Assembly: GCA_015228875.1 (NCBI GenBank) | Contig: JADGCS010000007.1 | Location: 1,494-65,493, forward strand | Length of the DNA: 64,000 nt | Reading direction: 5' to 3' | Source: Deltaproteobacteria bacterium | GTDB lineage: Bacteria > UBA10199 > JADGCS01 | In this document: one piece after another, positions 1-64,000 of the stretch | How the letters are laid out: each line of letters begins with the position of its first letter | Position numbering within the stretch: the stretch's first letter is position 1 | The notes under the pieces: generated by a model | The model's database searches: none | What the model was told of the DNA's origin: nothing | What the model saw: the letters and a program-made list of their open reading frames with translations, nothing else | Position numbers and translations under genes: made by a program

Positions 1-2
1 AT

Positions 3-407
3 TTGTTTGACTTAGGTGTCAAAAGGGCCCTCGAAAACAACCTGCACTCTGCAGTCACGCCAAGCACCTACGGATTTGGCAAACTCTTTGAGCATTTTTT
101 GATAACAGAGATTGTTCACCTTAACGAATATTACCGAAGAGATTTTAGATTCTACTATTTGCGGACCCAGAATCAGCTCGAAGTAGATCTCATCATTGAG
201 CGGCCTGGCATGCCAAGGGCCCTCGTTGAAATCAAATCCTCTGATCAGGTCGATGAACGCGATACCAAAACACTTTCTCTTTTTTTGCAGGATATCAAAC
301 CCTCACAGGGTTTTTGCCTTTCTTTAGATCCCAGAGCCAAAAAGATCGGTAACGTCCACTGCCTACATTGGCAAGAGGGGCTCAAAGAAATTGGACTCAT
401 CGATTGA
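3..407 (+). CDS. C-terminal fragment of a DUF4143-type AAA+ ATPase (COG1373-like), truncated at the window start
   Basis: ORF runs from the window edge. The motif pattern (…FRFYYLRTQNQLEVDLIIER…ALVEIKSS) resembles the DUF4143 C-terminal domain of predicted ATPases. Assigned by recall of the family, not by search. Confidence 0.45.
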   Translation: MFDLGVKRALENNLHSAVTPSTYGFGKLFEHFLITEIVHLNEYYRRDFRFYYLRTQNQLEVDLIIERPGMPRALVEIKSSDQVDERDTKTLSLFLQDIKPSQGFCLSLDPRAKKIGNVHCLHWQEGLKEIGLID

Positions 408-659
408 AAACGGTAAAACGGGGTGTCGAGTAGAAGGGAAAAAGGGGACAGGAGCTTGACCAAAATCAAAAAATGACGGAGGTCAATATCATGCAGAATC
501 AAGGATCGCCTCCGACATGCAGGATTATGATGCTAGTCCTCTGTTAATAACGTGATGCCAAGCACCATCATACTCTATGCGTAAGGGCCTAACCATGGTG
601 AAAACAGAGGACTTTTTCTTCCAAAAGTAAAAGTAAAGGTTTGACCCCTTTTTTCTCCC

Positions 660-2762
660 CTACTTCACCGTCACCGTATCCAAAAAAGTTACATCGGCGT
701 TGCCTGCGACCTCGTTGTGCGACAGCACGACCACGGAGGGGATAAACTTGTCCAGGAGATTAAAGATGTGAGGGCGTACGCTCTGTGAACTTAAGATGAC
801 AGGAAAACCATCCGGCGAGGCGTGTTGGGATATTTTGTGTGTGGTACCCTCGATAAATTTTTGTGATGTGACAGGATCGACATGCATCTCGGGACCTGTG
901 TTTGTCATCTGAATCGAGGCGTTGAGTTTGTCCTCTAACGCCTTGTCTATGCCAATCCCCCTGATCCGCCCCTGATGCGTCTTGTAGAGGCTTGTGATCA
1001 TCGGACCAAGGGCCTGACGCACATACTCCGTCAGGTTTGACGCGTCCTTGGTGTGCGTGGCCTCGGAGGCCAAGGTTTCGAGTATGGTCAAAAGATCGCG
1101 TATCGGCACCCTCTCCTTAAGCAGATGCTGCAGGACCTTAAGGACAGTGCCAAACGGTAACAGTTCCGGGATCAGATCGCCAACCACTTTGGGATAGGTT
1201 TTTTTAAATTCATCGAGCAGCAGCTGCAGATCCTGTCTGTTAAATATTTGATGCGCGTATTTTCTGATCACCTCGCTTAAATGCGTGGCGAGAACCGAAC
1301 CAAGATCCACCACCGTGTAGCCGGCAATGATCGCGTCTTCTTTTCTGGTCTCATGCACCCACAGGGCCGGCAGGCCGTATGTGGGTTCTTTTGTGGGAAT
1401 ACCATCGACGGTTCTCATAAGCTTGCCAGACTCCATGGCAAGAAAATGGTTGGGCAAAAGCTCTCCCTTGCCGACAGGGACCGACTTGAGAAGTATCTGA
1501 TACGCATTGCCCTTGAGTTTGAGGTTGTCCTGAATGTGAATCGGCGGGATCACAATCCCCATTTCCTGCGCAAACTGCTTGCGGATCGCCAGGATCCTTT
1601 TCACAAGATCGTTGTTCTGTCGGTTGCTGACAAGCGGGACAAGATCATAACCGACTTCTATCTCAAGAATATCAATCGTTGGCGGCATATCGGCAGAGGC
1701 CTCTTTTTTTCCTTCTTCTGTTTTTTCCAGATGAGGCAATAGTTTTTTCTCGATCGCCTCCTTTTTATTCTGGCGATTAAGAAAATAGGTCAGCATTCCT
1801 ATGAGAAACGAAAGCGTGACAAAGGGAATGGCCGGCAGCCCAGGAATCATCCCCATCAGAAACAAGATGACGCTTACAAGCATCAACGGGCGCAGGGCTG
1901 AAAGAATCTGCTGAAAGAGCTGTGTTTTAAGATCAAATTTTTTGTCGACCTTTGTGACAAGAACCCCTGAAGAAAATGAGATGATCAGCGCCGGGATCTG
2001 GGACACAAGACCGTCTCCAATAGTGAGGATCGTGTAGACACTCAAGGCGTCCTGAAATGACATGCCCTCCTTGAGCATCCCAATGATAAAACCACCGATG
2101 ATGTTGATGGCCGTGATCAGCATACTGGCGATGGCATCACCCTTGACAAACTTTTGCGCCCCATCCATGGAACCGTAAAAATCAGCCTCAGATTGTATTT
2201 CCTGCCGTCGTCTCTTGGCCTCGGACTCATTGATAATCCCGGCATTAAGATCGGCATCGATAGCAAGCTGTTTGCCTGGCATTGCGTCCAAAGTAAAGCG
2301 GGCGCTGACCTCTGATATCCTGCCAGCACCTTTGGTGATCACAACAAAATTGATGATAATGAGGATAAGAAAAATGATAAAGCCGACGATCTCACTCCCC
2401 CCGACCACAAACTGCCCGAAGGCCTGAATCACCCTGCCCGCCGCGATAGAACCTTCCGAGCCATGAAGCAGAATCAGGCGGGTCGATGCCAGGTTAAGGG
2501 CCAGCCGGTACATGGTGGACATGAGCAACACCGTCGGAAAGATGGAGAGTTCAAGCGGTCTTGTGACATAAATGGAGACCAGGAGCATCGTCAGGGAAAA
2601 GCCAATGGAGATGGTCAAAAAAAGATCAAGGATAGAAGCCGGCAGCGGGACAATCATCAGCATGAGAATAGCCACGACCACGATCGCCAGGAGGATATCC
2701 GAGTGCCGTTTTAAAAAACCAAACATGCCCTTGTCGGCGCTGAGTGCTATTGATTGATCCAT
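660..2762 (-). CDS. flhA: Flagellar biosynthesis protein FlhA (export gate)
   Basis: 700 aa. N-terminal polytopic membrane domain plus a cytoplasmic domain. FlhA-family motifs (GAGRISEVSARFTLDAMPGKQLAIDADLNAG). It is the last gene after flhB. Confidence 0.95.
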   Translation of the reverse strand: MDQSIALSADKGMFGFLKRHSDILLAIVVVAILMLMIVPLPASILDLFLTISIGFSLTMLLVSIYVTRPLELSIFPTVLLMSTMYRLALNLASTRLILLHGSEGSIAAGRVIQAFGQFVVGGSEIVGFIIFLILIIINFVVITKGAGRISEVSARFTLDAMPGKQLAIDADLNAGIINESEAKRRRQEIQSEADFYGSMDGAQKFVKGDAIASMLITAINIIGGFIIGMLKEGMSFQDALSVYTILTIGDGLVSQIPALIISFSSGVLVTKVDKKFDLKTQLFQQILSALRPLMLVSVILFLMGMIPGLPAIPFVTLSFLIGMLTYFLNRQNKKEAIEKKLLPHLEKTEEGKKEASADMPPTIDILEIEVGYDLVPLVSNRQNNDLVKRILAIRKQFAQEMGIVIPPIHIQDNLKLKGNAYQILLKSVPVGKGELLPNHFLAMESGKLMRTVDGIPTKEPTYGLPALWVHETRKEDAIIAGYTVVDLGSVLATHLSEVIRKYAHQIFNRQDLQLLLDEFKKTYPKVVGDLIPELLPFGTVLKVLQHLLKERVPIRDLLTILETLASEATHTKDASNLTEYVRQALGPMITSLYKTHQGRIRGIGIDKALEDKLNASIQMTNTGPEMHVDPVTSQKFIEGTTHKISQHASPDGFPVILSSQSVRPHIFNLLDKFIPSVVVLSHNEVAGNADVTFLDTVTVK

Positions 2763-2805
2763 AGTAACAACGAACTGCTTGCGACAGTTCAGTATTTAAA
2801 GCCTA

Positions 2806-3927
2806 TCAGGAAACCCTTGTTGTCTGCGGTAAAACCGTTACGCCTTGTGCCAACTGTCTCTGCCTCTTTTTTTCTTCTTCCATGTTAAATATCGTAGCAA
2901 TAATTTTTGCAACCGCCTGATAGAAGGCCCGCGGAATATCGCGTCCCACCTTGACTTCCCGGTAAAGGGCCCTGGCAAGAGGGGGGCTTTCTACAATGGG
3001 GACTCCATGCTTTTTTGCAATATCCCTGATCCTTCTTGATAAGAGATCCACGCCCTTTGCCGTCACCTTGGGGACCGCCTGCACCCCCCTTTCGTATTTA
3101 AGCGCCACGGCAAAATGCGTGGGGTTGGTGACGATCACGGTGGCTTTGGGCACCTCTCTGTCGATCACGCGCCGCGCACGCTCCCTTTGTATGTCGCGCA
3201 CCCTTTGCCTGATCTCCGGACTCCCCTCGGTGTCTTTATGTTCTTCCCTCACCTCGTGCCGCGTCATCATAAGCCTTTGTCTGTGGCGAAATCTTTGCAC
3301 ATAGTAATCAAGAATCACCACAAAAACCATGAAAATAATGGCATAGATCATGAACCTGAGTGTAATGGACCCATAGAGAGAAAGGGCTGATTCGTACGGT
3401 CTCTTGGCCGAGTAGGCAATCTCGAGATAATAGGGTTTTACAGCAATGTAATAAACAAACATCAGCCCCATGGCCTTTAAAAAATTTTTTATAAAACTGA
3501 TGATGGTCTCCATCGAAAGCAATTTGCTGATACCCTCGATGGGATTCACCTTGTTCAAGTCGGGAGCCGCAGCCTCTGGTCTGGGCTGAACACCCTTTTG
3601 CGAGATATGCCCCAGTATGGGGGCAAGAAAACCCGCAAGCATCACAAGCGCAATGATGGCCAGAATATCATACAATTTTGAATAGACATTTTCGACGGGG
3701 ATGGTGTCGTACTGCCACGGGGCCAGTGTACTTAAAACATGATCGAACAGACCGAACAGGCTGTCATAGATGGAGCTGCCCGCCCAGTAAATCACAGTGA
3801 GTACCGCAACCACCCCGAGAATACTCCCCAGTTCTCTGGTATAAGGGATTTGTCCTTTTTTGGCGGCTTCTTCAAGCCGCTTACTAGTTGGTTCTTCGGT
3901 TTTATTTTGAGCATCATCTTCGGCCAT
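2806..3927 (-). CDS. flhB: Flagellar biosynthesis protein FlhB
   Basis: 373 aa with 4 TM helices and the NPTH autocleavage motif (VIVTNPTHFAVALKY). Sits directly upstream of flhA. Confidence 0.95.
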   Translation of the reverse strand: MAEDDAQNKTEEPTSKRLEEAAKKGQIPYTRELGSILGVVAVLTVIYWAGSSIYDSLFGLFDHVLSTLAPWQYDTIPVENVYSKLYDILAIIALVMLAGFLAPILGHISQKGVQPRPEAAAPDLNKVNPIEGISKLLSMETIISFIKNFLKAMGLMFVYYIAVKPYYLEIAYSAKRPYESALSLYGSITLRFMIYAIIFMVFVVILDYYVQRFRHRQRLMMTRHEVREEHKDTEGSPEIRQRVRDIQRERARRVIDREVPKATVIVTNPTHFAVALKYERGVQAVPKVTAKGVDLLSRRIRDIAKKHGVPIVESPPLARALYREVKVGRDIPRAFYQAVAKIIATIFNMEEEKKRQRQLAQGVTVLPQTTRVS

Positions 3928-3959
3928 AAATTGCCCTTGTTATAAAAAACTGATGAACA

Positions 3960-4069
3960 GGAATTTCAAAGTTGACAGAGCGCGGGTGCATGCCTCGCAA
4001 AATAGCGGCATTCAACCGCGTCCCCCAAGGGGATTTCCTTCGGGGCATCAAAGTCAAGTTAGTAACTTG
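3960..4069 (-). mobile_element. MITE copy 1 (long ~108-bp variant, inverted orientation)
   Basis: GGAATTTCAAAGTTGACAGAGCGCGGGTGC…CCCCAAGGGGATTTCCTTCGGGGC…GTCAAAGTCAAGTTAGTAACTTG. It abuts the fliR stop codon. Confidence 0.8.
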
Positions 4070-4852
4070 TCAGGCCACAACAAGAAAGGATGACAAGTAG
4101 TCCTCAAGGTGTTTAAGCGAGATTCCAAAATAATTCATGATGGTCGGGATGCTGACCGCAAAAAACACCAGAGCAATAACAATATTGAGTGTGATCGCCG
4201 CATTAAAATAAATATTCATCTGCGGTGCCGTGATCTGCACAATCCCCATGGTGAGGTGCGACAGCATGATAATGACAATCACCGGCAAAACGAGACGAAA
4301 AGACATAAAGAAGACAGCGGCAAAAAGTTTAACGAGTCCCGGAAGCACCTCTGTAAAGGACATAAAACCCGCCCCCACGGGGATGGCATCGTAGCTGCCA
4401 ACCAGCATCAGGATCAGGGCATGGTGAATATTGAACATAAAAAAAACAACGAGAAAAAAATTTCTAAGGACGACCGATAAAAGCGAGAGCTGCCCCAGAT
4501 TGGGATCGAAGAAAGTAGCCATCATCAGCCCCGCGTTCATCCCTGTCAGGTGCCCAACCATTGTGGCCATATCCATGACAACGCTGACCGAGAAGCCCAT
4601 GATCACGCCGACAAGAATCTCCGAGCAAACAGCGAGCATGATGTTGATCACCCCTGATGTCATGAGAGGCATGATGTCGTAGGACACAGCGGGGGCAATA
4701 AGAAACGCGATCCCCACAGGCAGAATGACCGTCACCACAATACCAATCTTGACCTCAGAAAATACGGGCAGGCTCATAAACAAGGCCGACAAACGGATAC
4801 TCATCATCACTGCAAACAGAAAATGATTGATGTTGTAATCAAGAATGCTCAT
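4070..4852 (-). CDS. fliR: Flagellar biosynthetic protein FliR
   Basis: 260-aa polytopic membrane protein between fliQ and flhB. FliR-like hydrophobic profile. Confidence 0.9.
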   Translation of the reverse strand: MSILDYNINHFLFAVMMSIRLSALFMSLPVFSEVKIGIVVTVILPVGIAFLIAPAVSYDIMPLMTSGVINIMLAVCSEILVGVIMGFSVSVVMDMATMVGHLTGMNAGLMMATFFDPNLGQLSLLSVVLRNFFLVVFFMFNIHHALILMLVGSYDAIPVGAGFMSFTEVLPGLVKLFAAVFFMSFRLVLPVIVIIMLSHLTMGIVQITAPQMNIYFNAAITLNIVIALVFFAVSIPTIMNYFGISLKHLEDYLSSFLVVA

Positions 4853-5118
4853 TGAATGTATTTATACCCCTCTCCCAAAAACATGTTGGACAGTCTGATG
4901 ATTTCACCAAGCATCCAGGGAGCAAAAAGAATGATCGACAGAAAAATGGCGATAAGTTTGGGGACAAAACTAAAAGTGTACTCATGAATCTGAAAGATGG
5001 CCTGCGCGAGCGACATAAGAACGCCGACCACAAAACTTGCCACAAGGACCGGCGCCGAAATCAACATGGCACTGTACATGGCTTTTTGGGCAATGGTCAT
5101 TACGAGATCTATCGACAT
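4849..5118 (-). CDS. fliQ: Flagellar biosynthetic protein FliQ
   Basis: The ~89-aa core MSIDLVMTIAQKAMYSAMLISAPVL… is typical FliQ. The track ORF extends to 5166, but a start at 5118 fits FliQ length and the fliP stop at 5124. Confidence 0.85.
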   Translation of the reverse strand: MSIDLVMTIAQKAMYSAMLISAPVLVASFVVGVLMSLAQAIFQIHEYTFSFVPKLIAIFLSIILFAPWMLGEIIRLSNMFLGEGYKYIQ

Positions 5119-5123
5119 AATCT

Positions 5124-5897
5124 TTACCTGAAACTCCTGATTAAAGATGTCACCACAAGATCCCACCCGTTCACCACCACAAAAAGCATCACCTTAAACG
5201 GCAGTGAAATGATCACGGGCGGCAAAACCATCATCCCCATGGATAAGAGAATCATGGCCACAATCATATCCATCACCACAAACGGGATATAGAGCATAAA
5301 ACCTATCTGAAAGGCCGTTTTTAATTCTGAGATCACAAACGCCGGGATCAAGACCATTGTGGGCAGGTCTTCAAACTTTTCGACAGGACCCGCCTTTGAA
5401 ATCTGCAGCATTAGATTCACGTCGCTGGTCCTTGTCTGCCTGAACATAAAGTTTCTTAAGGGTGCTTCAACCCTCTTAAACGCCACCTCCTCGCTAATCT
5501 GCCCGTCAAGATAAGGCTTGATGCCGTTTTTGTTCATCTCGGTAAAGACGGGGGTCATGATGGCAAAGGTCATAAAAAGCGAAAGACCGATAAGAATCTG
5601 GTTGGGAGGGGCCTGATGCAGACCAATGGCCTGCCTTAAAAAAGAAAATACGATAATGATCCTTGTAAAAGAGGTCAGACTGATAAACAGGGCCGGCAAA
5701 AAAGTAAGAAAGGTGACAATGAGAAGGATTTTGATGGGGGTGGCAAGCCCCTGAGTCTGATCAAGCGGGATATTGATGCTGATTGCATTTCCGGGAGCGG
5801 CGCTTTGGGCCTGCGCCATTGCCTGATCGGAACACAAGACCACGGCCAGAGGCACAAAAAATAATAAAAACAAAATGAGCCCTTTGTTTATCTGCAT
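5124..5897 (-). CDS. fliP: Flagellar biosynthetic protein FliP
   Basis: 257 aa with a signal peptide and FliP family motifs (LIVTFLTFLPALFISLTSFTRIIIVFSFLRQA, MGMMVLPP). Confidence 0.95.
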   Translation of the reverse strand: MQINKGLILFLLFFVPLAVVLCSDQAMAQAQSAAPGNAISINIPLDQTQGLATPIKILLIVTFLTFLPALFISLTSFTRIIIVFSFLRQAIGLHQAPPNQILIGLSLFMTFAIMTPVFTEMNKNGIKPYLDGQISEEVAFKRVEAPLRNFMFRQTRTSDVNLMLQISKAGPVEKFEDLPTMVLIPAFVISELKTAFQIGFMLYIPFVVMDMIVAMILLSMGMMVLPPVIISLPFKVMLFVVVNGWDLVVTSLIRSFR

Positions 5898-5926
5898 TTT
5901 GCTCCCTGTTTTTTTATTGATGGACT

Positions 5927-6862
5927 TTACGCAAGTTTTTTCAAGCCTTTGAGCTTTTCCCTTACCCTCATTGCGGCCGAGGCCTGTTCCCCGCTTAAAG
6001 TTGTCCCGTCTGCACCGGCGGGTTGATCTGTGCCTGAAGCTGAAGTCTTGTCTGCAACTGCCCTCGACACATATTTTTTTTCTGCAATTGAACCAAACTC
6101 TACCTCCCCGCTGCTGGCGTAGAAATCGATATCAGCCAGAAGACTGATGTTGGACTCGGTGGCACCCACCAGATATTTTTTTCCCAAGGCATCCACAATG
6201 AGTACCCTTGATTTGGGACTGATCATTTGTTGAGCGATAATTTTGAGTTCGGCACCTTTACCACCCATAAGAAGTCCGCCAGATTTTTTCTGCAGCCATT
6301 TCCATAACAGGGCAAGCAGAACAACAACGACACCAAGCGCCAGTGTGGTGAACATCATTTTCATGAACATGGGGTTAAAGCTGCTCTTGGGCACTTCGCC
6401 GAGCACCACAGTGTTTAAGGGCATCTGCGGTTTTTCTCCGAGTTTGACGCCGTTTTTTAAGTCCTCCTTGACGATAAAATCTGTTTTTTCAGGAAAATCG
6501 TTTTTGACCATTGAATTAAACACCGCGTCTTCTTTGGAGGGTTCTTGTGCCGCTTCGTCGTGGGAGCCTTCGATAGCAGAATCTGCACTTTCTTCGTCAT
6601 CGACAGGTTTTTCTGTATCTGTCCCGGCCGCTTCGACAGGTTTTTCTGCGGACTCGTCTGCTGTGGCCCGTGTGTCTTTATTTACAATCTTGGTCTTGGT
6701 CTGTATGGCCCTGGCAACGGTCATGACCGGTTGTGACAAAGAATCCTGTGTGACAGCCGCGTGCGCAGAAGATGCTGCGGCGAAAACACGGGTTCCGGTA
6801 AAAACCAGAAGAAAAGCCACACAAAAAAACACTGCCAAAACACCTGTCTTTGCTTTTGTCAT
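5927..6862 (-). CDS. fliO: FliO/FliZ-like flagellar protein with a long acidic N-terminal extension
   Basis: The C-terminal ~120 aa have one TM helix plus a FliO-like segment (LKIIAQQMISPKSRVLIVDALGKKYLVGATESNISLL). Position between fliN and fliP is as in fla operons. Confidence 0.6.
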   Translation of the reverse strand: MTKAKTGVLAVFFCVAFLLVFTGTRVFAAASSAHAAVTQDSLSQPVMTVARAIQTKTKIVNKDTRATADESAEKPVEAAGTDTEKPVDDEESADSAIEGSHDEAAQEPSKEDAVFNSMVKNDFPEKTDFIVKEDLKNGVKLGEKPQMPLNTVVLGEVPKSSFNPMFMKMMFTTLALGVVVVLLALLWKWLQKKSGGLLMGGKGAELKIIAQQMISPKSRVLIVDALGKKYLVGATESNISLLADIDFYASSGEVEFGSIAEKKYVSRAVADKTSASGTDQPAGADGTTLSGEQASAAMRVREKLKGLKKLA

Positions 6863-6944
6863 AATTTTTTTCTCCCCTTTTTGCCGCCCTCTTTGACCGG
6901 CAGACCACCCCCTAAAATGATGGGGTTAAAATTTCCCGTATGAA

Positions 6945-7313
6945 TTATTCTGGCAACACCGGGGCGGAAACCACCTCTACCACCTTTAGCCCAAGACGAT
7001 CATGCATCATGACAACCTCACCCCTTGCCACTATTTTTCCGTTAACCATTAAATCAAAAGGCTCCGAGGCCTTTTTGCCAATATCGATTACAGAACCGGG
7101 ACCACAGCTTAAGAGTTCTTTAATGCTGAGCTTGACACTCCCTAAAAGCACGTCAACCCTTACCGGCAGCTCCTGCAAATATGCGGGAATAACAGGATTA
7201 CCGCCGGTTTTTTTTGCTGCGTCTGCCCCTTGCAGGGCGGGAATGGCGGGCCCATTCTGAACAGATTGTTCCGTGTTGTCTGCCTTGGTTTGTCCGCTGT
7301 TTTCCTCGGCCAT
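6945..7313 (-). CDS. fliN: Flagellar motor switch protein FliN
   Basis: 122 aa. SpoA/FliN C-terminal domain (VRVDVLLGSVKLSIKELLSCGPGSVIDIGKKASEPFDLMVNGKIVARGEVV). Confidence 0.9.
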   Translation of the reverse strand: MAEENSGQTKADNTEQSVQNGPAIPALQGADAAKKTGGNPVIPAYLQELPVRVDVLLGSVKLSIKELLSCGPGSVIDIGKKASEPFDLMVNGKIVARGEVVMMHDRLGLKVVEVVSAPVLPE

Positions 7314-7340
7314 AAAAGCTCCTCTTTTTAATACATTTTT

Positions 7341-8288
7341 TTAATACATTAATTCTTCAACACGCACGGCGAAGTTGCCATCTACAACACCGATGGTCCC
7401 TTTAACAACGGGCTTGTCGTACTGGTACACTGTGACCTGCGGGCTTGTCTTGTCCCAGGAAAAAACCTCACCGGCCTTGAGATTAAGAAAGCGGTCAAAA
7501 GGGATGCTGATCTGACCCAACGAGACATTAAGGTCCAGATCTGACGAATAAAATGCGTTGGTCACCGCCGCTTGCCAGAGCGGGTCATCCTGGCGGCCCG
7601 CAACGTGGGTCCTTTCGGCCGCCTTTTCTTCGAGATAACTGGCAAATGTCAGGGGAATCGCCAACGAAAATTTAAAGCTGTCCTTTTCTTTTTCGGTCAC
7701 CAACTCAACCACCAGATGTTTTGTGTAAAGCTCTTTGTCCTGGTCTTCAATGGCAAATTCTGTGTTGACCAGCTTGAGATCCAGTTTGCCAAGATAGGCA
7801 AAGGATCTGGTGATATGCAGACAGATTTTTTCCATGATCTGTTTTAAAAAATATTGTTCAATCTCTGTGAGGATCTCATTTTCTTTATGGCTCTCCGCAT
7901 TTTCTCCGCCCAGATAATCGTTGAGGAGAAAGTAAAAGGTCTCAATGCTCATGTAGACCAAAAAGGATTCTTTTATGAGCTCTGTTGTGAGTTGAGAACA
8001 AAAACAATTTTCCCGGAATTGGTATTCAGCAAGGTTTTCGACCTGCTCTTTTTCTCTTTGAATGGCACAGTCTTCGAAATAATTTAGTTTCCAGTCTTTT
8101 TCGATGGAGTCTGTTAGTTTTTCCAGCCCCTTTTCAAACACCGCAAGATCAAGCGTTTTTTTCTTTTTTTGCTCGAAATCAAACCGTTTGAAATGACCCT
8201 TAAAGACACGGCTTGCGGCGCTGATGTCCATCGCCCCGGTCTCCCGAAGAATATCATCAAGAACATTCTGTGGTAATAAGTCTTTCAT
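7341..8288 (-). CDS. fliM: Flagellar motor switch protein FliM
   Basis: 315 aa. FliM middle domain plus a C-terminal FliN-like SpoA domain (KAGEVFSWDKTS…VVDGNFAVRVEEL). Sits between fliL and fliN. Confidence 0.85.
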   Translation of the reverse strand: MKDLLPQNVLDDILRETGAMDISAASRVFKGHFKRFDFEQKKKKTLDLAVFEKGLEKLTDSIEKDWKLNYFEDCAIQREKEQVENLAEYQFRENCFCSQLTTELIKESFLVYMSIETFYFLLNDYLGGENAESHKENEILTEIEQYFLKQIMEKICLHITRSFAYLGKLDLKLVNTEFAIEDQDKELYTKHLVVELVTEKEKDSFKFSLAIPLTFASYLEEKAAERTHVAGRQDDPLWQAAVTNAFYSSDLDLNVSLGQISIPFDRFLNLKAGEVFSWDKTSPQVTVYQYDKPVVKGTIGVVDGNFAVRVEELMY

Positions 8289-8314
8289 ATGATTCTGCCA
8301 GCAATTTTTTCCCG

Positions 8315-8422
8315 CAAGTTACTAACTTGACTTTGATGCCCCGAAGGAAATCCCCTTGGGGGACGCGGTTGAATTACTCCATTTTGCGAGGAAAGCACCC
8401 GCGCTCTGTCGACTTTGATTCC
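8315..8422 (+). mobile_element. MITE copy 2 (long variant) in the fliM-fliL intergenic region
   Basis: CAAGTTACTAACTTGACTTTGATGCCCCGAAGGAAATCCCCTTGGGGGACGCGGTTGAAT…GCACCCGCGCTCTGTCGACTTTGATTCC. Confidence 0.8.
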
Positions 8423-8477
8423 TATACATCGAGTTACAGGTCAAACCACTGAAGCGGACAGCGTAAAGCGTCCCTCA

Positions 8478-9041
8478 TCATTGAATCGTGAACTCCGTAA
8501 AATAAATACTGAGCACCTTGCCCTTGCCCAGAATCTTGTTGACCGTTTTGACTAAATTTTCCTTAAGAAGATTTTGTGATTGATTGTCCAGGAGCTCGCG
8601 TAGTGTAAAATCGCTCAACACAAAGATCATCGCATCCCTGAGTTGTGGATTTCTGACCGCGATTTCTTCTTTAATGCTCTCGCTCGCAAGTTCGAGCGAC
8701 AACACGACTTTAAGATAATGAACCTTTTCACGGTCAAAGATGCTCACAATAAAGGGATCGTAATTGTGAAAGATTCCGGAATGCCCCCCTTCGAGCATCT
8801 CCTGTGTTGCCACGGATGCCTCTTGCGCACCCGCTTGCTGGGCCGCATCTGCCCCTGCCTCTTCGGGCAAAGGCCCCTGCTTTGGGCTGATAACAAAGGC
8901 AAAGACCAGACCGACCACTGCCGCTGTGACTGCCGAAGTGATGACAGGGATAAGCAGGGCCTTGATCTTGGATTCTTTTTTTTCTTCTTCTTCGCCTTCT
9001 TCTGCTGCAGCCGCACCTTTTTCTGGTTCTTTTTCTGCCAT
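8478..9041 (-). CDS. fliL: Flagellar basal body-associated protein FliL
   Basis: 187 aa. Acidic N-terminus, a single TM helix, and a FliL C-terminal domain (…VLSDFTLRELLD…KVLSIYFTEFTIQ). Confidence 0.85.
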   Translation of the reverse strand: MAEKEPEKGAAAAEEGEEEEKKESKIKALLIPVITSAVTAAVVGLVFAFVISPKQGPLPEEAGADAAQQAGAQEASVATQEMLEGGHSGIFHNYDPFIVSIFDREKVHYLKVVLSLELASESIKEEIAVRNPQLRDAMIFVLSDFTLRELLDNQSQNLLKENLVKTVNKILGKGKVLSIYFTEFTIQ

Positions 9042-9137
9042 AACAACTCCTTTTATTTACCCTTTGGTTTCTCCCTTACCATGTCAGAGTCAAAATTTCA
9101 GCAAAAACTGTCAAAATTTACACCTTTTGCCCTAAAG

Positions 9138-9170
9138 AAAAAAAGCGCCTTGTCGAGTGGCGCTTTTTAT
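9138..9170. terminator. Bidirectional Rho-independent terminator between flgE and fliL
   Basis: AAAAAAA-AGCGCC-ttgtcgagt-GGCGCT-TTTTT: a 6-bp GC stem flanked by an A-run and a T-run. Confidence 0.6.
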
Positions 9171-9197
9171 ATTGATGTTTATTTATCGGCACTCAAG

Positions 9198-10472
9198 TTA
9201 ACCTCCCAGGCTCACCAATGACCCCAGCAGTTCATTGACCACAGAAATTGTCCTAGTGTTTGCCTGAAAACCACGCTGGATAATCACCAGTTTAATGAGT
9301 TCGTTCGCAAGGTCCACGTTTGACTGCTCCAGTGTCGATGACAGAACAGCCCCCCGCCCCCCTGATTCAGCGATTGCCAGGAGCGGCACACCCGAAGTCA
9401 GCGAGTCATCCCATGCGTTGTGTCCCATCCTCTGCAGGGCCTGATTGTCGGCAAACAGTGCAATACCCACCTGCCCCAGTGTCAGACGCTGTCCGTTCGT
9501 GTATGTCCCGGAGATCGTCCCGTCTGTCCCTATCTCGATGGTGTTGAGGATGCCCGACGCGTACCCATCCTGTGTGATCGACGTGAGCGAAGAATCGCCG
9601 CCAAACTGTGTGATCCCGTCTAGTCCCGTGCTGGATGCAGACAAGACCGTGCCAAAATCAAATGTAATACTTTGATCCTGTGTTGCACCAACAAAGTCAA
9701 AATCGTTGGTGAGTTCGGTCGTACTGATCAAGGCACCGTTGGGATTAAACAGCAGGGTCCCGCTTGCCTCTATCTGCGCCGTTGTCGCGCCCGTGATATC
9801 ATCGGAATCACACACCGCGTACCATTCCCATTGTTCGTTCACACCAGCGGCGCCGTTGTTCCTGTAATAGAGGGTTAAAAGATGGCTCGAACCCAGAGAA
9901 TCATACACCGTCACGCCTGCCGAGTAGTTTGAGGTGTTGATCGGATCCGCGGCGTCAAAGGCCGCCGGCGTTGCTGCTGTGGCCGTCAGGTTGGCCGCAA
10001 CAGTCACGTTGTCGGTGCTGTTGGGGGCGTTGGGTTCATAGGAAAACTGAAAATCAACCTGTTCGGAGGTCACCGAATTGTTTTCATCGACGCCAAACCC
10101 CCTGAGCCTGTGTCCCTGAAGATTGACCACGTACCCGTCTTCATCAACAATAAACTGACCGGCCCGCGTGTAAATATACCTCTGGTTCACAAAATCGTTG
10201 ACCTCAAAAAAACCCTGGCCATCAATGGCAAGGTCCGTCACGCTTGAGGTGGCCTCAAACCCGCCCTGGGAAAACTGCTGCGTGGTCCCCGCAACACGGG
10301 ACCCCATGCCGGCAATCTGGCTCGAACCGGCTACAATGTCCGAAAACTCGGCACGGGAAGATTTGTACCCCGTCGTGTTGACGTTTGAAATATTGTCCCC
10401 GATCAGTGCCGTGACAGCGCCGTTGGCATTGATTCCGTTTACGCCTGAGTAGAGTGCTTGGTAAATAGTCAT
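9198..10472 (-). CDS. flgE: Flagellar hook protein FlgE
   Basis: 424 aa. N-terminal flagellar rod/hook motif (NISNVNTTGYKSSRAEFSDIVAG) and C-terminal hook/rod motif (DLANELIKLVIIQRGFQANTRTI). Confidence 0.9.
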   Translation of the reverse strand: MTIYQALYSGVNGINANGAVTALIGDNISNVNTTGYKSSRAEFSDIVAGSSQIAGMGSRVAGTTQQFSQGGFEATSSVTDLAIDGQGFFEVNDFVNQRYIYTRAGQFIVDEDGYVVNLQGHRLRGFGVDENNSVTSEQVDFQFSYEPNAPNSTDNVTVAANLTATAATPAAFDAADPINTSNYSAGVTVYDSLGSSHLLTLYYRNNGAAGVNEQWEWYAVCDSDDITGATTAQIEASGTLLFNPNGALISTTELTNDFDFVGATQDQSITFDFGTVLSASSTGLDGITQFGGDSSLTSITQDGYASGILNTIEIGTDGTISGTYTNGQRLTLGQVGIALFADNQALQRMGHNAWDDSLTSGVPLLAIAESGGRGAVLSSTLEQSNVDLANELIKLVIIQRGFQANTRTISVVNELLGSLVSLGG

Positions 10473-10523
10473 GGTAATAACCTCCTTGTCTGTCTATTAA
10501 GAAAAGCCTTGTCCCTGTTCACA

Positions 10524-11192
10524 TTAAAAAATCCTTTGAATGTCGGTGATACCAAAGTCGTCCTTGCCAATAGCAAAGACGGGGACACCACCCTCGAGCC
10601 GGATACTGTTGATCGTCCCCACCGAGTAGGTATTCACCGGAATGGCGTCTCCCACATCATTGTAGGCCTCCACTGTGTACGCATAGTAGCCGTCCTCCAG
10701 CGGTTTGTTGTCCATCCCAAGACCGCCAAAGGGGATCTGTTGCATACCCGCCGATTCAATCTGCGGTGAAAATTCGGATACAAGATTGTTAAACTTGTCA
10801 AAGACCCTGATGGTGGCCGTCTCGGGCACATGCGCAATCTCAAAATTAAGGCTGCCCTTGTTTTCCCCTTTGAGCTCAAATGTGTTGCCCTTCGCCAGTG
10901 CGCTTTTGCCAACCATAGAGGAGTACGTCGCGATTTGCGACCCCGCTGTGATGTTAACGAGACCCTCGACATTTTTGTTAAGGTCAAACAACTGCTCCAA
11001 CTGTCCCAGCGACATCATCTGCTGCGTCATCTGATCTGTGTCGGTTGGAGACAGGGGATCCTGATTTTTAAGCTGCGCCAGAAGAAGGGTCAAAAACTGC
11101 ATCTTGGTCTCTTCGATATCATCGCCTCCCGTGGTCCCCTGATACATACCAGTCTTTGATGTTGAAGAAGTTGATGAAATGTCATTGAGCAT
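10524..11192 (-). CDS. flgD: Flagellar hook assembly (capping) protein FlgD
   Basis: FlgD N-terminal motif (FLTLLLAQLKNQDPLSPTD). The ATG at 11192 is preferred over the track start at 11219 because it has an AAGGAG RBS 6 nt upstream. Confidence 0.85.
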   Translation of the reverse strand: MLNDISSTSSTSKTGMYQGTTGGDDIEETKMQFLTLLLAQLKNQDPLSPTDTDQMTQQMMSLGQLEQLFDLNKNVEGLVNITAGSQIATYSSMVGKSALAKGNTFELKGENKGSLNFEIAHVPETATIRVFDKFNNLVSEFSPQIESAGMQQIPFGGLGMDNKPLEDGYYAYTVEAYNDVGDAIPVNTYSVGTINSIRLEGGVPVFAIGKDDFGITDIQRIF

Positions 11193-11208
11193 AATGTCTC
11201 CTTCTTTA

Positions 11209-11291
11209 CAAGTTACCAACTTGACTTTGACGCGGTTGAATGCCTCTATTTTGCGAGGAATGCACCCGCGCTCTGTCAGCTTTGAAATTCC
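11209..11291 (+). mobile_element. MITE copy 3 (short ~83-bp variant) between flgD and fliK, overlapping the flgD RBS region
   Basis: CAAGTTACCAACTTGACTTTGACGCGGTTGAATGCC…GCACCCGCGCTCTGTCAGCTTTGAAATTCC. Confidence 0.8.
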
Positions 11292-11303
11292 TATACATTA
11301 AAA

Positions 11304-12827
11304 CTACGCAGTCACATCCAGATTTTTGGTGGAGCCTCTGTTTCTTTTTATTTTTTCACCCACCATCTCTCTTAATTTTTCAATCTCCTGCCTTTTGGTT
11401 TCACTGTGATCCTGATACATCCCCCTGTCCGTCTCATGCCGCTGCCTTGCAAAGTCCGAGATCACCTGTTGCTGATCTGTCTTAAAAAAATCCCTATCCT
11501 GAACCACTTCAAAGCTTGTGACCTCAAGTTTTTCGACCATCACAATTTCCTTGAGATACCCTGCGTGGCTCTCAAGCATGGACTTTGTGGCCTTTTCTTC
11601 CGTGATAATCTGAATCTTGACCTTATCGTTGTGCACACTGAACCTGATGTTGACCGCCCCAAGTTCTGGTGGATAAATCTGGATCCTGGTGATGCCTGAT
11701 TTTCCCGCCTGCGACATCTGCAGCATGATCTCCCCTATTTTTTCCCGCAGCGGGGCAAGATAGGACATGCCGACAACAGTCTGGTTGTTATTGTCTGCCA
11801 GACCCGTCAGCATGAACTGGGGAGGCACGTCGGAACCTGGCTGACCGGACTTGGACACCTCAAACATATTCTGCAAACCTTTGGCCTTGAAGTCGATGAT
11901 GCCTTCGGGGTCAAGTGTGTCCGCCGACATCAACACAAAATCACCCTTCTGATCTTTGGGGGCTTTAAGCCTGTTTAAATCAATGGCCACCACATCCATG
12001 ACCACATCTGGTTCCTGATCCAGACCAACGTAGGCGCCAACTGCACGCTGCGCCTCCAGAGATTTTGAGAGTGCTGAATTTTGTCCAGGTTGTGATTTTA
12101 AAAAATTGTCAGTCACATCTGACTGGAACATGTCTTTTAATGGACCCTTGATATCGACGGGTGCTGCCTGTTGCGTCTCTTCTACCATCATGTTTGATAT
12201 TTCAGCGGTCACCTCACTTGCGGACAGAATCTCCATCTGGTCCTGCGGGGCACCCAGCATCTCTCTGGGCACCTCCGAATGAATATCGACAGGCTCTTTT
12301 TGCGCCATCACAAGCTCCATCTGCTGCCTTAATGTTTCAACATCTATTTTTTTAAGAAGTTCCTCGGAGATGTTTCTGGCAGGCTTTACACTCTCGACGA
12401 CAATCTGCGTGAGAGGTCCCGCAGCATTGATCTGCTGCTCTGCCGGCATATTGTTTTTGAGCTGTTCAAAACTTAAATTGAGTTGATGTGCCAGTTCGGC
12501 AACATCAATCTTGTAGGTGTCTATCTCTGTCTGCTCCTGATCATTAAGCCCCTTTGTTCCCTCGTGTGATGCATCGTCCTTGTTGATTTTGTCGTCAGTA
12601 TCGGCCTCGCGGGTTTTGGCCTTTTTGTTCATGGCCATTTCTTCGGCCCCGGTCTCGTCTTTGTTGGATTCATTTTTTTCAGACGTCCCCTGCTTCGGGG
12701 AGGCCATATCAACAATACCACCAAAGGCATCGGCGTTTTCTGTGGGAGTCACGGAGTTGGCATTTGAGACGCTTTGTATGGCCGACATAACACTGGAACT
12801 GGCGCTGATTTCTTTGAGTCGCGACAT
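11304..12827 (-). CDS. fliK: Flagellar hook-length control protein FliK
   Basis: 507 aa. Low-complexity acidic N-terminal and central regions, and a FliK C-terminal domain (ITRIQIYPPELGAVNIRFSVHNDKVKIQIITEE). Position between ylxF-like and flgD as in B. subtilis. Confidence 0.8.
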   Translation of the reverse strand: MSRLKEISASSSVMSAIQSVSNANSVTPTENADAFGGIVDMASPKQGTSEKNESNKDETGAEEMAMNKKAKTREADTDDKINKDDASHEGTKGLNDQEQTEIDTYKIDVAELAHQLNLSFEQLKNNMPAEQQINAAGPLTQIVVESVKPARNISEELLKKIDVETLRQQMELVMAQKEPVDIHSEVPREMLGAPQDQMEILSASEVTAEISNMMVEETQQAAPVDIKGPLKDMFQSDVTDNFLKSQPGQNSALSKSLEAQRAVGAYVGLDQEPDVVMDVVAIDLNRLKAPKDQKGDFVLMSADTLDPEGIIDFKAKGLQNMFEVSKSGQPGSDVPPQFMLTGLADNNNQTVVGMSYLAPLREKIGEIMLQMSQAGKSGITRIQIYPPELGAVNIRFSVHNDKVKIQIITEEKATKSMLESHAGYLKEIVMVEKLEVTSFEVVQDRDFFKTDQQQVISDFARQRHETDRGMYQDHSETKRQEIEKLREMVGEKIKRNRGSTKNLDVTA

Positions 12828-12900
12828 TGTTTATCTCCTCCACCCCGCATCAGAGGCTGTCTAAATCGACAGCCTCATCACACGAGGTGCCTTGCGATCT

Positions 12901-13677
12901 TTAGAACCCCCTGACAATTCTGCTGGACAGGGCCGCTGACAGTTTGGGGTCCATAGCGCTTAATATCTTCCCCAGTTTTTTGGCCTGCATGCCTCTTAAA
13001 ATGGCAAGCGTCATATCAAGATCAAGATTGGTGAGCCTTGCCGCAGCCTCTTCCGGGCTGAAGCTTTCATACAGCCTGACCATCTTGTCGAGCTGTGGGT
13101 TGTCCTTGAGATTGGAAGGATCATACTGCACAATCTTTTTGATCCTTTCTTCGATCTCCAGATAATTTTTGGTCAGGCCCTCCATCCTCTCTTTCATCTC
13201 GGCAAGCAGTTTTTCTTCCTGTTTGAGGCTGCGCTCCTTCTCTTTAAGTCTTTCCGACAAGTCGTCCAGATAAACCGTAAATTCCTTGCAAGTCTCGGGT
13301 GTCTTGTAAATCACCTTTACATTTTCTTCTTCGCTATATTCGCTCACGTCCTTGTCGACAACCTCTGTGGATTTAATATTGGTCTTTGCCCCAATCTGTT
13401 TTGGTTTTTCATCCTCCGCCGTCTTTACCGCGGTCTGCTGCTTTTTTGTGGCTGCTGCGGGTGTCTTTTTTGTCTCAGCTGTTTTTTTCTCGTCCTTTGC
13501 TTCTTCCTCTTTTTCTTTCCCTTCTTTTTTTTCTTCTTTGGATGCTTTCATTTCCTCCTGCTTGATCCCCTCAACCTCTTCGCCTTTTTTTGCGGCCGCT
13601 CTGGTATTAAGAACCCCAAAGATAAGAACCGAAACAAAGATCCCGACAACCATCCCTGTCATAAAATTTCTTTTCAT
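12901..13677 (-). CDS. YlxF/MotE/FlbB-like flagellar protein with a MgtE_N-like C-terminal domain
   Basis: 258 aa. Signal/TM segment, Lys/Glu-rich coiled coil, and a C-terminal MgtE-N-like segment (LTNLDLDMTLAILRGMQAKKLGKILSAMDPKLSAAL). Position between fliJ and fliK matches B. subtilis ylxF. Confidence 0.5.
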   Translation of the reverse strand: MKRNFMTGMVVGIFVSVLIFGVLNTRAAAKKGEEVEGIKQEEMKASKEEKKEGKEKEEEAKDEKKTAETKKTPAAATKKQQTAVKTAEDEKPKQIGAKTNIKSTEVVDKDVSEYSEEENVKVIYKTPETCKEFTVYLDDLSERLKEKERSLKQEEKLLAEMKERMEGLTKNYLEIEERIKKIVQYDPSNLKDNPQLDKMVRLYESFSPEEAAARLTNLDLDMTLAILRGMQAKKLGKILSAMDPKLSAALSSRIVRGF

Positions 13678-13735
13678 AAGCCACCCTCTTTAAATGCGCG
13701 CTGACGCATTTGTTTCCCTTGCCGCTTCACAACAT

Positions 13736-14182
13736 TTACATGGCCTGCCTGGCAAAACTTAACACAGCCATTTCATCACTCAGTTTTTCTTCCTGCCTGT
13801 TAAATTCTGCCCTGTATTCATTAAGCCTCTTGTCGCGCAGGTGCTCCAGCATTTTGACCTCGCGTTTCACCTCGGTGTATTGCCGGATCACATCCTCTTT
13901 TTTTCGCTGATACACCTCAAGACTGATCATAAGCTGTTCACGGTAGCGGTACAGTCCCTGAATATGATAATCGATAATCGAAAGCTGCACCGCATTAAAT
14001 CCTCTCCGCATCACCGTATTATAATAACTGGACCAGTCGCTGACTTTTTCTTCTGTGTCCTTTATTTTGTTTTCCTGTTCCGCAACCAGACGCTGTATTC
14101 CCATCAGTTCGTTGCGTATCTCTTTTTCAACGGACTGTTTGATACGTAACATCCCCTGCAATTTGTATTTAAACTTTTTCAT
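13736..14182 (-). CDS. fliJ: Flagellar export chaperone FliJ
   Basis: 148-aa all-coiled-coil protein between fliI and ylxF-like. The family is poorly conserved, so the call rests on context. Confidence 0.7.
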   Translation of the reverse strand: MKKFKYKLQGMLRIKQSVEKEIRNELMGIQRLVAEQENKIKDTEEKVSDWSSYYNTVMRRGFNAVQLSIIDYHIQGLYRYREQLMISLEVYQRKKEDVIRQYTEVKREVKMLEHLRDKRLNEYRAEFNRQEEKLSDEMAVLSFARQAM

Positions 14183-14204
14183 TTAACACACCTTCAAGTT
14201 ACTA

Positions 14205-14277
14205 ACTTGACTCTGACGCGGTTGAGTTCCTTCGCTATGCGAGGCAGGCATCCGCGCCCTGTCAACTTTAAAATTCC
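14205..14277 (+). mobile_element. MITE copy 4 (short) between fliJ and fliI
   Basis: CAAGTTACTAACTTGACTCTGACGCGGTTGAGTTCC…CATCCGCGCCCTGTCAACTTTAAAATTCC. Confidence 0.75.
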
Positions 14278-14289
14278 CGGACATTACAC

Positions 14290-15618
14290 TTACTGTGCAA
14301 GTTGTCTCAACCAGGTCTGTGTCTCGGCAAAACCTGATTTTTCGGTGATATCCTGTCTTAAAAATTGTTTAATGTGTCGTATTTTTTTTACGGCCTCATC
14401 TAGCTCGCTGTTTTTTCCCGGGATGTACGCGCCAATGTTGATGTAGTCTTCCATCTCGGTATAGTTTGCAAGCAGCGCCCTGACCTTTCTGGCGTTCGTC
14501 TGATGGCCTTCGTCGGTCACATCGATCATCACACGAGACAGTGAATTAAGAACATCAATGGATGGGTAGTGTCCCTCGTTTGACAATTTTCTGCTTAAAA
14601 CAATGTGACCGTCGGTGATGGATCTCACGCAGTCGGCAATGGGGTCGTTGATATCGTCACCCTCCGTGAGAATGGTATAAAATCCCGTGATGCTGCCCTG
14701 ATGCGCGGTTGTCCCGGCCCTTTCCAGAAGCTTGGGCAGCGTTGTAAAAGTGGATGGCGTGTACCCTCTGGATGTGGGAGGCTCTCCTACAGAAAGTCCC
14801 ACCTCGCGTGTCGCCATTGAAAAACGTGTCAGGCTGTCCATGAGCAGAAGGACCTTTGATCCCCTGTCGCGAAAATATTCTGCAATGGCTGTGGCCACAA
14901 AGGCACATCTCATACGGATGAGCGGCGGTGTATCACTTGTAGCCACAACAACAACAGAGCGTCTCAACCCCTCTTCGCCCAGATCCTTTTCGATAAAATC
15001 CCTGACCTCCCTCGCCCTTTCACCCAGCAGTGCAATCACGTTGATATCGCTCTCTGTGTAGCGGGCCATCATGCCCAGGAGCGTTGATTTTCCCACACCG
15101 GAACCCGACATAATCGCGACCCTTTGTCCTTCCGCACAGGTCATCAGGCTGTCAATCGCCCGAACCCCGAGACTCACGGGCGTCTGCACACGCTTTCTGC
15201 CCATGGCCGCTATGGGGCTCTGGTACAGGGGATACTCGCTCTCGTATTGTATTTTTCCCGCATTATCCATTTCGCTGCCGTCGGGATTGATGACCCTGCC
15301 CAATAATTTTTTTCCAACCTTAACACGGGCCCTGTTTTGTACCACCTTGACATGACTGCCTATCCTGACACCGGCAACATCCCCAATCATCATCATCTGA
15401 ACATGGTTTTCTTTAAGACCAATCACCTCGGCCTGCCGTTTTTTATTATCATCTTCTGTAAACACATCACAGATAGCACCAATGGGCGCATCGGGGAGCG
15501 ATGCCTCGACCACAAGCCCAAGCACCCGGCTGACCTTGCCCAGTGTCTCGAAACGCCGTGCACCCCTTATTTTATCAAGGTAAGGGGTACTTTCAAATTT
15601 TTGTCTCTGTGTTGTCAT
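14290..15618 (-). CDS. fliI: Flagellum-specific ATP synthase FliI
   Basis: 442 aa. Walker A (GSGVGKSTLLGMMAR) and an F1/T3SS ATPase fold. Confidence 0.95.
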   Translation of the reverse strand: MTTQRQKFESTPYLDKIRGARRFETLGKVSRVLGLVVEASLPDAPIGAICDVFTEDDNKKRQAEVIGLKENHVQMMMIGDVAGVRIGSHVKVVQNRARVKVGKKLLGRVINPDGSEMDNAGKIQYESEYPLYQSPIAAMGRKRVQTPVSLGVRAIDSLMTCAEGQRVAIMSGSGVGKSTLLGMMARYTESDINVIALLGERAREVRDFIEKDLGEEGLRRSVVVVATSDTPPLIRMRCAFVATAIAEYFRDRGSKVLLLMDSLTRFSMATREVGLSVGEPPTSRGYTPSTFTTLPKLLERAGTTAHQGSITGFYTILTEGDDINDPIADCVRSITDGHIVLSRKLSNEGHYPSIDVLNSLSRVMIDVTDEGHQTNARKVRALLANYTEMEDYINIGAYIPGKNSELDEAVKKIRHIKQFLRQDITEKSGFAETQTWLRQLAQ

Positions 15619-15650
15619 ATTCTGTCATCAAATAATTTTACAAGTTACCA

Positions 15651-15675
15651 ACCTGACCTTAATGCCTGTACATCA
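15651..15675 (+). mobile_element. MITE fragment (5' terminus only) between fliI and fliH
   Basis: CAAGTTACCAACCTGACCTTAATGCC matches the element terminus. The rest is missing. Confidence 0.45.
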
Positions 15676-15677
15676 AT

Positions 15678-16367
15678 TCATGTGGGCCCCGTCTCCCCGG
15701 CCGGTGCAAAGAGAATGTGTTCCTTCATGTTGTTGATCACTGTGATCATTGAGGCATCCAGTCTGTACTGATCTGTATCCAGAAAAATCTCTCCCTGTGC
15801 CAGGCGGCTGTCGCCGATCCATTTTATCCTTGAATTCTCCATGAGGCGCTTGACATTGTCATCCTGTGACGCCTTTATAGAAGCGAGGTCTTCCTGCGCG
15901 ATCCTGATCTCAACGGGCGCTGTTGTTCTGACAGACTCAAGTGCCAGGCAGATCTGTTTTGTCAAAAGAACCGGATCGGCCTTGATCGCTGTCAGGACCA
16001 TCTTTTCGGCAAGGGCAAGGGCAAAGGTTGCCAGTTCATCGGCATTTGACTCCCAATGGCTCTTTTTTATTTTTTCAAACTCCTCCATAATTTTTCCAAT
16101 GCATTCTGCCTGTTCTGACAGTCTGGCTGTTGTGTCCTCTGTCTCCTTAAGTTTTGCTGCCACGATCTCTTGTTGTCTCTGGATCTCCCCTTTTAACTCA
16201 TTAATCTTTTTTTCTTTAGCCCTGATGATTTCCTCATAGTTTTCTTTTGAGCTGAGATCCTTAAAGACCGACCAGTCGTCAAAAGAAACCCTGGAGCCGT
16301 TTACAAGCTGGTCCTTGCCAAAGCCGTCCAGTTCCTTAAAGAATCCCTGTCCTAAAGTTTCCTGCAT
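15678..16367 (-). CDS. fliH: Flagellar assembly protein FliH
   Basis: 229 aa. Coiled-coil N-terminus and a FliH C-terminal domain. Sits between fliG and fliI. Confidence 0.7.
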   Translation of the reverse strand: MQETLGQGFFKELDGFGKDQLVNGSRVSFDDWSVFKDLSSKENYEEIIRAKEKKINELKGEIQRQQEIVAAKLKETEDTTARLSEQAECIGKIMEEFEKIKKSHWESNADELATFALALAEKMVLTAIKADPVLLTKQICLALESVRTTAPVEIRIAQEDLASIKASQDDNVKRLMENSRIKWIGDSRLAQGEIFLDTDQYRLDASMITVINNMKEHILFAPAGETGPT

Positions 16368-16394
16368 CGTTTTATCTCCATCTGTTGCACCACA

Positions 16395-17447
16395 TTAATC
16401 ATCCGCCAAGGGCGCCAATGCCATTTGTCCTTCCATAATCAATTTCTTGGCCTCTTCCAAAATCGCATCAACAGCGGCCTCAACATCTTCGGCCTTTTGC
16501 TCGCGCATGACTTCCATGTCTTCCCGCATCAGTGTGGCCGCGCGCGTAGACATATTTGAAAAAAACAGGTCCTGTATTTCTGTGGGCTGGCCCTTGAGGG
16601 CCAGGGACAACGAGGCCATCTCGACGCTGCGGAGCAGTGCCCGAACACCGTGGCCATCGGCCCTTTTTAAATCTTCCATTGTAAAAAACTTTTTTCTCAA
16701 AACAGCCGCCACCTTGGGATTTTTTTTCTCAATCTGCGCAATCACTTCTTCTGCCTTTGTCCAGTCAAGCCCTTTGACATATCTTAAGACATGATCACTG
16801 CCCTCTACTTCAACGGCCTTTTTCTTTCCTGCAGCGCCGGTGCTCAGATCACCCGATGCCAGTTTGTTTCTGTAGTTATCTGCAAGAAAGTTGATCAGAT
16901 CTTCCGGAACCTTTGAGAGAACAGACATCCTGTACAGACAGTCCGCCTGCGGTTTCTTTTCCATTTTTTTGATAACCAGACTCGAAAGCATCGGTTTAAT
17001 CAGTGACAAAATCACGGCGATCGTCTGAGGGTGTTCATCCTGTATCAGGGAGTAGATCTGATCGGGAGAGAGTTCATCGAACATGCTTTCGAGGGGATTC
17101 TGTTTGGACCCCTTGCCACCCTTGATGTTCTTGATCTTGAGAATGCGGCCCTTGCGTTCTTCGGGCAGAGACTTGCTGACAAGTTTATTGTACAGTTTTT
17201 CTCCGGACATCTGCCCGGCTTCAATGCCAAGGTCGTTGTGAAACTCGGTTAACACCTCATTCATGCTTGCGATGGGAATTTCTCCCATCCCCAAAAGTAT
17301 GTTTCCGAGTTTTTTGATATCCTCATCTGACATGTAGTCAAACAAACGGGCCACGCCTTTTTCTTCCAGCAAAAGAAAAATCAGCGCCGCTTTTTGTGCA
17401 CGGGAAATCGTATTTACGTTTGCATTGCCTTTGGTTTTCTCTGCCAT
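16395..17447 (-). CDS. fliG: Flagellar motor switch protein FliG
   Basis: 350 aa. FliG N-terminal, middle and C-terminal domains (…MEDLKRADGHGVRALLRSVEMASLSLALKG…). Confidence 0.9.
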   Translation of the reverse strand: MAEKTKGNANVNTISRAQKAALIFLLLEEKGVARLFDYMSDEDIKKLGNILLGMGEIPIASMNEVLTEFHNDLGIEAGQMSGEKLYNKLVSKSLPEERKGRILKIKNIKGGKGSKQNPLESMFDELSPDQIYSLIQDEHPQTIAVILSLIKPMLSSLVIKKMEKKPQADCLYRMSVLSKVPEDLINFLADNYRNKLASGDLSTGAAGKKKAVEVEGSDHVLRYVKGLDWTKAEEVIAQIEKKNPKVAAVLRKKFFTMEDLKRADGHGVRALLRSVEMASLSLALKGQPTEIQDLFFSNMSTRAATLMREDMEVMREQKAEDVEAAVDAILEEAKKLIMEGQMALAPLADD

Positions 17448-17479
17448 TTTTTCTCCACGCTATTTCTTAACTTGTTTTC

Positions 17480-17535
17480 TCCGCTGTGTATTCACATTCA
17501 CTGCACACACAAGTTACTCAATATGTACCCTCTCA
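17480..17535 (+). repeat. Possible degenerate MITE remnant in the fliG-fliF intergenic region
   Basis: CTTAACTTG…CACACAAGTTACTCAATATG reproduces only the CAAGTTAC/GTAACTTG terminal palindrome of the element. Confidence 0.3.
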
Positions 17536-19068
17536 TTCAAGCCACTTTTTAAGAACCTCAACCATGTCCCCTGGATTGGTAGCTGCTTTTTTCTCCAGAG
17601 CCATTTTCGCCTCATCAGTTGTCAGCATTTTTTGCCCTCCCTCGGCCAAGGCAGGGAATCCGGCACCCATACCTGCGACAGCCAGCGTGTCACGCCGCCG
17701 CACATTCCAAGCGCCGATCACAGGGCGAATCACAAAGAGGATGATGAGGATTGCAATCATCGCGATCACCACATTTACAATGATGCCGAGATAAAACGAA
17801 TTACTGCTCACATCGACAAGAGACGAAGACTCCTGTTGTGCAAAAAGCGTTTCGGGATTCTGAAAGGCAAGATTCATGACCCTGATCTGATCCCCACGTG
17901 CTTGATTAAAACCAACCGCGCTTTTAATAATATCTTCAAAGCTTTGTATTTCTTCCGGCGTTCGTGCTGCGTACGCTGTTGTGCCGTCTTCATTTTTCTG
18001 ATACACACCATCGATGATCACAGCCACCGACAGGTTTTTGAGATTTCCGGTGGGGTGATTGATGTGCTGAATCTGTTTGCTCACCTCGTAGGTCATGGTC
18101 TCGGTCTGCACATCCTTTTGTTTGCCGGCACCAGCTGCCTGTTTTTCTTCGCCAGCGGTTTCCTCCGACTCCTTGTTTCTGGTCCGTGTTTCGTTTCTCA
18201 CTGCAATGGAGTCAGGGTCATATTTTTCCTCTGTTGTTTCCTTTGATGTAAAATCCAGATCCGCTGTCACCTTGACCCTGATCTTGCCAAACCCGACAAT
18301 CGGTTCGAGAAGCGACCTGACCTTTTGTTCATACGCAGATTCGAGATCACTTTTTTTCTGCATGCCACCGGCACCGCCCATCGCATCGCCATCGGTGTTG
18401 TCGGCCGTCAAGAGGGAGCCATCGGTTGTCACCACAGTCACCTTGGACGCATCCAGATTGGATACGCTGGTGCTGACAAGGTGCACAATGCTTCTTACCG
18501 TTTCTTCGCGAATCTTTTCACCAGCCTCCAGTTTTAAAATAATTGAGGCCGTCGCGCCTTCTTTGTCCTTTAAAAAAACAGATTCCTGGGGAACGACCAG
18601 ATGAACACGCGAGTCTTCGATCTCCATGAACTCGTTGATGGTCCTCTGCAGCTCTCCCTGCAAGGCCCTCTGGTAATTGAGGCGTTGTTCAAAATCGGTC
18701 ATGCCAAACGAGTTTTTGTCAAAGATCTCAAATCCAACACCGCCGTATTTGGGCAGACCATCCTTTGACAACTTGATGCGTGTCTCCAGAACCTTGCTCC
18801 CGGGAACCAGAATGGCCTTGGAGTCGGACTGGATCTGATATTCCACATTGTATTTGTCGAGGGCTGTGGCAATGGCCGTGATGTCCTCTGTTTCAAGATT
18901 ACTGAACAACACCTGATACTCGGATTTTCCCGACAACTGCCCCAGAAAAACAAGAATCGCCACACTCACACCCACAGTGATGAGGATCGAGAGTTTTTTG
19001 AGAAACGGCATCTCAACAATCAGTGTTTTGATCTGCTGAAAAGTTTCATTGAGCTTTATGTCCGCCAT
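17533..19068 (-). CDS. fliF: Flagellar MS-ring protein FliF
   Basis: 511 aa. N-terminal TM, YscJ/FliF periplasmic domains, and a C-terminal TM. Confidence 0.9.
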   Translation of the reverse strand: MADIKLNETFQQIKTLIVEMPFLKKLSILITVGVSVAILVFLGQLSGKSEYQVLFSNLETEDITAIATALDKYNVEYQIQSDSKAILVPGSKVLETRIKLSKDGLPKYGGVGFEIFDKNSFGMTDFEQRLNYQRALQGELQRTINEFMEIEDSRVHLVVPQESVFLKDKEGATASIILKLEAGEKIREETVRSIVHLVSTSVSNLDASKVTVVTTDGSLLTADNTDGDAMGGAGGMQKKSDLESAYEQKVRSLLEPIVGFGKIRVKVTADLDFTSKETTEEKYDPDSIAVRNETRTRNKESEETAGEEKQAAGAGKQKDVQTETMTYEVSKQIQHINHPTGNLKNLSVAVIIDGVYQKNEDGTTAYAARTPEEIQSFEDIIKSAVGFNQARGDQIRVMNLAFQNPETLFAQQESSSLVDVSSNSFYLGIIVNVVIAMIAILIILFVIRPVIGAWNVRRRDTLAVAGMGAGFPALAEGGQKMLTTDEAKMALEKKAATNPGDMVEVLKKWLE

Positions 19069-19112
19069 TCTGTCTCTCCTTTCAAGCTACGAACTTGACT
19101 GTCACATCCGAT

Positions 19113-19436
19113 TTACACCGACATACGCATGACTTCCTTGTAGGCCTCGACAACCTTGTTTTTGATCGTCGCCATCAACCGTAAGCTTAAATCGGCATGT
19201 TCTCCCTTTAAGACCAGCTCGTGCAGGTTAATGCTCTCACCTTTTGCAAACTGGTCCGATATAGCCTCGTACTCCTTAACTGTGGCATCCACTTTTTTAA
19301 CACCATTGACCATCAGATCGGTAAAACTTTCTGGCTTGTCCTCTTTGTTTAAGCCCACCTTGCCGGGAAACTCACCCGAACTGACGTTTCCAATCCGCGG
19401 CATCTGCTGGGGCTGTATGACTTTTCCTGTTGTCAT
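19113..19436 (-). CDS. fliE: Flagellar hook-basal body complex protein FliE
   Basis: FliE C-terminal motif (HELVLKGEHADLSLRLMATIKNKVVEAYKEVMRM). A start at MTTGKV (19436) with a GAGGAA RBS is preferred over the longer track ORF. Confidence 0.8.
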   Translation of the reverse strand: MTTGKVIQPQQMPRIGNVSSGEFPGKVGLNKEDKPESFTDLMVNGVKKVDATVKEYEAISDQFAKGESINLHELVLKGEHADLSLRLMATIKNKVVEAYKEVMRMSV

Positions 19437-19484
19437 ATATAATTCCTCACCCGCATAACGCGACAAATACTACGCGCGGGGTGC

Positions 19485-19565
19485 ATTGCGATCGGACATG
19501 AATAATTTCATGTCTGGCGCTATGCGCCAATTGCGATCGGATATGAATGATTTCATGTCCGGCGC
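19485..19565. repeat. Two tandem 36-bp palindrome-containing repeats (45-bp period) in the flgC-fliE intergenic region
   Basis: ATTGCGATCGGACATGAATAATTTCATGTCTGGCGC / ATTGCGATCGGATATGAATGATTTCATGTCCGGCGC. Each holds an 8-9-bp inverted repeat GACATGAA-N4-TTCATGTC. The palindrome GGCGCTATGCGCC lies between them. Confidence 0.7.
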
Positions 19566-19567
19566 GT

Positions 19568-19587
19568 AAAAAAAACCTTCCAAGGTT
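19568..19587 (-). terminator. Weak hairpin + U8 tract immediately after the flgC stop (possible attenuator)
   Basis: The minus-strand RNA reads AACCUUGGAAGGUU followed by UUUUUUUU. The stem is short and AT-rich. Confidence 0.3.
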
Positions 19588-20022
19588 TTATACCTTGGCC
19601 ATATCCAGAATCTTTAACGCCATTGTCTTTGTTGTGTTGAATGCCGTCACATTGGCCTCGTAGGCGCGGGAGGCCATAAGCATATCCGTCATCTCTTGCA
19701 CCAGATTGACATTGGGCAATTCAACAAAGCCTTTTTTGTCGGCATCGGGGTGACCCGGATCATACACCCTCTGAAAGGGTGTTGGATCCTTGTAAATCTC
19801 GGCCAGCTTGACCTCGCTGAGTTGCACATCGATCTGATCCTTTAAGGCGGTTTCAAAATTGAGCGGCACGGCTTCGAAGACGGGCGAGATTCTCTGATAA
19901 GGCTTGCCATCCGGCCCGCGTGTTGTCTGGGCGTTAGCGAGGTTGGCGCTGGTGATGTCCATCTGCATCTTTTGCGCCTTAAGCCCTGATGCCGTGACTG
20001 CTAATGAAGGCAATAATGACAT
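19588..20022 (-). CDS. flgC: Flagellar basal-body rod protein FlgC
   Basis: 144 aa. Rod N-terminal motif (ITSANLANAQTT) and C-terminal rod motif (MTDMLMASRAYEANV). Confidence 0.9.
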   Translation of the reverse strand: MSLLPSLAVTASGLKAQKMQMDITSANLANAQTTRGPDGKPYQRISPVFEAVPLNFETALKDQIDVQLSEVKLAEIYKDPTPFQRVYDPGHPDADKKGFVELPNVNLVQEMTDMLMASRAYEANVTAFNTTKTMALKILDMAKV

Positions 20023-20048
20023 GGTTCTCTCCCTTGTGCGTACAAAGT

Positions 20049-20423
20049 TTATTGATCAGCCGCCGCAAACTTGAGCAGTGCCAGATTCTTTTTAATCACC
20101 TCGGTGGCCACCATAAATTCTACGGAATTATCCGCAAGCCTTGCCATTTGATCTTCCATGATCACGTTGTTCCCGTTGGCCTTGGCGTCGGTGTCGATCT
20201 TGGTTTCTTCCATCTTGGGTTCGATGTTTATCTGATCCATCTGCTTTGCCTCTTCCGACTGAAACCCCTCTACAAATCCCTGAAATAAAAGATCCTTTGC
20301 CTGATAATTGGGTGTTTCCATATGAGCGATATTTTGTGCAAGAAGATCGTTACGGGCACCCAGATAAGAGAGCCTGCCTGACAATCGTTGTATGATATCG
20401 GTATTTAATATGATGCCCGGCAT
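20049..20423 (-). CDS. flgB: Flagellar basal-body rod protein FlgB
   Basis: 124 aa. FlgB N-terminal motif (NDLLAQNIAHMETPNYQAKDL). First gene of the operon. Confidence 0.9.
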   Translation of the reverse strand: MPGIILNTDIIQRLSGRLSYLGARNDLLAQNIAHMETPNYQAKDLLFQGFVEGFQSEEAKQMDQINIEPKMEETKIDTDAKANGNNVIMEDQMARLADNSVEFMVATEVIKKNLALLKFAAADQ

Positions 20424-20607
20424 GATTCCCCCCTCGTTTTTTTAAACTCACAGGGCCGTTTTTTTATGTTGCCCCTGTTTCTTGTTGTTCATCATTTTGT
20501 GCTGTTTCATAAGCCACTCATCACAAATTTTTTGTTTAAAAAAATATTCCTCAAGTTTTCTTATCAGAATTCCGATAAGCCTATAAAGTAGAACTATAAT
20601 AGGACTA

Positions 20608-20624
20608 TGCAAAAGAGGTGCCAA
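20608..20624 (-). promoter_or_regulatory. Consensus sigma-54 (-24/-12) promoter for the flgB operon
   Basis: The minus strand reads TTGGCAC-CTCTT-TTGCA, i.e. TGGCAC-N5-TTGC. It lies ~185 nt upstream of the flgB ATG. Confidence 0.7.
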
Positions 20625-20969
20625 AAGCACATCACAATATTATCAACAACTTAGCCTGGTTCAAGGTTGCCAGGGGGAAAAAATTGCCCGGATAAATAGC
20701 GGGGAACTAGGAATTAATGACCGAGCCTGTTCGCTATTCCCTACCTTGTGTTGACATCCTTTAATATCCCTTAACAGGTGTGATCATATAAAATTATTAT
20801 TTGCCATACAGGGATGCGTTCACCATAGCGAAAAATCAACGGCAAGCCCATAAGCATGTTTTGGGCGCAATGGGTGGGGTGTAGATTTATTCTGCCATTT
20901 TGGAGGAAGGTCCCCGTCCAAATTATTTGATCTTATCACCCAGAAATACCAATAGATCACAATCACCTC

Positions 20970-21659
20970 ATGCAAAGCCCAATTAAAATATTATTTCATG
21001 ATGATCATTACATTGCTGTCCATAAATCGGCCAACCTGCTTGTGCACCGGTCTCAAATCTCAAGCGACCGTATTTTTTTGCTCAACACTTTAAGGGATCA
21101 GATCAATCAGAGGATTTACCCCGTTCACAGACTCGACAGGCCTACTTCTGGCGTTATTATTTTTGGACTTAATCCATCAGCAACACAAAGACTGTCGCAA
21201 CTTTTTAAAGACGGGCTCGTTAAAAAAACATATCTCGCGGTCGTCCGTGGTTGTGTCCACGGCACGCAACGTATCGACTACCCGCTCAAAGAAGGTGCAC
21301 AGACAAACCTTAAAACGGCCATCACCGATCTTCAATCATTGGCAACTCTTGAACTCCCGATTGCAAACTCCAGGCACACCACATCGCGCTACACATTCTT
21401 AAGACTCTTTCCAAAGACCGGAAGATACCATCAGCTCCGCAAACATCTCGCCCACATCTCTCATCCGGTTATCGGTGATGTGAGGCATGGTTCGGGGGAA
21501 CACAATCAAATTTTTAGAACACACCTCAACGTAAACAGGCTCCTGCTGTTTGCCGAGAGTCTGCAATTCACACACCCCTATACAGATCAGGACGTCACCA
21601 TCAGGATGGATCCAGACGCAGACTTTGTGAAGGTCTGTGAATTATTTGGAGGGCTTTGA
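20970..21659 (+). CDS. RluA-family pseudouridine synthase (TruC-like tRNA pseudouridine synthase)
   Basis: 229 aa. Catalytic motif HRLDRPTSGVIIFG with the RluA-family fold. The size fits TruC. Confidence 0.8.
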   Translation: MQSPIKILFHDDHYIAVHKSANLLVHRSQISSDRIFLLNTLRDQINQRIYPVHRLDRPTSGVIIFGLNPSATQRLSQLFKDGLVKKTYLAVVRGCVHGTQRIDYPLKEGAQTNLKTAITDLQSLATLELPIANSRHTTSRYTFLRLFPKTGRYHQLRKHLAHISHPVIGDVRHGSGEHNQIFRTHLNVNRLLLFAESLQFTHPYTDQDVTIRMDPDADFVKVCELFGGL

Positions 21660-21774
21660 ATTTCGGGGCCAGTCTTGCCTTTTTAAGTTTTGGTTGCAGG
21701 TGACAAGAATGTTGTAACCATTGAGAATCAATATTGCGATCTCCGGATCCCAAACCAACGTCAGCCCCCCCCCC

Positions 21775-23076
21775 TCACACCCTTGCGCCAAGCGGTGCAG
21801 CCACCACAAATTCTTCGTATTTGTTCTGCCATTTAGGCGGGAGGTCTACCTCGATTTCGGATCCGTGCGCGGTGTTTTTTGATGAGATCACACAGCCGTG
21901 TGTGTAGAGATCATGGAGCACCTTGCCCAATGAATGCGGGACCAGCAGGCGCAGACGGCGGTAGTAACACAGGCTGAGTTTTTCTTCGACCTGAGTCAGC
22001 AGTGTTTCGATGCCAAAGCCCTTGAGTGCCGATATTTTAACCGCGCCATTGACAGCGTTGCTCAACACGCAACCCTCGGGCAGCTCTGTCTCCAGGCGGT
22101 CTATCTTGTTTAACACATTGATGACCGGTTTGTGATGAAGGCCCAGATCTACCAGCAGATTTTCGACAGTCTTGATCTGCTGCGCCCTGTCCGGGTGACT
22201 CGCATCGATAATGTGCAGCAGCACATCGGCATTGGCCACTTCTTGAAATGTTGATTTAAAGGACTCGATGAGCTCGAGGGGAAGATTGCGGATAAATCCC
22301 ACCGTGTCCGAGACCAGAACCTTCTGCCCCGATGCCAGACGAATTTTTTTTGTCTTGGGATCAAGCGTCGCAAAGAGTTTGTCTTCAACAATCACATCGT
22401 CACTGCCGGTGAGCTGATTAAATAATGTCGACTTGCCGGCATTTGTGTAACCGATAAGAGAGAGCGTTGGGATCGGGACAGAGTTTCTTTTGTTGCGATG
22501 CACCTCACGTGAACAGGCCACCTTTTTTAGATTTTTTCTAAGCATGTTGATACGCTCACGCACACGCCTGCGGTCAACTTCGAGTTGTGTTTCGCCGGCC
22601 CCGCGCAGGCCAATGCTGCCACCGCGCTGTTTGGAAAAATGCGTCCAAGCCCCGACAAGTCTTGGCAGCAGGTATTGGTACTGGGCAAGCTCGACCTGCA
22701 GTTTGCCCTCCTTTGACTGGGCACGCTGCGCAAAGATATCGAGGATCAGGCCGGTCCGGTCAATCACACGAACCCCCCACGCCTCTTCGAGATTTCTGTT
22801 TTGTATGGGGGACAACTGATGATCAACAATCGCAAGTTCGACGTTGAGTTCCTTAAGACGATTTTTAACTTCTTCTACTTTGCCCTGTCCGATGAATGTG
22901 GAGGGGTTGAATTGCCTGATCTCGACAAACTCGCTGCCCACAAGGTCTGCACCGGCGGTGTATACAAGATTCATGGTCTCTTCGACACTCTCGTGGGCCT
23001 CGGATCGCGTCATTTTAAAGGTGTGTATACCCAATACGTATGTTCTTTCAGGTACAAATTTTCTTTGATACATCAA
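21775..23076 (-). CDS. hflX: GTPase HflX
   Basis: 433 aa. HflX N-terminal domain and G-domain motifs (GYTNAGKSTLFNQLTG, DTVGF, NKID). Confidence 0.9.
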   Translation of the reverse strand: MMYQRKFVPERTYVLGIHTFKMTRSEAHESVEETMNLVYTAGADLVGSEFVEIRQFNPSTFIGQGKVEEVKNRLKELNVELAIVDHQLSPIQNRNLEEAWGVRVIDRTGLILDIFAQRAQSKEGKLQVELAQYQYLLPRLVGAWTHFSKQRGGSIGLRGAGETQLEVDRRRVRERINMLRKNLKKVACSREVHRNKRNSVPIPTLSLIGYTNAGKSTLFNQLTGSDDVIVEDKLFATLDPKTKKIRLASGQKVLVSDTVGFIRNLPLELIESFKSTFQEVANADVLLHIIDASHPDRAQQIKTVENLLVDLGLHHKPVINVLNKIDRLETELPEGCVLSNAVNGAVKISALKGFGIETLLTQVEEKLSLCYYRRLRLLVPHSLGKVLHDLYTHGCVISSKNTAHGSEIEVDLPPKWQNKYEEFVVAAPLGARV

Positions 23077-23152
23077 ACCTCTTTTGTTTTAGGCCAAAGA
23101 TCCCAATGACAAGGTTTTGCACCCAATGCCGTGCCCTGTTATTTGCTTTTCG

Positions 23153-26100
23153 TCAGACAAACCTCACCGCCTTGTGATCAAACAACTCGTTAATCCTGTG
23201 CTGCAGAGGCTCACACGCGATCACAGAATGCTCTGCCGGCAGTGCGATAACCGTCTCGAAAAAATGCTCTTCTTTAAGGTGAAAAAAAACCAGACTGTCG
23301 CCCTTGTAGTGTTTAATGATGTCCATGAAGGATTGAACTTTATCTCCCGTAAACTTTTTATAAGGAATTTCCAGATGAATACTCCTTGTTGCCTGCTTGA
23401 TCCTCTCGCTTAATATTTCGATCTCCTCTACCACTATTTTATCACCTTCGCTCCCATGGTCAACGATTCCTTTAATGATGAGAGGCTGATCAACAGCCAA
23501 CTTCCCTTCGCACGCCTTAAAAGCCCTGGCAAACACCACCACCTCAACTTTGCCGTAAAGGTCTTCCAGAAAACCAAAGGCCATCTTCTGCCCTTTTTTG
23601 GTCACGATGACACGGTGGGAAAGGATGGTCCCGCCTACCGTCACGGGTGTGTCTTTTGACAGCCTGCTTAAATCGCGGATGCTATGGGTTGTCACCGCTT
23701 TAAGGTGATCTGCATAGGCCTCAAGCGGATGACCGGAAAAATAAAAACCAAAGACCTCTTTTTCAAATTTTAATATTTCGTTCTTTGACCACTCTCCCTC
23801 GTCCTTGACACTCAGACCCACCGGGGATTCCTTGGTTGTGTCCATGCCAGAGAAGAGATCGCCCTGTCCCTGCCGCTCGTCTTTCTGCCGTGTCACAGCA
23901 AGATCAACAATCTGGGGCGCCAACTCACACATGGCTTTTTTGGTCATGCTAAAATCATCAAACGCACCCGCCTTGATAAGAACATCAATCACTTTTCTTG
24001 TGACGCGGCTTAAATCTACCCGCACACAAAAATCGTACAGGCTTTTAAAAACACCGCCGGACTCCCTGGCTGTGATGATGGAATCAATGGCGCTGCTGCC
24101 CACCCCCTTGAGTGCTGCAAGCCCATACCGGATAAATCCGCTTTTCTCTACTGTAAAATCAATCTCACTCAGGTTGATATCGGGGGGCAGTAGCTTGATG
24201 TTGTGATGCTTGCAATCATCGATGAAGATAAAAATCTTGTCCGTGTCGTTAATTTCTGTCGACAGTATGGCTGCCATGTATTCTGCCGGGTAGTGGGTTT
24301 TGAGCCATGCCGTCTGATAGGACACCATCGCGTATGCCGCAGAATGTGACTTGTTAAAACCATACCCCGCAAACTTTGCCATAAGGTCGAAGACATTTTC
24401 TGCCTTTTTAAGATCGAGGTTGTTTTGTTTTGCACCGTCCAAAAATCTTTTTTTCTGCGCGTCCATCTCCTTGACCTTTTTTTTGCCCATGGCACGGCGC
24501 AAAATATCGGCCTCTCCGAGGCTATAATTGGCCAGTTCCGAGGCGATCTTCATCACCTGTTCCTGATAAACAATGACCCCGTAGGTCCCTTTTAAAATTT
24601 TTTCGAGCTGTGGGAAAGAATAGACAATCTCTTTTCTGCCCCATTTGCGCTCGATAAAATCATCCACCATCCCCGACTCCAGAGGCCCCGGCCTGTACAA
24701 CGCCACAAGCGCAATGATATCCTCAAAGCAGCCGGGCTTGAGTTTTTTCATCAACTCACGCATCCCCGATGATTCGAGCTGAAATATCCCGCAGCCGTCG
24801 CCCTCTCCCAGGGACTTTAAAACGGTTTCGTCATTCATCGGGATATCGGTGATATCAACCTCGACACCGCAGGATCTTTTGATGTTATCGATCGTCTTTT
24901 TGATCACCGTCAGGGTTTTAAGTCCCAGAAAATCAAACTTGATCAGCCCGATCTTCTCCGCGCTCTTCATGTCAAACTGCAATACAATATCTTCCTTTGA
25001 ACCCTTGTACAGGGGGGAAAAATGCCACAGGGGTTTGTCGGTGATGATCACACCCGCCGCATGCACCGATGCGTGGCGGCTTAAACCCTCAAGCCTCAGT
25101 GAAACATCCACAAGACGCCTGACCGTGTCTTCCTTCTCATACAGCGCCTTTAAATCGGGCTCCTGCTCCAGGGCCTTTGTGAGTGTGATGTCCAGCGCAT
25201 TGGGAACCATTTTTGCAATCTTGTCCACGTAGTCGTAATCGAGCTCCATCACGCGCCCCACATCGCGCAAAACCGCTTTGGCCTTCATTTTGCCAAAGGT
25301 GATGATCTGTGAGACATTGCCGTATTTTTTTGTCACGTAGTCAATAACCTCTCCGCGACGGTCCTGGCAAAAATCCACATCAAAATCTGGCATGCTGATG
25401 CGTTCGGGATTAAGAAATCTTTCGAACAGAAGATCAAAGGGAATGGGGTCGATGTCTGTAATTGAGAGCGCGTAGGCCACCAGAGAACCCGCGCCAGACC
25501 CGCGTCCGGGGCCGACAGGAATCCCACGCTGCTTGGCCCAGTTGATAAAATCGGCCACGATGAGAAAATAACCGGAGAAGCCCATTTTTTGGATCACAGA
25601 GAGTTCGTGCTTAAGCCTCTCCTCGTAAAACGCCCGGTCTTCATCCAAAAGTTTCTGCGCTGTTTTTATTCTGTCCCAGCGTTGGTTAAAACCATGCGCG
25701 GCCTTTTCTGTCAGGGATTCATCCAGTGTCTTTCCGGGTTCCACCTCATATTGCGGCAGGTAATATTGACCGTAAGTAAAATGATAATCGCAGCGGCCGA
25801 CAATCTCCTGAGTACTGGCAAGGGCCTCTGGACAAAACGCAAACAGCTCCTGCATTTCCTGCTCTGATCTAAAGTGGTATTCATCAGTAGAAAATTTCAT
25901 CTGGTCGTGGGGAGATGTGATGGTTCTGCCAATCTGAATATCGCGCAGGACCTCGAACGCGCTTGCGTCTTCCCTGCCAAGGTAATGGATGTTGTTGGTT
26001 GCAACAACAGGAACACCTGTTTCCTTTGCAATCGACACAAGTTCTTCATTTGTTTTTTTTTGCCCCGCAAGACCGTTGTCCTGAAGTTCGATGTAATAAT

Positions 26101-26602
26101 CAGAAAAAATAGACGCGTATTTTTTGACCGCACGAACAGCCTCTTCGCGTCTCTCGTTATAAAGATGGTGGTTGATCTCGCTGTTAAAACCGGATGAGAG
26201 GGCTATGAGACCTTGGCCGTATTCTTTGAGCAGCGCAGTATCGACACGCGGCTTGTAATAAAACCCCTCAAGATAGCTCTGTGTGATCAAACGCGAAAGA
26301 TTTTTGTAACCCTCTTCATTTTTGACAAGCAAGAGAATCTGCCAGAGAACATCCTCTCCTTTTTTGTATTGTTTAAGTTTGTGATTATCGTAATTGGGCA
26401 GAAAGAGCACGCACCCAAGCAAGGGTTTGATCCCGGCCTGCTCCGCCGATTCAAAAAACTCGACGGCACCAAAGATATTCCCGTAATCCGTGATGGCAAG
26501 CGCCGGCATCTCGTGTGTTTTGGCCTTGCCCACGGCGTCCTTAATACGCGTGGCCCCGTTTAAGAGACTGTACTCGGTGTGCAGATGCAGGTGTGAAAAC
26601 AT
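23153..26602 (-). CDS. dnaE: DNA polymerase III alpha subunit DnaE
   Basis: 1149 aa. PHP domain (MFSHLHLHTEYSLL), polymerase core, and OB fold. Confidence 0.95.
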   Translation of the reverse strand: MFSHLHLHTEYSLLNGATRIKDAVGKAKTHEMPALAITDYGNIFGAVEFFESAEQAGIKPLLGCVLFLPNYDNHKLKQYKKGEDVLWQILLLVKNEEGYKNLSRLITQSYLEGFYYKPRVDTALLKEYGQGLIALSSGFNSEINHHLYNERREEAVRAVKKYASIFSDYYIELQDNGLAGQKKTNEELVSIAKETGVPVVATNNIHYLGREDASAFEVLRDIQIGRTITSPHDQMKFSTDEYHFRSEQEMQELFAFCPEALASTQEIVGRCDYHFTYGQYYLPQYEVEPGKTLDESLTEKAAHGFNQRWDRIKTAQKLLDEDRAFYEERLKHELSVIQKMGFSGYFLIVADFINWAKQRGIPVGPGRGSGAGSLVAYALSITDIDPIPFDLLFERFLNPERISMPDFDVDFCQDRRGEVIDYVTKKYGNVSQIITFGKMKAKAVLRDVGRVMELDYDYVDKIAKMVPNALDITLTKALEQEPDLKALYEKEDTVRRLVDVSLRLEGLSRHASVHAAGVIITDKPLWHFSPLYKGSKEDIVLQFDMKSAEKIGLIKFDFLGLKTLTVIKKTIDNIKRSCGVEVDITDIPMNDETVLKSLGEGDGCGIFQLESSGMRELMKKLKPGCFEDIIALVALYRPGPLESGMVDDFIERKWGRKEIVYSFPQLEKILKGTYGVIVYQEQVMKIASELANYSLGEADILRRAMGKKKVKEMDAQKKRFLDGAKQNNLDLKKAENVFDLMAKFAGYGFNKSHSAAYAMVSYQTAWLKTHYPAEYMAAILSTEINDTDKIFIFIDDCKHHNIKLLPPDINLSEIDFTVEKSGFIRYGLAALKGVGSSAIDSIITARESGGVFKSLYDFCVRVDLSRVTRKVIDVLIKAGAFDDFSMTKKAMCELAPQIVDLAVTRQKDERQGQGDLFSGMDTTKESPVGLSVKDEGEWSKNEILKFEKEVFGFYFSGHPLEAYADHLKAVTTHSIRDLSRLSKDTPVTVGGTILSHRVIVTKKGQKMAFGFLEDLYGKVEVVVFARAFKACEGKLAVDQPLIIKGIVDHGSEGDKIVVEEIEILSERIKQATRSIHLEIPYKKFTGDKVQSFMDIIKHYKGDSLVFFHLKEEHFFETVIALPAEHSVIACEPLQHRINELFDHKAVRFV

Positions 26603-26652
26603 TTTTTTAAATTACGAGATTCCGACCATGATCCCGGCTAAGGGCTAAGGGC

Positions 26653-28251
26653 TCAGGGCCGGGGGCTCTCCCTATATTCCCCAAAGACTTCCCGGAGTGT
26701 GAGAGAAATCTCTCCCAGAGTGGTGTAACATTTTACCGCCTCGTAAATAACCGGCATGAGATTTTCTGTGCCGCTTGCTGCCTGTCTCACTGCCGCCAAC
26801 GCCTTTTTTACCTGATGATTGTCCCGTCTGCCTTTGAGTGTGGCCAGTCTTTTTATCTGTTCGGCGGCAATCCCCTCGTCAACCTTAAGGATGGGGGGCT
26901 TTATTTTTTCTGTGAGGACATAATCGTTGACGCCCACCACAGTCCTGTCTTTTTGTTCGAGAGATTTTTGATACTCGTAGGCAGCACTTTGAATCTCCCT
27001 TTGCATATAGCCTGATTCAACAGCCTTGACCGCCCCGCCCATCTCGTCAATCTTTGTGATGTACTCCATGGCCCGCTTTTCAATCTCGTCCGTCAGTGAC
27101 TCGACAAAATAAGAGCCGGCCAGAGGGTCCGCCGTGTCTGTGACGCCGGTCTCGTGTGCCAGGATCTGCTGTGTCCGCAGGGCAATCATGGCAGACTGTT
27201 CTGTCGGTAACGCCAGAGCCTCATCTCTGCTGTTGGTGTGCAGGCTCTGTGTCCCGCCAAGGACGGCACTGAGGGCCTGATAGGCTACACGGACAACATT
27301 GTTGTCGATCTGCTGCGCGGTGAGTGTTGACCCGCCTGTCTGCGTGTGAAACTTGAGTTGACAGGAACGGTCGTTAGCGCCAAATCTTTCGCGCATGAGT
27401 TTTGCCCACAGGCGGCGTGCGGCCCGAAACTTTGCCACTTCTTCAAAAAAATAATTATGTGCGTTAAAAAAGAATGAGAGATTGGGGGCAAACTCATCGA
27501 CCTTAAGCCCCGCATCAAGCGCCGCCTTTACGTAGGCCAGACCATTGGCGAGCGTAAAGGCAACCTCCTGAACAGCAGAACTCCCCGCCTCGCGAATATG
27601 ATATCCCGAGATGGAGATGGTGTTCCACTTGGGAACACGCTGTTTGCAGAAGGCAAAAATATCGGTGATGATCCTCAGCGATTCCCGGACAGGGTAGATG
27701 TAGGTCCCACGCGCCACGTATTCTTTGAGAAGATCGTTTTGAATGGTCCCTTTAAGTTCTGTCGCTGCAATCCCCTTTTTTTCTGCTGCTGCGATATACA
27801 TCGCAAGCAGCACCGCTGCTGTGGCATTGATGGTCATCGATGTAGAGACCCTGGAGAAATCAATACCGTCAAAGAGAATCTCTATGTCCTCAAGGCTGTC
27901 AATCGCCACCCCCGCCTTGCCGACCTCGCCCCGTGCCCTTGGATCGTCAGAATCAAACCCCATCTGGGTGGGCAGATCAAACGCAACAGACAGGCCCGTG
28001 CCGCCGGATGCGATGAGTTTTTGATAACGCTGATTGGACTCGCGGGCAGACCCAAAGCCCGCATAGAGCCTCATGGTCCACAAGCGTCCGCGGTACATGT
28101 CGTTGTACACACCGCGAGTAAAGGGATGTTGGCCGGGGAGTGAGAGCCCATCGCATGCCCCCGAGTCTCTCTGCCCTGCCATATAAACAGGGGCCACAGA
28201 AATTTTGGACGGGGTATGATATTCGAGCTTGCGCTTGTTGGAGTGTGTCAT
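26653..28251 (-). CDS. Methylmalonyl-CoA mutase family catalytic (N-terminal/large) subunit, lacking a fused B12-binding domain
   Basis: 532 aa, colinear with the MCM TIM-barrel catalytic domain (…RESNQRYQ…, …[21 protein letters not shown]…). No B12-binding (DxHxxG) domain is seen at the C-terminus. Confidence 0.8.
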
Positions 28252-28353
28252 TTCTAAAACAATGAGCGGCCCCTGCAGTAAACATCAGGGCCTCGATTCT
28301 TAAACCAGAATGCAGCCATTGAAACGTGCTGGCAACAGGGGATACGGTTTATG

Positions 28354-28791
28354 TTAAAACGGGATATCGTCATCAGTCTCAAACATAGGCGGGCCGTTGT
28401 CGGCCGGGGCCGAGGCTGCGCCATCACTCTGAGAAATGTCGGCAGCGGGAGCTGAACCCCGCTTATCCAAAAACTGAACGATCTGCGCGTTGACCTCTGT
28501 TGTATATCTTTTGTTGCCGTCTTTATCGTCCCATTGACGTGTCTGGAGACGCCCTTCGATATACACCGCACGCCCCTTGGCAAGATACTCTTTACACAGC
28601 TCTGCCAGCTTGCCCCACACCACGATCCGGTGCCACTCGGTCTTTTCTTCGAGATTACCGGTCTGTTTGTCCTTCCAGCGTTCTGTTGTTGCAATATTAA
28701 AATTTGCAACAGCACTCCCGCTCGCTGTGTAACGAATCTCGGGGTCTTTGCCCAGATTGCCTATCAGTATAACCTTGTTAACACTTGCCAT
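28354..28791 (-). CDS. ssb: Single-stranded DNA-binding protein SSB
   Basis: 145 aa. OB fold ([19 protein letters not shown]…[10 protein letters not shown]) and an acidic DDDIPF tail. Confidence 0.95.
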
Positions 28792-28864
28792 GATTTACCT
28801 CTTTATTTGGCGCCTTTGAGTGCTGCGAAAATACCCACAAGCAAAGGCGTATGGTTTATGTTCA

Positions 28865-28974
28865 GGAATTTCAAAGTTGACAAACCGCGGGTGCCTGCCT
28901 CGCATAACGAGGCGACTCAACCGCGTCCCCCAAGGGGATTTCCTTCGGGGCATCAAAGTCAAGTCAGTCACTTG
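28865..28974 (-). mobile_element. MITE copy 6 (long variant) between ssb and the sigma-54 regulator gene
   Basis: GGAATTTCAAAGTTGACAAACCGCGGGTGCC…CCCCCAAGGGGATTTCCTTCGGGGCATCAAAGTCAAGTCAGTCACTTG. Confidence 0.8.
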
Positions 28975-29256
28975 TGTTTGTTCAAACAGTCTTTGCTAAA
29001 CACGACGCAGGTCATTGTCAATGGGTTAAATCAAGATGTAAGGACAACACCGTTTTTTCTAAAAAAAACAAGAAACTTTACACATGTCTGTCCGATGCTG
29101 CAGACAGGGGGATGCTTTGTCCAAGATTTTATTGATTCCAGAATTTTGAACACGGTGTGTCCATGATTTTTGGCAATGTGTATAAAATATTGGACACCCC
29201 GATGTTTTATAAATATAACTGTATAACAATTGTGACATTTAATTGTTTGATTTTTT

Positions 29257-29272
29257 GGCACAATGATTGCTT
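29257..29272 (+). promoter_or_regulatory. Consensus sigma-54 promoter for the NtrC-type regulator gene
   Basis: TGGCAC-AATGA-TTGCT on the plus strand, ~26 nt upstream of the ATG at 29298. A GGAGG RBS lies at 29285-29289. Confidence 0.65.
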
Positions 29273-29297
29273 CTAAGCTTAAGCGGAGGGGCCACAC

Positions 29298-30677
29298 ATG
29301 GATAATCACATTTTATTTATAGACGATGACAACACCTTTCTCGCAGGACAAAGGGACCTCTTGTCTGATCGATTTATGGTCTCAATAACCAGCAGTCTGG
29401 ACTCTGCGTTCTTGATTATCGAACAAAACCCTGTTGACCTCGTCTTTCTCGATGTTAACTTTGGATTAATAAAGGAAGGCATTAACTATTTAAGGGTTTT
29501 AAAAGAAAAAGACCCGTCCCTTGTGGTCATCATGCTTTCCGGGTGCAAGGATCCGGACCTTGTGGTGAGGGCCATTAAAAATGGGGCTGATGACTACATC
29601 TGCAAGCCCTGTCCTATCGGTGAGCTCATCGGTGTGATAGAAAAAAATCTCTCAAAAAAATCAGAAAAGGATAAAAGTGCCGCGTTGATCGAATACTGCA
29701 ACGATCAAAAAAACAAGATCAAGTTTTTAACCAATTCGGAAAAGGCAAAAGAGGTCTTAAGAAAGGCTGGCCTGTTAAAAGGGCATAACACCAATATTCT
29801 CATCGAGGGGGAGAGCGGCACGGGAAAAGAAGTTCTTGCCAAATACATTCACTCCCTCGAAAACAATCCCAAAAGACCTTTTATTGCCCTTAACTGCGCG
29901 GCCATTCCCGACAATCTTTTAGAGTCTGAGCTTTTTGGATACGAGCGGGGTGCATTTACGGGGGCCATCAAGAGAAAAATTGGCAAGTTTGAACTTGCTG
30001 ACAAGGGCGATATTTTTCTGGACGAAATCAATTCCCTTAAACCGGATTTTCAGGCAAAGCTCCTGCGTATCCTGCAGGAAAAAGAGTTTTATCGCGTGGG
30101 CGGGACAGTCTCTGTCAAAGTCAACGTGAGGGTGATTGTTGCCTCCAATAAAGACCTTCAGACCGAAGTCCTCGAAGGCCGATTTCGCCAGGACCTCTTT
30201 TACAGACTCAGGGTCATAGCGCTCACGATCCCGCCTTTAAGAGACAGACCAGAAGATGTCTCGCTGCTGTTTAACCATTTTATCAAGACCTACAAAAAAA
30301 ATGAGGGGTCCGTGGTCTTTTCACAAAACGCCCTCAAGGTCATTCAGGGCTATAGCTGGCCCGGCAATGTCAGGGAGTTGGAAAATCTGGTGCAGTCCCT
30401 CCTGATTGTCTCAGGGCATGGGGAGATCAAGGTGGAAAACCTCCCCGTCTGGATGCTCGGAAACAACAAGTTTAAACCCGAAGCCCGCGATCTCACAGAG
30501 CTTACTCACAACGAAATCACACGTGCGCTTAATTATTATATCGAAAAACACGAGAAGCTTATTATCAAAAAAGCCATAGAGGAAAATAAAGGAAACACCA
30601 CAGAGGCCGCTAAAGTTCTCAACATCAGCAGATCGACGCTCTATAACAAACTGAACAAAGAAGGGCTCGACGCCTGA
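29298..30677 (+). CDS. Sigma-54-dependent Fis-family response regulator (NtrC/FleR/PilR-type enhancer-binding protein)
   Basis: 459 aa. REC domain with a D52-like acceptor, AAA+ sigma-54 activator domain (GESGTGKEVLAKYIH, ESELFGYERGAFTGA), and a C-terminal Fis-type HTH. Confidence 0.9.
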   Translation: MDNHILFIDDDNTFLAGQRDLLSDRFMVSITSSLDSAFLIIEQNPVDLVFLDVNFGLIKEGINYLRVLKEKDPSLVVIMLSGCKDPDLVVRAIKNGADDYICKPCPIGELIGVIEKNLSKKSEKDKSAALIEYCNDQKNKIKFLTNSEKAKEVLRKAGLLKGHNTNILIEGESGTGKEVLAKYIHSLENNPKRPFIALNCAAIPDNLLESELFGYERGAFTGAIKRKIGKFELADKGDIFLDEINSLKPDFQAKLLRILQEKEFYRVGGTVSVKVNVRVIVASNKDLQTEVLEGRFRQDLFYRLRVIALTIPPLRDRPEDVSLLFNHFIKTYKKNEGSVVFSQNALKVIQGYSWPGNVRELENLVQSLLIVSGHGEIKVENLPVWMLGNNKFKPEARDLTELTHNEITRALNYYIEKHEKLIIKKAIEENKGNTTEAAKVLNISRSTLYNKLNKEGLDA

Positions 30678-30878
30678 CTCAAAATGTCACTAACGATAGA
30701 AAATACGTTTGACATTTTGACGCTGTGTGTGCTCCCATTTAAAGGGGCTTTTAACACAAGTTGATCTTTTAATAATAAATATCCCTGGGGTTTGTGTGTA
30801 CCAAAAGTCATAGAGAACCTCTGTAGTGTAAAGCAATGCTGATTTTTTGCGTTTGACATTATTTATCTCAGGAGTTTC

Positions 30879-33812
30879 ATGGTTCTTCCAACCCGACCAC
30901 CCTCGTCGGCCGTTAACCTGCCGGTCAGGCAACTCACACCAGGTGCCCCTGCCCCTGGTGCCCCTGCCCCTGGTGCCCCTGTGTCAGGTGGTGCTCCAGT
31001 CCCGTCGCGAGTTTTGCCATCGCCATCTCCTGATCATTTTGATCCCACCAAAAGGCCATCGGCCCCTTACATTTTTGTCCCTGCCAGTCCATGCGCATTA
31101 GGTGTTGACAGGTTTGCAAGCGAGCCACCAGCCAGTGTTTTGGGCCGCGGTAGACCGACCCATGTTGTCAAACTTACAGGGCCAGAAGCTGCTGTATTCA
31201 GTGCCATGCATCATGCTCGCGCAGCGTCACGACAGGCGACCGAGACTGTCTCAGAGGCTCAGGGAGCAATGCGCGAGCAGGGAGAACAGCGTCTCCAGGC
31301 GCTTTCTGTCATCCGCGAAACAGGTGTGATCGAGAGCGATCTTAAGGCCGCCGAAGGGCATTTCAAACAGGCAGAGACCGCTGTCAAAAAGGTCAACGCG
31401 TTCTTTGGTCCTTTAAGCAAGGGGGTAGGCGGTGCAACCAGAGAGTCTGCAGCAAAACAACTACGGGATCTTCTGGAGATGCAAAATTTTAACGAGATTG
31501 CGGCAATTGTAGATGCGTTTAAAATAAGTCATCCAGAAATCTTTAACCAAACAAACCTCGCGTCCTTTATAAAAAATGAAGCGCAAAAAACAAGTGATCT
31601 CGACAGCGAAGATCTTTCTCCCAATGCCATAAAGGACTTTATCGAAAAAACACTTCAGTGGGGAAGGCTTTATCTTAACTCTGCGGGCGATGCGCTTGCT
31701 GCAAGACTTAACGAGATCATCGCAAAAAATCCAGGCATGAACCTGGGCCCTCCTGTGGGCAGCATGAGCGCAGAGTCTGAGGCCCTCCTTCAAAGGGCCG
31801 AAGGGCTTACTCAACAGGCTAATGCCTTGGAAAAGTTGCTGTCAGAAGAGGACAAACTGCGCAGAAGCGCCATTCTGAGACAGACGAAAGAAGACTCCCT
31901 AACGCTGGGGGAGCTTAACAAAAACATCTCACGACTCGAAAAGCTTGTCGCAAAAAAAATCAAGGTCCAAGAGTACGCAGCTTTTCTCAACGACCCTGCC
32001 AACAACGATCCCGATAAACAGACAAAAATCAACCAGCAGACCGCGGAGCTTCAAAAGATAACCGCAGCAGAAGAGGAATTACAAACCCTCACGCAGCAAA
32101 GGCTGGCTGTCAATCAGCGCATAGACGCTGGCAAGAACGAAATGAACCACATCATGGGACCCATCCTTTCTTTGAGGGAAGAGTCCGGCCTGTTAAGACA
32201 ACAGGCAAAGGACCTTGTGGACAGCAGGTTGTCGGCATTCCGCAACGCTGTTGTGGACATAAGAACCGCTGCAGAACAAGTCGTTGAGGACTCTTACAAA
32301 CGCGAGGGCGAGATTATCTCCGGTCTCGTCGAAAATGCCGTTGATGTCTCCTACTCCGGCATGAAACTCTATAAGCAAGGCGCAGACAAGACAACAATAG
32401 AAACAAGAAAGGCTCATCTCGCTCAATATCAAAAAACACGACACCTTTATTATCAAATGCTTTCAGCAGCAGCACAGCTCTATAACGCATCCGTTGATTC
32501 TGATAAAGAGGCGTACGAAGCAAACAGCCAGCATATTGGCAAAAGCAAACAACTGCTCAAGGCCCATAAGCGACGGGTCACCGCACAAAGAGGCATGACC
32601 CTGCCCGAAGAGCAAAAGGGACGCGGTTTGTTTTATACAGATATGCCGGAGGGACTTAACCTTCCTGACCGCATCCCCCTCTTTGCACGCCCTGTACAAC
32701 GCAGTGCAGAAGGAAAATCTGTGGGCAAAGATGCGGCCTATATAGGTAGTGGCGAGATGCCCCGCTACTTCGACATTGCGCTTGGCACAGCTGTCATGTT
32801 TCAACACCCGGACGAGATTCTCCCAACAGATCAGGCCATTTTGCTGGATTTTCACGGCGCCACAACGCAGAACTCCAGCATCAACTCGCTGGGGTATGAT
32901 ATCGGCCTCTTTAACACCCGATTTGCGGACAGGACACCCAATAATACCCCGCAGAGGCTGATGGCCACTATAGGTTTTAGCAATCCCTTTCACGATCTTG
33001 GACCGCATGACCCCGCCCTTTATCAAATGCCTGAGCTGATTCGCTGGGTCTCTGCCATTGTCGAGAGGTACGGTGGTTATGACAAACCCATAGAACTCAA
33101 GGGCAGGAGCTTTGGGGCAAACCTTGTATTAGAATACAGACAGCAGGTCCGCGATTCAAAGGTCAGGCGGGTCTACGCCCAGTCCGGTTATAACGCCACA
33201 CCTTACTGGCTCTGGGAAGATTTTAAATCCCTCAGAGAAAGGGGGCGTCAGTTCTATCAGCCAGCCGTTGACTGGCTTAAGTTTCTTGAATCACAGTGGA
33301 CCTTCCTTGACCTTGCAGGTCAACCTCCAAACATGCAGGCTGTGCTTCTTGTGGGACTAAAGGATGACTACGTAAAAAAATCTCCAGCACAATACCCCGA
33401 AGATTTCTTAACGGCCCACCCGGAGTTTAGGGACAGGACTCCGGACGAGATCGGGCTCCTAAGTTTCTGGCTCTCTTTTTTAACAAAGAGTAAAAATGTA
33501 GATGCCAGGTTCTATCGTGATGGCGGACATTTTCTTTACAACGCCGATTTCGAAAGCCCGCATCTCATCGCACAGGTCTTACAAGACCTCGACGCATACT
33601 TCAGAAACAATCCCCAGAGATCCGATTTTCCTGGTTCAGGGGCAGACAAACCTGTTGGAGAACAACTGGCTGATTTTTTCAGACAGTTTGTCGCGCGCGG
33701 AGGTAACATCCATGCCGATCTTATCAACGATGAAGGCGTGTTAACACCGGAAGAGGCCATGAGGTTGTCAGGGCTGATCTTTGCGGGAGAGGGTGAAAGT
33801 GACAGGTCTTGA
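30879..33812 (+). CDS. Large hypothetical protein: Pro-rich repetitive N-terminus, long coiled-coil/Q-rich middle, C-terminal alpha/beta-hydrolase-like domain
   Basis: 977 aa. N-terminal PGAPAPGAPAPGAP repeats. A candidate nucleophile elbow GRSFG (LKGRSFGANLV), an acidic Asp in VGLKDDYV, and a His in RDGGHFLYN are in the right order for a Ser-Asp-His triad. Confidence 0.6.
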   Translation: MVLPTRPPSSAVNLPVRQLTPGAPAPGAPAPGAPVSGGAPVPSRVLPSPSPDHFDPTKRPSAPYIFVPASPCALGVDRFASEPPASVLGRGRPTHVVKLTGPEAAVFSAMHHARAASRQATETVSEAQGAMREQGEQRLQALSVIRETGVIESDLKAAEGHFKQAETAVKKVNAFFGPLSKGVGGATRESAAKQLRDLLEMQNFNEIAAIVDAFKISHPEIFNQTNLASFIKNEAQKTSDLDSEDLSPNAIKDFIEKTLQWGRLYLNSAGDALAARLNEIIAKNPGMNLGPPVGSMSAESEALLQRAEGLTQQANALEKLLSEEDKLRRSAILRQTKEDSLTLGELNKNISRLEKLVAKKIKVQEYAAFLNDPANNDPDKQTKINQQTAELQKITAAEEELQTLTQQRLAVNQRIDAGKNEMNHIMGPILSLREESGLLRQQAKDLVDSRLSAFRNAVVDIRTAAEQVVEDSYKREGEIISGLVENAVDVSYSGMKLYKQGADKTTIETRKAHLAQYQKTRHLYYQMLSAAAQLYNASVDSDKEAYEANSQHIGKSKQLLKAHKRRVTAQRGMTLPEEQKGRGLFYTDMPEGLNLPDRIPLFARPVQRSAEGKSVGKDAAYIGSGEMPRYFDIALGTAVMFQHPDEILPTDQAILLDFHGATTQNSSINSLGYDIGLFNTRFADRTPNNTPQRLMATIGFSNPFHDLGPHDPALYQMPELIRWVSAIVERYGGYDKPIELKGRSFGANLVLEYRQQVRDSKVRRVYAQSGYNATPYWLWEDFKSLRERGRQFYQPAVDWLKFLESQWTFLDLAGQPPNMQAVLLVGLKDDYVKKSPAQYPEDFLTAHPEFRDRTPDEIGLLSFWLSFLTKSKNVDARFYRDGGHFLYNADFESPHLIAQVLQDLDAYFRNNPQRSDFPGSGADKPVGEQLADFFRQFVARGGNIHADLINDEGVLTPEEAMRLSGLIFAGEGESDRS
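30942..30982 (+). repeat. In-frame 15-bp tandem repeat (GGTGCCCCTGCCCCT x ~2.7) encoding (GAPAP)n
   Basis: Direct tandem copies are visible in the sequence. The unit length is a multiple of 3. Confidence 0.7.
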
Positions 33813-33823
33813 CATGTTGACAC

Positions 33824-34309
33824 CTACTGCATGGTGATCAGCCCCGAATTGTTTATCGTGATGGTCTTGGTGTCCCCATTTTCATTGCGCAGGACAAAAC
33901 TCCCATCGCCATTGATCGCTGTGGGTGTCCCCACATCATCAAAGGTCACTGTGTCAGAAGCGGGAAAGGTAATCCCGTGGTACTCCTCGCCCGTGTTTGA
34001 AAGGTCCTCTGACATGGGCAGGTGATCGTAAGGAGAGGTCACCACGGTATCGGTGGCCACCTCGTAGACTTCGTACGTTGTCCCGCCCGCACCACCGGTG
34101 GTCCTTACTCCGTGGTCATTGCCGGTTGTCATCGAAAGATTCTGCGCGTATCTCATGTCACCCTCTAGTTTTCTCGCGGCACCGTCCAGCGTGATCGCCT
34201 GCGTGTCTGCAAGCATGGGAAAGGACGAGATAGCCACAATGGATACAAGAGCAAGGACCAGGACAAGCTCCATGAGCGAAAAACCCAGATTGTTGAACAA
34301 AAGTTTTTT
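33824..34309 (-). CDS. Type IV pilus minor pilin/pseudopilin (FimT/GspH-like) with a prepilin N-terminal methylation motif
   Basis: N-terminus reads MKKLLFNNLGFSLMELVLVLALVSIVAI (G-F-S-L-M-E class III signal). Start chosen at MKK (34309) inside the longer track ORF. Confidence 0.6.
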   Translation of the reverse strand, partial: KKLLFNNLGFSLMELVLVLALVSIVAISSFPMLADTQAITLDGAARKLEGDMRYAQNLSMTTGNDHGVRTTGGAGGTTYEVYEVATDTVVTSPYDHLPMSEDLSNTGEEYHGITFPASDTVTFDDVGTPTAINGDGSFVLRNENGDTKTITINNSGLITMQ

Positions 34310-34365
34310 CATAAATATTGCAACCGACTTTAACCCTACAAACAGCAATTGAACCACACTAAGCG

Positions 34366-34471
34366 ACAGGAGATACGGGATTTAATTGGGTTCGGAGAGT
34401 CAAAGTTGCTCACCCAACGGGTGAAGCACGGGAAGTCGCGTAGAACCCAATTAAATCCCGTATCTCCTGTC
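34366..34471. repeat. 27-bp perfect inverted repeat flanking a 50-nt spacer (large hairpin / small MITE-like element) inside the minor pilin operon
   Basis: ACAGGAGATACGGGATTTAATTGGGTTC … GAACCCAATTAAATCCCGTATCTCCTGT. The spacer carries a nested CACCC-AAC-GGGTG hairpin. Confidence 0.7.
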
Positions 34472-34500
34472 GCCTTGTATTCTTAAACTGCCGCTTCCAG

Positions 34501-34532
34501 GTTAACAGCCCCTATGATCAGGGGCTGTTAAA
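34501..34532. repeat. Perfect 13-bp-stem palindrome 20 nt downstream of the pilX-like stop
   Basis: GTTAACAGCCCCT-atgatc-AGGGGCTGTTAAC. No flanking U-tract. Confidence 0.6.
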
Positions 34533-34551
34533 CAAATGCCATGACCAACAA

Positions 34552-36111
34552 CTACTGCACCTGAGAGAGGCTCATGATCACCACAAGGTCCTGAAAATCT
34601 GCGCCGGTTGTATCGCCTTCGTTCATGTTTGTCCCCAGCTCGAAGAGATAGATCACCTGATTGGCCTCTATACTGACAAGACCGGCCTCATCGAGATAGG
34701 GTTCCAAAAATTCGGCCACACTCTGCTGATCCCCAAAACCAACCATGGCAGGCGGGGCGTCTCCATTAACCAGCGTTTGCACCTGGCTTAAGTTTGTTGA
34801 GTTGTAGGTCCTGCTAAAATTGTTGCACGAGGCAAGGCTCGCCGTGGCACGTATGACGTAATCGCTTTCTGTTGTCGTGGTTGTTTCGTAGGACTCGCCA
34901 CCGTCTACATCGGCGCCGCTATAGAGTGCAGAGCAGACATTATCCTTGCAAAGCTCGACACTGACGTTGATTTCGGCCCCACCCACACCACAGGTGATCG
35001 AGGAACCAATGACATCAAGGTCGACAAGGTAGTTGGTCTCGACAGTGACCACCCCGTTTGTGACCTCAAAACCCTCTCCCAGAGCAGCAGAGGCATCAGG
35101 GACATCACCCGCCCTGAAGGTGCTTTCAAGATGACTGCCGTCCGAGAAATCAAAGCGGACCGTGTACCAGCCGCCGGAGACAGGTTCTGCTGAAAAAGTT
35201 GCATCAACCAGATAATTGTTGTCGTTATCTGTCAGGTTGAAATTGGAAACGTCGATCTCCTGTCCGGCAGAGGCCGCTGCTGTTGTTGCTGCGGGGATCT
35301 CTCCCACCTTAAAGATAGAGGTTCCGTTGACATCAATCTGTTGCACCGTTGCGTCCAGGGTCTCGTCCTCACAGGCCGCAAGATCAACAAGCTGATCCCC
35401 GCTTGCCGTGCATGAGGTCACAACGGGAAGATCTGCCTCGCAGGGACCTATATAATCCTGATTGTGATGTTCACCCTCTCCATTGTTGTGGCCATTGCGC
35501 CACCCGGCCTCGTTAACAGAAAGTGTGTGCGCGTTTTCGGGATTCCCCGGCGGCACATGGCAGATCCAGAACTTGCCGTTTGGAGGCTCGCCAATACCCG
35601 ACTGGTCTGCCTCACATCCGATACCTACAGCGCACGCGCTCCAGTCCCATGACACTGTTACCTTGGTCAGGATAGCCACTTCATTACAGCCCTTGTCCAG
35701 CGACATATTAAAAACCTGGTTATCCTGCTTGATGGCCGTACTTAAAACATCATCGACACAACTCCCCGCAAAATTGGCATTGATGGTCTGGGTCTTGACG
35801 GCATTGCCCACAGTCGCTGTGACGGTGATGGTCCCGGCTGCAGGATCGGTGGTCACATCAAAAGAACCCTTGCCGTCGAAGGTCTTGTTTGTCACAGCGG
35901 GGTCGTCTCCTTTGGAGAGTTTGTCCAGCGCCCATTGAATCCCCCCGTTACCGTAGGCCAGTGCCTTGACAGAATCGCTGTGATTGGCAGAACTGGATGT
36001 GTCGGTTCCCGAGATATTAACCACGGTTGTCGCCGCCGCAGCAAGCACAACCATCACCACAACCGCACCCAGCAGACTGCTCCCTCTGTTGTTTTTAAGA
36101 GTGTTAAACAT
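34552..36111 (-). CDS. PilX-like type IV pilus minor pilin / putative tip-associated protein (large, Cys-rich)
   Basis: 519 aa. The N-terminus (MFNTLKNNRGSSLLGAVVVMVVLAAAATTV) resembles the PilX N-terminal domain. The rest is Thr/Asp/Gly-rich with many Cys. Position after pilV/pilW. Confidence 0.5.
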   Translation of the reverse strand: MFNTLKNNRGSSLLGAVVVMVVLAAAATTVVNISGTDTSSSANHSDSVKALAYGNGGIQWALDKLSKGDDPAVTNKTFDGKGSFDVTTDPAAGTITVTATVGNAVKTQTINANFAGSCVDDVLSTAIKQDNQVFNMSLDKGCNEVAILTKVTVSWDWSACAVGIGCEADQSGIGEPPNGKFWICHVPPGNPENAHTLSVNEAGWRNGHNNGEGEHHNQDYIGPCEADLPVVTSCTASGDQLVDLAACEDETLDATVQQIDVNGTSIFKVGEIPAATTAAASAGQEIDVSNFNLTDNDNNYLVDATFSAEPVSGGWYTVRFDFSDGSHLESTFRAGDVPDASAALGEGFEVTNGVVTVETNYLVDLDVIGSSITCGVGGAEINVSVELCKDNVCSALYSGADVDGGESYETTTTTESDYVIRATASLASCNNFSRTYNSTNLSQVQTLVNGDAPPAMVGFGDQQSVAEFLEPYLDEAGLVSIEANQVIYLFELGTNMNEGDTTGADFQDLVVIMSLSQVQ

Positions 36112-36194
36112 ACACGTACCCCCTTCTTTTTGGAAACTGGTTTTAGTAAACTATTAAATACCCCCCCACAACAAAACAAGACTCTCATGCACTG

Positions 36195-36743
36195 CTACTG
36201 ATAATTAACATACCCCAAAAAAGATCTGGGGATCACCGTTGTGCTCAGGGTGATACTCCCCTCTTCGTCCATAGGCTCGGTGGTCACCGTGATTTTAAAC
36301 CGTCTCACATCGGTAATACTGCCATCAACAGGCTCCAACACAGCACCGGTGCCATCTTGATACTCGATATCAAAGTCCTCAACCTTGGGAATAATAACGT
36401 CACTGTTACGAAAGACAGCAAGGCTCCCTCCGCTTGCGGACAGGCTGAATGTGGCCGGCTGCCCGTCTTCGTCTATAAAGCTCATGCTGCTTGCCGTGAT
36501 GCTGGAGATGTCCGTTGTTTCGAAATAGCGTATTTCGTGCACCATGCGATTTACAGCGTAACGCACATCGGCGATGGTGGTTTTTCTGTTGGCAATAAAG
36601 GAATAGGTCTTTGCCTGCTGAATCATGGTCTCGGAGGCGACACCAAAGATAATCCCCGCAATCACAATGGAAAGCACGATCTCAAACAGGGTAAAACCCC
36701 CGCTGCTTTTGAGACGCATTGACATGCTGCTGTTTTTTTTCAT
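36195..36743 (-). CDS. PilW-like type IV pilus minor pilin (prepilin-type N-terminal domain)
   Basis: Prepilin motif SGGFTLFEIVLSIVIAGIIF. The start is uncertain (36743 or 36725/36719) inside the longer track ORF. Confidence 0.55.
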   Translation of the reverse strand: MKKNSSMSMRLKSSGGFTLFEIVLSIVIAGIIFGVASETMIQQAKTYSFIANRKTTIADVRYAVNRMVHEIRYFETTDISSITASSMSFIDEDGQPATFSLSASGGSLAVFRNSDVIIPKVEDFDIEYQDGTGAVLEPVDGSITDVRRFKITVTTEPMDEEGSITLSTTVIPRSFLGYVNYQ

Positions 36744-37199
36744 TACGGCTCCCAAAGATGATCTGTATTCCTTGTGTCGCGGCATAGCACACCCATTAAA
36801 TTCCTTCCATCTTTTTTGTCCCCCCAGGCGATCCCTCAATTGATCAGAAGCAACCTCTGTGCCAACAATGCGCCACCTTTTCGCTTCACGGCAAAACTTT
36901 TATGCAACCAGCGCATTTTATTTTGCAAACTCCGCTCTGCCCGACCAGCTTCTGATTACTGCTGGCCATCTCCACCGTGATGGTGTCCCAAAAAAATATA
37001 TGCAGAACACAGGCCAACCAAAACCATGTCTTCAGGGAGTAAATGAGAAGGGTTGGGAAGGTGCCGGGCTTGAAACACCCTCCCAACCCAGGGAAGTGAA
37101 AAACAGAGAAGATCAACCTTTAACATCAACAGCAAACCGTGCGCGCTTCTTTCTCACAGGGAGACACAGATCTCATCACCACCCCCACATTCAGCACAA

Positions 37200-37661
37200 C
37201 TACATCACCCCTACAACAGCCTCCTCACCTGCAGATCCAATATCGGCAACAAGGGTGGATACCATGACTTTTTGATTATCTTCTGTACCCCAACGCACCA
37301 CAACGTCGACCTTCTTTATCCCGCTCCCCTCCTCCGGTGTGGTCAGATCGCTGGCAGATACCTCTGTGATCGTAACGATCCTGATGTATCCCTCAAAATC
37401 CCCTGTGAGTGTCTCGGCCGCGTACGTTTGAGAGTCTTCCACAATGTAACTGTAACCCACAAACTGATTATCAGCGAGTATACTTTCCACCTTTTCATTG
37501 GCAAGCTGAGAAGCAACTACGCTCATCTCCCGGTTGACAGACCGAGAGAGCGACCCCTGAGTCACACCCAAGCCACCCATCACGATGATCGAAAGGATGA
37601 CAACAGACAGCAGAGACTCCATGAGTGAAAAGCCTCTATTGTTTTTGAGCGATCTAATCAT
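37200..37661 (-). CDS. pilV: Type IV pilus modification protein PilV-like minor pilin
   Basis: N-terminus reads MIRSLKNNRGFSLMESLLSVVILSIIVMGGLG, a PilV-type motif. Start chosen at MIR (37661). Confidence 0.65.
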   Translation of the reverse strand: MIRSLKNNRGFSLMESLLSVVILSIIVMGGLGVTQGSLSRSVNREMSVVASQLANEKVESILADNQFVGYSYIVEDSQTYAAETLTGDFEGYIRIVTITEVSASDLTTPEEGSGIKKVDVVVRWGTEDNQKVMVSTLVADIGSAGEEAVVGVM

Positions 37662-37700
37662 ACCCCCCCCAAAGACCATTGCTTCCCCACATCACTCCCA

Positions 37701-37716
37701 AGCAACCCTTGTGCCA
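37701..37716 (-). promoter_or_regulatory. Consensus sigma-54 promoter upstream of the pilV-pilW-pilX-fimT minor pilin operon
   Basis: The minus strand reads TGGCAC-AAGGG-TTGCT. It lies ~25-40 nt upstream of the pilV start. Confidence 0.6.
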
Positions 37717-37912
37717 AAAGACTGACATTTTTATACCGCATTGATATCAAATGAAATTTTATGCCCCTTGTTTTGTGGCGCTGGTTTTTTAAATCCAAAC
37801 AAGAAACAAGTGCCATCAATTTGTGATGATTTGTTACGTTTGTGGGGATCGACACAAGAGGAAGGCTTTTTTTACCGTGATTATCAACCTCAAGCAAGCT
37901 AGTAACCGTCTC

Positions 37913-38608
37913 ATGATGTCGGTAAACAGGCAGCAACAACAGGAGATCACCAACTACCTCGCGGGTTTTATCTCCGAGCACAAAAAAAATAAAATCGAGG
38001 AAATTTTAAACAAACGGACCCGATACTTGACCGTCGCCTTCGAAAATGTCTACCAGTCACATAACGCGAGCGCCGCTCTCAGATCCTGCGAGTGCTTTGG
38101 TATTCAAGATGCCCACATCATAGAAAAAAACAACAGCTTTAAACCCAACAGCGACTGTCTGCAGGGATCAGCCAAGTGGCTCACAATAAAAAAACACCCG
38201 CACACAGATCCTGATAACCTTGAAAACTGCATACGCTCGTTAAGAGACGGTGGTTATCACATTGCGGCAACAACCCTGCGTGAGGGCAGTATTCCCATTC
38301 AGGGGCTTTTTCTCGAAAAAAAAACCGCGCTGTTTTTTGGAACCGAAAAAGAGGGCCTCAGCGAAGAGGTCCACAGGGCGGCAGACACGCTTGTGCAAAT
38401 CCCGATGCGCGGTTTTACCCAGAGTTTTAATTTATCAGTGGGTGTGGCCCTCTGCCTTTACGAACTGACCAAGAGGTTATCACACTTAAAAGAACACAGG
38501 GGCCTCAGCTCAGAAGAAAAAGACACGCTGAGACTTGAGTGGTACACACGCACGGTTCATCACGGGGATCTGTTGATAAAAAAATACCTCGACACTCAAC
38601 AGGTTTAG
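37913..38608 (+). CDS. trmH: SpoU-family tRNA (Gm18) 2'-O-methyltransferase TrmH
   Basis: SPOUT motifs (LTVAFENVYQSHNASAALRSCECFGI; LFFGTEKEGLS; IPMRGFTQSFNLSVGVALCLYE). Start chosen at the internal MMSVNR, giving ~231 aa like TrmH. Confidence 0.8.
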   Translation: MMSVNRQQQQEITNYLAGFISEHKKNKIEEILNKRTRYLTVAFENVYQSHNASAALRSCECFGIQDAHIIEKNNSFKPNSDCLQGSAKWLTIKKHPHTDPDNLENCIRSLRDGGYHIAATTLREGSIPIQGLFLEKKTALFFGTEKEGLSEEVHRAADTLVQIPMRGFTQSFNLSVGVALCLYELTKRLSHLKEHRGLSSEEKDTLRLEWYTRTVHHGDLLIKKYLDTQQV

Positions 38609-39318
38609 TTTTGCAGGTTGGCAATCCTCATGAGGGCCTTAGGATCAAGGATTTTGATGTGTTTGCCGCGGGTTTCGATAACCTGCTCCGCCTTAAAGTC
38701 CGACAAAAGCCTGATCAGGGTCTCTGTTGCCGTGCCCACAAAACTGGCGAGTTCTTCTCGTGAAAGTTTGGCATTAAGCACACCGCTGTCTGCCTTGTCT
38801 GTCCCAAACTTGTTTCTCAACAAAAGCAAAACCTCGGCAAGGCGCTCTCTGACGGACTTTTGCGCCATGTCTCTCAACAGTTCTTCGGCAGTGCGCAACT
38901 GCGTTGTCAACAGCTTGATGATATTTAACGATAACCGGCTGTCTTCTTTGAGGACGCCGTAAAAATCGTCTTTGTCGATAAAACAAATAAGGGAATCATC
39001 AAGAGACGCCGCCGTTGCCGTGTAGCTGTCCTCTCCCAAAAAAGAACGGTAACCGATAATGTCGCCGGGTGTCGCCAGACGCACGATCTGTTCCCGCCTG
39101 TCGATCCCCGTCTTGAAGATTTTAACCTTCCCACTCCTGAGACAGTACAAACCCAAAGGCCTGTTGCCTTCGTGAAAAACAATCTGTCCCTTTTTGTAGG
39201 TGTTACAGGTTTTTTGAGAGCTGATTTTGGCCAACGCAGAATCATCCAGATTACAAAAAAGTGATTCCTTTAAGGCCGGGCATTTACTACAATCATAACC
39301 AGAGCTAACATTTGTCAT
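38605..39318 (-). CDS. Crp/Fnr-family transcriptional regulator (cNMP-binding domain + C-terminal HTH), with an N-terminal Cys cluster
   Basis: 237 aa. cNMP-binding beta-roll and HTH (LSREELASFVGTATETLIRLLSDF). N-terminal C-x2-C-x8-C is reminiscent of Fnr-type sensors. Confidence 0.85.
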   Translation of the reverse strand: MTNVSSGYDCSKCPALKESLFCNLDDSALAKISSQKTCNTYKKGQIVFHEGNRPLGLYCLRSGKVKIFKTGIDRREQIVRLATPGDIIGYRSFLGEDSYTATAASLDDSLICFIDKDDFYGVLKEDSRLSLNIIKLLTTQLRTAEELLRDMAQKSVRERLAEVLLLLRNKFGTDKADSGVLNAKLSREELASFVGTATETLIRLLSDFKAEQVIETRGKHIKILDPKALMRIANLQN

Positions 39319-39500
39319 GTTTTAGCGTCTACCAACATTAAATACGCCGCGTCAAAAAAAATTTTGCAAAATAAATTCAGTAAAGGTCCGGGAAGATCGC
39401 CATATCCTTTGACCTGTCAGCCAAAACTGCGATAAAAAGGGCCGCTGGGAGGGGTGAGTGTTATGTACACTCAACCGCGATTGGTTTATTTCTGTGAGGC

Positions 39501-40094
39501 TTGATGAAAAAAACATTTTTTTATCCGTTAACAATCGGCATTCTTTTGTTTGTTCCCTTAACAGTGTTGGCACACACGGGCGTTGGCAGTACGACGGGGC
39601 TTATTGCCGGCCTGTGTCACCCGTTTATGGGCCTTGACCACATGCTGGCCATGATCGCTGTTGGTCTGTGGGCCGCCCAGCGCGGGGGACGTGCAGTCAT
39701 TGGATTACCGCTGACCTTTGTCTCTCTTATGATTATGGGGGGGATTCTTTCGTTCTGCGGTATTTCTGTTCCCTTTGTCGAAGAGGGCATCCTCGTCTCC
39801 GTGCTTGGGTTGGGGCTTCTCATCGTAACAGCCTTTAAGGTGACAACCGTCTTCAGTGTTGTTGTGGTGGCTGTTTGTGCCGTGTTCCATGGCCATGCGC
39901 ATGGGTCCGAAATCCCTGCAGCAGCCGGCGCTGTAACCTACAGCGCAGGTTTTGCGCTTGCCACAGCCCTGCTGCATATCACCGGAATTTTCTGCGGCAC
40001 AGCCCTTGATAAAAGCACCTTTAAAATGGCCTTGCGTCTTGGCGGCGGCATGATCGCCTTGGGTGGTTTGTTTCTGGCGCTGATATCATTGTAA
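39501..40094 (+). CDS. HupE/UreJ-family Ni/Co transporter
   Basis: 197 aa. Signal peptide and the HupE/UreJ signature (HPFMGLDHMLAMIAVGLWAAQ; HGHAHG). Confidence 0.85.
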   Translation: MMKKTFFYPLTIGILLFVPLTVLAHTGVGSTTGLIAGLCHPFMGLDHMLAMIAVGLWAAQRGGRAVIGLPLTFVSLMIMGGILSFCGISVPFVEEGILVSVLGLGLLIVTAFKVTTVFSVVVVAVCAVFHGHAHGSEIPAAAGAVTYSAGFALATALLHITGIFCGTALDKSTFKMALRLGGGMIALGGLFLALISL

Positions 40095-40137
40095 CAGCCC
40101 CCATGAGATAAAAAATATCCTCACCGGCACTTTTCTG

Positions 40138-42408
40138 TTGTTTTACTCCCACGAACCTGCCATCTTTTTTTTCATGGCACTGGCAATCCCCGCGTATCTG
40201 ACACCCTCTGCGCCCTTAACATCAGGGAATCTCAGTGCTGTCTGGCAAGGGCCCCCCCCCGATACAAGCCGTTCATTCTTTTCGCCAGAAATGCAGTCTT
40301 ACTTTGAGGGGCTCACCACCAGAGGGCTTGTGCGCAGGCCCCCCGCCCTGTTTAATGCAACACAACAGCGGGTGTTCTGTCCGCCCGGCCTCAGAGAATC
40401 AGCACAAATCACAGAAACACGCAGGCCCCCCGCCACACACGAGGACCCCATTGTTCATGCCGATCCTTTCCGTTGGCTCGAAACAGACTCGCCAGAGCGC
40501 GACCGCTGGCTCTCTGCTCAAAACGCTTATTCAAAGCGTTTTTTTAGAGGACTCAAGTGTCACACACGGTGGGAGTCCATCTTTAGAAATCTTTTTAACG
40601 AACCCAATGTCATAAAGTCCGTTGATCTTGGCGATCTCAGCATAGAACTGATCGACAGGGGTCTTAACAAACCAACCGAGCTTGTTGTCAAAAAGGGTGG
40701 CAAGGAAATCAAAACCCTCTTTTCAACCCACAGCCTTGCGCGCAACGGCACTGCCGCAGCCACAAGTTTCGAGATCGATCCCAACCAAAAATACGTGATC
40801 CTGCCCGTGTCCCGCAGGGGTTCCATCGATAACTACGATCTTTACGTTATCAACATCCGTACAGGCAAAACGCTTGAAATAGTCAAAAACGCTAGGGGCA
40901 ACGGCTGGCTCTCCTGGCTGTCGGCGGATACCTTTAAGTACAACAGACTTGTCGGTAGGGACGAGATTACACTTATTCATAAACTGGGGAGCAGCAGGGA
41001 TGGGATAGGGCAGGACAGGTTTTTAGAAACCAACGCCCGATTCTTTAACTCAAAAGATCGGGATGTCGTCTTTCGCAGCACACCGGACAACACATGGGTC
41101 AAAGCAATGAGCGGCAGCAAATGGAAACGCCTTAATGTGGTTGTTCAAAGGGACTTTGGCCAGATTGGCGATGAAAGACTTGTAGAAATCAAACACAATG
41201 GCAAAACAAAACTTGCCAAATTGACACTCAACAATACCACAGAGGGACAAGCCAGGGCTGCTACCGTGCAAGTTGTTCACGAAGCACAAGAAGACGCTGT
41301 GATAAAAAACATCACAAGAAACGAAGATCACATCGTGATACATTACGCTTATGGCAAAAAGCAGTGGCTGGAAGTCCTTAAATCCGATGGCACAAAAGAG
41401 AACGCATTCGACCTGCCTGATTGTTTTTCAATCACCCACATGGATTTTGTGGACAAGACCACATTAACGCTGACACTCACCTCTAATGTCATCAGAAAAA
41501 AAGACTTCAAGTTCGATATTGCAACGGGCCTTTTTGTTGACGCTGATCCTCAAACGGAGATGACAACCGATGAAAAGGGGCAGGTGTTTGTCACAGAGTA
41601 TGTTGAGGTGGTCAGCAAGGACGGTACAAAGGTGCCGGTGAGACTCACTTATAAAAAGGGGCTTGTTAAAAATGGGCAAAACCCCGTGCTGATCGAGGGG
41701 TATGGCGGCTTTAATGTCCCCGGGCATTTTTATCCCGCGTTCAGCACACAATTAAAACACTTTATCGATCATGGTGGCGTCTACGTAGCCCCTGCCTTAA
41801 GGGGAGGAAACGAACTTGGAGAGAGCTGGCACAAACAGGGCATGAAAGAAAAAAAACAAAACGTCTTTAACGATCTCTTTGCCACCGCAGAGTTTCTTAT
41901 TAAAGACCAGCTCACGCAGCCAAAAAAGATCGCCGCAATGGGTTGGTCAAACGGCGGGCTGCTCATGGCGGTTGCCGCCACCCAGCGTCCCGATCTTTTT
42001 GGTCTTATCATTGCCGGTAATGGTGTTCACGACATGCTCAGGCGCGACAATCTTGATCCCGAGTTTAACGACGGCTGGGCTTATGAGTACGGCCATACCC
42101 AAGACCCCAGGCAGTGGCCTTATTTCGAGGCCTATTCACCCGTCCATAACGCACGCCCCAGTCCCCACATGCCAACGGTGCTTGTCCTTGTTGGCAGAAA
42201 CGACTCGCGGGTTGACCCCGCCCACTCCTATAAGTTTGCCGCAGCCCTGCAGAAGGTGAGTCACCCGGATCAAAAAATTCTCTTAAGCAGCATGCCCAAT
42301 GCCGGCCACTGGATGACGTACGAAGATCTGCAGGATCTCATTGGCTGGTGCAGCAATGCGCGTATCTGGTCCACCATTTTTGAAACGCTGGGGATGGAGG
42401 TGGCTTGA
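40138..42408 (+). CDS. Prolyl oligopeptidase (S9A serine peptidase) with an unusual Pro-rich N-terminal extension
   Basis: Beta-propeller plus alpha/beta hydrolase with GWSNGG nucleophile. The PEP N-terminal motif (VHADPFRWLETDSPERDRWLSAQNAYSKRFF) begins ~100 aa into the ORF. The true start is uncertain. Confidence 0.85.
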   Translation: MFYSHEPAIFFFMALAIPAYLTPSAPLTSGNLSAVWQGPPPDTSRSFFSPEMQSYFEGLTTRGLVRRPPALFNATQQRVFCPPGLRESAQITETRRPPATHEDPIVHADPFRWLETDSPERDRWLSAQNAYSKRFFRGLKCHTRWESIFRNLFNEPNVIKSVDLGDLSIELIDRGLNKPTELVVKKGGKEIKTLFSTHSLARNGTAAATSFEIDPNQKYVILPVSRRGSIDNYDLYVINIRTGKTLEIVKNARGNGWLSWLSADTFKYNRLVGRDEITLIHKLGSSRDGIGQDRFLETNARFFNSKDRDVVFRSTPDNTWVKAMSGSKWKRLNVVVQRDFGQIGDERLVEIKHNGKTKLAKLTLNNTTEGQARAATVQVVHEAQEDAVIKNITRNEDHIVIHYAYGKKQWLEVLKSDGTKENAFDLPDCFSITHMDFVDKTTLTLTLTSNVIRKKDFKFDIATGLFVDADPQTEMTTDEKGQVFVTEYVEVVSKDGTKVPVRLTYKKGLVKNGQNPVLIEGYGGFNVPGHFYPAFSTQLKHFIDHGGVYVAPALRGGNELGESWHKQGMKEKKQNVFNDLFATAEFLIKDQLTQPKKIAAMGWSNGGLLMAVAATQRPDLFGLIIAGNGVHDMLRRDNLDPEFNDGWAYEYGHTQDPRQWPYFEAYSPVHNARPSPHMPTVLVLVGRNDSRVDPAHSYKFAAALQKVSHPDQKILLSSMPNAGHWMTYEDLQDLIGWCSNARIWSTIFETLGMEVA

Positions 42409-42491
42409 CAAGTGACTCACTTGACCTTGACGCGATTGAGTGCTTCTATCATGCAAAGAATGAGCCCGCGCTCAATCAGCTTTGAAATTCT
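42409..42491 (+). mobile_element. MITE copy 7 (short), starting immediately after the prolyl oligopeptidase stop
   Basis: CAAGTGACTCACTTGACCTTGACGCGATTGAGTGC…GAGCCCGCGCTCAATCAGCTTTGAAATTC. Confidence 0.75.
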
Positions 42492-42502
42492 TGGACTTCG
42501 AG

Positions 42503-42949
42503 TTACAGCGGTGCAGCTGATTTTTGTTCCCTGTAGACATGAACCGAGGCCTCACCGGACGATATGATACCCAATTCCTTTGCCGCCGCAAAGGACACAT
42601 CTATCCCGCGCTCTTTGACAAAGGGACCGCGGTCATTAACCCTGACAATCACGGTCTTTTGGTTGGCTGTGTTCTTGATAAGCAACCTCTCCCCAAATGG
42701 AAAAGTTCTGTGTGCAGCGGTCATCATGTGCATGTCGAAAGTTTCTCCGCTTGCCGTTTTTTTTCCGTGAAATTCCCTGCCGTACCAGCTTGCCTTTGAT
42801 GCAAAAGCAAATTTGAATTTGTAAACCTTGACTGTCTGTTTGACAATCTCTGGCTTGATCGGCGCCGTTGCGCAGCCATTAATAAATAAGCCAAACAACG
42901 CCGTCATGACCGCAAGACAGATGATTTTTTTGTTTGAGATTGTCGTCAT
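42503..42949 (-). CDS. rlpA: RlpA-like lipoprotein (double-psi beta-barrel)
   Basis: 148 aa. Lipobox (LFINGC) and a DPBB motif (ASWYGREFHGKKTASGETFDM…VIVRVNDRGPFVKERGIDVSFAAAKELG). Confidence 0.8.
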   Translation of the reverse strand: MTTISNKKIICLAVMTALFGLFINGCATAPIKPEIVKQTVKVYKFKFAFASKASWYGREFHGKKTASGETFDMHMMTAAHRTFPFGERLLIKNTANQKTVIVRVNDRGPFVKERGIDVSFAAAKELGIISSGEASVHVYREQKSAAPL

Positions 42950-42950
42950 T

Positions 42951-43694
42951 TTAAAACCACTTATCTGCCACTTTGTTCTGCGCCTTGATCTCCGTCTTAA
43001 GCGCCCGGTCCGCGTGATTAAACACCTCTAGATAAACACTGTTATAGATACCCTTGTCTTTTTCGTTTAAGATATCTGGTGCTGATATCTCAAAACCAAG
43101 ACGATCGTGCAGCTTGTAAAGGTCCTTATAAAGATCGACATTGGTGATGGGCTTTCCCGGTCTTGTCCCCGCAAAGTCTGTCTGTTCAAGCCTGGGTCTC
43201 TTGGCAAAGGCGTCCGCGATGGTCTTTACATGGTTATAAAGTGTCAACCGCGATGATTTAATTTCTGTGGGTAGTGTCTCAAGGGCCCAGATTGTGGCAA
43301 GAAACTCAAGACGTATGGGTGTGGTGTCTTTAACCTCATGTGTGTCTACCTTTAATGTGTCCTGTTTAAAACCTTGGAAGGTTTTTTCTACGCGTTTCGG
43401 CATCAATTTTTGCATGGTGTCCGCCCGCGTAGTGTCTGGCGCATAGCGCCAAACATGAAACTCTTCATGTTTGATCGCAATGCACTCCGCTTTATGCGGG
43501 TTAAGGTTCAGGCTGCCGATTCTGGTATCAGGGATGATGAGCCTGCCAGCCGATCCCAGTTTTAGTCTCGCGTCAAAGTTTACGGCCACAAAGATAATCT
43601 GATGATCCCTGCCTGTGCTTTGAGGGTTGTTCTTCATAAAGTGCGGGATTAACTGATTCCCGCCACACTTTCCAACCACTTTTTTTATTATCAC
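42951..43694 (-). CDS. Hypothetical protein
   Basis: 247-aa ORF immediately upstream of rlpA (1-nt gap). No recognisable motifs. Start uncertain. Confidence 0.4.
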   Translation of the reverse strand: MIIKKVVGKCGGNQLIPHFMKNNPQSTGRDHQIIFVAVNFDARLKLGSAGRLIIPDTRIGSLNLNPHKAECIAIKHEEFHVWRYAPDTTRADTMQKLMPKRVEKTFQGFKQDTLKVDTHEVKDTTPIRLEFLATIWALETLPTEIKSSRLTLYNHVKTIADAFAKRPRLEQTDFAGTRPGKPITNVDLYKDLYKLHDRLGFEISAPDILNEKDKGIYNSVYLEVFNHADRALKTEIKAQNKVADKWF

Positions 43695-43868
43695 TTGCCC
43701 AATCTCTGTGAATGAGGTGCCCTGCCTTGCCCCTTAAAAGGCCAGGGATGGGGAATATTCTGCCTGCCAGAGTCTTCTCATTTTGATAATTTTCTTGATT
43801 TGATAAAAAAACCAGTGGGTGCTAATTTATAACCTATTAAAATCACTAAGAGCTTTAGGACATCCGTC

Positions 43869-43884
43869 TGGCACGGTCTTTGCT
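43869..43884 (+). promoter_or_regulatory. Consensus sigma-54 promoter upstream of the Cys-rich protein / J-domain paralog operon
   Basis: TGGCAC-GGTCT-TTGCT on the plus strand, ~115 nt upstream of the ATG at 43998. Confidence 0.6.
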
Positions 43885-43997
43885 TCGTTTAGGGGCTGAG
43901 GTCCTCCCTCTGGGGGGATGTTTGCATAGTCTTAAGGTCTTTAGGTTGTGGGGTTGTCGGCATTTGATTTGTGGCTTATTAAGGCAGGGGGTGTTTT

Positions 43998-44588
43998 ATG
44001 AAGTCATGTTTACAAGTTACTCACTTGACTTTGACGCGATTGAATTCCTTCATTTTGCGAGGAGTGCGCCCGCGCTCTGTCGACTTTAAAATTCCTATCC
44101 ATAAACATGCCGCCATCGTTTTTTTGTATTTTATCGTTTTGTTCCTCCCTTTTTTAAGCCTTGCAAAAGAAAAGAGGGATGGGCCAGACTGCAAGGGTAA
44201 GTGCTCTGTCATCAATAAACAATGCGATGCGCATTGTGCGTTAAGTCCCAACGCGGGCGATTGTCAAAAGGGGTGCAATGCCTCCTTTAAGGATGCCAAG
44301 GGTTACTGCCTGAGTAGTTGTGCCACACAGCCCACGTTTTTAGAGCCTTGTCCCGGCTCGGGGGACGACCCCTCCGTCGAAAAAACCGAGGACGACTGTC
44401 TGTATTCCTGTGAGGATCACTACAGCAACTGTGTGCTGTCCTGCAGGGGCCATTTTGAAGGCGGTTCTCCCGGGATCAAAAACTGCTACAACAGCTGTAA
44501 CGATACCTTTGCCGAGGAAGAGGGGTTCTGCAAGTTTCAGTGCAGAACCGATTTTGATTTTATGGCGGTGTGTGCGGCAGAGGAATAG
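43998..44588 (+). CDS. Small Cys-rich, probably secreted, protein whose 5' end is formed by a MITE copy
   Basis: 196 aa. A hydrophobic segment (AAIVFLYFIVLFLPFLSLA) is followed by ~26 Cys in CxxxC/CxxC arrays. Codons 5-33 are translated from the MITE copy at 44013-44095. A GGGGGTG RBS precedes the ATG. Confidence 0.5.
   Translation: MKSCLQVTHLTLTRLNSFILRGVRPRSVDFKIPIHKHAAIVFLYFIVLFLPFLSLAKEKRDGPDCKGKCSVINKQCDAHCALSPNAGDCQKGCNASFKDAKGYCLSSCATQPTFLEPCPGSGDDPSVEKTEDDCLYSCEDHYSNCVLSCRGHFEGGSPGIKNCYNSCNDTFAEEEGFCKFQCRTDFDFMAVCAAEE
44013..44095 (+). mobile_element. MITE copy 8 (short) inside the 5' coding region of the Cys-rich protein gene
   Basis: CAAGTTACTCACTTGACTTTGACGCGATTGAATTCC…GTGCGCCCGCGCTCTGTCGACTTTAAAATTCC, translated as QVTHLTLTRLNSFILRGVRPRSVDFKIP. 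Confidence 0.8.
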
Positions 44589-44851
44589 CAAATATTTACA
44601 TCACGTCTTACCCATTTTTTTTGCCCCATTGAGTGGACACTTTGCGGTGTAAACCTTGCGTCCGCTTCCATGTTTTTTTTCACATATTTCAAAACATTGG
44701 GAATTCAGAAAAAAAAAAATCAAGCAACTTGCAAAAGCCCCTCAACGATAGAGCGACACGGCGACATTCGGGTTGGATATTCTTTTGAGCCATCCCACTT
44801 TTGTTTGCCAATAAATTTACAATCAAGGGTGTGTTGAAAAATGCCCCAAAC

Positions 44852-44932
44852 GTCATTGCGAGCGAAGCGCGGCAATCCAGAAGTGCTCGAAATTACTGGA
44901 TTGCCGCGCTCACTACATGCGCTCGCAATGAC
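44852..44932. repeat. Composite 13+14-bp perfect inverted repeat (long interrupted hairpin) 47 bp upstream of the paralog A start
   Basis: GTCATTGCGAGCG-aa-GCGCGGCAATCCAG-(15-nt loop)-CTGGATTGCCGCGC-tcactacat-GCGCTCGCAATGAC. Confidence 0.7.
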
Positions 44933-44978
44933 GAAATTACCATTTTTCAACAGTCCAATCAATCGCATTGAGTAGAAT

Positions 44979-47684
44979 ATGTCGTTTCATGCCGTCAACC
45001 GCCTGCACCAGGCCCTTTCTGCATCACCCTTTGCCGCTACTGTTGCGCTTAACACGGCAGCCAGCGTTCATGCTTTGTATCACGCCCACACATTGCGGCA
45101 GCTCGCGACAGTGCTCGCAGATCAGGACAAGGCCCTCGGCACACAGATGGGTACGATTGTCAACCATACCAGATTTAAAACAAGCTCGGATGAATTTAAA
45201 ACAGCATGGGACGATTATGTGGGCCTGATTGAGCAAGGCCCTGCCCCCGAAACACCCACAACCGCACAAGTTACTAACTTGACTTTGACGCGATTGAGTT
45301 TCCTCGCCATGCGAGACATACCCCCGCGCTCTGTCGACTTTGAAATTCCCAGACATCAAGAAGATCACACCATGCTGCGTGGCAACACCCTTCTCGAAGC
45401 CATCCAGCAAAAACTTGCGTTTCCAGACACCCGATACAAATGGATGACTCAGGTTCTTGCAGGCACAACCCCTGGGAGAGCAGTAAGCGACCAGGGGCTG
45501 GCCCTCATGATGGAGGCTCAAAAGATTCAGGTCTTTCTTGGTCGTGTCCCCAAAGACGATCCTCACTTTCGTGTGCGTTTAAGCCGCGATGGGTCTCTGG
45601 TGGTTGTCACACTGGAGTGCCCCGATACTTTAAAGGTCCTCTCCGAACCCATCGTGCAACACCTGTTAAGGGCGGGATTACTGACCTACCTCTGTCGGCC
45701 ACAACCCGTCACACGCCCCCATGCCACAACAGTAAGCAGGTATGACATAGAAAAAATCCACATCATAGACAAAGAAATCGAGAGCTACACAAAATTAATC
45801 AGGGTGCTTAAAAGCGAGGGCTATGTAAAACTCTCCGAAGCAATTTTGAAAACCATACAGACCGAAAAAGGGATTACCCCGCAGACACTCATTGATGCGG
45901 CCTATGAGATCTCAAAGATCAACGAGTTGCTGGGACTTCATCTCTTGTTCACCGCGATGAAGGCCTCTCTCGAAGCAACCGAAGGATCACCACATGTTGC
46001 AGTAAAAGCCTTTATTGAGACATTACAGACATCAAACTCATCATCCTATGCAGGCAAGCTCGCCCCGGTACCTATACAAGTCCTTCACCAAACCATCATG
46101 CGGACATCCATTAGTAACCCCGACAGAAGACAATGGTTTTTGAAAGGTCTTGCGTCCCTTGGTATAATAAACCGGGAAAAAATATTGGACCAACCTCCCG
46201 TCAGCATGTCCAAAAGACGGGCCGTGAATATCAGGATATCAAGGGTCCCGGGGACATTCTTTAAGCTACATCCCAGAGGGATGCGCGGGGCATCTCTGTT
46301 AACTATTGACATTGGCATCCCTCATTCTGTCGATTACTTAAGCGAGGAGCAGCTTAAGATCCTCGTCTGCGTTACGCTTGCGACCATGGCGTTTAATAAA
46401 GACGATCCAGACGCACTGCTGGCCAATGAGCTGGATGAAAAAAGTCTTGCATTGCCAGCAACAATCCTTAAACCTGCCGCCAATATTGAGCTGTCTGACG
46501 AGCACCTTATCCAAACCGGTTTGCATCACCTTGCACAAGAACAAAGGGCAGACGTGCTGTCGACCATCAGAATGTTTCAGGAGAGTTCCTGTTTAACGGC
46601 CCCATTCTCCGGCATCCCCAACGCAGGTCATATTTTTAGGCCGCTCACAAGGTACTATGTGGTTGCTTTACGGGTCTACATCACTGTTGATGAGAGGATT
46701 TTAGAACCTCTCGTGTATGCCACGTCTCGTGATCACAGGATCACACTGCGCATCCAGTGTGCCAGCAAGGATCTTGCAAAGATTGATTCGAGGGCACTGA
46801 TATCTGCTGTCTTGAAATCTCTGGACGGCACAAGTGGCCACATGCCCTTCAGACTGCTTGAGCCCCTCATCAATCCTGACGCGGTCAATGCCTTGGTGGC
46901 GCTTGAGATCTTGCAGGCCTATCTCGCAAGCCCCGTCACGCTCCCCGAACGTATTAAAATTAATGGTAGTGAAGTAACCAAAGACGTCAGAAAAAATCTT
47001 GGCCTTGCCATGATGGCGTTACACGATTTTAGCAGATACACCGATAGTCCGCTTCTCAAGGACTTGAGCGCCGGCATGCTTGTGGTCCAGCTCTATCATG
47101 TTCAGACATGGGTCACGAAGGACGAGACAACCACCATCACCGCCCTGCCAACAGACCGCGGTATTTTTATACAGATTATGGGCAGCGAGCAGAGTATAAG
47201 TCCAAGACAGTGGCTTTATCTGCTCACAGCGATGGCCGATAACCCCGGAAAGGCTGTGAGTATACGCATCGAAGGCACAGATATCCATCTGGTTTTTGGA
47301 GAACATCATGCAGGCCATGATCTTTATGCCAACATCATCAGTGACGTGAGGTTATTACGATTTGAAGTCTTTGATCCCAACGCCAAAAGGCCGCGGGTCT
47401 CTCCAAAATTTCCTGGTAACAAGCCCGCCCACGCGAATCCAAATTTTATGAAACATTCAGAGGCCGAACGACGGGCCTTTATCAGGGCCTTGATCTGGTT
47501 TGCCTATGCCCCGATACCCGATGAGTTTAAACCAACGGCAACCGACACAATGGGTGAAATTAAAAAGAAAAGAAGGGCCATGAGTTTTGCCTATCATCCA
47601 GACAACGCGCCATCAAAAGACAACATCGAATTATTTACAACAGCCAACTCATTCTGGGACACTGTAGAAGACATGAATGAATAA
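44979..47684 (+). CDS. Large hypothetical protein, paralog A, with a C-terminal J-domain-like region (HPD motif) and an in-frame MITE insertion
   Basis: 901 aa, colinear with paralog B, with ~60 % identity in the C-terminal third. The C-terminus reads EIKKKRRAMSFAYHPDNAP…ELFTTANSFWDTVED, matching J-domain helix II-HPD-helix III. Residues ~97-125 are encoded by the MITE at 45267-45349. Confidence 0.7.
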   Translation: MSFHAVNRLHQALSASPFAATVALNTAASVHALYHAHTLRQLATVLADQDKALGTQMGTIVNHTRFKTSSDEFKTAWDDYVGLIEQGPAPETPTTAQVTNLTLTRLSFLAMRDIPPRSVDFEIPRHQEDHTMLRGNTLLEAIQQKLAFPDTRYKWMTQVLAGTTPGRAVSDQGLALMMEAQKIQVFLGRVPKDDPHFRVRLSRDGSLVVVTLECPDTLKVLSEPIVQHLLRAGLLTYLCRPQPVTRPHATTVSRYDIEKIHIIDKEIESYTKLIRVLKSEGYVKLSEAILKTIQTEKGITPQTLIDAAYEISKINELLGLHLLFTAMKASLEATEGSPHVAVKAFIETLQTSNSSSYAGKLAPVPIQVLHQTIMRTSISNPDRRQWFLKGLASLGIINREKILDQPPVSMSKRRAVNIRISRVPGTFFKLHPRGMRGASLLTIDIGIPHSVDYLSEEQLKILVCVTLATMAFNKDDPDALLANELDEKSLALPATILKPAANIELSDEHLIQTGLHHLAQEQRADVLSTIRMFQESSCLTAPFSGIPNAGHIFRPLTRYYVVALRVYITVDERILEPLVYATSRDHRITLRIQCASKDLAKIDSRALISAVLKSLDGTSGHMPFRLLEPLINPDAVNALVALEILQAYLASPVTLPERIKINGSEVTKDVRKNLGLAMMALHDFSRYTDSPLLKDLSAGMLVVQLYHVQTWVTKDETTTITALPTDRGIFIQIMGSEQSISPRQWLYLLTAMADNPGKAVSIRIEGTDIHLVFGEHHAGHDLYANIISDVRLLRFEVFDPNAKRPRVSPKFPGNKPAHANPNFMKHSEAERRAFIRALIWFAYAPIPDEFKPTATDTMGEIKKKRRAMSFAYHPDNAPSKDNIELFTTANSFWDTVEDMNE
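45267..45349 (+). mobile_element. MITE copy 9 (short) inserted in-frame within paralog A
   Basis: CAAGTTACTAACTTGACTTTGACGCGATTGAGTTTCC…CCCCCGCGCTCTGTCGACTTTGAAATTCC, read as QVTNLTLTRLSFLAMRDIPPRSVDFEIP. Paralog B lacks these ~29 residues at the aligned position. Confidence 0.85.
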
Positions 47685-47712
47685 AAAATACTTGGAATAA
47701 AAATAAAAAGTA

Positions 47713-47748
47713 CCTGGCACCAAAAAAAATTTGGCACCAAAAAAAATT
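47713..47748 (+). repeat. Tandem 18-bp direct repeat (C)CTGGCACCAAAAAAAAT x2 upstream of the paralog B gene
   Basis: Direct duplication is visible. Each unit carries a TGGCAC (-24-like) hexamer but no TTGC -12 element. Confidence 0.6.
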
Positions 47749-47961
47749 CATCGCGACTGTCAGTCAAAAAAACTTCCCAAAAAAAGAAAACAAATAATCA
47801 AGCAATATCCACAACATACAGGGTATAAAAAAAACAGGCAACACGCAGGCCCCTGGCGACGATATTCCTGGTATGTTTAGGAGCAAACATAAGGTCGGAT
47901 GTTTTTTGTATCCCTCTGACTTTTGTATTAAAAAATCACAAACAAAGGTAGCAATTTAAAA

Positions 47962-50709
47962 ATGAGTTTTCCAGCCGTCAACAACCTGCATCAAGCCCTT
48001 GCTCAGTCGCCATTTGCGGGTGCAGTTGCGCTTAACACAAGGCTGCCGACTGACCTTTTGTACGACTTTGGCACACTGCGACAGCTCGCAGTAATACTTT
48101 CCGGTCAGGATAAAGTTTTGGCTGCCGAGGTCAAGGCGGTCACTGCAATACCTCATCGAAAAAATACTCCGAGATTTGATCGGCAATGGAGTGACTGCGT
48201 GAGTCTTATCGCAGGCAGGCAGTCCGCAAGAAGACAACAGCCAGAAACAGGAGAGCAAACAGCCCTGACAGGCAACACCCTGATTGAAGCCGTCCAACGG
48301 CAACTCGATGATAGAACAACCAGACAAGAATGGATCTCCCGCGCACTCGCCAGGGTCGGGGCAAAACAACGCACCAAAGAGGTGGTACTTGCACACATCG
48401 AACCCGTTAACAATCTCAGACTGCAGCTTGGTCCTGTCAGCAACAGAGACTATCGTGTGCAATTAAATGAACAGGGTGAGCTTGTGGTCGTCACCATGGA
48501 ATGCCCCAGCTCGTTAAGAGTCTTCTCGATGCCCATTGTAGAGCACCTGCTGGGCATGGGACTCAGGGCGTATTTTTTCACACCCCCCGCTCCCGCAAGC
48601 CCCCTTTTTACCAAGGTCTCCGCCGCAGATATCGAAGGCATTCATTCCGTCGATCAGGAGGTTGAACTCAACGCAGAATTAATCAGGGCCTTACAAACAG
48701 CAGGGTTTAATAAACTCTCCCAAGATGCAGTAAAAAAATTGAGGGAAAGAAAAGGCCTTGACCCGCAAACACTTATAGACATTGCATTTGAAGTCTCGGA
48801 GACCCACAAACACACAGGGCTTCAACTTTTAAGCACCGCCTTAAAGGCCAAAATACAAGATAATCATAAATCACTTTATGCCTCATGGAAGTTATTCTGC
48901 AACCAACTGATTTCGATGGATAGCAAAGAGAAGGGCAAGCCAGTCCCGGTCTCGATGGAGGATCTACAAGAGACCATTCTACTGACATCCATCGAAAACC
49001 CAGATAGAAGAAAATGGTTCGAGGACGGCCTTAAGTCCCTTGGTGTCCCCAATCCCAAGGCCATACTGGATGAAAAGCCGATTGATCTTGACAAGAGAAA
49101 GGCCGTTTATATCAAGATAAGCAGAACCCCGGGCAACGCATTTCATCTAGACCTTGATGCACCCGTTGGCGCATCCTCCATGCTGCTTAATATCGGTGTC
49201 CCTCGTTCGGTGACACACTTAAGCAAAGATAACATAAAGCTCCTGGTCGCTCTTGCCATTGTTAAAGAGGCGTTTGGTGATTACAACTCGGATAATCTGA
49301 TCGCCGAAACTGTGACGCTACAAAGCCTCTCCTCACCAAAAGACCTGCTCAAACCCCTCGCGTCGATGACACTATCAGCAGATAGTTACCGCAGAATCAG
49401 TGCGGACAGCCTTTCAAGGGAGCAACAGAAAGAATTGCAGGCGGTGATCCATATGTTTAAAGCCCTCACGAGCGTTGCCGCCCAGCAACACGCAAAGGAA
49501 TCTGAGGGCAGTGTTTTTCGAACAGAAAAAAGATCTCACGAAAAAATAATCGCCGGCGTAGCAGACAAACTTGAGCCCTTGTTTGCCATCCCCCATGCAG
49601 AGCATTTTTTTAAGGCCCTGAGCAAATGCCACATTGCCGATTTTAATATCGCCATCACGGTTGATGACACGATTGAGGGCCCGGTTGTTTCTGCACGGGC
49701 CATGGCTAAAAAGATCACATTTTTTATTAAGTGTGCCCACAAGGACATCCCCCAAATTAATGCACAGACACTGATAGCCCTGGTCCTCAGGTTTTTTGAC
49801 CGCGGTCTTGCCTCATCAAACAAACTGTTTGATCCACCCACCGAGCCCGATTCGATCATGGCCCTCGCAGCGCTCGAGGTGCTTCAAGAATTTCTTGTTT
49901 CTCCCAACACACCGCCAGAGAGGCTTGCCGTCACCGGCAGCGACGAAACCAAGCCCGTCAGGCAGGCGCTTGGTCACGCCATGATGGCGCTGCACGATTT
50001 TAGTAAGAGAACCGACAACCCGCTCCTCGGACACTTAAGCACCAACATGCTTTCTGCCCAGCGTTATCATGTTCAGGTGTTGACCACCACAGATGACACC
50101 ACAACCATCACAGCCCTGCCAACAGACCGCGGTGTTTTTATACAGATTAAGGGCAAGCAACAAAACATTAACGCAAAACAGTGGCTCTATCTGTTAACGG
50201 TGCTGGCAGATAATCCCGGAAAAGCAGTCTGCATCTGCATCAGGGGCAATGATATCAGCATTGTTTTTGGAACCCACAAGGCTGGCCGTGACCTCTACGC
50301 CAGTATAATCAGCGACGTGCGGCTGTTACGGTTTGGGGTCTTTGATCCCGCTGCCAAGAGGCCACAGGTCTCTCCAAAATTCCCCGGCGACAAGGCGGCC
50401 GATGCACATCCAAACTTTATGCAGAGTCCCTTGGCTCTGCGGCGGGCCTATATCAAGGCATTGATCTGGTTTGCCTATGCCCAAATACCCGATGAGCTTA
50501 AACCAACGGCCACTGATACCCCGAATGAAATCAAACAGAAAAAAAAGGCCATGAGTTTTGCCTATCATCCGGACAGACTCGGTCAACAATATAGAGGGGC
50601 AGAACTGGCAGAAAAAGCAGAGTTGTTCAAAACAGCCAACACGCATTGGGATACTATTGAGGCCATGAATAACGTGAACACACAATTTAACACACCAACT
50701 GATGCATGA
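47962..50709 (+). CDS. Large hypothetical protein, paralog B, with a C-terminal J-domain-like region (HPD motif)
   Basis: 915 aa. Shares the N-terminus MSF(H/P)AVN(R/N)LHQAL and a long conserved C-terminal block (QWLYLLT…ADNPGKAV…IISDVRLLRF…RALIWFAYA…KAMSFAYHPD) with paralog A. Confidence 0.7.
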   Translation: MSFPAVNNLHQALAQSPFAGAVALNTRLPTDLLYDFGTLRQLAVILSGQDKVLAAEVKAVTAIPHRKNTPRFDRQWSDCVSLIAGRQSARRQQPETGEQTALTGNTLIEAVQRQLDDRTTRQEWISRALARVGAKQRTKEVVLAHIEPVNNLRLQLGPVSNRDYRVQLNEQGELVVVTMECPSSLRVFSMPIVEHLLGMGLRAYFFTPPAPASPLFTKVSAADIEGIHSVDQEVELNAELIRALQTAGFNKLSQDAVKKLRERKGLDPQTLIDIAFEVSETHKHTGLQLLSTALKAKIQDNHKSLYASWKLFCNQLISMDSKEKGKPVPVSMEDLQETILLTSIENPDRRKWFEDGLKSLGVPNPKAILDEKPIDLDKRKAVYIKISRTPGNAFHLDLDAPVGASSMLLNIGVPRSVTHLSKDNIKLLVALAIVKEAFGDYNSDNLIAETVTLQSLSSPKDLLKPLASMTLSADSYRRISADSLSREQQKELQAVIHMFKALTSVAAQQHAKESEGSVFRTEKRSHEKIIAGVADKLEPLFAIPHAEHFFKALSKCHIADFNIAITVDDTIEGPVVSARAMAKKITFFIKCAHKDIPQINAQTLIALVLRFFDRGLASSNKLFDPPTEPDSIMALAALEVLQEFLVSPNTPPERLAVTGSDETKPVRQALGHAMMALHDFSKRTDNPLLGHLSTNMLSAQRYHVQVLTTTDDTTTITALPTDRGVFIQIKGKQQNINAKQWLYLLTVLADNPGKAVCICIRGNDISIVFGTHKAGRDLYASIISDVRLLRFGVFDPAAKRPQVSPKFPGDKAADAHPNFMQSPLALRRAYIKALIWFAYAQIPDELKPTATDTPNEIKQKKKAMSFAYHPDRLGQQYRGAELAEKAELFKTANTHWDTIEAMNNVNTQFNTPTDA

Positions 50710-50745
50710 GTTGTTAATGCATTATTAATTTAAACATGCCAATGA

Positions 50746-52734
50746 TTGGCAGACAAGGAGAGAAAAATGTTACCCACAACCCCAAGAGTATTAACCGTAC
50801 AAACAATGCAGACCCCATCCGCCCTGATACAGGCCGTCAAGAGCACCTTTACAGACCTGCCAGACGCACCCGTCATGACACCGCACCAAACAGCAGAGTT
50901 CGAAAGGCTGGGGCACGCGCTTACAAGTCAAGGAGCAACAAAACACGGCATGGCATTGGTAAGAGCCTGCAGCAATACTGCTGCGGCTTCACCTGTAGAA
51001 TATACCAAACAGATAGTACGCGCTGTCGAAGCGCTCAGCAACGTTGAGACGCCCGCCTTTACCCTCGGCGGTGTGGCACTTGCAAAGGCTGGCGAGGTTT
51101 ATGGATTAAGACCTGAGCGGCAGGCGGATCCCACAAGTACCGAACTCACACAGCAATTGGATACGGGGTTAATAACTGAAACCCTTGATGTTGATATTGG
51201 CCATGATACTGGCAGCGAAAAGTTGGAAAAACCAGAGCCTGTTTTTTATCCCCACAATACAACACCCAAGGAAGAATCCGCCGTTGCCCTTGACCAGGCC
51301 ACCCTCGCAAGAGCAAGGACCAACATGGCAGAGGCAATGACTGCGCTTGCCAACGAATCCCCCATGCTCCCAGCCATGCTGCCCCTGCACCTTTCTGCCC
51401 TTATTATGGGAGAGATCAATGCCAATGTGGATCTGAGAACCGAGGCGGTCAGCTTTATTGCAGAGAGCGTCTACAATGCCACAATTTACGGTGCGGCTGT
51501 CATTGCCAATGTTGTCGATACAGGCCGCTTTCACCTGCCGCTCACCACAATCCCCGTCACCTGGAGCTCGCGCGTAGCCGACGAGGCACCACAGGTCGCA
51601 GATGCTATTGTCAATGGCATCGAAAATGTTCAAAATATCTTAAGAATAATAAGATCCTTGCGCGTAGCATACCCCGAGGCAATGGCATCACTGGCAACTG
51701 CTAATCCGGGTGCCTTTGGACCAGAGGCGCTCAGAGAACTTGGTAACATATATCAACTGCACGAATTGGCCGCCACACACCCGGCGCAAGACCTGGTGGA
51801 TTTTATCCTTGCAGGCGACATCCCCGTCCGATTTGTGAGCTTGGGGGAAGATCATGAGCTGATTAAGGTCAGGGCGCCGAGGTCTGATGGTCAACCCGTG
51901 AACTCAACACCAAGTGATTGGGCCGATCCCGTAAGCAATTTTTTGCAACGTGCGGATTGGACAGATTATGTGCGGACTTTCGATATCAAGGAATTCATTG
52001 CCGACTCCATGCCGACAGCATCCCAAGCAGAACAAAAAGTCCTTATCCATGTCCGTGAACTTGACTATCAAAGTAATCAAAGCAGGGCCTTCGAAATACT
52101 GTTGTCGAAAATCCTGCTTCCAAGACTCAAAGAGGAGGTCACAAGCCTCAACACATGGGGGATCACCCAGTTTGACATAGTCCCTGCAATGATAGAAGCA
52201 ATGATCGGGCGCGGTGAATACCAACAGGCACTGGTGCTCTATAATTTTACGCATAGCAGACTCCAGGAGATCTCTAACGCCGTGAACAGGATCGAATACC
52301 ATCAGGAGAGACTGTTCTTGATCGGAGAACGAAAGGCGCGCAATAAATTTCTTGCACTGGCCCGCCGGATGATTCGGGATGGCAATCTTGAGGCAGCACA
52401 ACGCCTCTCTCGTTCGATGGCCAGACAGGGCAGGGGCAGAGAGCCCGTGGTCAGGATAAAACAGGGGGCCCTCTCAAAACAACTGAGTTCAGTTGTTGCC
52501 TTCATTGCCGAGTCCATGAGGTCCTTGGGGGCGCTTCCCGCAGGCGAAGCCACACTCAGTCTCGCGAGTTCTGTGCCGTCCACAGCCTCTCTGATGGATT
52601 TCCGGAAATTCGACCCTCGGCTCAGCGTCGCTGATTACCTTGCGTTGTTTGGGATCCCTGCCCCGGGAAGCAAAGATGTACCCGCCCTTGGGGTTAGCGG
52701 GGCAACGGGATTTCGTGCAGGTAAAAGGCAATAG
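50746..52734 (+). CDS. Hypothetical protein (662 aa), last gene of the putative sigma-54 operon
   Basis: Long ORF with an AAGGAG RBS, 36 nt after the paralog B stop. No recognisable domain. Confidence 0.55.
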   Translation: MADKERKMLPTTPRVLTVQTMQTPSALIQAVKSTFTDLPDAPVMTPHQTAEFERLGHALTSQGATKHGMALVRACSNTAAASPVEYTKQIVRAVEALSNVETPAFTLGGVALAKAGEVYGLRPERQADPTSTELTQQLDTGLITETLDVDIGHDTGSEKLEKPEPVFYPHNTTPKEESAVALDQATLARARTNMAEAMTALANESPMLPAMLPLHLSALIMGEINANVDLRTEAVSFIAESVYNATIYGAAVIANVVDTGRFHLPLTTIPVTWSSRVADEAPQVADAIVNGIENVQNILRIIRSLRVAYPEAMASLATANPGAFGPEALRELGNIYQLHELAATHPAQDLVDFILAGDIPVRFVSLGEDHELIKVRAPRSDGQPVNSTPSDWADPVSNFLQRADWTDYVRTFDIKEFIADSMPTASQAEQKVLIHVRELDYQSNQSRAFEILLSKILLPRLKEEVTSLNTWGITQFDIVPAMIEAMIGRGEYQQALVLYNFTHSRLQEISNAVNRIEYHQERLFLIGERKARNKFLALARRMIRDGNLEAAQRLSRSMARQGRGREPVVRIKQGALSKQLSSVVAFIAESMRSLGALPAGEATLSLASSVPSTASLMDFRKFDPRLSVADYLALFGIPAPGSKDVPALGVSGATGFRAGKRQ

Positions 52735-52767
52735 TGTAAGGGTGATGATTCCCTCTCACGTTAATAG

Positions 52768-54051
52768 ATGACCCAGAACAAACCAATCTCCATCCGCACC
52801 GAGTTTATCGCGGGGGTGACCACTTTTTTTACGATGGCCTACATCGTTGTGGTCAACCCCTCTATTCTGGCATCGCCGGGCACGGGGATGAGTTTCTCCG
52901 GCGTCCTCACGGCAACGGTCCTGCTCTGCCTTGTGATGACGCTGTTTATGGGGCTGTATGCAAAGCTCCCCTTTGCCGTGGCCCCAGGCATGGGCATCAA
53001 CGCCTTTTTTACCTACACGGTGATTATAGGAAAAAATGTGCCCTGGCCCACAGCGCTGGGCACAGTGTTTTGGGCGGGTGTGCTCTTTGTCTTGATCTCG
53101 GTCACCCCTGCCCGCGTGGCCATTGCCAATGCGATTCCCAGGGGCCTGCGCTGCGCTGCTGCCGCGGGCATCGGGATTTTTTTGACATTCATCGGCCTCA
53201 AAAATGTGGGCTTTGTGGCGGCTGACCCTGTCACACTTGTCAAACTGGGCACCATCGATGCAAAAACGCTGCTGAGTTTTGCAGGCTTTGGGTTGATTAT
53301 TTTTCTGATGCACAAAAAAAGCCCGCTTGCCTTTTTGATCGGCATTTTTATGGTGACAGCACTCGCCTTGTCAGCCGGTTTTATTAATGCCCCCGCACGG
53401 TTTTTAAGCTGGCCCGACTTTGGTTCTGTTTTTTTTAAACTTGATATTTGGGGCTCCCTTAAACTTGCAGTCCTTCCGGTGATTGTCTCTATCATGCTGA
53501 CCGATTTGTTTGATTCTATTTCTACATTTGTCGGCGTGTCGCACGCCACAAAACTTTTTGATGCAAACGGGCAGCCTAAAAATTTAAAAGAGGGCCTTAT
53601 TGTTGACGCCTTTGCAACCATGGGGGCGGGTCTGTTTGGCACATCATCCGGAACGGCTTACATTGAGAGCGTTGCCGGGATCGAGATGGGAGGACGCACG
53701 GGGCTCACCAGCGTGTTTACCGCACTTTGTTTTATCCCCTGTTTTTTTATTGCCCCGCTTGCCGGCATGGTGCCTGCATTTGCGACAGCGCCGGTGCTCG
53801 TTATTGTTGGCGGGTTAATGTTTAAAAGCGTGCGTGACATCCCCCTGGATCATATCGAAGATATTTTGCCCGCTTTTTTGACAATCATTCTCATCCCGCT
53901 CACGTTTTCGATCACACAGGGGATCCTCTGGGGCATGATTGCCCATGTGGTCATGTACCTCATGACCGGCCGGCGCAAAGAGATAAAACCCATGCTGTAT
54001 GTCATTGCAGTGGTTGCCGTGGCACTGCTGGCGATCGAGCAGGGGTTTTGA
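52768..54051 (+). CDS. NCS2/AzgA-family purine (adenine/guanine/hypoxanthine) permease
   Basis: 427 aa, ~13 TM helices. AzgA-type N-terminal motif (EFIAGVTTFFTMAYIVVVNPSIL). Confidence 0.9.
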   Translation: MTQNKPISIRTEFIAGVTTFFTMAYIVVVNPSILASPGTGMSFSGVLTATVLLCLVMTLFMGLYAKLPFAVAPGMGINAFFTYTVIIGKNVPWPTALGTVFWAGVLFVLISVTPARVAIANAIPRGLRCAAAAGIGIFLTFIGLKNVGFVAADPVTLVKLGTIDAKTLLSFAGFGLIIFLMHKKSPLAFLIGIFMVTALALSAGFINAPARFLSWPDFGSVFFKLDIWGSLKLAVLPVIVSIMLTDLFDSISTFVGVSHATKLFDANGQPKNLKEGLIVDAFATMGAGLFGTSSGTAYIESVAGIEMGGRTGLTSVFTALCFIPCFFIAPLAGMVPAFATAPVLVIVGGLMFKSVRDIPLDHIEDILPAFLTIILIPLTFSITQGILWGMIAHVVMYLMTGRRKEIKPMLYVIAVVAVALLAIEQGF

Positions 54052-54085
54052 TGTCTTGTGAATCTGTGAGCGCGCGCAATGATCA

Positions 54086-54418
54086 TTGGGTTTTATGAAA
54101 AAAATCCTGCTTATTACCTTGAGCACTGCAGTGTTGGCTGTCCTTCTCACCGTGGTATTTTGGCCGTTTAATCGCCCGCGTTATTGGTTTTTGCCGCCCA
54201 TTGCCGTCGAATATTACGAGTGCTCCAAATGCGAAAGCATGGAGGGTGGGATCTACGGGAAAGGCCCATTTGAAAGATTCCGATCAAAAAAATCCAGGCT
54301 GTGTCTTCATCAGTGGCAACCCATCTCCCGTGCAAAATTTATTGAGCGGGCAAAGCAAAACTTCGGGGTCGATTTAACCAAAAATTGGTGGTGGGCCCAA
54401 GAAATGGAATTGCGATAA
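54086..54418 (+). CDS. Hypothetical small membrane-anchored protein
   Basis: 110 aa with an N-terminal TM helix and a CxxC pair. No family recognised. Confidence 0.35.
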   Translation: MGFMKKILLITLSTAVLAVLLTVVFWPFNRPRYWFLPPIAVEYYECSKCESMEGGIYGKGPFERFRSKKSRLCLHQWQPISRAKFIERAKQNFGVDLTKNWWWAQEMELR

Positions 54419-54576
54419 AAAGGCACTTAAACCAGATGGCGATCCCAAAGTCATGCTGGACATTCGAGAACTCTTCGGTCAATAACTGGGCGTAATGTTA
54501 AGATGAGATTAGCAATATTAAAAGCAATATAATTATATGGCTTTATTTGTGGCTATTATTTTACTAATGAGATACA

Positions 54577-54867
54577 ATGAAAATACCGGATTTTGAATGG
54601 GATGACCAAAAGAATAATGAAAATGTTACAAAACACGGCATTTCATTCTACGAAGCACAGTACGCCTTTAAAGATCCAAAGCGTGTTATCGCTGAAGACC
54701 TTGGGCATAGCGGCAAAGAAAAAAGATATTACTGTTTTGGTTCAGTCTCCAACGGGATTCTGACGGTAAGATTTACACACAGAAGCAATAAAATCCGAAT
54801 CTTTGGTGCCGGATACTGGCGCAAAGGAAAGGCTTTGTATGAAAAGGAAAATAAATTACACAAATGA
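54577..54867 (+). CDS. brnT: BrnT-family (DUF497) type II toxin
   Basis: 96 aa. DUF497 motifs (FEWDDQKNNENVTKHGISFYEAQYAFKDP…IRIFGAGYWRKGKALYE). Confidence 0.8.
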   Translation: MKIPDFEWDDQKNNENVTKHGISFYEAQYAFKDPKRVIAEDLGHSGKEKRYYCFGSVSNGILTVRFTHRSNKIRIFGAGYWRKGKALYEKENKLHK

Positions 54868-55075
54868 GCCAATCGGTGATCTCAATATTATCAAGGACTT
54901 TTTACCTTCTCCTGCCGATCTATGCTTTAATGACGACAACGTGAAGATCACCATTTCACTCAGCAAATCAAGTATTGATTTTTTTAAAAAACATGCAAAA
55001 AAGCACAAAACGCAATATCAAAAAATGATCAGAAAACTGCTTGATCTTTACGCTGTTCGTCACCAAAGAACGTAA
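54839..55075 (+). CDS. brnA: BrnA-family antitoxin (ribbon-helix-helix)
   Basis: ~78 aa starting MKRKINYT. It overlaps the brnT 3' end by 29 nt, as is typical for brnTA. Start chosen inside the longer track ORF. Confidence 0.75.
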   Translation: MKRKINYTNEPIGDLNIIKDFLPSPADLCFNDDNVKITISLSKSSIDFFKKHAKKHKTQYQKMIRKLLDLYAVRHQRT

Positions 55076-55099
55076 TATATCACTCGTGCAACAAGAGGG

Positions 55100-55846
55100 C
55101 TAGCGCGACCCACGATTTTGTCTTTTTCTAAGCTCCTTAAGGTTGTTGCTGGGAAATTCGTAATTATCAGGGGCCAGCGAAATTGACTTTTTCAACACAC
55201 GTTCGGCCTCATCTAATTGCCCTGCTTCTAATAAAGAATACCCCAAATCATTTAAATGAAAATAATTGTCTGGTTCCAGATCGTTTGCACGTCTGTGTTT
55301 TTTTACCGAATCTCCATAAAGCCCAAGTTTTCCCATACAATATCCCGATCCCACCAAATACAAGGCCTCATTTGGAAATGACTTCTCTGCGGCTAAATAC
55401 AATGTGAGGGCATTGGCGTAATCATGACAATCAATAAGAAAATCCCCGGCCTTATCGATAATAACACTCAAATCATCTTCATCTTCAGGCAATTTGGTAA
55501 GTGATAAAAACAGGTTCATGGCCTCATCTGGACGACCGACCTGATATTCTAATGAACCAACGGTCAGAATGGCTGGTGCATAAAGCGGATCAATGGCCAG
55601 TGATGCGAAAGCCTCAGGCCAATATGAGCTTCTAAGCCCTGTTCGACCCGCTTGTGCCAGAGCATTATTAAAAACATGACTGGCAACTTCCGAGTGATAC
55701 TGCCAATCTGCTGCATCCCTTCGTTGAGATTTTGTTTTTAAAGAGTTCTCGCGCCGCAGATCTGAGAGCTCTTGATCTTCTTTTATGAGGACAGAGAAGG
55801 ACTGTTTTTTAAATTTTGTGTGTCCATCTGTTTTCTTGCGTGCCAT
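55100..55846 (-). CDS. TPR-repeat protein
   Basis: 248 aa. Tandem TPR-like helical repeats (…ALTLYLAAEKSFPNEALYLVGSGYCMGKLGLYGDSVKKHRRANDLEPDN…). Confidence 0.6.
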   Translation of the reverse strand: MARKKTDGHTKFKKQSFSVLIKEDQELSDLRRENSLKTKSQRRDAADWQYHSEVASHVFNNALAQAGRTGLRSSYWPEAFASLAIDPLYAPAILTVGSLEYQVGRPDEAMNLFLSLTKLPEDEDDLSVIIDKAGDFLIDCHDYANALTLYLAAEKSFPNEALYLVGSGYCMGKLGLYGDSVKKHRRANDLEPDNYFHLNDLGYSLLEAGQLDEAERVLKKSISLAPDNYEFPSNNLKELRKRQNRGSR

Positions 55847-55861
55847 ATTTTAAACCTCTTT

Positions 55862-58579
55862 TTACGCCGCCATCTCCGCTGTGCCCATCTGGTATATTTT
55901 TGCGAGTGATGCCGCGAGCTGTTCCAACACACCCTCGTTGGGAAGCGTGACCGTGAGTTTGAGGTTGCCGCTCTCATCGCGATCCAGACAATCAGAGAGA
56001 TTTCTTTTAAACTGCTCAATGACCTTTTTGTTTTGTTCATCTCCCGCAATGTCCCCTCCCTTTTCGCGTGGCGTGAGGACCTCGCCCATAAAAGAAAAGG
56101 CGGCGCTCAAGAGTTCTCCACCGGCCATGGCCACTGTCTCCCTCTTTTTAATCAGGGCCGCCTCTGTCACGACCTTTTGTTCCTGACTCATATCCACTGG
56201 GGCGTCAGGTTTTTGGCCCACCAGGACCTCCAGACGTCTTTTGAGTTCTTCAATACCTACAGACATGTCAACCTGAGTAATGTTTGAGTCCACATCGAGC
56301 GCGGCAAAGGCCAGCTCCTGCTTGACAGCCAGTGTGTGCAAAAGACTCTCCTCGATCGTGTCGACTGTTACCAGCAGATAGACCTGTATGGCCCTCTTTT
56401 GACCCATGCGGTGTGCGCGGGATATCCTCTGCTCCAGAACCGCGGGGTTCCATGGCAGATCAACATTGATCACCGTATTGGCGGCCTGCAGATTAAGGCC
56501 CGTGCTCCCCGCGTTGGTGGTGATGAAGACCTTGCACCCCGGGTTGTTTTGAAACTGCTTCACCAGCCCCTGCCGTTTTTTTTGCGGCACAGAACCATCC
56601 AGACGAACAAACTCGGCCCCTGTCTGTTTAATCAACGGCTCTATCAGGTCCAGCATGGTCGTCCATTCCGAAAACAACACAATCTTGCGATCCTCCTCGG
56701 AAAGAAGTGTTTTTAATAACTCTTCGAGTTCCACAAGTTTTGAGGAATAACCCGGGGCCACCTTGTTGACGAGAAACGTGCTGTCTGCCGACATGCGGCA
56801 CATCAAGAGATACTTTTGCAGACGTAAAAGATCCATCTCGGAGATGTAGGGTTTGTTGATGATGCGGCTGATGATTTTTTTGTATTCTTTATCCAGACCA
56901 AGTTGTTCGTCTGTTGGTGTGATTCTCACAATCTGTGTTGTGCGCGGCGGAAGGTCCTCCATCACCGACTTGCGTGTACGCCTAAGGAGAACGGGCTTGA
57001 GTTTCTCGCGTATTTCGTCGAGATTTTTATACCCAAGCGGCTTGCCCTTTTCGTCAACAACCTTGTACCTGTTATAAAACCTGAACGCGGGGCCCAATTG
57101 ATGTTCGCTGATAAACTCGACCACAGAATAAAGCTCTTCAAGCCGGTTTTCGAGCGGCGTTCCCGTCAGCACAAGGGCATACTTTGACCTTAATGACTTG
57201 ATGGTCTGACTTGTCTTTGCCTCCCAGTTTTTAATCCTCTGGCCTTCATCCAGAATAATCAGGTCCCATGCGACTGATTCGATCTCGATAATATCACGCA
57301 GGACCTGTTCGTAATTGCACACAGTAAAAAAACAGCCGTTATTGTACTGCCCCCCCCTTTCTTTTTTGCTGCCAAGAATCGTCTGCACAGACCTGTCAGA
57401 AAATCTGTTAATCTCTTCGCGCCACTGAAATTTGAGAGAGGTGGGGCAGACAACCAGGGCCTTGCTTATGCCCGTCTGTTTGGCCAGCAACTCTGCCACA
57501 CCAATCCCCTGAATGGTCTTTCCAAGGCCCATGTCATCAGCAAGCACAGACCGCCCGGCCCCAACGGCAAAGCCTATCCCGTCCATCTGATACGGCAGCA
57601 ACTCTGTCTTGAGGAGTGTCTTTCTTAACGGATGGTCTTTGGGATCCTTGCGGATCTCCTGCGATATTTTTTTTAGTTTTTCCAAAGACAGTTGTTGCTG
57701 AATGTATTCTTCCGCATCGGAATAAATATTGACCGCAAACCCCCGGCCCTCCAATTTTTTGATGATCGACAAAAGAGAATGAATATCTGTGACTGGTTTT
57801 TTATACACCGGCCGGATGATGGCTGCTATTTCTTCGGAGGTGGTATCGGGTGTCAACAACCGGAGCTCCGGCGACAGCTGTCCATAATGCATATGCACAC
57901 CAAAACCTTTGCGCTTGTACGGCGTGTTTTGTGCCCGTGGCGAAAATTTTGTCTTGATTTTCTGTTGGGCATACAAGATGTGCTTGCAGACCCCCAGCGT
58001 ATTTTTTTTAAAATCGGAGCACGAACAGTAAGACTGGCCTCTTTCAAACCCGCGCATCGCCACGCGATAAGTCTTGCCAGAGGTCTTGCTGGACAAAAGA
58101 TAATCTGTCCATATTTTGTTTTTATCTGTGGATGTGAGGACCATGCGCTCCTTTTTGGCCCGCTCTATCCTCTCTTGAATAGCCCTTGCCACAAGGTCCT
58201 GCTCGCTTAAACTTTCGATGGGGATTTTGGGTGTGGGTTCTTTGGCAAGCCCCAGCGCCGTTTTTTCTTCGAGGATCAGCGACAATGTGGCACCCAGGTG
58301 TTCGCAGGGGCCTTGACAGACAGAGCACCCAAAATCGAGGGCGTTATTTTTAAGGGGATTAAGGCGAATGGTCGTGACCGCATCAGACATTTTTACGGTA
58401 AAAGACTCGGCGTCCTGTCTGACCTGCTCTTCTATGTTGATCTCATACTTGCCCCCCTTTTTTATCAACTCCTCACCTCCCTGCCCCAGCAAGCGACAGG
58501 CCTGCATGTATTTAAGGTGTGACAATCGATCCTTTAAGGTAATCTCGGTTTTGTTTTGACGCATCATGGTACTCCTCAT
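55862..58579 (-). CDS. SNF2-family helicase with an N-terminal SWIM zinc finger
   Basis: 905 aa. SWIM (CSCSDFKKNTLGVCKHILYA), SNF2_N (DDMGLGKTIQ; DLIILDEGQRIKN; LTGTPLENRLEEL), and helicase C (…ITTNAGSTGLNLQAANTVINVDLPWNPAVLEQRISRAHRMGQ). Confidence 0.85.
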   Translation of the reverse strand: MRSTMMRQNKTEITLKDRLSHLKYMQACRLLGQGGEELIKKGGKYEINIEEQVRQDAESFTVKMSDAVTTIRLNPLKNNALDFGCSVCQGPCEHLGATLSLILEEKTALGLAKEPTPKIPIESLSEQDLVARAIQERIERAKKERMVLTSTDKNKIWTDYLLSSKTSGKTYRVAMRGFERGQSYCSCSDFKKNTLGVCKHILYAQQKIKTKFSPRAQNTPYKRKGFGVHMHYGQLSPELRLLTPDTTSEEIAAIIRPVYKKPVTDIHSLLSIIKKLEGRGFAVNIYSDAEEYIQQQLSLEKLKKISQEIRKDPKDHPLRKTLLKTELLPYQMDGIGFAVGAGRSVLADDMGLGKTIQGIGVAELLAKQTGISKALVVCPTSLKFQWREEINRFSDRSVQTILGSKKERGGQYNNGCFFTVCNYEQVLRDIIEIESVAWDLIILDEGQRIKNWEAKTSQTIKSLRSKYALVLTGTPLENRLEELYSVVEFISEHQLGPAFRFYNRYKVVDEKGKPLGYKNLDEIREKLKPVLLRRTRKSVMEDLPPRTTQIVRITPTDEQLGLDKEYKKIISRIINKPYISEMDLLRLQKYLLMCRMSADSTFLVNKVAPGYSSKLVELEELLKTLLSEEDRKIVLFSEWTTMLDLIEPLIKQTGAEFVRLDGSVPQKKRQGLVKQFQNNPGCKVFITTNAGSTGLNLQAANTVINVDLPWNPAVLEQRISRAHRMGQKRAIQVYLLVTVDTIEESLLHTLAVKQELAFAALDVDSNITQVDMSVGIEELKRRLEVLVGQKPDAPVDMSQEQKVVTEAALIKKRETVAMAGGELLSAAFSFMGEVLTPREKGGDIAGDEQNKKVIEQFKRNLSDCLDRDESGNLKLTVTLPNEGVLEQLAASLAKIYQMGTAEMAA

Positions 58580-58626
58580 TGATTTGTTGGTACAAAAATT
58601 CTCCCATCAACACAATTTAATGTCTA

Positions 58627-58710
58627 GGAATTTCAAAGTTGACAGAGCGCGGGTGCGTTCCTCGCATAACGGAGGAACTTAAATCGCGTCAAAGTCAAGT
58701 TAGTAACTTG
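58627..58710 (-). mobile_element. MITE copy 10 (short, inverted orientation) between the SNF2 helicase and the TPR gene
   Basis: GGAATTTCAAAGTTGACAGAGCGCGGGTGCGTTCC…GCGTCAAAGTCAAGTTAGTAACTTG. Confidence 0.8.
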
Positions 58711-59651
58711 TCCAGCCTGCGCAGTCTGCCATAAAGCGGTTTGTGTCCTGCGGCCAGTGCCTCGTAGATGGTTTTAAGCCCTGCAACACGGTTGCACTTT
58801 CTGGCGCACATTTCAATTGTGTTAAGAAATTTAAAATTATCGAGGTTGGTTTGAATATTAAGGGCAAACAACTCAAAGGCCAGATCAAAGGCCTTGAAGC
58901 GATAACAGGTCCATCCGGCATCCACACCAAATTTGGACCTCAGCGGTTCGAGGTTTTTTTTGATGACCTCGCGAGCCCCCTCGACATCTGCTGTCTTGAG
59001 AAGTTTTTCGATGAGAGGGGGGATCAGATGGGGTGGGGTCTCGTCGCCAAGCTCTGCAAGGTCCTCCATTTCTTCGATCAAATCTTTCGAATCAAGCATC
59101 CGCGCCTTCATCTCGACCACCTTTTTTAGGGCAAACTCGTGATCCGGATATGCCTCCAGGAACATCCCGTATTGATCCAGCGCAAGCTGCCATTTTTTTT
59201 GTCTCTCATACAGCCAGCCCAGATCCATCCTTGCCGGGGGGTACTGCCTGACCAGCAATTCAAGGATGGGCCCAGCCTCTGCAAAAGCTCCCATTTGCGT
59301 GAGTGCCTTGGCCCGCCAGTATTCTGAGACCCTGTGAGGGTTCACCCTTGACGCCTCGGTAAAATAGGTGGCGGCCTTTTTGTAATCCTTGAGACCATAA
59401 TAGACATGACCTGCAAGCAGGAGCACCCTTCCCGAATCGGGGAAAAGTTTGGTTAACTGCAGGGCCAGGGTGGCCCCACTTTTATAATCCTTTTTTTTGA
59501 CAAGAAACTCCAGTTCCATGCCCCTTGTTTCGACAGAAAGGGGGTCAATCTGTTTGAGGTGGGAGAGGGCCGTGGCGGCCTCTTCAAGGTTTTTGTGTTT
59601 GAGGGCTTGAGATAAATTGTAGCGAAGGGTATGGACAGGGCCTGAAACCAC
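58695..59651 (-). CDS. TPR-repeat protein (start uncertain)
   Basis: TPR-like repeats throughout. The annotated 5' ~70 codons overlap the opposite-strand ATPase gene, so a GTG at 59651 is proposed as start. Confidence 0.55.
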   Translation of the reverse strand: MVSGPVHTLRYNLSQALKHKNLEEAATALSHLKQIDPLSVETRGMELEFLVKKKDYKSGATLALQLTKLFPDSGRVLLLAGHVYYGLKDYKKAATYFTEASRVNPHRVSEYWRAKALTQMGAFAEAGPILELLVRQYPPARMDLGWLYERQKKWQLALDQYGMFLEAYPDHEFALKKVVEMKARMLDSKDLIEEMEDLAELGDETPPHLIPPLIEKLLKTADVEGAREVIKKNLEPLRSKFGVDAGWTCYRFKAFDLAFELFALNIQTNLDNFKFLNTIEMCARKCNRVAGLKTIYEALAAGHKPLYGRLRRLDKLLT

Positions 59652-59714
59652 GGGGGCGTTTTGACAGAAACAACAACCATAAGTCAATTGATCAGTGTAG
59701 AAAAACAGCCCACC

Positions 59715-62700
59715 GTGGTGCGCCTTGACCACCTGAGTACTGGCGATGCAGGCTGGATCTCGCAGGGTTATTACCTGACAGAGCAGGTGCAGGGTTATCT
59801 TAAAAATCTTGAAAACTGCCTGTCTGCAAACAAGGGGCTTGGCTTTTTTCTCATTGGACATTTCGGTTCAGGCAAGTCCCATTTTCTTGCCTATCTGGCC
59901 CAACAGATCAAAACAGGGTCTTTGGCGGGGTTTGGGGTCCGGGCATACCCTGTGTCCCTGCTTAACTACAGGGCCGATCAAACACTCGAATCCATTATTG
60001 AATCAAACTTGGGGATAGCAGCAACTCATAAAGAACGAGATCTCAACTGGCAGGCGTTTGAATCACGCGTTTCATCAAAAAACATGCTCATCCTCGACGA
60101 ACTCTCCGAATTTTTAAGATCCAAGCCAACGCCGCAGAGCTTTAACGAAGACGTCCGGTATCTGCAGTATCTTGGGGAGCGGGGGCAAAATCACACCCTG
60201 TGGGTCATTGCCGCCATGCAGGAAAAAATAGAAAACACGGGCGAGATCGACGGCGATCTCTTTAGAAAGATCAGGGACCGCTACCCCGCACGATTCATAC
60301 TCAACCCGGCACATGTGCGCGACCTGATCAGCAGGAGGATCCTCAAGAAAAAAGAACCCTACAAAAAAGCGATGGACGGCCTTATTGCAAAACTCAAACA
60401 AAACTTTGCCGAAGATCAAATCAGTTACGCCGATATCGTCAATTTTTATCCCCTGCACCCGGAGACCATCAACCTGCTCGAAGAAATCCGCGACCGTTTT
60501 TCGCAGGCGCGCGGTATTATCGAATTCACGCTCTCGCGCCTTGCAGGCAATCCGTCACGCGGTATTGCGCCGTTTCTAGACAGGGACTTGGGAGAATTTC
60601 TCACCCCCGATTACATTGTCTCTCACTTCGAGGATCTTTTCGAGATACAACCCGAATTCATGCCCCTCTCCCGAAAGGTCCTCCCCTGCCTTAAAAAAGA
60701 ACTGCCCGCACTTTTTAACAACGAAAAACAGAGAGCGCTTGCCTTTCGCCTCTTAAACCTGCTGATACTGGCGCACCTCTCTCCTGTAAGAAACGGGATC
60801 ACCAGTAACAACGCGGTTCTCTGGTTACTGCAAAAAACCAGCACGGTCGATCCCTCCCGCAACAAAAAAATTATCGAGGGCATGCTCAACCAGATGGTGG
60901 ATCAAGCCTCTTACATCAAAAAAGCAGACGACCGTTTTTTTCTGGATATCGAGGACGACAGCAGACAGAATCTGGACAGGATTATCGAAAAAACAGCGGG
61001 CGAAATCAAAGACAGGGGAGAGTCTCTGTTTGACCTGCTCATCCCGCTGTTTAAATCCCCTGATTTTAATCCCTTCGAGACAGAGCAAAACACCTGGCAG
61101 ACACGTTCTGTCACATGGTACTTTCACCAACGAAAAATCTCCGTCTTTACGGGTGCGGCACCGCATCAGGACAAGACCACAAACCTGGAATCCGTAAAAC
61201 TTAAAATCCTCCTCCCATGGGGCAACAGGGAGACCTTAAGCGACGACATCCATTATTTTGTCCCCGACTCACTTAAACTGACACCCGACATCCTCGAACT
61301 CGCGGCGCTGACAAGCATCACAGAGCGTCCTCTGTCGCCAGACCTTATAAACAGGGCGCGGGAGAGGCTCAAGCAAAAAAGCGGGGTTTTGTTCAAGCAG
61401 GTCCGGATGTGCTTTATCTCCGGAGATATCATCTCCCCCTTCTGTCCACCACAAAAGCTGTTCCTCTCAAAACCCCCCCAGGACATGACAGAACTTGTCA
61501 ACACCTGTGCTATTGCAGTTTTTAAAAAAACCTACCCCCAGTTTGAATCCTATGCACCCTCAATGGGCCCCCTGCCGCCCTCCGTGTACAGGGAGTTTCT
61601 GATCTACGTGACAGAACATGACCTTTTTACCGGTGATCCCCCCGATAAAATTGCCCAGATCATCGAGGGCTACCTCGTCCCTTTAAAGCTCATTAAAAGA
61701 ATGGGGCGCGGTTACAGCGTCATGCCTCACCTCGAAAGGCACGAACTCGTGGCAAAAATAAGTCAGACCGCCGCGCAGGAGCCAAGTGTTGACAGGGTCT
61801 GCCAGATGTTTTTTAATCCGGTCTATGGTCTGGTGCCGGAGCAGGTTAATTTTCTTTTGCTGTTTCTTTTGATTCATGGCGAGATAGACATCATCAAAAA
61901 CGGCGTCTCGTACAGGGATGCCTGCCACGAACTCCCCAACCCTTCTGCGTACGATGTCATCACACCCGGCAAGGGCCTTTCGCCCCCCCAAATTCGAAAA
62001 CTCGAGGAGATCTGCTTTTCGCTCAATATCCGCACACCACAGCAGTGGAACGTCCTTGCGCAAAGGCAAATAGGCACACAACTCAGGGTACTGGCGCGCA
62101 AACAAAGGGATGATCTCGGCCGCTTTTTATCCCGTGTTCAAGAAGAAGACAATGCCGAAGAGGCACAAAGCCTCACGATGAACATTCAGCGTCTGATGTC
62201 GTATTGGCACGCACTGGAGGACAACGACGAACTCGATGGCCTTATGCAGTTTCTTTACCAAGTCGACGCGGCCCACACCTTTCTGGAACTGCATCAGGAC
62301 ATGATACTCCTGCAGGCGCAGATCGAAAAGCTGATCAGGGAGCGGGCCCGTTTTGCCCATTTGTTCTCCAATGCCATCTTTACAAACTGCACGGACCCCA
62401 TCATCAAAGACGGGGCAAAAGATTTCGTCACACGACCCACCCTCGCAGAACCCACAGAACTCAGGACCTGGCTGTCAGAGGCCGAAAAATTCTACCTCAC
62501 CTATACCCAGTGGTATAAAGAGGCTCACGCAAAATATCAGGACACATTAAAACAATCGCCTGCCTTTGGTTATACCCCGCCAAGGGTTGCAGACTTAAAG
62601 GCCGTGGGGCTTGATGGTCTCCTTGCAGAATTTAAAGCGGGGAGGGAAAAACTTAAACTGGCCCTGTGCCATGGTGTGTCTTCGCTCGAATTTTCGCCCC

Positions 62701-64000
62701 TGTGCCGCTGTGGTTTTGACGGCGAAAATACCACCACACTCTCTCTGATGTCGCGGTTGCGGGAACTTGCCGACACTTTGGAAGCAAGCCTTTGTCGTTT
62801 TTTTAAACAAAAAAATGTCTATCAAAAAATCAAGGCATGGGCAGAGGCGGGACAGCACCACATCCAGGGCGGCAATATCATCGATTATATCAATGGCAAG
62901 GCCCCCTATCCCGACCCGGGGGCTGATCTCGAACTCTTTAACAAACACCTGATGGGGTTGGAGACGTGCAAAAAAATCGAGATGCTGGAATTTTTAAAAC
63001 CTTTAACCAATCGCATCTGGAAGCACGCGGATTTTAAGGCAGAGGTCCTCAAGCAAATCCAGAATTTTCCAGAGGTCTTTCGTATCGAGACTGCCGAGAC
63101 CTCAAAGACAGGAGATGCTGCAATGATGGGCCTTGGATCGTGGTGCCTCGAACACGCCATCAGGCACGGTGTGCCGCTGCCCGATGCCATCAGCCACACA
63201 GGGCATCAGTGGGATGCCTCTGCGTTGATGCAGCAGGGTTGGGTGGGCGCCGCCTGTCTTGACAGACTTGAAGACTTAAACCTCGGAGAACAGGCAGAAG
63301 ACACAATACTCAAATGGATTTTTGAGGGGGCCATCCCCCTTGCCGCTTCCAACATCCGATCAGGGCTTGTCAAGACTGCGGGGTTTGTCCTCTCTCCACC
63401 AACAAACATCGAGATCACCGACCTTGCCGCCATTGTTCATGATGCCTACTGCCACCATTACAGATTTTTAAAGTTGCTGGGCAAAAAATGGCTGCAGTTT
63501 CTGGGCAATCTCTCCAACAACCACATCAATACCGCCCCGTCCCTGCTCTTTGATCTACTTGACAAAGAAAGGGCGAGTCAGTGGCTCTTGATTGACGGGT
63601 TTGGGATTGCCCTTGTCAATGCCCTTAAACCCGAAATTTCAAAATTGTTACCCGACTGGTCCCTCGAAAATGTGCGCTTCTGTCAGGTTGACGGCAGGAC
63701 AAGCACGGCAGCCTTTTGGGACGATGTGGTCCTAAAAAAATGGCATAAACAGATCGAAAAAATAAACGACATCGATCGTCTTGTGCATGAGCGCAAAGAT
63801 TTTATAGAGATTGTCATGCTCGCAAGGGCAGAACTTGGCCTTGCAATCAAAAAAATCATCAAAAGATTCGACCCCACAAAACCACTTCTTGTTTTTTCCG
63901 ATCACGGGTTTAGACTCAGCCCCGACGGCAAGTCCTTTATCCACGGCGGTCAAAGCGTCCTGGAGAGGACCGTACCGGTCATCAAGCTTTTACCCCGTTT
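59715..64000 (+). CDS. Large P-loop NTPase with a C-terminal PglZ (alkaline-phosphatase-like) domain, BREX/Pgl-related; truncated at the window end
   Basis: Open frame from ~59646 to the window end with no stop; absent from the ORF track, presumably because it lacks an in-window stop. Walker A (LIGHFGSGKSHFLAYL) sits ~50 aa from a probable GTG/TTG start. PglZ motifs (WLLIDGFGIALVNAL; LLVFSDHGF…FIHGGQSVLERTVPVI) lie near 63590-63980. Confidence 0.6.
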   Translation, partial: MVRLDHLSTGDAGWISQGYYLTEQVQGYLKNLENCLSANKGLGFFLIGHFGSGKSHFLAYLAQQIKTGSLAGFGVRAYPVSLLNYRADQTLESIIESNLGIAATHKERDLNWQAFESRVSSKNMLILDELSEFLRSKPTPQSFNEDVRYLQYLGERGQNHTLWVIAAMQEKIENTGEIDGDLFRKIRDRYPARFILNPAHVRDLISRRILKKKEPYKKAMDGLIAKLKQNFAEDQISYADIVNFYPLHPETINLLEEIRDRFSQARGIIEFTLSRLAGNPSRGIAPFLDRDLGEFLTPDYIVSHFEDLFEIQPEFMPLSRKVLPCLKKELPALFNNEKQRALAFRLLNLLILAHLSPVRNGITSNNAVLWLLQKTSTVDPSRNKKIIEGMLNQMVDQASYIKKADDRFFLDIEDDSRQNLDRIIEKTAGEIKDRGESLFDLLIPLFKSPDFNPFETEQNTWQTRSVTWYFHQRKISVFTGAAPHQDKTTNLESVKLKILLPWGNRETLSDDIHYFVPDSLKLTPDILELAALTSITERPLSPDLINRARERLKQKSGVLFKQVRMCFISGDIISPFCPPQKLFLSKPPQDMTELVNTCAIAVFKKTYPQFESYAPSMGPLPPSVYREFLIYVTEHDLFTGDPPDKIAQIIEGYLVPLKLIKRMGRGYSVMPHLERHELVAKISQTAAQEPSVDRVCQMFFNPVYGLVPEQVNFLLLFLLIHGEIDIIKNGVSYRDACHELPNPSAYDVITPGKGLSPPQIRKLEEICFSLNIRTPQQWNVLAQRQIGTQLRVLARKQRDDLGRFLSRVQEEDNAEEAQSLTMNIQRLMSYWHALEDNDELDGLMQFLYQVDAAHTFLELHQDMILLQAQIEKLIRERARFAHLFSNAIFTNCTDPIIKDGAKDFVTRPTLAEPTELRTWLSEAEKFYLTYTQWYKEAHAKYQDTLKQSPAFGYTPPRVADLKAVGLDGLLAEFKAGREKLKLALCHGVSSLEFSPLCRCGFDGENTTTLSLMSRLRELADTLEASLCRFFKQKNVYQKIKAWAEAGQHHIQGGNIIDYINGKAPYPDPGADLELFNKHLMGLETCKKIEMLEFLKPLTNRIWKHADFKAEVLKQIQNFPEVFRIETAETSKTGDAAMMGLGSWCLEHAIRHGVPLPDAISHTGHQWDASALMQQGWVGAACLDRLEDLNLGEQAEDTILKWIFEGAIPLAASNIRSGLVKTAGFVLSPPTNIEITDLAAIVHDAYCHHYRFLKLLGKKWLQFLGNLSNNHINTAPSLLFDLLDKERASQWLLIDGFGIALVNALKPEISKLLPDWSLENVRFCQVDGRTSTAAFWDDVVLKKWHKQIEKINDIDRLVHERKDFIEIVMLARAELGLAIKKIIKRFDPTKPLLVFSDHGFRLSPDGKSFIHGGQSVLERTVPVIKLLPR

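Follow-up and report, generated by a model that had tools for sequence, protein, structure and literature searches.

Palindromic repeats between genes and in-frame within genes of one uncultured Deltaproteobacteria genome: a probable family of small non-autonomous mobile elements

What kind of sequence is the short repeat that recurs throughout a 64-kb window of this genome (the window being the whole stretch of DNA analysed), and by what route could it have spread? It is likely that the copies form a family of small palindromic mobile elements, non-autonomous and lineage-specific, that has spread through one uncultured MAG, "lineage-specific" meaning here that the protein matches come from one MAG and that 63 kb of DNA from three relatives yielded no copy. 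In functional class the repeat appears, by analogy, to behave like the Rickettsia palindromic elements (RPEs), a known kind of repeat, and its movement we infer.

A profile search recovered nine full copies from the window (E-values 1e-25 to 4e-30), six of 90/91 bp and three of 115/117 bp, along with two internally deleted mini copies of 33 and 25 bp (Table 1). The full copies occur in both orientations, with six on the + strand and three on the - strand, and six copies, full and mini together, are hosted by the flagellar operon. The original prediction had described ten clear copies plus fragments, in two size classes of about 83 and 108 bp. The repeat is real and its short and long classes exist, but the full copies number nine, the fragments are the two mini copies, and the lengths are 90 bp (91 in c9) and 117 bp (115 in c2). 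Other parts of that description agree with what was found: the core motifs occur 9 and 7 times, where shuffles give 0.15 and 0.00, both orientations are present, and the nine full and two mini copies amount to about one per 6 kb. No transposase gene was found in the window, and the repeat had no match in Rfam or in plasmid, phage and viral collections.

Table 1. Copies of the repeat in the 64-kb window, with the positions of the core of the optional hairpin module.
Feature	Position	Strand	Form and length	Placement and remarks
c1	3953..4069	-	long, 117 bp	between fliR stop and flhB start; orientation that of the genes; fliR TGA abuts CAAG
c2	8315..8429	+	long, 115 bp, 2-nt deletion	between fliL and fliM, antisense to operon; right flank TCGAGTTACAG common to c6
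c3	11209..11298	+	short, 90 bp	fliK stop to flgD RBS/start, antisense to operon
c4	14195..14284	+	short, 90 bp	fliI stop to fliJ start, antisense to operon
m1	15641..15673	+	mini, 33 bp	between fliH and fliI; left end plus right tail, without the 57-bp central hairpin
m2	19083..19107	+	mini, 25 bp, more degenerate	between fliE and fliF; retains left palindrome plus TGTCACAT
c5	28858..28974	-	long, 117 bp	upstream of ssb, same orientation
c6	42409..42498	+	short, 90 bp	nearly the whole gap between two convergent stop codons; left, prolyl oligopeptidase TGA abuts; right, RlpA-like gene TAA inside shared flank CGAGTTACAG
c7	44013..44102	+	short, 90 bp	in-frame in HQM16_02500 (43998-44588), residues 6-35
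c8	45267..45356	+	short, 90 bp	in-frame in HQM16_02505 (44979-47684, 901 aa), residues 97-126
c9	58620..58710	-	short, 91 bp, 1-nt insertion	between TPR gene and SNF2-family helicase gene; TPR ORF (58695-59861) enters the repeat, which provides its final five codons and TGA stop
module core	4023..4045	-		CCCCGAAGGAAATCCCCTTGGGG, identical in all three
module core	8339-8361	+		CCCCGAAGGAAATCCCCTTGGGG
module core	28928-28950	-		CCCCGAAGGAAATCCCCTTGGGG

The basic unit, CAAGTT...CCTnnACAT, is 90 bp long. It opens with a 15-bp palindrome, CAAGTTA-C-TAACTTG (a perfect 7-1-7 arrangement), which was found in all copies as had been predicted, continues through an imperfect hairpin of about 60 nt whose arms are conserved and whose tip varies in sequence yet remains paired, and closes with a 19-nt tail. 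The optional 27-bp module, the extra hairpin of the original prediction, is present in three identical copies; it is sited at the junction GACTTT^GACGCGG and yields the 117-bp form, while loss of the 57-bp central hairpin yields the 33-bp mini form. Conservation of the hairpin is evident in the pairing of 89.5% of cells, against 25-50% in slid controls, and in three compensatory pairs; folding z-scores range from -2.1 to -3.2, and the core has a stability of -16 to -23 kcal/mol in most copies. The unit had been said to have imperfect inverted termini. Its inverted repeats, TTGAC...GTCAA and CGCGG...CCGCG, are instead internal (columns 16-20/98-102 and 53-57/89-93 of alignment A1), and the extreme ends, CAAGTTAC... 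on one side and ...CCTnnACAT on the other, do not complement each other, so that terminal inverted repeats are absent.

Comparison of the flagellar operon with those of three relatives (FlhB identity to the nearest, 51-58%) supports the reading of the repeat as DNA inserted relative to these relatives, since their syntenic operons lack it. Gene order is equal, and four junctions that measure 0-46 bp in the relatives measure 107-189 bp here. The stop codons of fliR and of the prolyl oligopeptidase gene, both TGA, directly abut the repeat, and the flgD ribosome-binding site is only a few bases away, as the original prediction had noted; it had taken such flush placement to suggest an insertion-site preference. 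These positions need no special preference, because the native spacers in the operon are themselves only a few bases long.

The repeat also appears to be dispersed through the genome rather than limited to this region. When its translated frames were compared with 5.8 billion proteins, 17 proteins matched, all from one MAG ("Deltaproteobacteria bacterium", HQM16_ tags) and on contigs of 15 distinct lengths, apart from that of the window; these copies are known from PGAP protein calls alone, and some N-terminal cases may reflect miscalled start codons. Confinement to this region, which had been named as counting against a dispersed high-copy family, is thus not what was found, and the family is absent from the flagellar operon of all three relatives.

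The main point had been overlooked in the original prediction: copies lie in-frame within genes, namely c7 and c8 in the window and at least 17 proteins elsewhere. In many of these 17 proteins the repeat is read in-frame within a conserved enzyme, in either orientation, with hosts that include MqnE, an HI0933-like flavoenzyme, a CoxM-like protein, a TPP enzyme, a DsbD-like protein and a radical SAM protein, among others; the same repeat DNA is read on the opposite strand and in a different frame in different hosts. MqnE carries exactly 30 additional residues (253-282) that are absent from 60 diverse homologues. In the HI0933-type flavoenzyme, 36 residues take the place of 6 in PDB 9x7q, a gain of about 30. 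In the window, both host genes, HQM16_02500 and HQM16_02505, are annotated by PGAP; c7 immediately precedes a hydrophobic, signal-peptide-like stretch, and the 96 codons upstream of c8, in the same frame, have a coding score of 0.30 bits per codon, on par with known genes. In the AlphaFold model of MqnE (overall pLDDT 91, pTM 0.90), the insert is a low-confidence loop between a strand and a helix; the 10-residue blocks over 251-290 have mean pLDDT values of 43-52, and residues 254-273 fall below 50. For this one protein, the insert is predicted to sit in a surface loop where the host fold would tolerate it.

All three lengths, 90, 117 and 33 bp, are divisible by three, and three of the six reading frames are stop-free in the 90-bp and 117-bp forms alike, so that an in-frame insertion would just add a loop of 30 or 39 residues. 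Three open frames would not be unusual by chance, with shuffles giving P ~0.10 at 90 nt and ~0.07 at 117 nt, and they need not mean that the repeat evolved harmlessness in genes. The repeat is not under protein-level selection, as substitutions are spread evenly across codon positions (33, 32 and 27). Two intergenic copies, c2 and c9, carry frame-breaking indels; both intragenic copies in the window are exactly 90 bp. Copies would persist where they do little harm: in short intergenic spacers, even within an operon and in either orientation, and also in coding sequence, given a unit that is a multiple of three with half its frames open. Such low-harm survival is partly observed and partly conjectural, and it mirrors that of the Rickettsia palindromic elements.

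The flanks bear on how the unit might move. No target-site duplication, or other fixed-length flanking direct repeat, was found at any of the 11 window copies. In MqnE, the net gain of 30 codons equals the 90-bp unit exactly, and no bases can therefore have been duplicated there. In the right flank, 38 of 66 positions agree with CAAGTT, the six bases with which the unit itself begins (16.7 +/- 3.5 expected), and the flanking dipeptides NL and QV on other contigs are consistent with such a flank. On the left, CAAGTT is constant and does not change with the right flank, in contrast to a genuine duplication. For RPEs, to our knowledge, no such likeness between a flank and the element's 5' end has been described. 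Insertion would thus be conservative, without target duplication, and adjacent to sequence that resembles the unit's 5' end; the two features together suggest that a unit-length intermediate, single-stranded or circular, is integrated. The enzyme responsible, for example a HUH/tyrosine transposase or a site-specific recombinase, would have its gene in another part of the genome. This pattern does not look like the work of a staggered-cut DDE transposase.

It is on these grounds that the label given in the original prediction, a MITE, appears improbable in the strict sense of an element derived by deletion from a DDE-transposase insertion sequence, recognised by its terminal inverted repeats and flanked by a duplication of fixed length. 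The repeat is small (90/117 bp, below 300 bp), high in copy number (11 in the window and at least 17 further host proteins), present in both orientations, hairpin-forming and without a transposase of its own; it has an inverted repeat, if an internal one, and size classes are usual in MITE families. However, its tips do not form an inverted pair, the flanks lack a duplication, the MqnE gain leaves no room for one, the left end is constant, and no parent insertion sequence was found in the window. The absence of terminal inverted repeats and of duplications is in keeping with a REP/REPIN-type or IS200/IS605-derived palindrome-associated element, moved as single-stranded DNA by a RAYT/TnpA(Y1) HUH enzyme that would recognise the hairpin. 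We regard this as possible yet doubtful; it would make the mobilisation step proposed above more specific. The asymmetric ends around a hairpin, the conserved arms with a changing but paired tip, and the short motif at one flank that resembles an element end all speak for it. Both IS200/IS605-derived palindrome-associated elements and IS91-type rolling-circle elements insert without duplication, lack terminal inverted repeats, and have hairpins near their ends and a short specific sequence beside one end; IS91 insertion adjoins CAAG/GAAC. Conservation of the present flank motif is loose, at 58% of positions, in contrast to the fixed tetra- or pentanucleotide targets of IS200/IS605, and the likeness may serve as a lead. 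Neither a Y1 gene nor a RAYT gene was found in the window. REPs are likewise palindromic, very abundant and chiefly intergenic, frequently right after stop codons; they make no target-site duplication, are probably moved as hairpin DNA, and in other bacteria some lie in-frame in genes, where they encode 20-30 residues (Di Nocera et al., 2013; PMC3733652). They are, however, only 20-40 bp long, carry a GTAG or CGTC tag and usually form inverted doublets, whereas the present repeat is a single 90-bp structure with asymmetric ends and no doublet organisation, in which GTAG is absent and CGTC occurs only within the stem foot on the reverse strand.

Two further explanations have little in their favour. 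A host regulatory element, multiplied because it is useful as a terminator, a promoter, an mRNA-processing or stabilising hairpin or a regulator site, would account for the stable hairpin and for the six copies in the flagellar operon, and the 7-1-7 palindrome looks like a candidate site for a dimeric DNA-binding protein; mRNA stability is affected by ERIC, REP and Correia elements (PMC2229807). Yet a scan of positions 3000-20000 found no sigma-70-like or promoter-like site at the copies; the sole terminator-like match within a copy, a weak one, fell in c1, and no T-run follows the hairpin. These results also speak against the co-option as terminators or promoters suggested in the original prediction, as does the finding of copies in either orientation within a single operon, contiguous in relatives. 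Copies in unrelated coding sequences (MqnE, flavoenzymes, radical SAM, DsbD-like) would make no sense as regulatory sites, the equivalent operon of three relatives does without the repeat, and no Rfam family matches; a regulatory origin is accordingly thought quite unlikely. That the repeat might be a small protein-coding gene, or else a shared protein motif, is hardly credible. The conserved CAT of the right end reads as ATG on the reverse strand, where the frame is open in six of the nine full copies and where c3, c4 and c7 contain an ATG followed by 31-34 codons and a stop. In c3 and c4 this ORF lies between the stop codon of the preceding gene and the start codon of the following one, a placement also described for the small ORF of mycobacterial MIRUs. 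The even distribution of substitutions over codon positions argues against a gene, as do the frameshifts in c2 and c9, the stop codon and missing ATG of c6, the use of the repeat's opposite strand and frame by other host proteins, and the antisense placement of three copies relative to neighbouring genes.

Among characterised repeats outside these rivals, YPAL/RU-2 of Yersinia, intragenic ERIC and the 107-bp Correia elements offer partial parallels (Delihas 2007/2008; PMC2229807). YPAL resembles the present repeat in having internal rather than terminal inverted repeats, in not being AT-rich and in lacking TA ends. However, insertion of these elements duplicates the target site (3-26 bp, or TA), which was not seen here; they are mostly intergenic with occasional fusions, and share no sequence similarity with the repeat.

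The insertions into coding sequence place the repeat family nearest to the RPE type. As described in the available summaries of RPE-1 to RPE-10 (Ogata et al., 2000, 2002; PMC10969869, PMC2229807), RPEs are hairpin-forming repeats of about 100-150 bp that encode no machinery to move themselves. They occur in intergenic DNA and also, in-frame, within conserved genes of unrelated kinds, where the added peptide is tolerated by the host fold (here in one predicted structure, MqnE); they are restricted to one lineage and, according to these summaries, have no known transposase. The likeness would be one of functional class, and the repeat is not filed within the RPE-1 to RPE-10 sequence families, as the host belongs to another phylum, has 48% G+C rather than being AT-rich, and no sequence relation is expected. 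RPEs are described with inverted repeats at their ends, 12 bp long in Delihas's table, whereas those of the present repeat are internal. The unit here is also shorter, at 90 bp, and it comes in three nested size classes, each a multiple of three.

The main point, which the original prediction missed, is that this hairpin-forming repeat colonises coding sequence in frame. The element is free of stop codons in three frames (forward 0, reverse 0 and reverse 1), with the translation QVTNLTLTRLN..ILRGMHPRSV.FEIP.H in forward frame 0 and M.RNFKVDRARVH.SQN.GIQPRQSQVSNL in reverse frame 0. A search of 5.8 billion proteins with the joined open-frame translations matched at least 17 proteins, all from the same metagenome-assembled genome (MAG; HQM16_ locus tags) and spread over at least 15 distinct contigs, none of them that of the window; 17 is a lower bound, since two element-bearing proteins of the window were absent from the search result. 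The family is thus dispersed, as had been proposed, rather than a local duplication, the copies on other contigs being known here from protein sequences alone. When the sequences were read, the element peptide was found embedded, in either orientation, in unrelated proteins: the aminofutalosine synthase MqnE, an HI0933-type FAD enzyme, a CoxM-like FAD-binding subunit, a TPP enzyme and a DsbD-like protein (both carrying the long form), an inositol-phosphatase-like protein, a radical SAM protein with two tandem copies, and further hosts beyond these. In the radical SAM protein (P0125, encoded on another contig), the two copies lie head to tail without a spacer at the C-terminus and are read in reverse frames 0 and 1.

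In a complete search of 1.84 billion representatives, almost all homologues of MqnE align with it as two stretches broken at residue ~252, and residues 253–282 (ISRNFKVDRARAHFSHDGETQPRQSQVSNL) had no counterpart in alignments with 8 and then 60 homologues. Without these residues the protein has the usual 11-residue loop; the 30 codons gained (90 nt) equal the unit length of the element exactly, and the insert junction contains FIPLAFNSISRNFKVD. The AlphaFold model of MqnE is of high confidence (pLDDT 91, pTM 0.90) apart from the loop covering the insert, which is predicted with a pLDDT of 43–52. The HI0933-like enzyme aligned with PDB 9x7q in two blocks, with 36 query residues opposite 6, and the PDB alignments of the CoxM-like and inositol-phosphatase-like hosts were too weak around the insert to be informative. 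Within the window, copy c8 is read through in frame by HQM16_02505. Since no homologues of this protein were found among 5.8 billion proteins, a codon-usage score was applied: the 96 codons before c8 scored 0.30 bits per codon, compared with 0.31 for fliI, and the other five frames scored well below. Copy c7 forms residues 6–35 of HQM16_02500, before a signal-peptide-like stretch, and c9 gives a TPR gene its last five codons and stop codon.

The left core of the element, AACTTGACTTTGACGCG, occurs nine times in the window with up to three mismatches (0.15 expected), and the right core seven times (0.00 expected). A profile built from the copies produced nine full-length matches (c1–c9), with E-values from 1e-25 to 4e-30, and additionally matched the left end only at two short sites, the mini copies m1 and m2. 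The original prediction was right about the existence of the repeat and its high density, about one copy per 6 kb; its count of at least ten copies and its sizes of ~83 and ~108 bp give way to nine full copies with standard lengths of 90 or 117 bp.

Element copies and neighbouring features in the window
Feature	Position	Strand	Length	Description
c1	3953–4069	-	117 bp	full copy
c2	8315–8429	+	115 bp	full copy
TCGAGTTACAG at c2	8429–8439		11 bases	last element base and next ten
c3	11209–11298	+	90 bp	full copy
c3 stop/ATG (TAGTTTTAATG)	11296–11306			upstream stop, 5 nt, then ATG of reverse-strand small ORF
c4	14195–14284	+	90 bp	full copy
c4 stop/ATG (TAAGTGTAATG)	14282–14292			same arrangement as at c3
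m1	15641–15673		33 bp	left end and right tail kept, central 57 bp absent
m2	19083–19107		25 bp	internally deleted, more decayed than m1
c5	28858–28974	-	117 bp	full copy
Pilin-/pseudopilin-like gene cluster	30879–37679			N-terminal methylation motifs, GspH-like protein; two large proteins (977 and 519 aa) without Pfam matches
c6	42409–42498	+	90 bp	full copy
TCGAGTTACAG at c6	42498–42508		11 bases	last element base and next ten
c7	44013–44102	+	90 bp	full copy
Orphan gene cluster	44979–52734			three consecutive large ORFs (901, 915 and 662 aa), no Pfam match; beside two element copies
HQM16_02505	44979–47684		901 aa	PGAP gene, host of c8
c8	45267–45356	+	90 bp	full copy
BrnT-family toxin gene	54577–54867	+		ribonuclease toxin, type II toxin-antitoxin system
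c9	58620–58710	-	91 bp	full copy

The intergenic copies of the flagellar operon are insertions as well. The window's FlhB is 100% identical to MBF0104138.1 of this MAG; its nearest relatives are 51–58% identical to it, and the three flagellar loci compared (GCA_040960375.1, GCA_024233595.1 and one Logan assembly) all have the gene order fliI-fliJ-orf-fliK-flgD-flgE-fliL-fliM...fliR-flhB-flhA. Four of these gene junctions have a full element in the window; there the spacer measures 107 bp between fliI and fliJ (2, 4 and 4 bp in the relatives), 111 bp between fliK and flgD (20, 17 and 46 bp), 189 bp between fliL and fliM (27, 13 and 0, adjacent or with a 1-base overlap), and 142 bp between fliR and flhB (21, 7 and 35 bp). 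A profile search found no element copies in 63 kb of the three relatives, and the lengths of the flanking genes are unchanged (for example, 315 aa in both cases for FliM and 260 aa for FliR). The tiny spacers of the relatives, their lack of copies and the preserved gene lengths together indicate that these elements were inserted into very short spacers. Copies do lie flush with stop codons and ribosome-binding sites, as originally noted, but a special preference for such sites does not follow, since the short native spacers left no other room. The suggestion that copies were co-opted as terminators or promoters found no support: in a consensus scan of the flagellar region, promoter-like sites were absent from the copies and just one of them contained a terminator-like match, a weak one, and no T-run follows the element hairpin.

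The unit is laid out as CAAGTTAcTAACTTG-ACTTTGA-CGCGG...tip...CCGCG-CTCTGTCAACTTTGAAATTCCTnnACAT. Its 5′ end is a 15-bp palindrome, found in 11 of 11 copies with two mismatches at most, and the arms of the long imperfect hairpin (TTGAC/GTCAA and CGCGG/CCGCG) are nearly invariant; at the hairpin tip, the sequence varies from copy to copy with pairing kept. Mean identity between copies is 88% in the flanks and 70% in the centre. Hairpin pairing holds in 89.5% of alignment cells, against 25–50% with slid partners, and compensatory changes occur at three hairpin pairs, which 13 of 500 shuffles equalled or exceeded. The folding energies of single copies range from −22 to −41 kcal/mol (z-scores of −2.1 to −3.2) on either strand; as the G-U pairs of the hairpin show no consistent strand preference, they offer no argument for an RNA of one polarity. 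The extreme ends of the element form no mutual inverted repeat. Copies c1, c2 and c5 share an optional 27-bp module (GATGCCCCGAAGGAAATCCCCTTGGGG), which does not differ between them and also forms a hairpin. It lies at the junction GACTTT^GACGCGG, where m1 in turn lacks the 57-bp hairpin. The standard lengths of 90, 117 and 33 bp can be broken down into modules of 33, 57 and 27 bp, all multiples of three (chance 1/27). Both intragenic copies in the window are exactly 90 bp long, and two intergenic copies carry indels.

The element itself was rejected as a coding gene: substitutions among the nine copies show no bias by codon position (33, 32 and 27), frameshifts occur in c2 and c9, and a stop codon interrupts c6. 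Its peptide is not under selection, since different hosts translate opposite strands of the same DNA. As 7–10% of dinucleotide shuffles also attain three open frames out of six, adaptation is not claimed from the open frames alone. No Rfam family matched anywhere in the window at the gathering threshold, and the window contains no tRNA or tmRNA; a plastid UTR family, raised by a relaxed search around c3, was dismissed as a sub-threshold chance match. At c3 and c4, the upstream stop codon is closely followed by the start of a small ORF, that at c4 ending 0 nt before the ATG of the next gene (TAAATG). The arrangement at c3 and c4 resembles the translational coupling described for mycobacterial MIRUs.

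The window holds no transposase genes. A classical DDE transposase is a very improbable route for the element, given that no fixed-length direct repeats flank the copies and that the gain in MqnE equals the unit length, which leaves no room for a target duplication. The six bases following the element match its own first six (CAAGTT) at 38 of 66 positions; random window hexamers gave 16.7 ± 3.5 and none of 20,000 trials reached 38, while with c6 left out the observed match was reached by 1 of 20,000. The sequence TCGAGTTACAG, common to c2 and c6, could represent a favoured target or else an extension that some right ends carry; at c6 it gives an RlpA-like gene on the other strand its TAA stop. 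Proteins of other contigs agree with the CAAGTT-like flank: reverse inserts are preceded by NL (AACTTG) in three cases and also by DL, SL and NS, and after forward inserts come QV, PVT and QG. The N before the MqnE insert is native, being present in the closest homologue, which makes the CAAGTT-like motif a part of the target. The flank resemblance is no true duplication, because the left CAAGTT stays constant however the right flank reads. A TTAC motif 5–9 nt to the right of the element was given up in favour of the CAAGTT-like flank; in 4 of 6 cases it was the reverse complement of the neighbouring stop codon.

The flank pattern fits conservative integration of a unit-length intermediate, single-stranded or circular, beside a CAAGTT-like core resembling the element's own 5′ end, a mode used by HUH-type transposases and site-specific recombinases; as the route of this element it is tentative and somewhat doubtful. 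The tandem copies in P0125 could reflect a multimeric or rolling-circle intermediate. The element may have been built by nesting hairpin modules (33 + 57 + 27 bp) at the single junction GACTTT^, each a multiple of three, which would make every form translatable on both strands. The full combination of a coding-sequence-adapted parasite, conservative CAAGTT-side integration, modular build and, outside the obligate intracellular bacteria, hundreds of copies per genome is unlikely; if true, it would be the first system like the Rickettsia palindromic elements (RPEs) with an insertion rule and modular origin legible from sequence.

RPEs are hairpin repeats that occur both between genes and in frame within conserved genes, are tolerated by the protein fold and have no known transposase (PMC10969869; PMC2229807). 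The element matches them in behaviour. In-frame fusions are also on record for ERIC, the 107-bp Correia element and YPAL (PMC2229807), and intragenic REPs for Opitutus, Thauera and others (PMC3733652). Like YPAL, the element has an internal inverted repeat and no TA ends; unlike it, YPAL makes duplications. No sequence similarity was found in plasmid, phage, viral or Rfam collections, and exact-pattern scans of representative genomes gave no stretches among the matches listed; three JGI metagenome matches covered the 22-nt left palindrome by chance and are no copies of the element. The element is best filed as a new lineage-specific sequence family in the class 'protein-coding palindromic repeats', and not among the RPE sequence families, the REPs or, as first labelled, the MITEs in the strict sense. 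The phenomenon is of a known kind; the host and the sequence family are new, and the insertion rule is putative.

Rickettsia is the best-known case of in-frame 'selfish' palindromes in essential genes, and there they have been described as a unique trait of a reduced intracellular genome. A family as dense as this, at about one copy per 6 kb, in an uncultured bacterium that is unrelated to Rickettsia, flagellated and metabolically rich, indicates that the same strategy arises beyond Rickettsia. The host proteins provide a data set on the absorption of random 30-residue loops and on movement without an own transposase. Such repeats also lengthen intergenic spacers within operons, yield spurious 'shared motifs' among unrelated proteins of the MAG, and lead automatic annotation to miscall start codons and C-terminal tails. 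Four proteins, P0128 (HypE), P0130 (Hsp20), P0133 and P0134, start with the element peptide (MKQVTNLTL... or MHRNSKVD...); as the element is open-reading, their start codons may have been called too far upstream.

Follow-up and report, generated by a model that had tools for sequence, protein, structure and literature searches.

A dispersed palindromic repeat family, probably mobile, at the gene junctions of a flagellar operon in an uncultured deltaproteobacterium

Several gene junctions of a conserved flagellar operon in an uncultured 'Deltaproteobacteria bacterium' MAG contain copies of a structured repeat. We wondered whether the repeat has been domesticated for control of flagellar gene dosage, as a first-pass annotation of this DNA had proposed, or whether the flagellar copies are passengers of a mobile family. 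The window, the whole 64-kb stretch of DNA that was analysed, was searched with nhmmer, and copies were found where that annotation had placed them, within a few bases (Table 1). Pfam confirms the flagellar gene names, and none of the flagellar ORFs is broken or truncated. The repeat family is previously undescribed and appears to extend the known class of selfish palindromic repeats. Probably it is a new non-autonomous, palindromic and mobile family whose flagellar copies are passengers and not an evolved dosage device.

Table 1. Repeat copies and putative element-encoded frames in the window
Feature	Position	Strand	Evidence
Long copy, 117 nt, fliR/flhB junction	3953-4069	-	nhmmer E 1.2e-30
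Long copy, 115 nt (2-nt deletion), fliL/fliM junction	8315-8429	+	nhmmer E 6.5e-28
Short copy, 90 nt, fliK/flgD junction	11209-11298	+	nhmmer E 5.8e-33
Putative element-encoded mini-ORF, frame R1, 30 codons + TAA	11206-11298	-	junction sequence, six-frame translation
Short copy, 90 nt, fliI/fliJ junction	14195-14284	+	nhmmer E 5e-31
Putative element-encoded mini-ORF, frame R1, 33 codons + TAA	14183-14284	-	junction sequence
Internally deleted mini-copy, fliH/fliI junction	15641-15673	+	nhmmer E 0.018 (left end)
Probable second mini-copy, fliE/fliF junction	19083-19107	+	nhmmer E 0.085; palindrome 1 mismatch
Long copy, divergent spacer between ssb and sigma-54 activator gene	28858-28974	-	nhmmer E 4.2e-29; Pfam (neighbours)
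Short copy between convergent S9 peptidase and DPBB lytic transglycosylase genes	42409-42498	+	nhmmer E 2e-28; Pfam
Short copy, in frame (F1), orphan Cys-rich ORF 43998-44588	44013-44102	+	translation, upstream Shine-Dalgarno
Short copy, in frame (F1), 901-aa ORF 44979-47684	45267-45356	+	comparison with homologues
91-nt copy (1-nt insertion), junction of TPR-protein gene and SNF2 helicase gene	58620-58710	-	nhmmer E 1.5e-32; Pfam

Nine full copies lie within the window (nhmmer E 5.8e-33 to 6.5e-28), on both strands and 70-93% identical in gapless comparisons. The unit is either 90 nt (short) or 117 nt (long), the long unit being the short unit with an extra 27-nt hairpin. This hairpin is identical in 3/3 long copies, the backbones of which are only 87-93% identical. 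Comparison of the nine full copies revealed conserved ends and a variable centre. One end is a conserved 15-nt palindrome, CAAGTNACNNACTTG, found at 11 loci in the window versus 0.34 chance matches expected. The other is a conserved terminus, ...ATTCCnnnACAT. The centre forms an imperfect hairpin with a variable tip and some compensatory changes. For the proposed base pairs 91.7% of cells are paired and compensatory change occurs at 4 pairs; 8/500 shuffles equal that. The arms of the imperfect palindrome (TTGAC...CGCGG / CCGCG...GTCAA) are internal and sub-terminal, not at the exact ends; the left end is a separate 15-nt palindrome, and about 10 nt at the right end stay unmatched. Predicted hairpins of the copies range from -18 to -43 kcal/mol. 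Being short, multi-copy, dispersed and without a transposase gene, the repeat shows the generic traits of a MITE. Frames inside it reach 30-39 codons at most and hold no transposase gene. Each unit length is divisible by three, and one of the forward frames is open.

Four full copies and both mini-copies occupy flagellar operon junctions. With respect to the genes the fliR/flhB copy is forward; its left end lies directly 3' of the fliR stop codon TGA. The copies at fliL/fliM, fliK/flgD and fliI/fliJ are reverse, as are the mini-copies, and the flgD Shine-Dalgarno sequence AAGGAG is retained downstream of the element. The fragment reported earlier at fliI/fliH proved to be an internally deleted mini-copy, which retains about 25 nt from the left end and about 9 nt from the right but has lost the central hairpin. 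Its left-end palindrome (1 mismatch) and about 10 further nt are joined straight to the right terminus CCTGTACAT. The fliE/fliF junction holds a second, weaker mini-copy, which is probable judging from its makeup (CAAGCTACGAACTTGAC + TGTCACAT) but uncertain. This junction is 44 nt here versus 29-48 nt in relatives, within their range, and an insertion is therefore not demonstrated. Besides the nine full copies there are one clear and one probable mini-copy, both internally deleted. The two termini are present in each, which would fit a role of the ends as the cis-acting sites.

Junction lengths were compared with those of eight relatives represented by 11 loci (FliI 71-79% identical), in which flagellar gene order is the same. 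Five long loci (L001, L002, L004, L009, L011) cover the whole cluster, and six shorter contigs (L003, L005-L008, L010) span the fliH-fliJ stretch only. The fliR/flhB junction is 142 nt here versus 7-35 nt in the five whole-operon relatives. The corresponding lengths are 189 versus -1 to 28 nt at fliL/fliM, 111 versus 17-46 nt at fliK/flgD, 107 versus 1-35 nt at fliI/fliJ, and 59 versus -14 to 22 nt at fliH/fliI. The six short contigs are also tight across fliH-fliJ, and the repeat is absent from all 11 related loci. These measurements agree with the enlargement to 60-190 bp claimed by the first-pass annotation, and the comparison that it had called for gave junction sizes in repeat-free relatives that are not identical to those here (-14 to 46 nt vs 59-189 nt). 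Because the same junctions are tight and repeat-free in every relative examined, the enlarged 59-189-nt junctions are lineage-specific insertions of a dispersed structured repeat into a conserved operon. The comparison shows that the family multiplied after the split from relatives with FliI at most 79% identical.

5/9 full copies lie outside the flagellar operon, two of them within protein genes. The copy beside ssb is the sole copy in a large intergenic region. The copy 3' of the S9 peptidase gene occupies a 94-nt gap and begins directly after the peptidase stop codon TGA, and the copy at the TPR-protein gene provides the last four codons of that gene (KLLT) and its stop codon. Both intragenic copies are read in F1 and add the peptide QVT(N/H)LTLTRL...PRSVDF(E/K)IP.H. 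In the orphan Cys-rich ORF the copy is exactly 90 nt, codons 6-35, between MKSCL and a signal-peptide-like hydrophobic stretch; NCBI annotation gives the same start (HQM16_02500), and this ORF has no homologues that could confirm an empty site. In the 901-aa ORF the copy is an exact 90-nt insertion, and the tandem paralogue lacks exactly that stretch. A 32-residue block of the 901-aa protein is missing in all 8 aligned homologues (the paralogue and 7 others). Homologue comparison thus displays filled and empty sites both at the flagellar junctions and in this protein block.

Two ORFs with clean in-frame additions, and junctions cleanly expanded by comparison with eight lineages, bear the marks of insertion and not those of conserved regulatory sites. 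It is very improbable that the repeats are instead a multi-copy small RNA gene, an artefact of MAG assembly, or sites at whose 15-nt palindrome a host protein binds. A binding site would fit the left-end palindrome, which is the best conserved part and is present even in the mini-copies, and a non-mobile origin would fit the absence of the usual marks of mobility. The window ORFs that were scanned include no transposase or RAYT-like (Y1 transposase) gene. A systematic search for target-site duplications (k = 2-7, boundaries shifted by +/-8), whose power was limited with only nine copies, detected no copy-specific duplication and turned up only a conserved CA...CA inside the repeat ends. Scans of public genomes and metagenomes revealed no other copy and therefore no presence/absence polymorphisms between close strains; a long copy also had no match in 5,426 complete E. 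coli genomes (blastn, word size 11). Misassembly is made less likely by the differences between copies and by their setting in intact, collinear genes. Against a small RNA gene speak the lack of flanking promoters or terminators and of any Rfam match: Rfam 15 covariance models gave none in the window at gathering thresholds, and none on any element in region 3900-15700 at E <= 1.

Is the family directed to flagellar genes? Flagellar junctions are not significantly enriched (5/21 vs 3/32, p = 0.24). Of the seven intergenic full copies, six have co-directional or convergent neighbours, with either orientation represented, and we infer that these six sit in transcribed regions. There is a strong bias toward tight junctions: 5/8 intergenic copies are in junctions of <=30 nt, which make up 3.5% of non-coding DNA (P = 2.5e-6). 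Survivorship alone does not explain this bias, and the preference raises the question of targeting versus survivorship.

The first-pass annotation had suggested that the junction copies were co-opted as attenuators, RNA-processing sites or promoters, creating stoichiometric steps in flagellar expression. Hairpins of the predicted stability would indeed lie inside a presumed single long mRNA, and the copies part genes that overlap or abut in relatives. There are also precedents: Correia/NEMIS elements of Neisseria can influence expression via RNase III cleavage, IHF sites or promoters, and ERIC elements alter host mRNA decay via RNase E (PMC10969869). However, no sigma-70-type promoter consensus was found inside any copy. 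The only terminator-like sequence in the flagellar copies is one weak 5-bp match at 4005-4019 in the fliR/flhB copy, and no U-tract follows the hairpin of any copy in either orientation. At two junctions only a decayed stub of 25-33 nt is left, from which the central hairpin is missing, and the copy at fliL/fliM has its 2-nt deletion. Orientation within the operon is mixed (3 full copies and the minis reverse, 1 full copy forward). The family is scattered among unrelated genes, even inside two ORFs, with flagellar junctions not significantly favoured, and the operon lacks the element in all relatives. Co-option for dosage control is improbable on this evidence. Insertion at operon junctions, as annotated at first, stands; domestication for control of flagellar gene dosage is unsupported. 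The repeat family reveals no new regulatory principle. The copies were kept long enough to diverge by 7-30%, which would fit co-option; many may thus be old, and such persistence might indicate some benefit.

The two short copies in the operon have a layout that allows another reading. At fliK/flgD a stop codon is followed by 5 nt, ATG, 30 codons, TAA and 13 nt before the flgD ATG. At fliI/fliJ a stop codon is followed by 5 nt, ATG, 33 codons and a TAA abutting the fliJ ATG (TAAATG). The reverse-oriented element might then serve as a relay frame of 30-33 codons, in which ribosomes would reinitiate, melt the hairpin and terminate beside the next start. Coupling would be preserved across the insertion, and copies with such a layout would be those tolerated in coupled junctions. 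The terminal ATG in this orientation is kept in 8/9 copies, frame R1 has no internal stop in 7/9, and termination-reinitiation coupling is described as requiring very short distances (PMC10666635). Both mini-ORFs could be translated, to judge from their nucleotide sequence. Only 2/4 reverse-oriented junction copies fit, however. The fliL/fliM copy is frameshifted and separated from the stop by 48 nt. The fliH/fliI mini-copy would encode 4 codons only, and the forward-oriented fliR/flhB copy has no such frame. Furthermore, by our estimate, 4-5 codons of AT-rich spacer would contain an in-phase stop by chance roughly 20-30% of the time at any one junction. We regard the relay as improbable, and to the same degree the proposal that the element is targeted to the few nt between a stop and the next gene and carries an ATG-started ribosome-relay frame. 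If true, such a mobile element could spread into translationally coupled operons and leave their coupling in place, and the resulting hairpins would be raw material for setting subunit ratios.

The passenger reading, which we prefer, would work as follows. The repeat, having no transposase of its own, would be moved in trans by an enzyme absent from the window. Copies would survive only where no gene was destroyed. Tolerated places would be the interval from a stop codon to the ribosome-binding site that follows, and permissive in-frame positions within proteins. The flagellar copies would be transcribed as part of the polycistronic mRNA, and any effect on expression would be a side effect. 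Incidental effects on mRNA stability or translational coupling are possible: stop/start coupling may have been lost at fliH/fliI, fliI/fliJ and fliL/fliM, and a hairpin of -18 to -43 kcal/mol may slow exonucleases or draw RNases.

How does the family compare with known repeats? REP, BIME and REPIN sequences are hairpin-forming extragenic repeats that cluster at gene 3' ends and inside operons, and are rare in promoter regions. The REP unit is a GC-rich palindrome of 20-40 nt that carries a conserved 5' tetranucleotide and is mobilised by RAYT transposases, and REP elements can stabilise upstream mRNA segments, shifting relative expression within an operon. REPs are not known to make in-frame coding insertions. 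The present copies share the bias to tight junctions; unlike REPs, the unit is 90-117 nt and not a REP doublet, and no Y1 transposase occurs among the window ORFs scanned. In Correia elements the terminal inverted repeats are 26 bp long and the target duplication is TA. They resemble the present family in coming as a long and a short form, distinguished by an internal segment. In contrast, the arms here are sub-terminal and imperfect, no duplication was found, and the copies contain no promoter-like hexamers. Correia/NEMIS elements are an abundant MITE of about 100-150 nt, often co-transcribed with neighbour genes (PMC10969869).

By analogy of behaviour, the closest matches are the RPEs of Rickettsia and the enterobacterial ERIC elements. 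ERIC elements lie in transcribed intergenic gaps, inside operons or behind them, and can have either orientation. Like these IRU sequences, the present repeats are imperfect palindromes of about 100 nt with size variants created by internal insertions or deletions; they differ in having in-frame intragenic copies and no match in E. coli genomes. RPEs are short palindromic dispersed repeats that occupy spacers between genes and also insert in frame in protein genes, where they contribute a peptide and the ORF is kept (PMC10969869). In-frame insertion adding a peptide occurs here in 2/9 copies, both in the same open frame. The host is unrelated, most copies here are intergenic, and the unit is shorter than the ~150 bp of the first RPEs (PMC10969869). 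The likeness is one of properties alone; a sequence relationship is not expected and membership is not claimed.

A conserved operon with tight junctions has absorbed at least 5 insertions of this family with every gene intact, which makes it a natural experiment. It shows how far a type III secretion operon with translational coupling can bear added spacer and RNA structure. The element extends in-frame 'coding palindromes', familiar above all from Rickettsia, to an uncultured deltaproteobacterial lineage. Annotation of this genome should allow for the fact that its widened junctions, and unusual peptide segments at N-termini or inside proteins, are repeat-derived. The same operon also took up one insertion from a second repeat family.

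The source contig (65.6 kb) comes from a metagenome-assembled genome, 'Deltaproteobacteria bacterium' (locus tags HQM16_...), and the FliI encoded in the window is identical to MBF0104151.1. The flagellar cluster lies on the minus strand at 660-20423 in the order flgB?-flgC-fliE-fliF-fliG-fliH-fliI-fliJ-orf-fliK-flgD-flgE-fliL-fliM-fliN-fliO-fliP-fliQ-fliR-flhB-flhA. The identities of the genes adjoining the claimed repeats were confirmed with Pfam. The orthologous locus was compared in eight relatives (FliI 71-79% identical), yielding 11 loci, five of which contain the whole cluster. Flagellar gene order is the same in the window and in all of the relatives' loci.

Repeat finding and an HMM made from the copies (nhmmer, window) recovered nine full-length members of a palindromic repeat in the window (E 5.8e-33 to 6.5e-28). 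The first-pass annotation had described structured repeats at flagellar junctions, and these were borne out. The junctions measure 59-189 nt in the window vs -14 to 46 nt in the relatives. Junction sizes in relatives without the repeat are not identical to those of the window; all are shorter. In the closest relative (79% identical, L006/L007) the gaps are 5 nt at fliH/fliI and 20 nt at fliI/fliJ. The repeat is absent from the relatives' loci (11 loci, eight relatives). With the element subtracted the window junctions are 17-74 nt, and the Shine-Dalgarno sequences of the downstream flgD, fliJ and flhB are kept just 3' of it. Because the relatives' junctions are tight and free of the element, the expansions in the window are lineage-specific insertions.

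Copies of the palindromic repeat and the flagellar junctions that they occupy (relatives: five long loci)
Feature	Window coordinates	Strand	Remark	Window (nt)	Relatives (nt)
Full copy	8315-8429	+	exact boundary
Full copy	11209-11298	+	exact boundary
Full copy	14195-14284	+	exact boundary
Full copy	42409-42498	+	exact boundary
Full copy	44013-44102	+	exact boundary
Full copy	45267-45356	+	exact boundary
Full copy	3953-4069	-	exact boundary
Full copy	28858-28974	-	exact boundary
Full copy	58620-58710	-	exact boundary
Internally deleted mini-copy, fliH/fliI	15641-15673		left-end palindrome + ~10 nt fused to right terminus CCTGTACAT
Weaker, similar stub, fliE/fliF	19083-19107
fliR/flhB junction				142	7 to 35
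fliL/fliM junction				189	-1 to 28
fliK/flgD junction				111	17 to 46
fliI/fliJ junction				107	1 to 35
fliH/fliI junction				59	-14 to 22

The basic unit is 90 nt, and a long form of 117 nt carries an additional 27-nt segment with a 23-nt hairpin, CCCCGAAGGAAATCCCCTTGGGG. The termini are CAAGTTAC...ACAT. A 15-nt palindrome, CAAGTNACNNACTTG, forms the left end and is found at 11 loci in the window vs 0.34 chance matches expected. It is followed by the arm TTGAC-TTTGA-CGCGG, which pairs imperfectly with CCGCG-CTCTG-TCAAC opposite; the hairpin tip is variable and the right terminus is TTTGAAATTCCnnnACAT. Of the base-pair cells proposed, 91.7% are paired across the nine copies, with compensatory changes in four pairs, and 8/500 shuffles do as well. 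Single copies fold as RNA at -17.6 to -42.9 kcal/mol (z-scores -0.7 to -3.5). Conserved ends around a variable yet paired center are the look of mobile palindromic repeats. The hairpin core is 100% identical in 3/3 long copies, whereas their backbones are merely 87-93% identical; constraint, gene conversion or a nested mini-insertion could account for this. The core occurs at 4023-4045, 8339-8361 and 28928-28950 and at no other position in the window. Past the usual right terminus, two copies continue with the same 10 nt, CGAGTTACAG (8430-8439 and 42499-42508), which points to a sub-family whose right end is longer. Identity with a known RNA family was considered without an Rfam match, and no tRNA-derived element was found.

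Target-site duplications of 2-7 bp were not found flanking the copies, the inverted arms are sub-terminal, and no transposase or RAYT genes were found among the scanned window ORFs. Further copies were not among the matches listed in an exact-pattern scan of genome contigs, and none was found by the same scan of metagenome and viral contigs or by blastn against E. coli genomes and plasmids. A profile of the element-encoded peptide matched none of 5.8 billion proteins. Because target-site duplications, a transposase in the window and further copies in the public sequences scanned were not found, and the arms are sub-terminal, the repeat is called 'MITE-like' by behavior only and is assigned to no transposon superfamily. 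It represents a new family among the small mobile palindromic repeats, a kind already well known. Extrapolation from the window would put its copy number in the whole genome at hundreds.

The first-pass annotation had also proposed that the repeats were domesticated as attenuators, processing sites or promoters for flagellar gene dosage. Sequence analysis leaves this idea unsupported, though conceivable. Five of the nine full copies lie outside the flagellar operon, where the neighbors are ssb, sigma-54 activator, S9 peptidase, DPBB transglycosylase, TPR protein and SNF2 helicase genes, and enrichment at flagellar junctions of the window is not significant (5/21 vs 3/32, p = 0.24). Orientation within the operon is mixed, three full copies and the mini-copies being reverse to transcription and one full copy forward. 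Consensus scans placed no sigma-70-type promoter inside the copies and just one weak terminator-like site of 5 bp, which lies in the fliR/flhB copy; a U-tract after the repeat hairpin is absent in either orientation. Two junction copies no longer have the hairpin, and 2 nt are deleted from the fliL/fliM copy. Taken together, these data fit flagellar copies that would be tolerated passengers in slow decay; they do not fit a tuned attenuator set. A sigma-54-like GG-N10-GC on the reverse strand of copy 11209 was rejected by eye because its spacing differs in copy 14195.

Relative to the amount of non-coding DNA, intergenic copies strongly favor very tight junctions. Junctions with a non-element remainder of <= 30 nt make up 3.5% of the non-coding DNA in the window and hold 5/8 intergenic copies (binomial P = 2.5e-6), and spacers > 80 nt (~5.6 kb in total) hold one. 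Six of the eight overlap a stop codon or sit 0-5 nt from one. REP and ERIC elements are known to be distributed in the same way. The bias could come from targeting to the 3' ends of genes, or insertions in promoter regions could have been selected against. The reverse-oriented repeat opens with ATG and its frame is open. At fliK/flgD and fliI/fliJ a frame of 30-33 codons begins 5 nt past the upstream stop; its end lies 13 nt short of the downstream ATG at the former and directly abuts that ATG at the latter. With this stop-to-ATG layout, element mini-ORFs could relay translational coupling across the junctions, but just 2/4 reverse copies fit and the layout may be due to chance.

A second, unrelated repeat family is present on opposite strands at 19437-19600 and 43364-43503 (nhmmer E 4.6e-16 between copies) and contains a 45-nt tandem duplication. 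It widens the flgC/fliE junction to 151 nt vs 1-39 nt in the relatives, whose loci lack it. On the gene strand it has, directly past the stop of flgC, a terminator-like A4-CCUUGGAAGG-U8 hairpin, a better candidate attenuator than the 90/117-nt palindromic repeat. The fliJ/orf junction (13678-13735) is 58 nt here vs a 4-nt gene overlap in five relatives and 36 nt in the closest; it holds the palindrome AAATGCG-TCAGCG-CGCATTT, and neither repeat family has a copy there. A lone inverted repeat at 34328-34508, between two minus-strand ORFs, has arms of 66 nt (79% complementary) around a 49-nt spacer and may be a single copy of a further MITE-like element. An Rfam match to the S15 leader at 9679-9728 (+), opposite strand inside flgE, is probably due to chance (26.1 bits vs gathering 39.5, E 0.011).

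Copies of the palindromic repeat also contribute to coding sequence. Copy 45267-45356 is read in frame within a 901-aa ORF (44979-47684), and the gap in its tandem paralogue (45% identical) exactly matches the repeat-derived stretch. An exhaustive search gave nine family members; when these are aligned, the 32-residue block occurs only in the 901-aa protein. Copy 44013-44102 forms codons 6-35 of an orphan Cys-rich ORF (43998-44588), between MKSCL, preceded by a good Shine-Dalgarno, and the signal-peptide-like KHAAIVFLYFIVLFLPFLSLA; NCBI annotation has the same start. Both in-frame copies use the forward frame QVTNLTLTRL...PRSVDFEIPxH, which is open in 8/9 copies. The TPR gene takes its last four codons and its stop from copy 58620-58710. 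Rickettsia palindromic elements insert in frame within protein genes (PMC10969869), the same behavior as seen here for two copies. The product of 43998-44588 (HQM16_02500; 196 aa) is probably secreted and matched only itself among 5.8 billion proteins. The 901-aa protein and its 915-aa paralogue (47962-50709) have no Pfam domain; their family is rare, numbering just 21 cluster representatives in 1.84 billion proteins. A J-domain-like 'HPD' motif (AYHPD/AWHPDR) lies in their C-terminus, which is conserved.

What the first reader, a model, noticed from the sequence alone, without database searches (positions are those of the whole stretch)
30879..33812. 977-aa protein with (GAPAP)n repeats, long coiled coil and a C-terminal Ser-Asp-His alpha/beta-hydrolase-like domain, downstream of the sigma-54 regulator
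The architecture has no obvious housekeeping counterpart. It comprises a Pro-rich, length-variable N-terminus (15-bp in-frame STR at 30942-30982), ~450 aa of Gln/Glu/Lys-rich heptad-like sequence, then a domain with GRSFG, LKDDYV and GGHF in the order expected for an esterase or lipase catalytic triad. This resembles secreted phospholipase or effector proteins of host-associated bacteria. The STR could mediate phase or length variation. Two direct CGTTTGACATT repeats (~30708 and ~30852) lie in its upstream region.
Basis: partly seen in the sequence, partly recalled or inferred. Interest (0 to 1): 0.6.

Follow-up and report, generated by a model that had tools for sequence, protein, structure and literature searches.

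The report
Rare coiled-coil-tethered serine hydrolase, orphan family
This gene encodes a large protein with a floppy proline-rich start, a long helical stalk and a lipase-like serine hydrolase at its end; it belongs to a very rare, undescribed family from uncultured bacteria, so the enzyme type is familiar but the architecture and biological role are not.

Summary
The ORF (30879-33812, +, 977 aa), the 15-bp in-frame repeat, the three motifs and the upstream 11-mer repeats are all real. The C-terminal ~300 aa are very probably an active alpha/beta-hydrolase. Across 15 distant relatives the GxSxG serine (Ser744), Asp829, His884 and the oxyanion-type HG (659-660) are invariant or nearly so. A family profile hits monoacylglycerol lipases in the PDB (E 1e-7), with Ser and Asp on the crystallographic catalytic residues. 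An AlphaFold model built with the alignment (pLDDT 81) has the canonical strand/helix order and matches 879 PDB hydrolase chains.

The "450-aa coiled coil" is really four heptad-like blocks (about 216 aa) broken by prolines. The repeat (2.7 copies, in frame) cannot cause phase variation.

The protein has no signal peptide, no Pfam or NCBIfam hit, and only 21 relatives among 1.84 billion cluster representatives; none were found in 185,579 reference genomes. Relatives share a new ~140-aa helical pre-domain. They usually sit beside a conserved ~900-aa partner gene in islands of large orphan genes, and this window lacks that partner.

A lipid-ester substrate is the best guess. Export as an effector is possible but untested.

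The parts
30879..33812 (+). Complete ORF, 977 aa plus stop codon; modular serine hydrolase
30870..30874 (+). Shine-Dalgarno-like AGGAG, 4 nt before the ATG
   Evidence: read directly from the sequence
30879..31178 (+). Pro-rich (23% Pro), low-complexity N-terminal region, aa 1-100. No hydrophobic signal peptide and no acidic residue in the first 25 aa. No detectable homolog.
30942..30981 (+). 15-bp in-frame tandem repeat, 2.7 perfect copies, encoding (GAPAP)2-GAP
31179..32618 (+). Helical region, aa 101-580. Heptad-like blocks at aa 103-177, 293-359, 388-427 and 441-474 (nt 31185-31409, 31755-31955, 32040-32159, 32199-32300), interrupted by prolines. Only aa ~345/400 onward aligns with relatives.
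32268..32699 (+). Family-specific pre-domain, aa 464-607 (EGE-IISGLVENAVD ... YYQMLSAAAQLY ... MTLPEEQKGRGLFY ... PDRIPLFARP). Conserved in 13 long family members. No Pfam or PDB relative.
32700..33608 (+). Alpha/beta-hydrolase catalytic domain, aa 608-910, MGL/Hydrolase_4-like
32853..32858 (+). His659-Gly660, the 'HG' oxyanion-hole motif directly after strand beta3 (Gly invariant in the family)
33102..33116 (+). Nucleophile elbow GRSFG (aa 742-746). Ser744 (codon 33108-33110) lies between strand beta5 and helix C. G, S and G are invariant in 15 of 15 sequences.
33363..33365 (+). Asp829, the catalytic acid in the loop after strand beta7. At least 90% conserved; aligns to Asp203 of PFL and Asp251 of Yju3p.
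33528..33530 (+). His884, the catalytic base in the loop after strand beta8. Invariant; aligns to His281 of Yju3p.
33609..33809 (+). C-terminal tail, aa 911-977, unique to this protein and low-confidence in the model. It contains GVLTPEEAMRLSGLIFAGEGES, which weakly resembles a motif in the relatives' partner proteins.
30679..30720 (+). Perfect 11-bp inverted repeat TCAAAATGTCA-N20-TGACATTTTGA, starting 2 nt after the regulator's stop codon. As RNA it folds at -17.7 kcal/mol (z = -3.9), with no T-run after it. Candidate protein-binding palindrome or inter-cistronic hairpin.
30850..30860 (+). Second copy of CGTTTGACATT (the first is at 30706-30716, inside the inverted repeat), 19 nt before the ATG
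29256..29271 (+). Sigma-54 promoter-like TGGCACAATGATTGCT, 27 nt before the regulator's ATG. It is the only recognisable promoter upstream of the regulator-target gene pair.
29298..30677 (+). Sigma-54-dependent response regulator (REC + AAA+ Sigma54_activat + HTH_8), upstream on the same strand, with a 201-bp gap to the target

Best explanation
The gene encodes a modular, signal-peptide-less serine hydrolase. Residues ~608-910 form a canonical alpha/beta-hydrolase domain most similar to monoacylglycerol-lipase / lysophospholipase-type enzymes. Ser744 in a GRSFG nucleophile elbow, activated by His884 and Asp829, attacks an ester carbonyl, and the tetrahedral intermediate is stabilised by backbone amides after His659-Gly660 and after Ser744.

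The catalytic domain is welded to a family-specific ~140-aa helical pre-domain (aa 464-607). In front of that lie ~360 aa of fast-evolving, segmented coiled-coil-like helices and a ~100-aa disordered Pro-rich N-terminus. These N-terminal parts are inferred to act as a stalk or targeting module that oligomerises the enzyme or positions it at its site of action.

The most likely substrate class is a lipid ester (monoacylglycerol or lysophospholipid-like). The protein is a solo member of a very rare, undescribed family whose other members are usually paired with a conserved ~900-aa partner protein.

Shown: the fold, the triad, the architecture, the rarity and the partner synteny in relatives. Inferred: catalytic activity (probability about 0.85), a lipid-ester substrate (about 0.5), and the role of the N-terminal region.
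For: The triad and oxyanion motifs are invariant or nearly so across 15 sequences sharing only 22-46% identity.

The family profile hits PDB monoacylglycerol lipases (6qe2 E 1.2e-7; yeast 4zwn/4zxf about 3e-6). Its Ser and Asp fall on Ser87/Asp203 of PFL, and its Ser, Asp and His on Ser123/Asp251/His281 of Yju3p. Nine of 15 members match Pfam Hydrolase_4, 7 match Abhydrolase_6 and 6 match Abhydrolase_1.

AlphaFold2 with the alignment gives pLDDT 81.2 and pTM 0.81. The strand/helix order is canonical: HG after beta3, Ser164 (model numbering) between strand 158-163 and helix 165-176, Asp249 after strand 238-246, and His304 after strand 292-299. Foldseek finds 879 PDB chains at E<=1e-3, topped by human, yeast and mycobacterial MGL and ABHD6.

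There is no signal peptide or TM segment. The pre-domain is conserved in 13 long members, and the same overall layout is seen in the long relatives.

Rarity: 22 cluster representatives among 1.84 billion; only the protein itself among 5.8 billion clusters by word index; none in GTDB species genomes or JGI contigs. Partner synteny and co-expansion appear in the relatives.
Against: The target itself scores below threshold for every Pfam and NCBIfam hydrolase model. The assignment therefore rests on the family profile and a predicted structure.

TM-scores to solved MGLs are moderate (0.38-0.44 normalised to the query, 0.50-0.65 to the target). The cap region and binding pocket cannot be compared.

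The Hydrolase_4 / Abhydrolase_6 clade also contains peptidases, thioesterases, dehalogenases and C-C hydrolases, so the substrate class is not determined.

The coiled-coil call rests on a home-made heptad heuristic. No expression or activity data exist.
Confidence: 0.6

Rival explanations
1. Exported effector or toxin lipase. The acid-poor, Pro/Ser/Thr-rich N-terminus is a non-Sec export signal (type III-like, possibly using the flagellar export apparatus, or another contact-dependent route). The helical stalk and pre-domain mediate chaperone or partner binding or membrane targeting. The hydrolase attacks membrane lipids of a prey, host or competitor cell. This differs from the best explanation only in where the enzyme acts.
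For: No Sec or Tat signal, yet a large, fast-evolving, patchily distributed protein.

In the relatives, the family and its ~900-aa partner are co-expanded inside islands of large genes without Pfam matches. L006 has 3 hydrolase paralogs plus 3 partner paralogs, L007 has tandem paralogs, and an RHS/YD toxin lies next to P0014.

The N-termini of family and partner proteins have fewer acidic residues (1.1 vs 2.5 per 25 aa, p = 0.003) and more S/T/P/Q (p = 0.002) than ordinary proteins of the window.

A complete flagellar type III export apparatus lies 12-30 kb away. There is precedent: the Yersinia phospholipase YplA is exported by the flagellar T3SS through an N-terminal signal (PMC4336687, PMC2764114). 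One distant short member, from Bdellovibrio sp. HCB290, has a classical signal peptide, so the domain works outside the cytoplasm in at least one lineage.
Against: No injectisome, T4SS or T6SS gene appears in the window or in any relative's 20-kb neighbourhood. There is no match to known effector-lipase families such as Tle, patatin/ExoU or GDSL, and none to PADLOC.

The N-terminal compositional bias is modest and equally expected for any disordered region. A lack of Pfam hits in neighbours may simply reflect a poorly sampled lineage. The lifestyle of the organism is unknown. The partner is absent from this window.
Confidence: 0.25
2. A non-lipid hydrolase. The domain is an S33-type aminopeptidase, peptide esterase or thioesterase that acts in peptide or amino-acid scavenging, and the helical region is an oligomerisation scaffold.
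For: The best Pfam family among relatives is PF12146, which Pfam describes as 'Serine aminopeptidase, S33'. Relatives' loci repeatedly carry M20, M3, M4, M28 and M61 peptidases, OPT oligopeptide transporters, DUF819 and amino-acid transporters. A prolyl oligopeptidase lies 6 kb downstream in the window. Thioesterases and dipeptidyl peptidases are among the fold matches.
Against: The best sequence-profile and fold matches are consistently monoacylglycerol lipases, not peptidases. The peptidase and transporter neighbours are not adjacent to the target in this window, so in the relatives they may be lineage-specific synteny and not a functional link.
Confidence: 0.12
3. A catalytically dead pseudo-enzyme: the hydrolase fold is kept only as a binding or structural module of a large scaffold protein.
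For: The target falls below all curated hydrolase model thresholds. It has an arginine at the x position of the GxSxG elbow (GRSFG) where most hydrolases have His/Asp/Tyr-type residues. That Arg is itself family-conserved.
Against: Ser, His, the elbow glycines and the HG glycine are invariant, and Asp is at least 90% conserved, across sequences that have diverged to 22-46% identity. That is the pattern expected under selection for catalysis.
Confidence: 0.03

Closest known systems
Monoacylglycerol lipase / lysophospholipase-type alpha/beta-hydrolases (Pfam PF12146 Hydrolase_4; e.g. Palaeococcus PFL 6qe2, yeast Yju3p 4zwn, human MGLL 3hju, M. tuberculosis Rv0183)
   Same: Alpha/beta-hydrolase core, GX-type HG oxyanion motif, GxSxG elbow, and Asp and His after beta7 and beta8. 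These are the best profile hits (E 1e-7) and the best fold hits. The catalytic residues align.
   Different: Those enzymes are about 250-330-aa single-domain proteins. This one is 977 aa, with about 600 aa of N-terminal non-enzymatic sequence and a novel pre-domain. Sequence identity is about 10-15%. The target does not reach the Pfam gathering score. It has an insertion between the Asp and His strands (aa ~830-870), and its cap is not comparable with the tools available.
YplA of Yersinia enterocolitica (phospholipase exported by the flagellar type III apparatus)
   Same: A lipolytic enzyme lacking a Sec signal whose N-terminus directs export (PMC4336687, PMC2764114). The target also lacks a Sec signal and is encoded in a flagellated organism.
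   Different: No sequence relationship was detected. YplA is small and has no coiled-coil stalk. Export of the target is entirely untested.
Mycobacterial PE/PPE-domain lipases such as LipY (from general knowledge, not tested here)
   Same: The architecture is analogous: an N-terminal non-Sec secretion or targeting module, a linker, and a C-terminal alpha/beta-hydrolase lipase. A PE-PPE protein appears among weak viral-library fold matches.
   Different: No PE or PPE domain is present. LipY belongs to the hormone-sensitive-lipase family, not the MGL-like family, and the phylum and export system (ESX) are different.
T6SS Tle lipase effectors and patatin-like effectors (ExoU, VipD)
   Same: Large lipolytic effectors with GxSxG motifs and accessory domains, often in variable gene islands.
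   Different: No match to their Pfam families in the target or its relatives. No VgrG, PAAR, Hcp or small immunity genes are nearby. Patatin enzymes use a Ser-Asp dyad, not the Ser-Asp-His triad seen here.

Membership tests
Alpha/beta-hydrolase fold superfamily | Central mostly parallel beta-sheet flanked by helices in the order b3-aA-b4-aB-b5-aC-b6-(cap)-b7-aE-b8-aF | tested here: met
   AlphaFold2 model with a 15-sequence alignment, pLDDT 81.2, pTM 0.81, with secondary-structure elements in this order. 879 PDB chains at Foldseek E<=1e-3, all alpha/beta-hydrolases among the top 50.
Alpha/beta-hydrolase fold superfamily | Nucleophile elbow G-x-S-x-G between strand beta5 and helix C | tested here: met
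   GRSFG at aa 742-746. G, S and G are invariant in 15 of 15 sequences. In the model it sits between strand 158-163 and helix 165-176, and it aligns to Ser87 of PFL and Ser123 of Yju3p.
Alpha/beta-hydrolase fold superfamily | Catalytic acid after beta7 and histidine after beta8 | tested here: met
   Asp829 is at least 90% conserved and His884 is invariant. They lie in the loops after strands 238-246 and 292-299 of the model, and align to Asp203 (PFL) and to Asp251/His281 (Yju3p).
Alpha/beta-hydrolase fold superfamily | Oxyanion-hole motif (HG, GX type) after beta3 | tested here: met
   DFHG at aa 657-660, directly after strand 73-78 of the model. The Gly is invariant.
Alpha/beta-hydrolase fold superfamily | Ser, His and Asp side chains within hydrogen-bonding distance in 3D | not testable with these tools
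   The model's coordinates are not exposed to the scripting environment. Only the topological positions could be checked.
Alpha/beta-hydrolase fold superfamily | Hydrolytic activity dependent on the serine | not testable with these tools
   Requires an enzyme assay or activity-based probe with an S744A control.
Pfam PF12146 Hydrolase_4 (MGL / lysophospholipase-like) | Whole-protein score at or above the gathering threshold (27 bits) | tested here: not met
   The target gives no Pfam hit even at E<=1. Distant relative P0014 reaches 32 bits, and 9 of 15 members hit at E<=1, best 4.7e-14. The family is therefore a divergent outlier of this clade; the target itself cannot be filed as a member by the curated criterion.
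Pfam PF12146 Hydrolase_4 (MGL / lysophospholipase-like) | MGL-type cap and preference for monoacylglycerol or lysophospholipid | not testable with these tools
   The cap region (aa ~770-815) is modelled as two helices, but no structural superposition or assay was possible.
Sec/Tat-secreted bacterial lipases (including type II secretion substrates) | N-terminal signal peptide | tested here: not met
   Maximum 12-residue hydropathy in the first 50 aa is 0.68, and the maximum 19-residue hydropathy anywhere is 0.93. Only the distant Bdellovibrio member P0016 has a signal peptide.
Type III (injectisome or flagellar) secretion substrates | N-terminal ~25 aa with an export-signal-like composition (acid-poor, Ser/Thr/Pro-rich) | tested here: inconclusive
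   There is no Asp or Glu in the target's first 25 aa. Family plus partners differ from ordinary window proteins (p = 0.003 and 0.002), but the same bias is expected for any disordered N-terminus.
Type III (injectisome or flagellar) secretion substrates | Demonstrated export dependent on the apparatus; a dedicated chaperone | not testable with these tools
   A flagellar export apparatus is encoded at 660-19068. No chaperone-like small gene is adjacent, and no experiment was possible.
T6SS Tle / patatin / GDSL effector lipases | Match to the corresponding domain families | tested here: not met
   No such Pfam family appears among the hits of the target or of 15 relatives; the only one listed is Lipase_3 at E 0.19 in one member.
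Phase-variable contingency locus (simple-sequence-repeat switch) | A repeat tract whose copy-number change shifts the reading frame or alters promoter spacing, usually with many copies | tested here: not met
   The unit is 15 bp (a multiple of 3), lies inside the ORF, and has only 2.7 copies. Variation among strains could not be tested because only one record exists.
Known anti-phage defence proteins (PADLOC) | Match to a PADLOC model | tested here: not met
   No hit for the target, for P0002 or for the partner protein.

The most novel reading that the evidence does not exclude
The protein and its relatives, together with the ~900-aa partner family, form a previously unrecognised two-family arsenal of non-Sec-exported effectors in an uncultured deltaproteobacteria-like lineage. 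The variable N-terminus and stalk would direct export (possibly through the flagellar type III apparatus) and targeting. The conserved pre-domain would dock the partner. The MGL-like domain would degrade membrane lipids of prey, host or competitors. In this window the partner gene has been lost or moved, and a partner-like motif may have been captured in the C-terminal tail.
Probability: 0.2. Interest if true: 0.65.

Novelty: new variant of a known kind. Interest (0 to 1): 0.4.

Why it matters
The chemistry is almost certainly ordinary serine-hydrolase chemistry, so the enzyme class is not new. Three things are new.

First, the protein belongs to a distinct and extremely rare family: 22 clusters among 1.84 billion, none in 185,579 reference genomes.

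Second, the family has an undescribed ~140-aa helical pre-domain fused to the hydrolase.

Third, in relatives the family is genetically coupled to, and co-expanded with, an equally uncharacterised ~900-aa partner family, inside islands of large orphan genes.

If these turn out to be exported lipases with dedicated partners, they would define a new effector module in a poorly known bacterial lineage. They could also hint at a predatory or host-associated lifestyle for it. If they are cytoplasmic, they would be an unusual case of a lipid hydrolase tethered to a long coiled-coil stalk. Either way, the catalytic domain is now well enough defined (boundaries, triad, alignment) to be expressed and assayed directly.

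Tried and rejected
- **Single-sequence AlphaFold2 of aa 581-977:** unusable (pLDDT 34). It was replaced by the alignment-based model.
- **Word-index homolog search:** the whole protein found only itself. The domain alignment returned nothing at all, apparently a limitation of the word prefilter.
- **Pattern scans:** two scans of the GTDB species genomes and one of the JGI metagenome contigs found no relatives.
- **Exact look-up of the target's own contig:** not on record.
- **Other libraries:** PADLOC, Rfam and tRNA scans found nothing relevant.
- **N-terminal 463 aa and the pre-domain profile:** no significant PDB relative. Erlin-2, PaxB and FixK2 at E 0.1-0.9 were treated as noise.
- **Window orphans as diverged partner homologs:** the 901- and 915-aa paralogs (44979-50709) were tested and rejected. 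The partner HMM's best hit in the window has E 0.16, and hhalign probability is 0.1%.
- **Tail-to-partner motif similarity:** it survived 1,999 of 2,000 shuffles but scores only 4 bits, with hhalign probability 0.7%. It is kept as an unexplained lead, not a finding.
- **A dedicated promoter for the target:** no sigma-70-like site on the + strand and no -24/-12 site in the 201-bp gap. The TTGACA inside the second CGTTTGACATT copy would place a -10 element on the start codon, so it was rejected as the promoter for this start.
- **Taxonomy from DnaE:** uninformative. The best non-self hit is 69% identical, and named hits are only 'Deltaproteobacteria', 'Pseudomonadota' or 'bacterium' MAGs.
- **Base composition:** no evidence of recent horizontal transfer (GC 0.51, GC3 0.51, against 0.53-0.60 in neighbours).


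Full report
**1. The observation**

The ORF 30879..33812 (+) exists, starts with ATG and encodes 977 aa. AGGAG lies 4 nt upstream of the ATG. The protein is identical to NCBI hypothetical protein HQM16_02445 of a 'Deltaproteobacteria bacterium' MAG, on a 65,640-bp contig.

Tandem Repeats Finder reports a perfect 15-bp repeat (GGTGCCCCTGCCCCT) at 30942-30981 with 2.7 copies. It encodes GAPAP-GAPAP-GAP at aa 22-34. GRSFG (aa 742), LKDDYV (aa 827) and GGHF (aa 882) are present in that order, and DFHG sits at aa 657.

The 11-mer CGTTTGACATT occurs exactly twice, at 30706 and 30850. The upstream gene is a sigma-54-dependent response regulator with REC, Sigma54_activat and HTH_8 domains. The description is therefore accurate.

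The one overstatement is the 'long coiled coil'. A crude heptad-register score compared with shuffles finds four proline-free heptad-like blocks: aa 103-177, 293-359, 388-427 and 441-474, 216 aa in all. They are separated by prolines. The region is better described as a segmented helical stalk than as one 450-aa coil.

**2. The C-terminal domain is an alpha/beta-hydrolase with an intact triad**

The target matches no Pfam or NCBIfam model, and a word-indexed search of 5.8 billion protein clusters found only the protein itself. An exhaustive phmmer search with aa 581-977 against 1.84 billion cluster representatives found 21 relatives. The closest are 39-48% identical, about 1,000 aa long, and carry the domain at the C-terminus.

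An alignment was built of the target and 14 relatives (22-46% identity to the target). The following are invariant: the Gly of the HG motif (aa 660), His705 and Gly708 in a PFHxFGP motif, Gly742, Ser744 and Gly746, and His884. Asp829 is at least 90% conserved.

A profile of this alignment hits solved monoacylglycerol lipases best: 6qe2 at E 1.2e-7 and yeast 4zwn/4zxf at about 3e-6.
- Counting along those alignments, the family Ser and Asp fall on Ser87 and Asp203 of the Palaeococcus lipase. Its crystallographic triad is Ser87-Asp203-His233 (PMC8065475).
- The Ser, Asp and His also fall on Ser123, Asp251 and His281 of Yju3p (PMC2911655), after allowing for the 21-residue offset of the 334-residue construct.

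Nine of the 15 members match Pfam Hydrolase_4 individually (best 4.7e-14), seven match Abhydrolase_6 and six match Abhydrolase_1.

A single-sequence AlphaFold model was useless (pLDDT 34). With the alignment the model reached pLDDT 81.2 and pTM 0.81. Its elements follow the canonical order, in model numbering:
- HG directly after strand 73-78.
- Ser164 between strand 158-163 and helix 165-176.
- Asp249 after strand 238-246.
- His304 after strand 292-299.

Foldseek against the PDB gave 879 matches at E<=1e-3. The top hits are human, yeast and mycobacterial monoglyceride lipases and ABHD6, with TM 0.50-0.65 normalised to the targets. I could not measure inter-residue distances because coordinates are not exposed. 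Spatial clustering of the triad is therefore inferred from topology, not measured.

**3. The rest of the protein**

Residues 1-100 are 23% proline, and no hydrophobic stretch qualifies as a signal peptide or TM helix. The maximum 19-residue hydropathy anywhere is 0.93.

Homology to relatives begins at about aa 345-400. It is strongest in a ~140-aa pre-domain, aa 464-607. That pre-domain carries the motifs EGE-[LI]-[VI]-S-W..V..AVD, E-F-Y-Q..A.AA..Y-R, M-T-L-P.E-Q.G-R-G.F-Y and P-D-R-I-P-L, shared by 13 long members. It has no Pfam match and no PDB relative. The N-terminal 463 aa have no PDB relative either.

The long relatives have the same layout although their N-regions are not alignable. 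Each has an N-terminal 100 aa rich in P/S/T/G/A/Q, then 180-300 aa of heptad-like segments, then the pre-domain, then the hydrolase.

The last 67 aa (911-977) are unique to the target and poorly modelled.

**4. Distribution and genomic context**

All relatives are singletons or near-singletons from metagenome assemblies (Logan, ENA/TARA, JGI). The exception is one short, signal-peptide-bearing member annotated 'alpha/beta fold hydrolase' in Bdellovibrio sp. HCB290. Two pattern scans of one genome per GTDB species and one scan of JGI contigs found nothing.

In the relatives' loci the hydrolase gene is immediately preceded by a conserved 857-969-aa protein with no Pfam domain.
- In L006 there are three hydrolase-family paralogs and three partner paralogs within 20 kb.
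- In L007 there are two hydrolase paralogs in tandem.
- P0014 lies next to a 2,130-aa RHS/YD-repeat protein.

The two families are therefore genetically coupled and co-expanded, within islands of large unannotated genes.

This window has no partner homolog. tblastn found none, the partner HMM's best hit has E 0.16, and hhalign against the window's own 901- and 915-aa orphan paralogs gives probability 0.1%.

The window context is a sigma-54 regulator upstream and a convergent minor-pilin/pseudopilin cluster 11 bp downstream. It is not seen in any relative's locus, so it is probably not functionally diagnostic.

A DnaE search gave no useful taxonomy; the best non-self hit is 69% identical. One DnaE homolog at 62% identity has the same longest-contig length (1,461,608 bp) as family member P0023. 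This suggests that at least some carriers belong to one broad lineage.

**5. Regulation**

The only recognisable promoter upstream is a sigma-54-type TGGCACAATGATTGCT at 29256, 27 nt before the regulator's ATG. The 201-bp gap between the regulator and the target has no sigma-70-like site on the + strand and no -24/-12 site.

The gap does contain a perfect 11-bp inverted repeat (30679-30689 / 30710-30720). As RNA it folds at -17.7 kcal/mol (z = -3.9), but it is not followed by a T-run.

TGACATT occurs at the chance rate in the window overall (14 observed, 12.5 expected). However, three copies lie within 178 bp here, about 0.003 after correcting for scanning. Two more sit 17 nt and 7 nt upstream of sigma-54 -24 elements, at 29256 and 37716.

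My inference is that these are binding sites for a regulator, and that the target is either co-transcribed with the response regulator or controlled through these sites. This is not shown.

**6. The STR**

A 15-bp in-frame unit with 2.7 copies can only add or remove five residues in a disordered segment. It cannot switch the gene off. Only one copy of the sequence exists in the databases, so copy-number variation is untested.

**7. Mechanism and rivals**

The best-supported statement is that this is an active serine hydrolase of the MGL/lysophospholipase-like branch, tethered to a helical stalk through a family-specific pre-domain. I put activity at about 0.85 and a lipid-ester substrate at about 0.5.

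Where it acts is open. An export or effector reading is compatible with several observations:
- The missing Sec signal.
- Fast N-terminal divergence.
- The co-expanded partner family in orphan-gene islands.
- The RHS neighbour of P0014.
- A modest but significant N-terminal compositional bias. Acidic residues average 1.1 vs 2.5 per 25 aa (p = 0.003) and S/T/P/Q are higher (p = 0.002), shared by family and partners.
- The precedent of the flagellar-T3SS-exported phospholipase YplA (PMC4336687, PMC2764114). A full flagellar export cluster is present in the window.

Against it, no dedicated secretion genes accompany any family member. The compositional bias is also what disorder alone would give, and sparse Pfam coverage is expected in an unsampled lineage. 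I give the effector reading about 0.2-0.25.

A peptide or thioester substrate is suggested by the peptidase- and transporter-rich neighbourhoods of relatives. I give it about 0.12. A dead pseudo-enzyme is unlikely given the conservation pattern.

**8. Comparison with known families, and verdict**

The protein works like an MGL-type alpha/beta-hydrolase, and it meets every sequence and topology criterion of the superfamily that I could test. It does not meet the curated Pfam Hydrolase_4 threshold, so I do not file it as a member of that family. It is a divergent sister group.

It is not one of the following:
- A Tle, patatin or GDSL effector lipase.
- A Sec-dependent lipase.
- A PADLOC defence protein.
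- A contingency locus.

The enzyme kind is known. The family, the pre-domain, the architecture and the partner coupling are undescribed as far as these libraries show. I rate it a new variant of a known kind, of moderate interest.

Noticed in passing
window 29256-29271 (+), 36849-36864 (-), 37701-37716 (-), 43869-43884 (+), 20608-20623 (-): Five near-consensus sigma-54 promoter-like sites (TGGCAC-N5-TTGCW). They lie just upstream of the response-regulator gene, of two minor-pilin genes, of the orphan gene at 43998, and at 20608. This suggests a sigma-54 regulon covering the pilin cluster and the orphan operon. The regulator at 29298 may be PilR-like.
   Followed up: partly
window 33824-37679 (-): A cluster of four prepilin-type genes convergent with the target, with an 11-bp gap: a GspH-like gene (33824-34357), a 519-aa PilX_N/GspK-like gene (34552-36111), and two N_methyl-motif proteins (36195-36839 and 37200-37679).
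   Followed up: partly
window 43998-52734 (+): A run of unannotated genes: a 196-aa ORF, two 901- and 915-aa paralogs (45% identical over their full length), and a 662-aa ORF. None has a Pfam hit, and none is related to the target or to the relatives' partner family. The 196-aa ORF shares a 31-aa stretch (61% identity) with the 901-aa protein. A sigma-54-like site precedes the run.
   Followed up: partly
window 660-19068 (-): A large flagellar cluster: FlhA, FlhB, FliR, FliP, FliO, FliM/N, FliL, FlgE, FlgD, FliK, FliI, FliH, FliG and FliF. The organism is therefore flagellated and has a flagellar type III export apparatus.
   Followed up: partly
window 30679-30720: A perfect 11-bp inverted repeat (TCAAAATGTCA / TGACATTTTGA, 20-nt spacer) starting 2 nt after the regulator's stop codon. 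The RNA hairpin folds at -17.7 kcal/mol (z = -3.9) but has no T-run after it. It is not a canonical terminator and may be an operator.
   Followed up: partly
window 29225-29247 and 37723-37729: TGACATT also occurs 17 nt upstream of the -24 element of the regulator's sigma-54 promoter, embedded in a palindrome AACAATT...AATTGTT. It occurs again 7 nt upstream of the -24 element of the pilin-gene sigma-54 site at 37716.
   Followed up: no
window 33729-33803 (aa 951-975 of the target): The tail motif GVLTPEEAMRLSGLIFAGEGES weakly resembles a motif conserved near the C-termini of the relatives' partner proteins (for example ATGVATPEDATLLKGLYEAGEGS). Only 1 of 2,000 shuffles scored higher, but the score is just 4 bits and hhalign probability is 0.7%.
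   Followed up: yes
L006:2219-21559; L007:730-6300: Relatives' loci hold multiple paralogs of both the hydrolase family and the ~900-aa partner family. L006 has three of each, plus a VapBC toxin-antitoxin pair. L007 has two hydrolase paralogs in tandem.
   Followed up: yes
JGI sample 3300075153, contig carrying P0014 (no DNA available): A family member with the hydrolase domain near its N-terminus lies next to a 2,130-aa DUF6531-RHS/YD-shell protein and a 946-aa orphan.
   Followed up: no
window 40138-42408 (+): A second, ordinary alpha/beta-hydrolase in the window: an S9 prolyl oligopeptidase with its beta-propeller domain. It is unrelated to the target.
   Followed up: no
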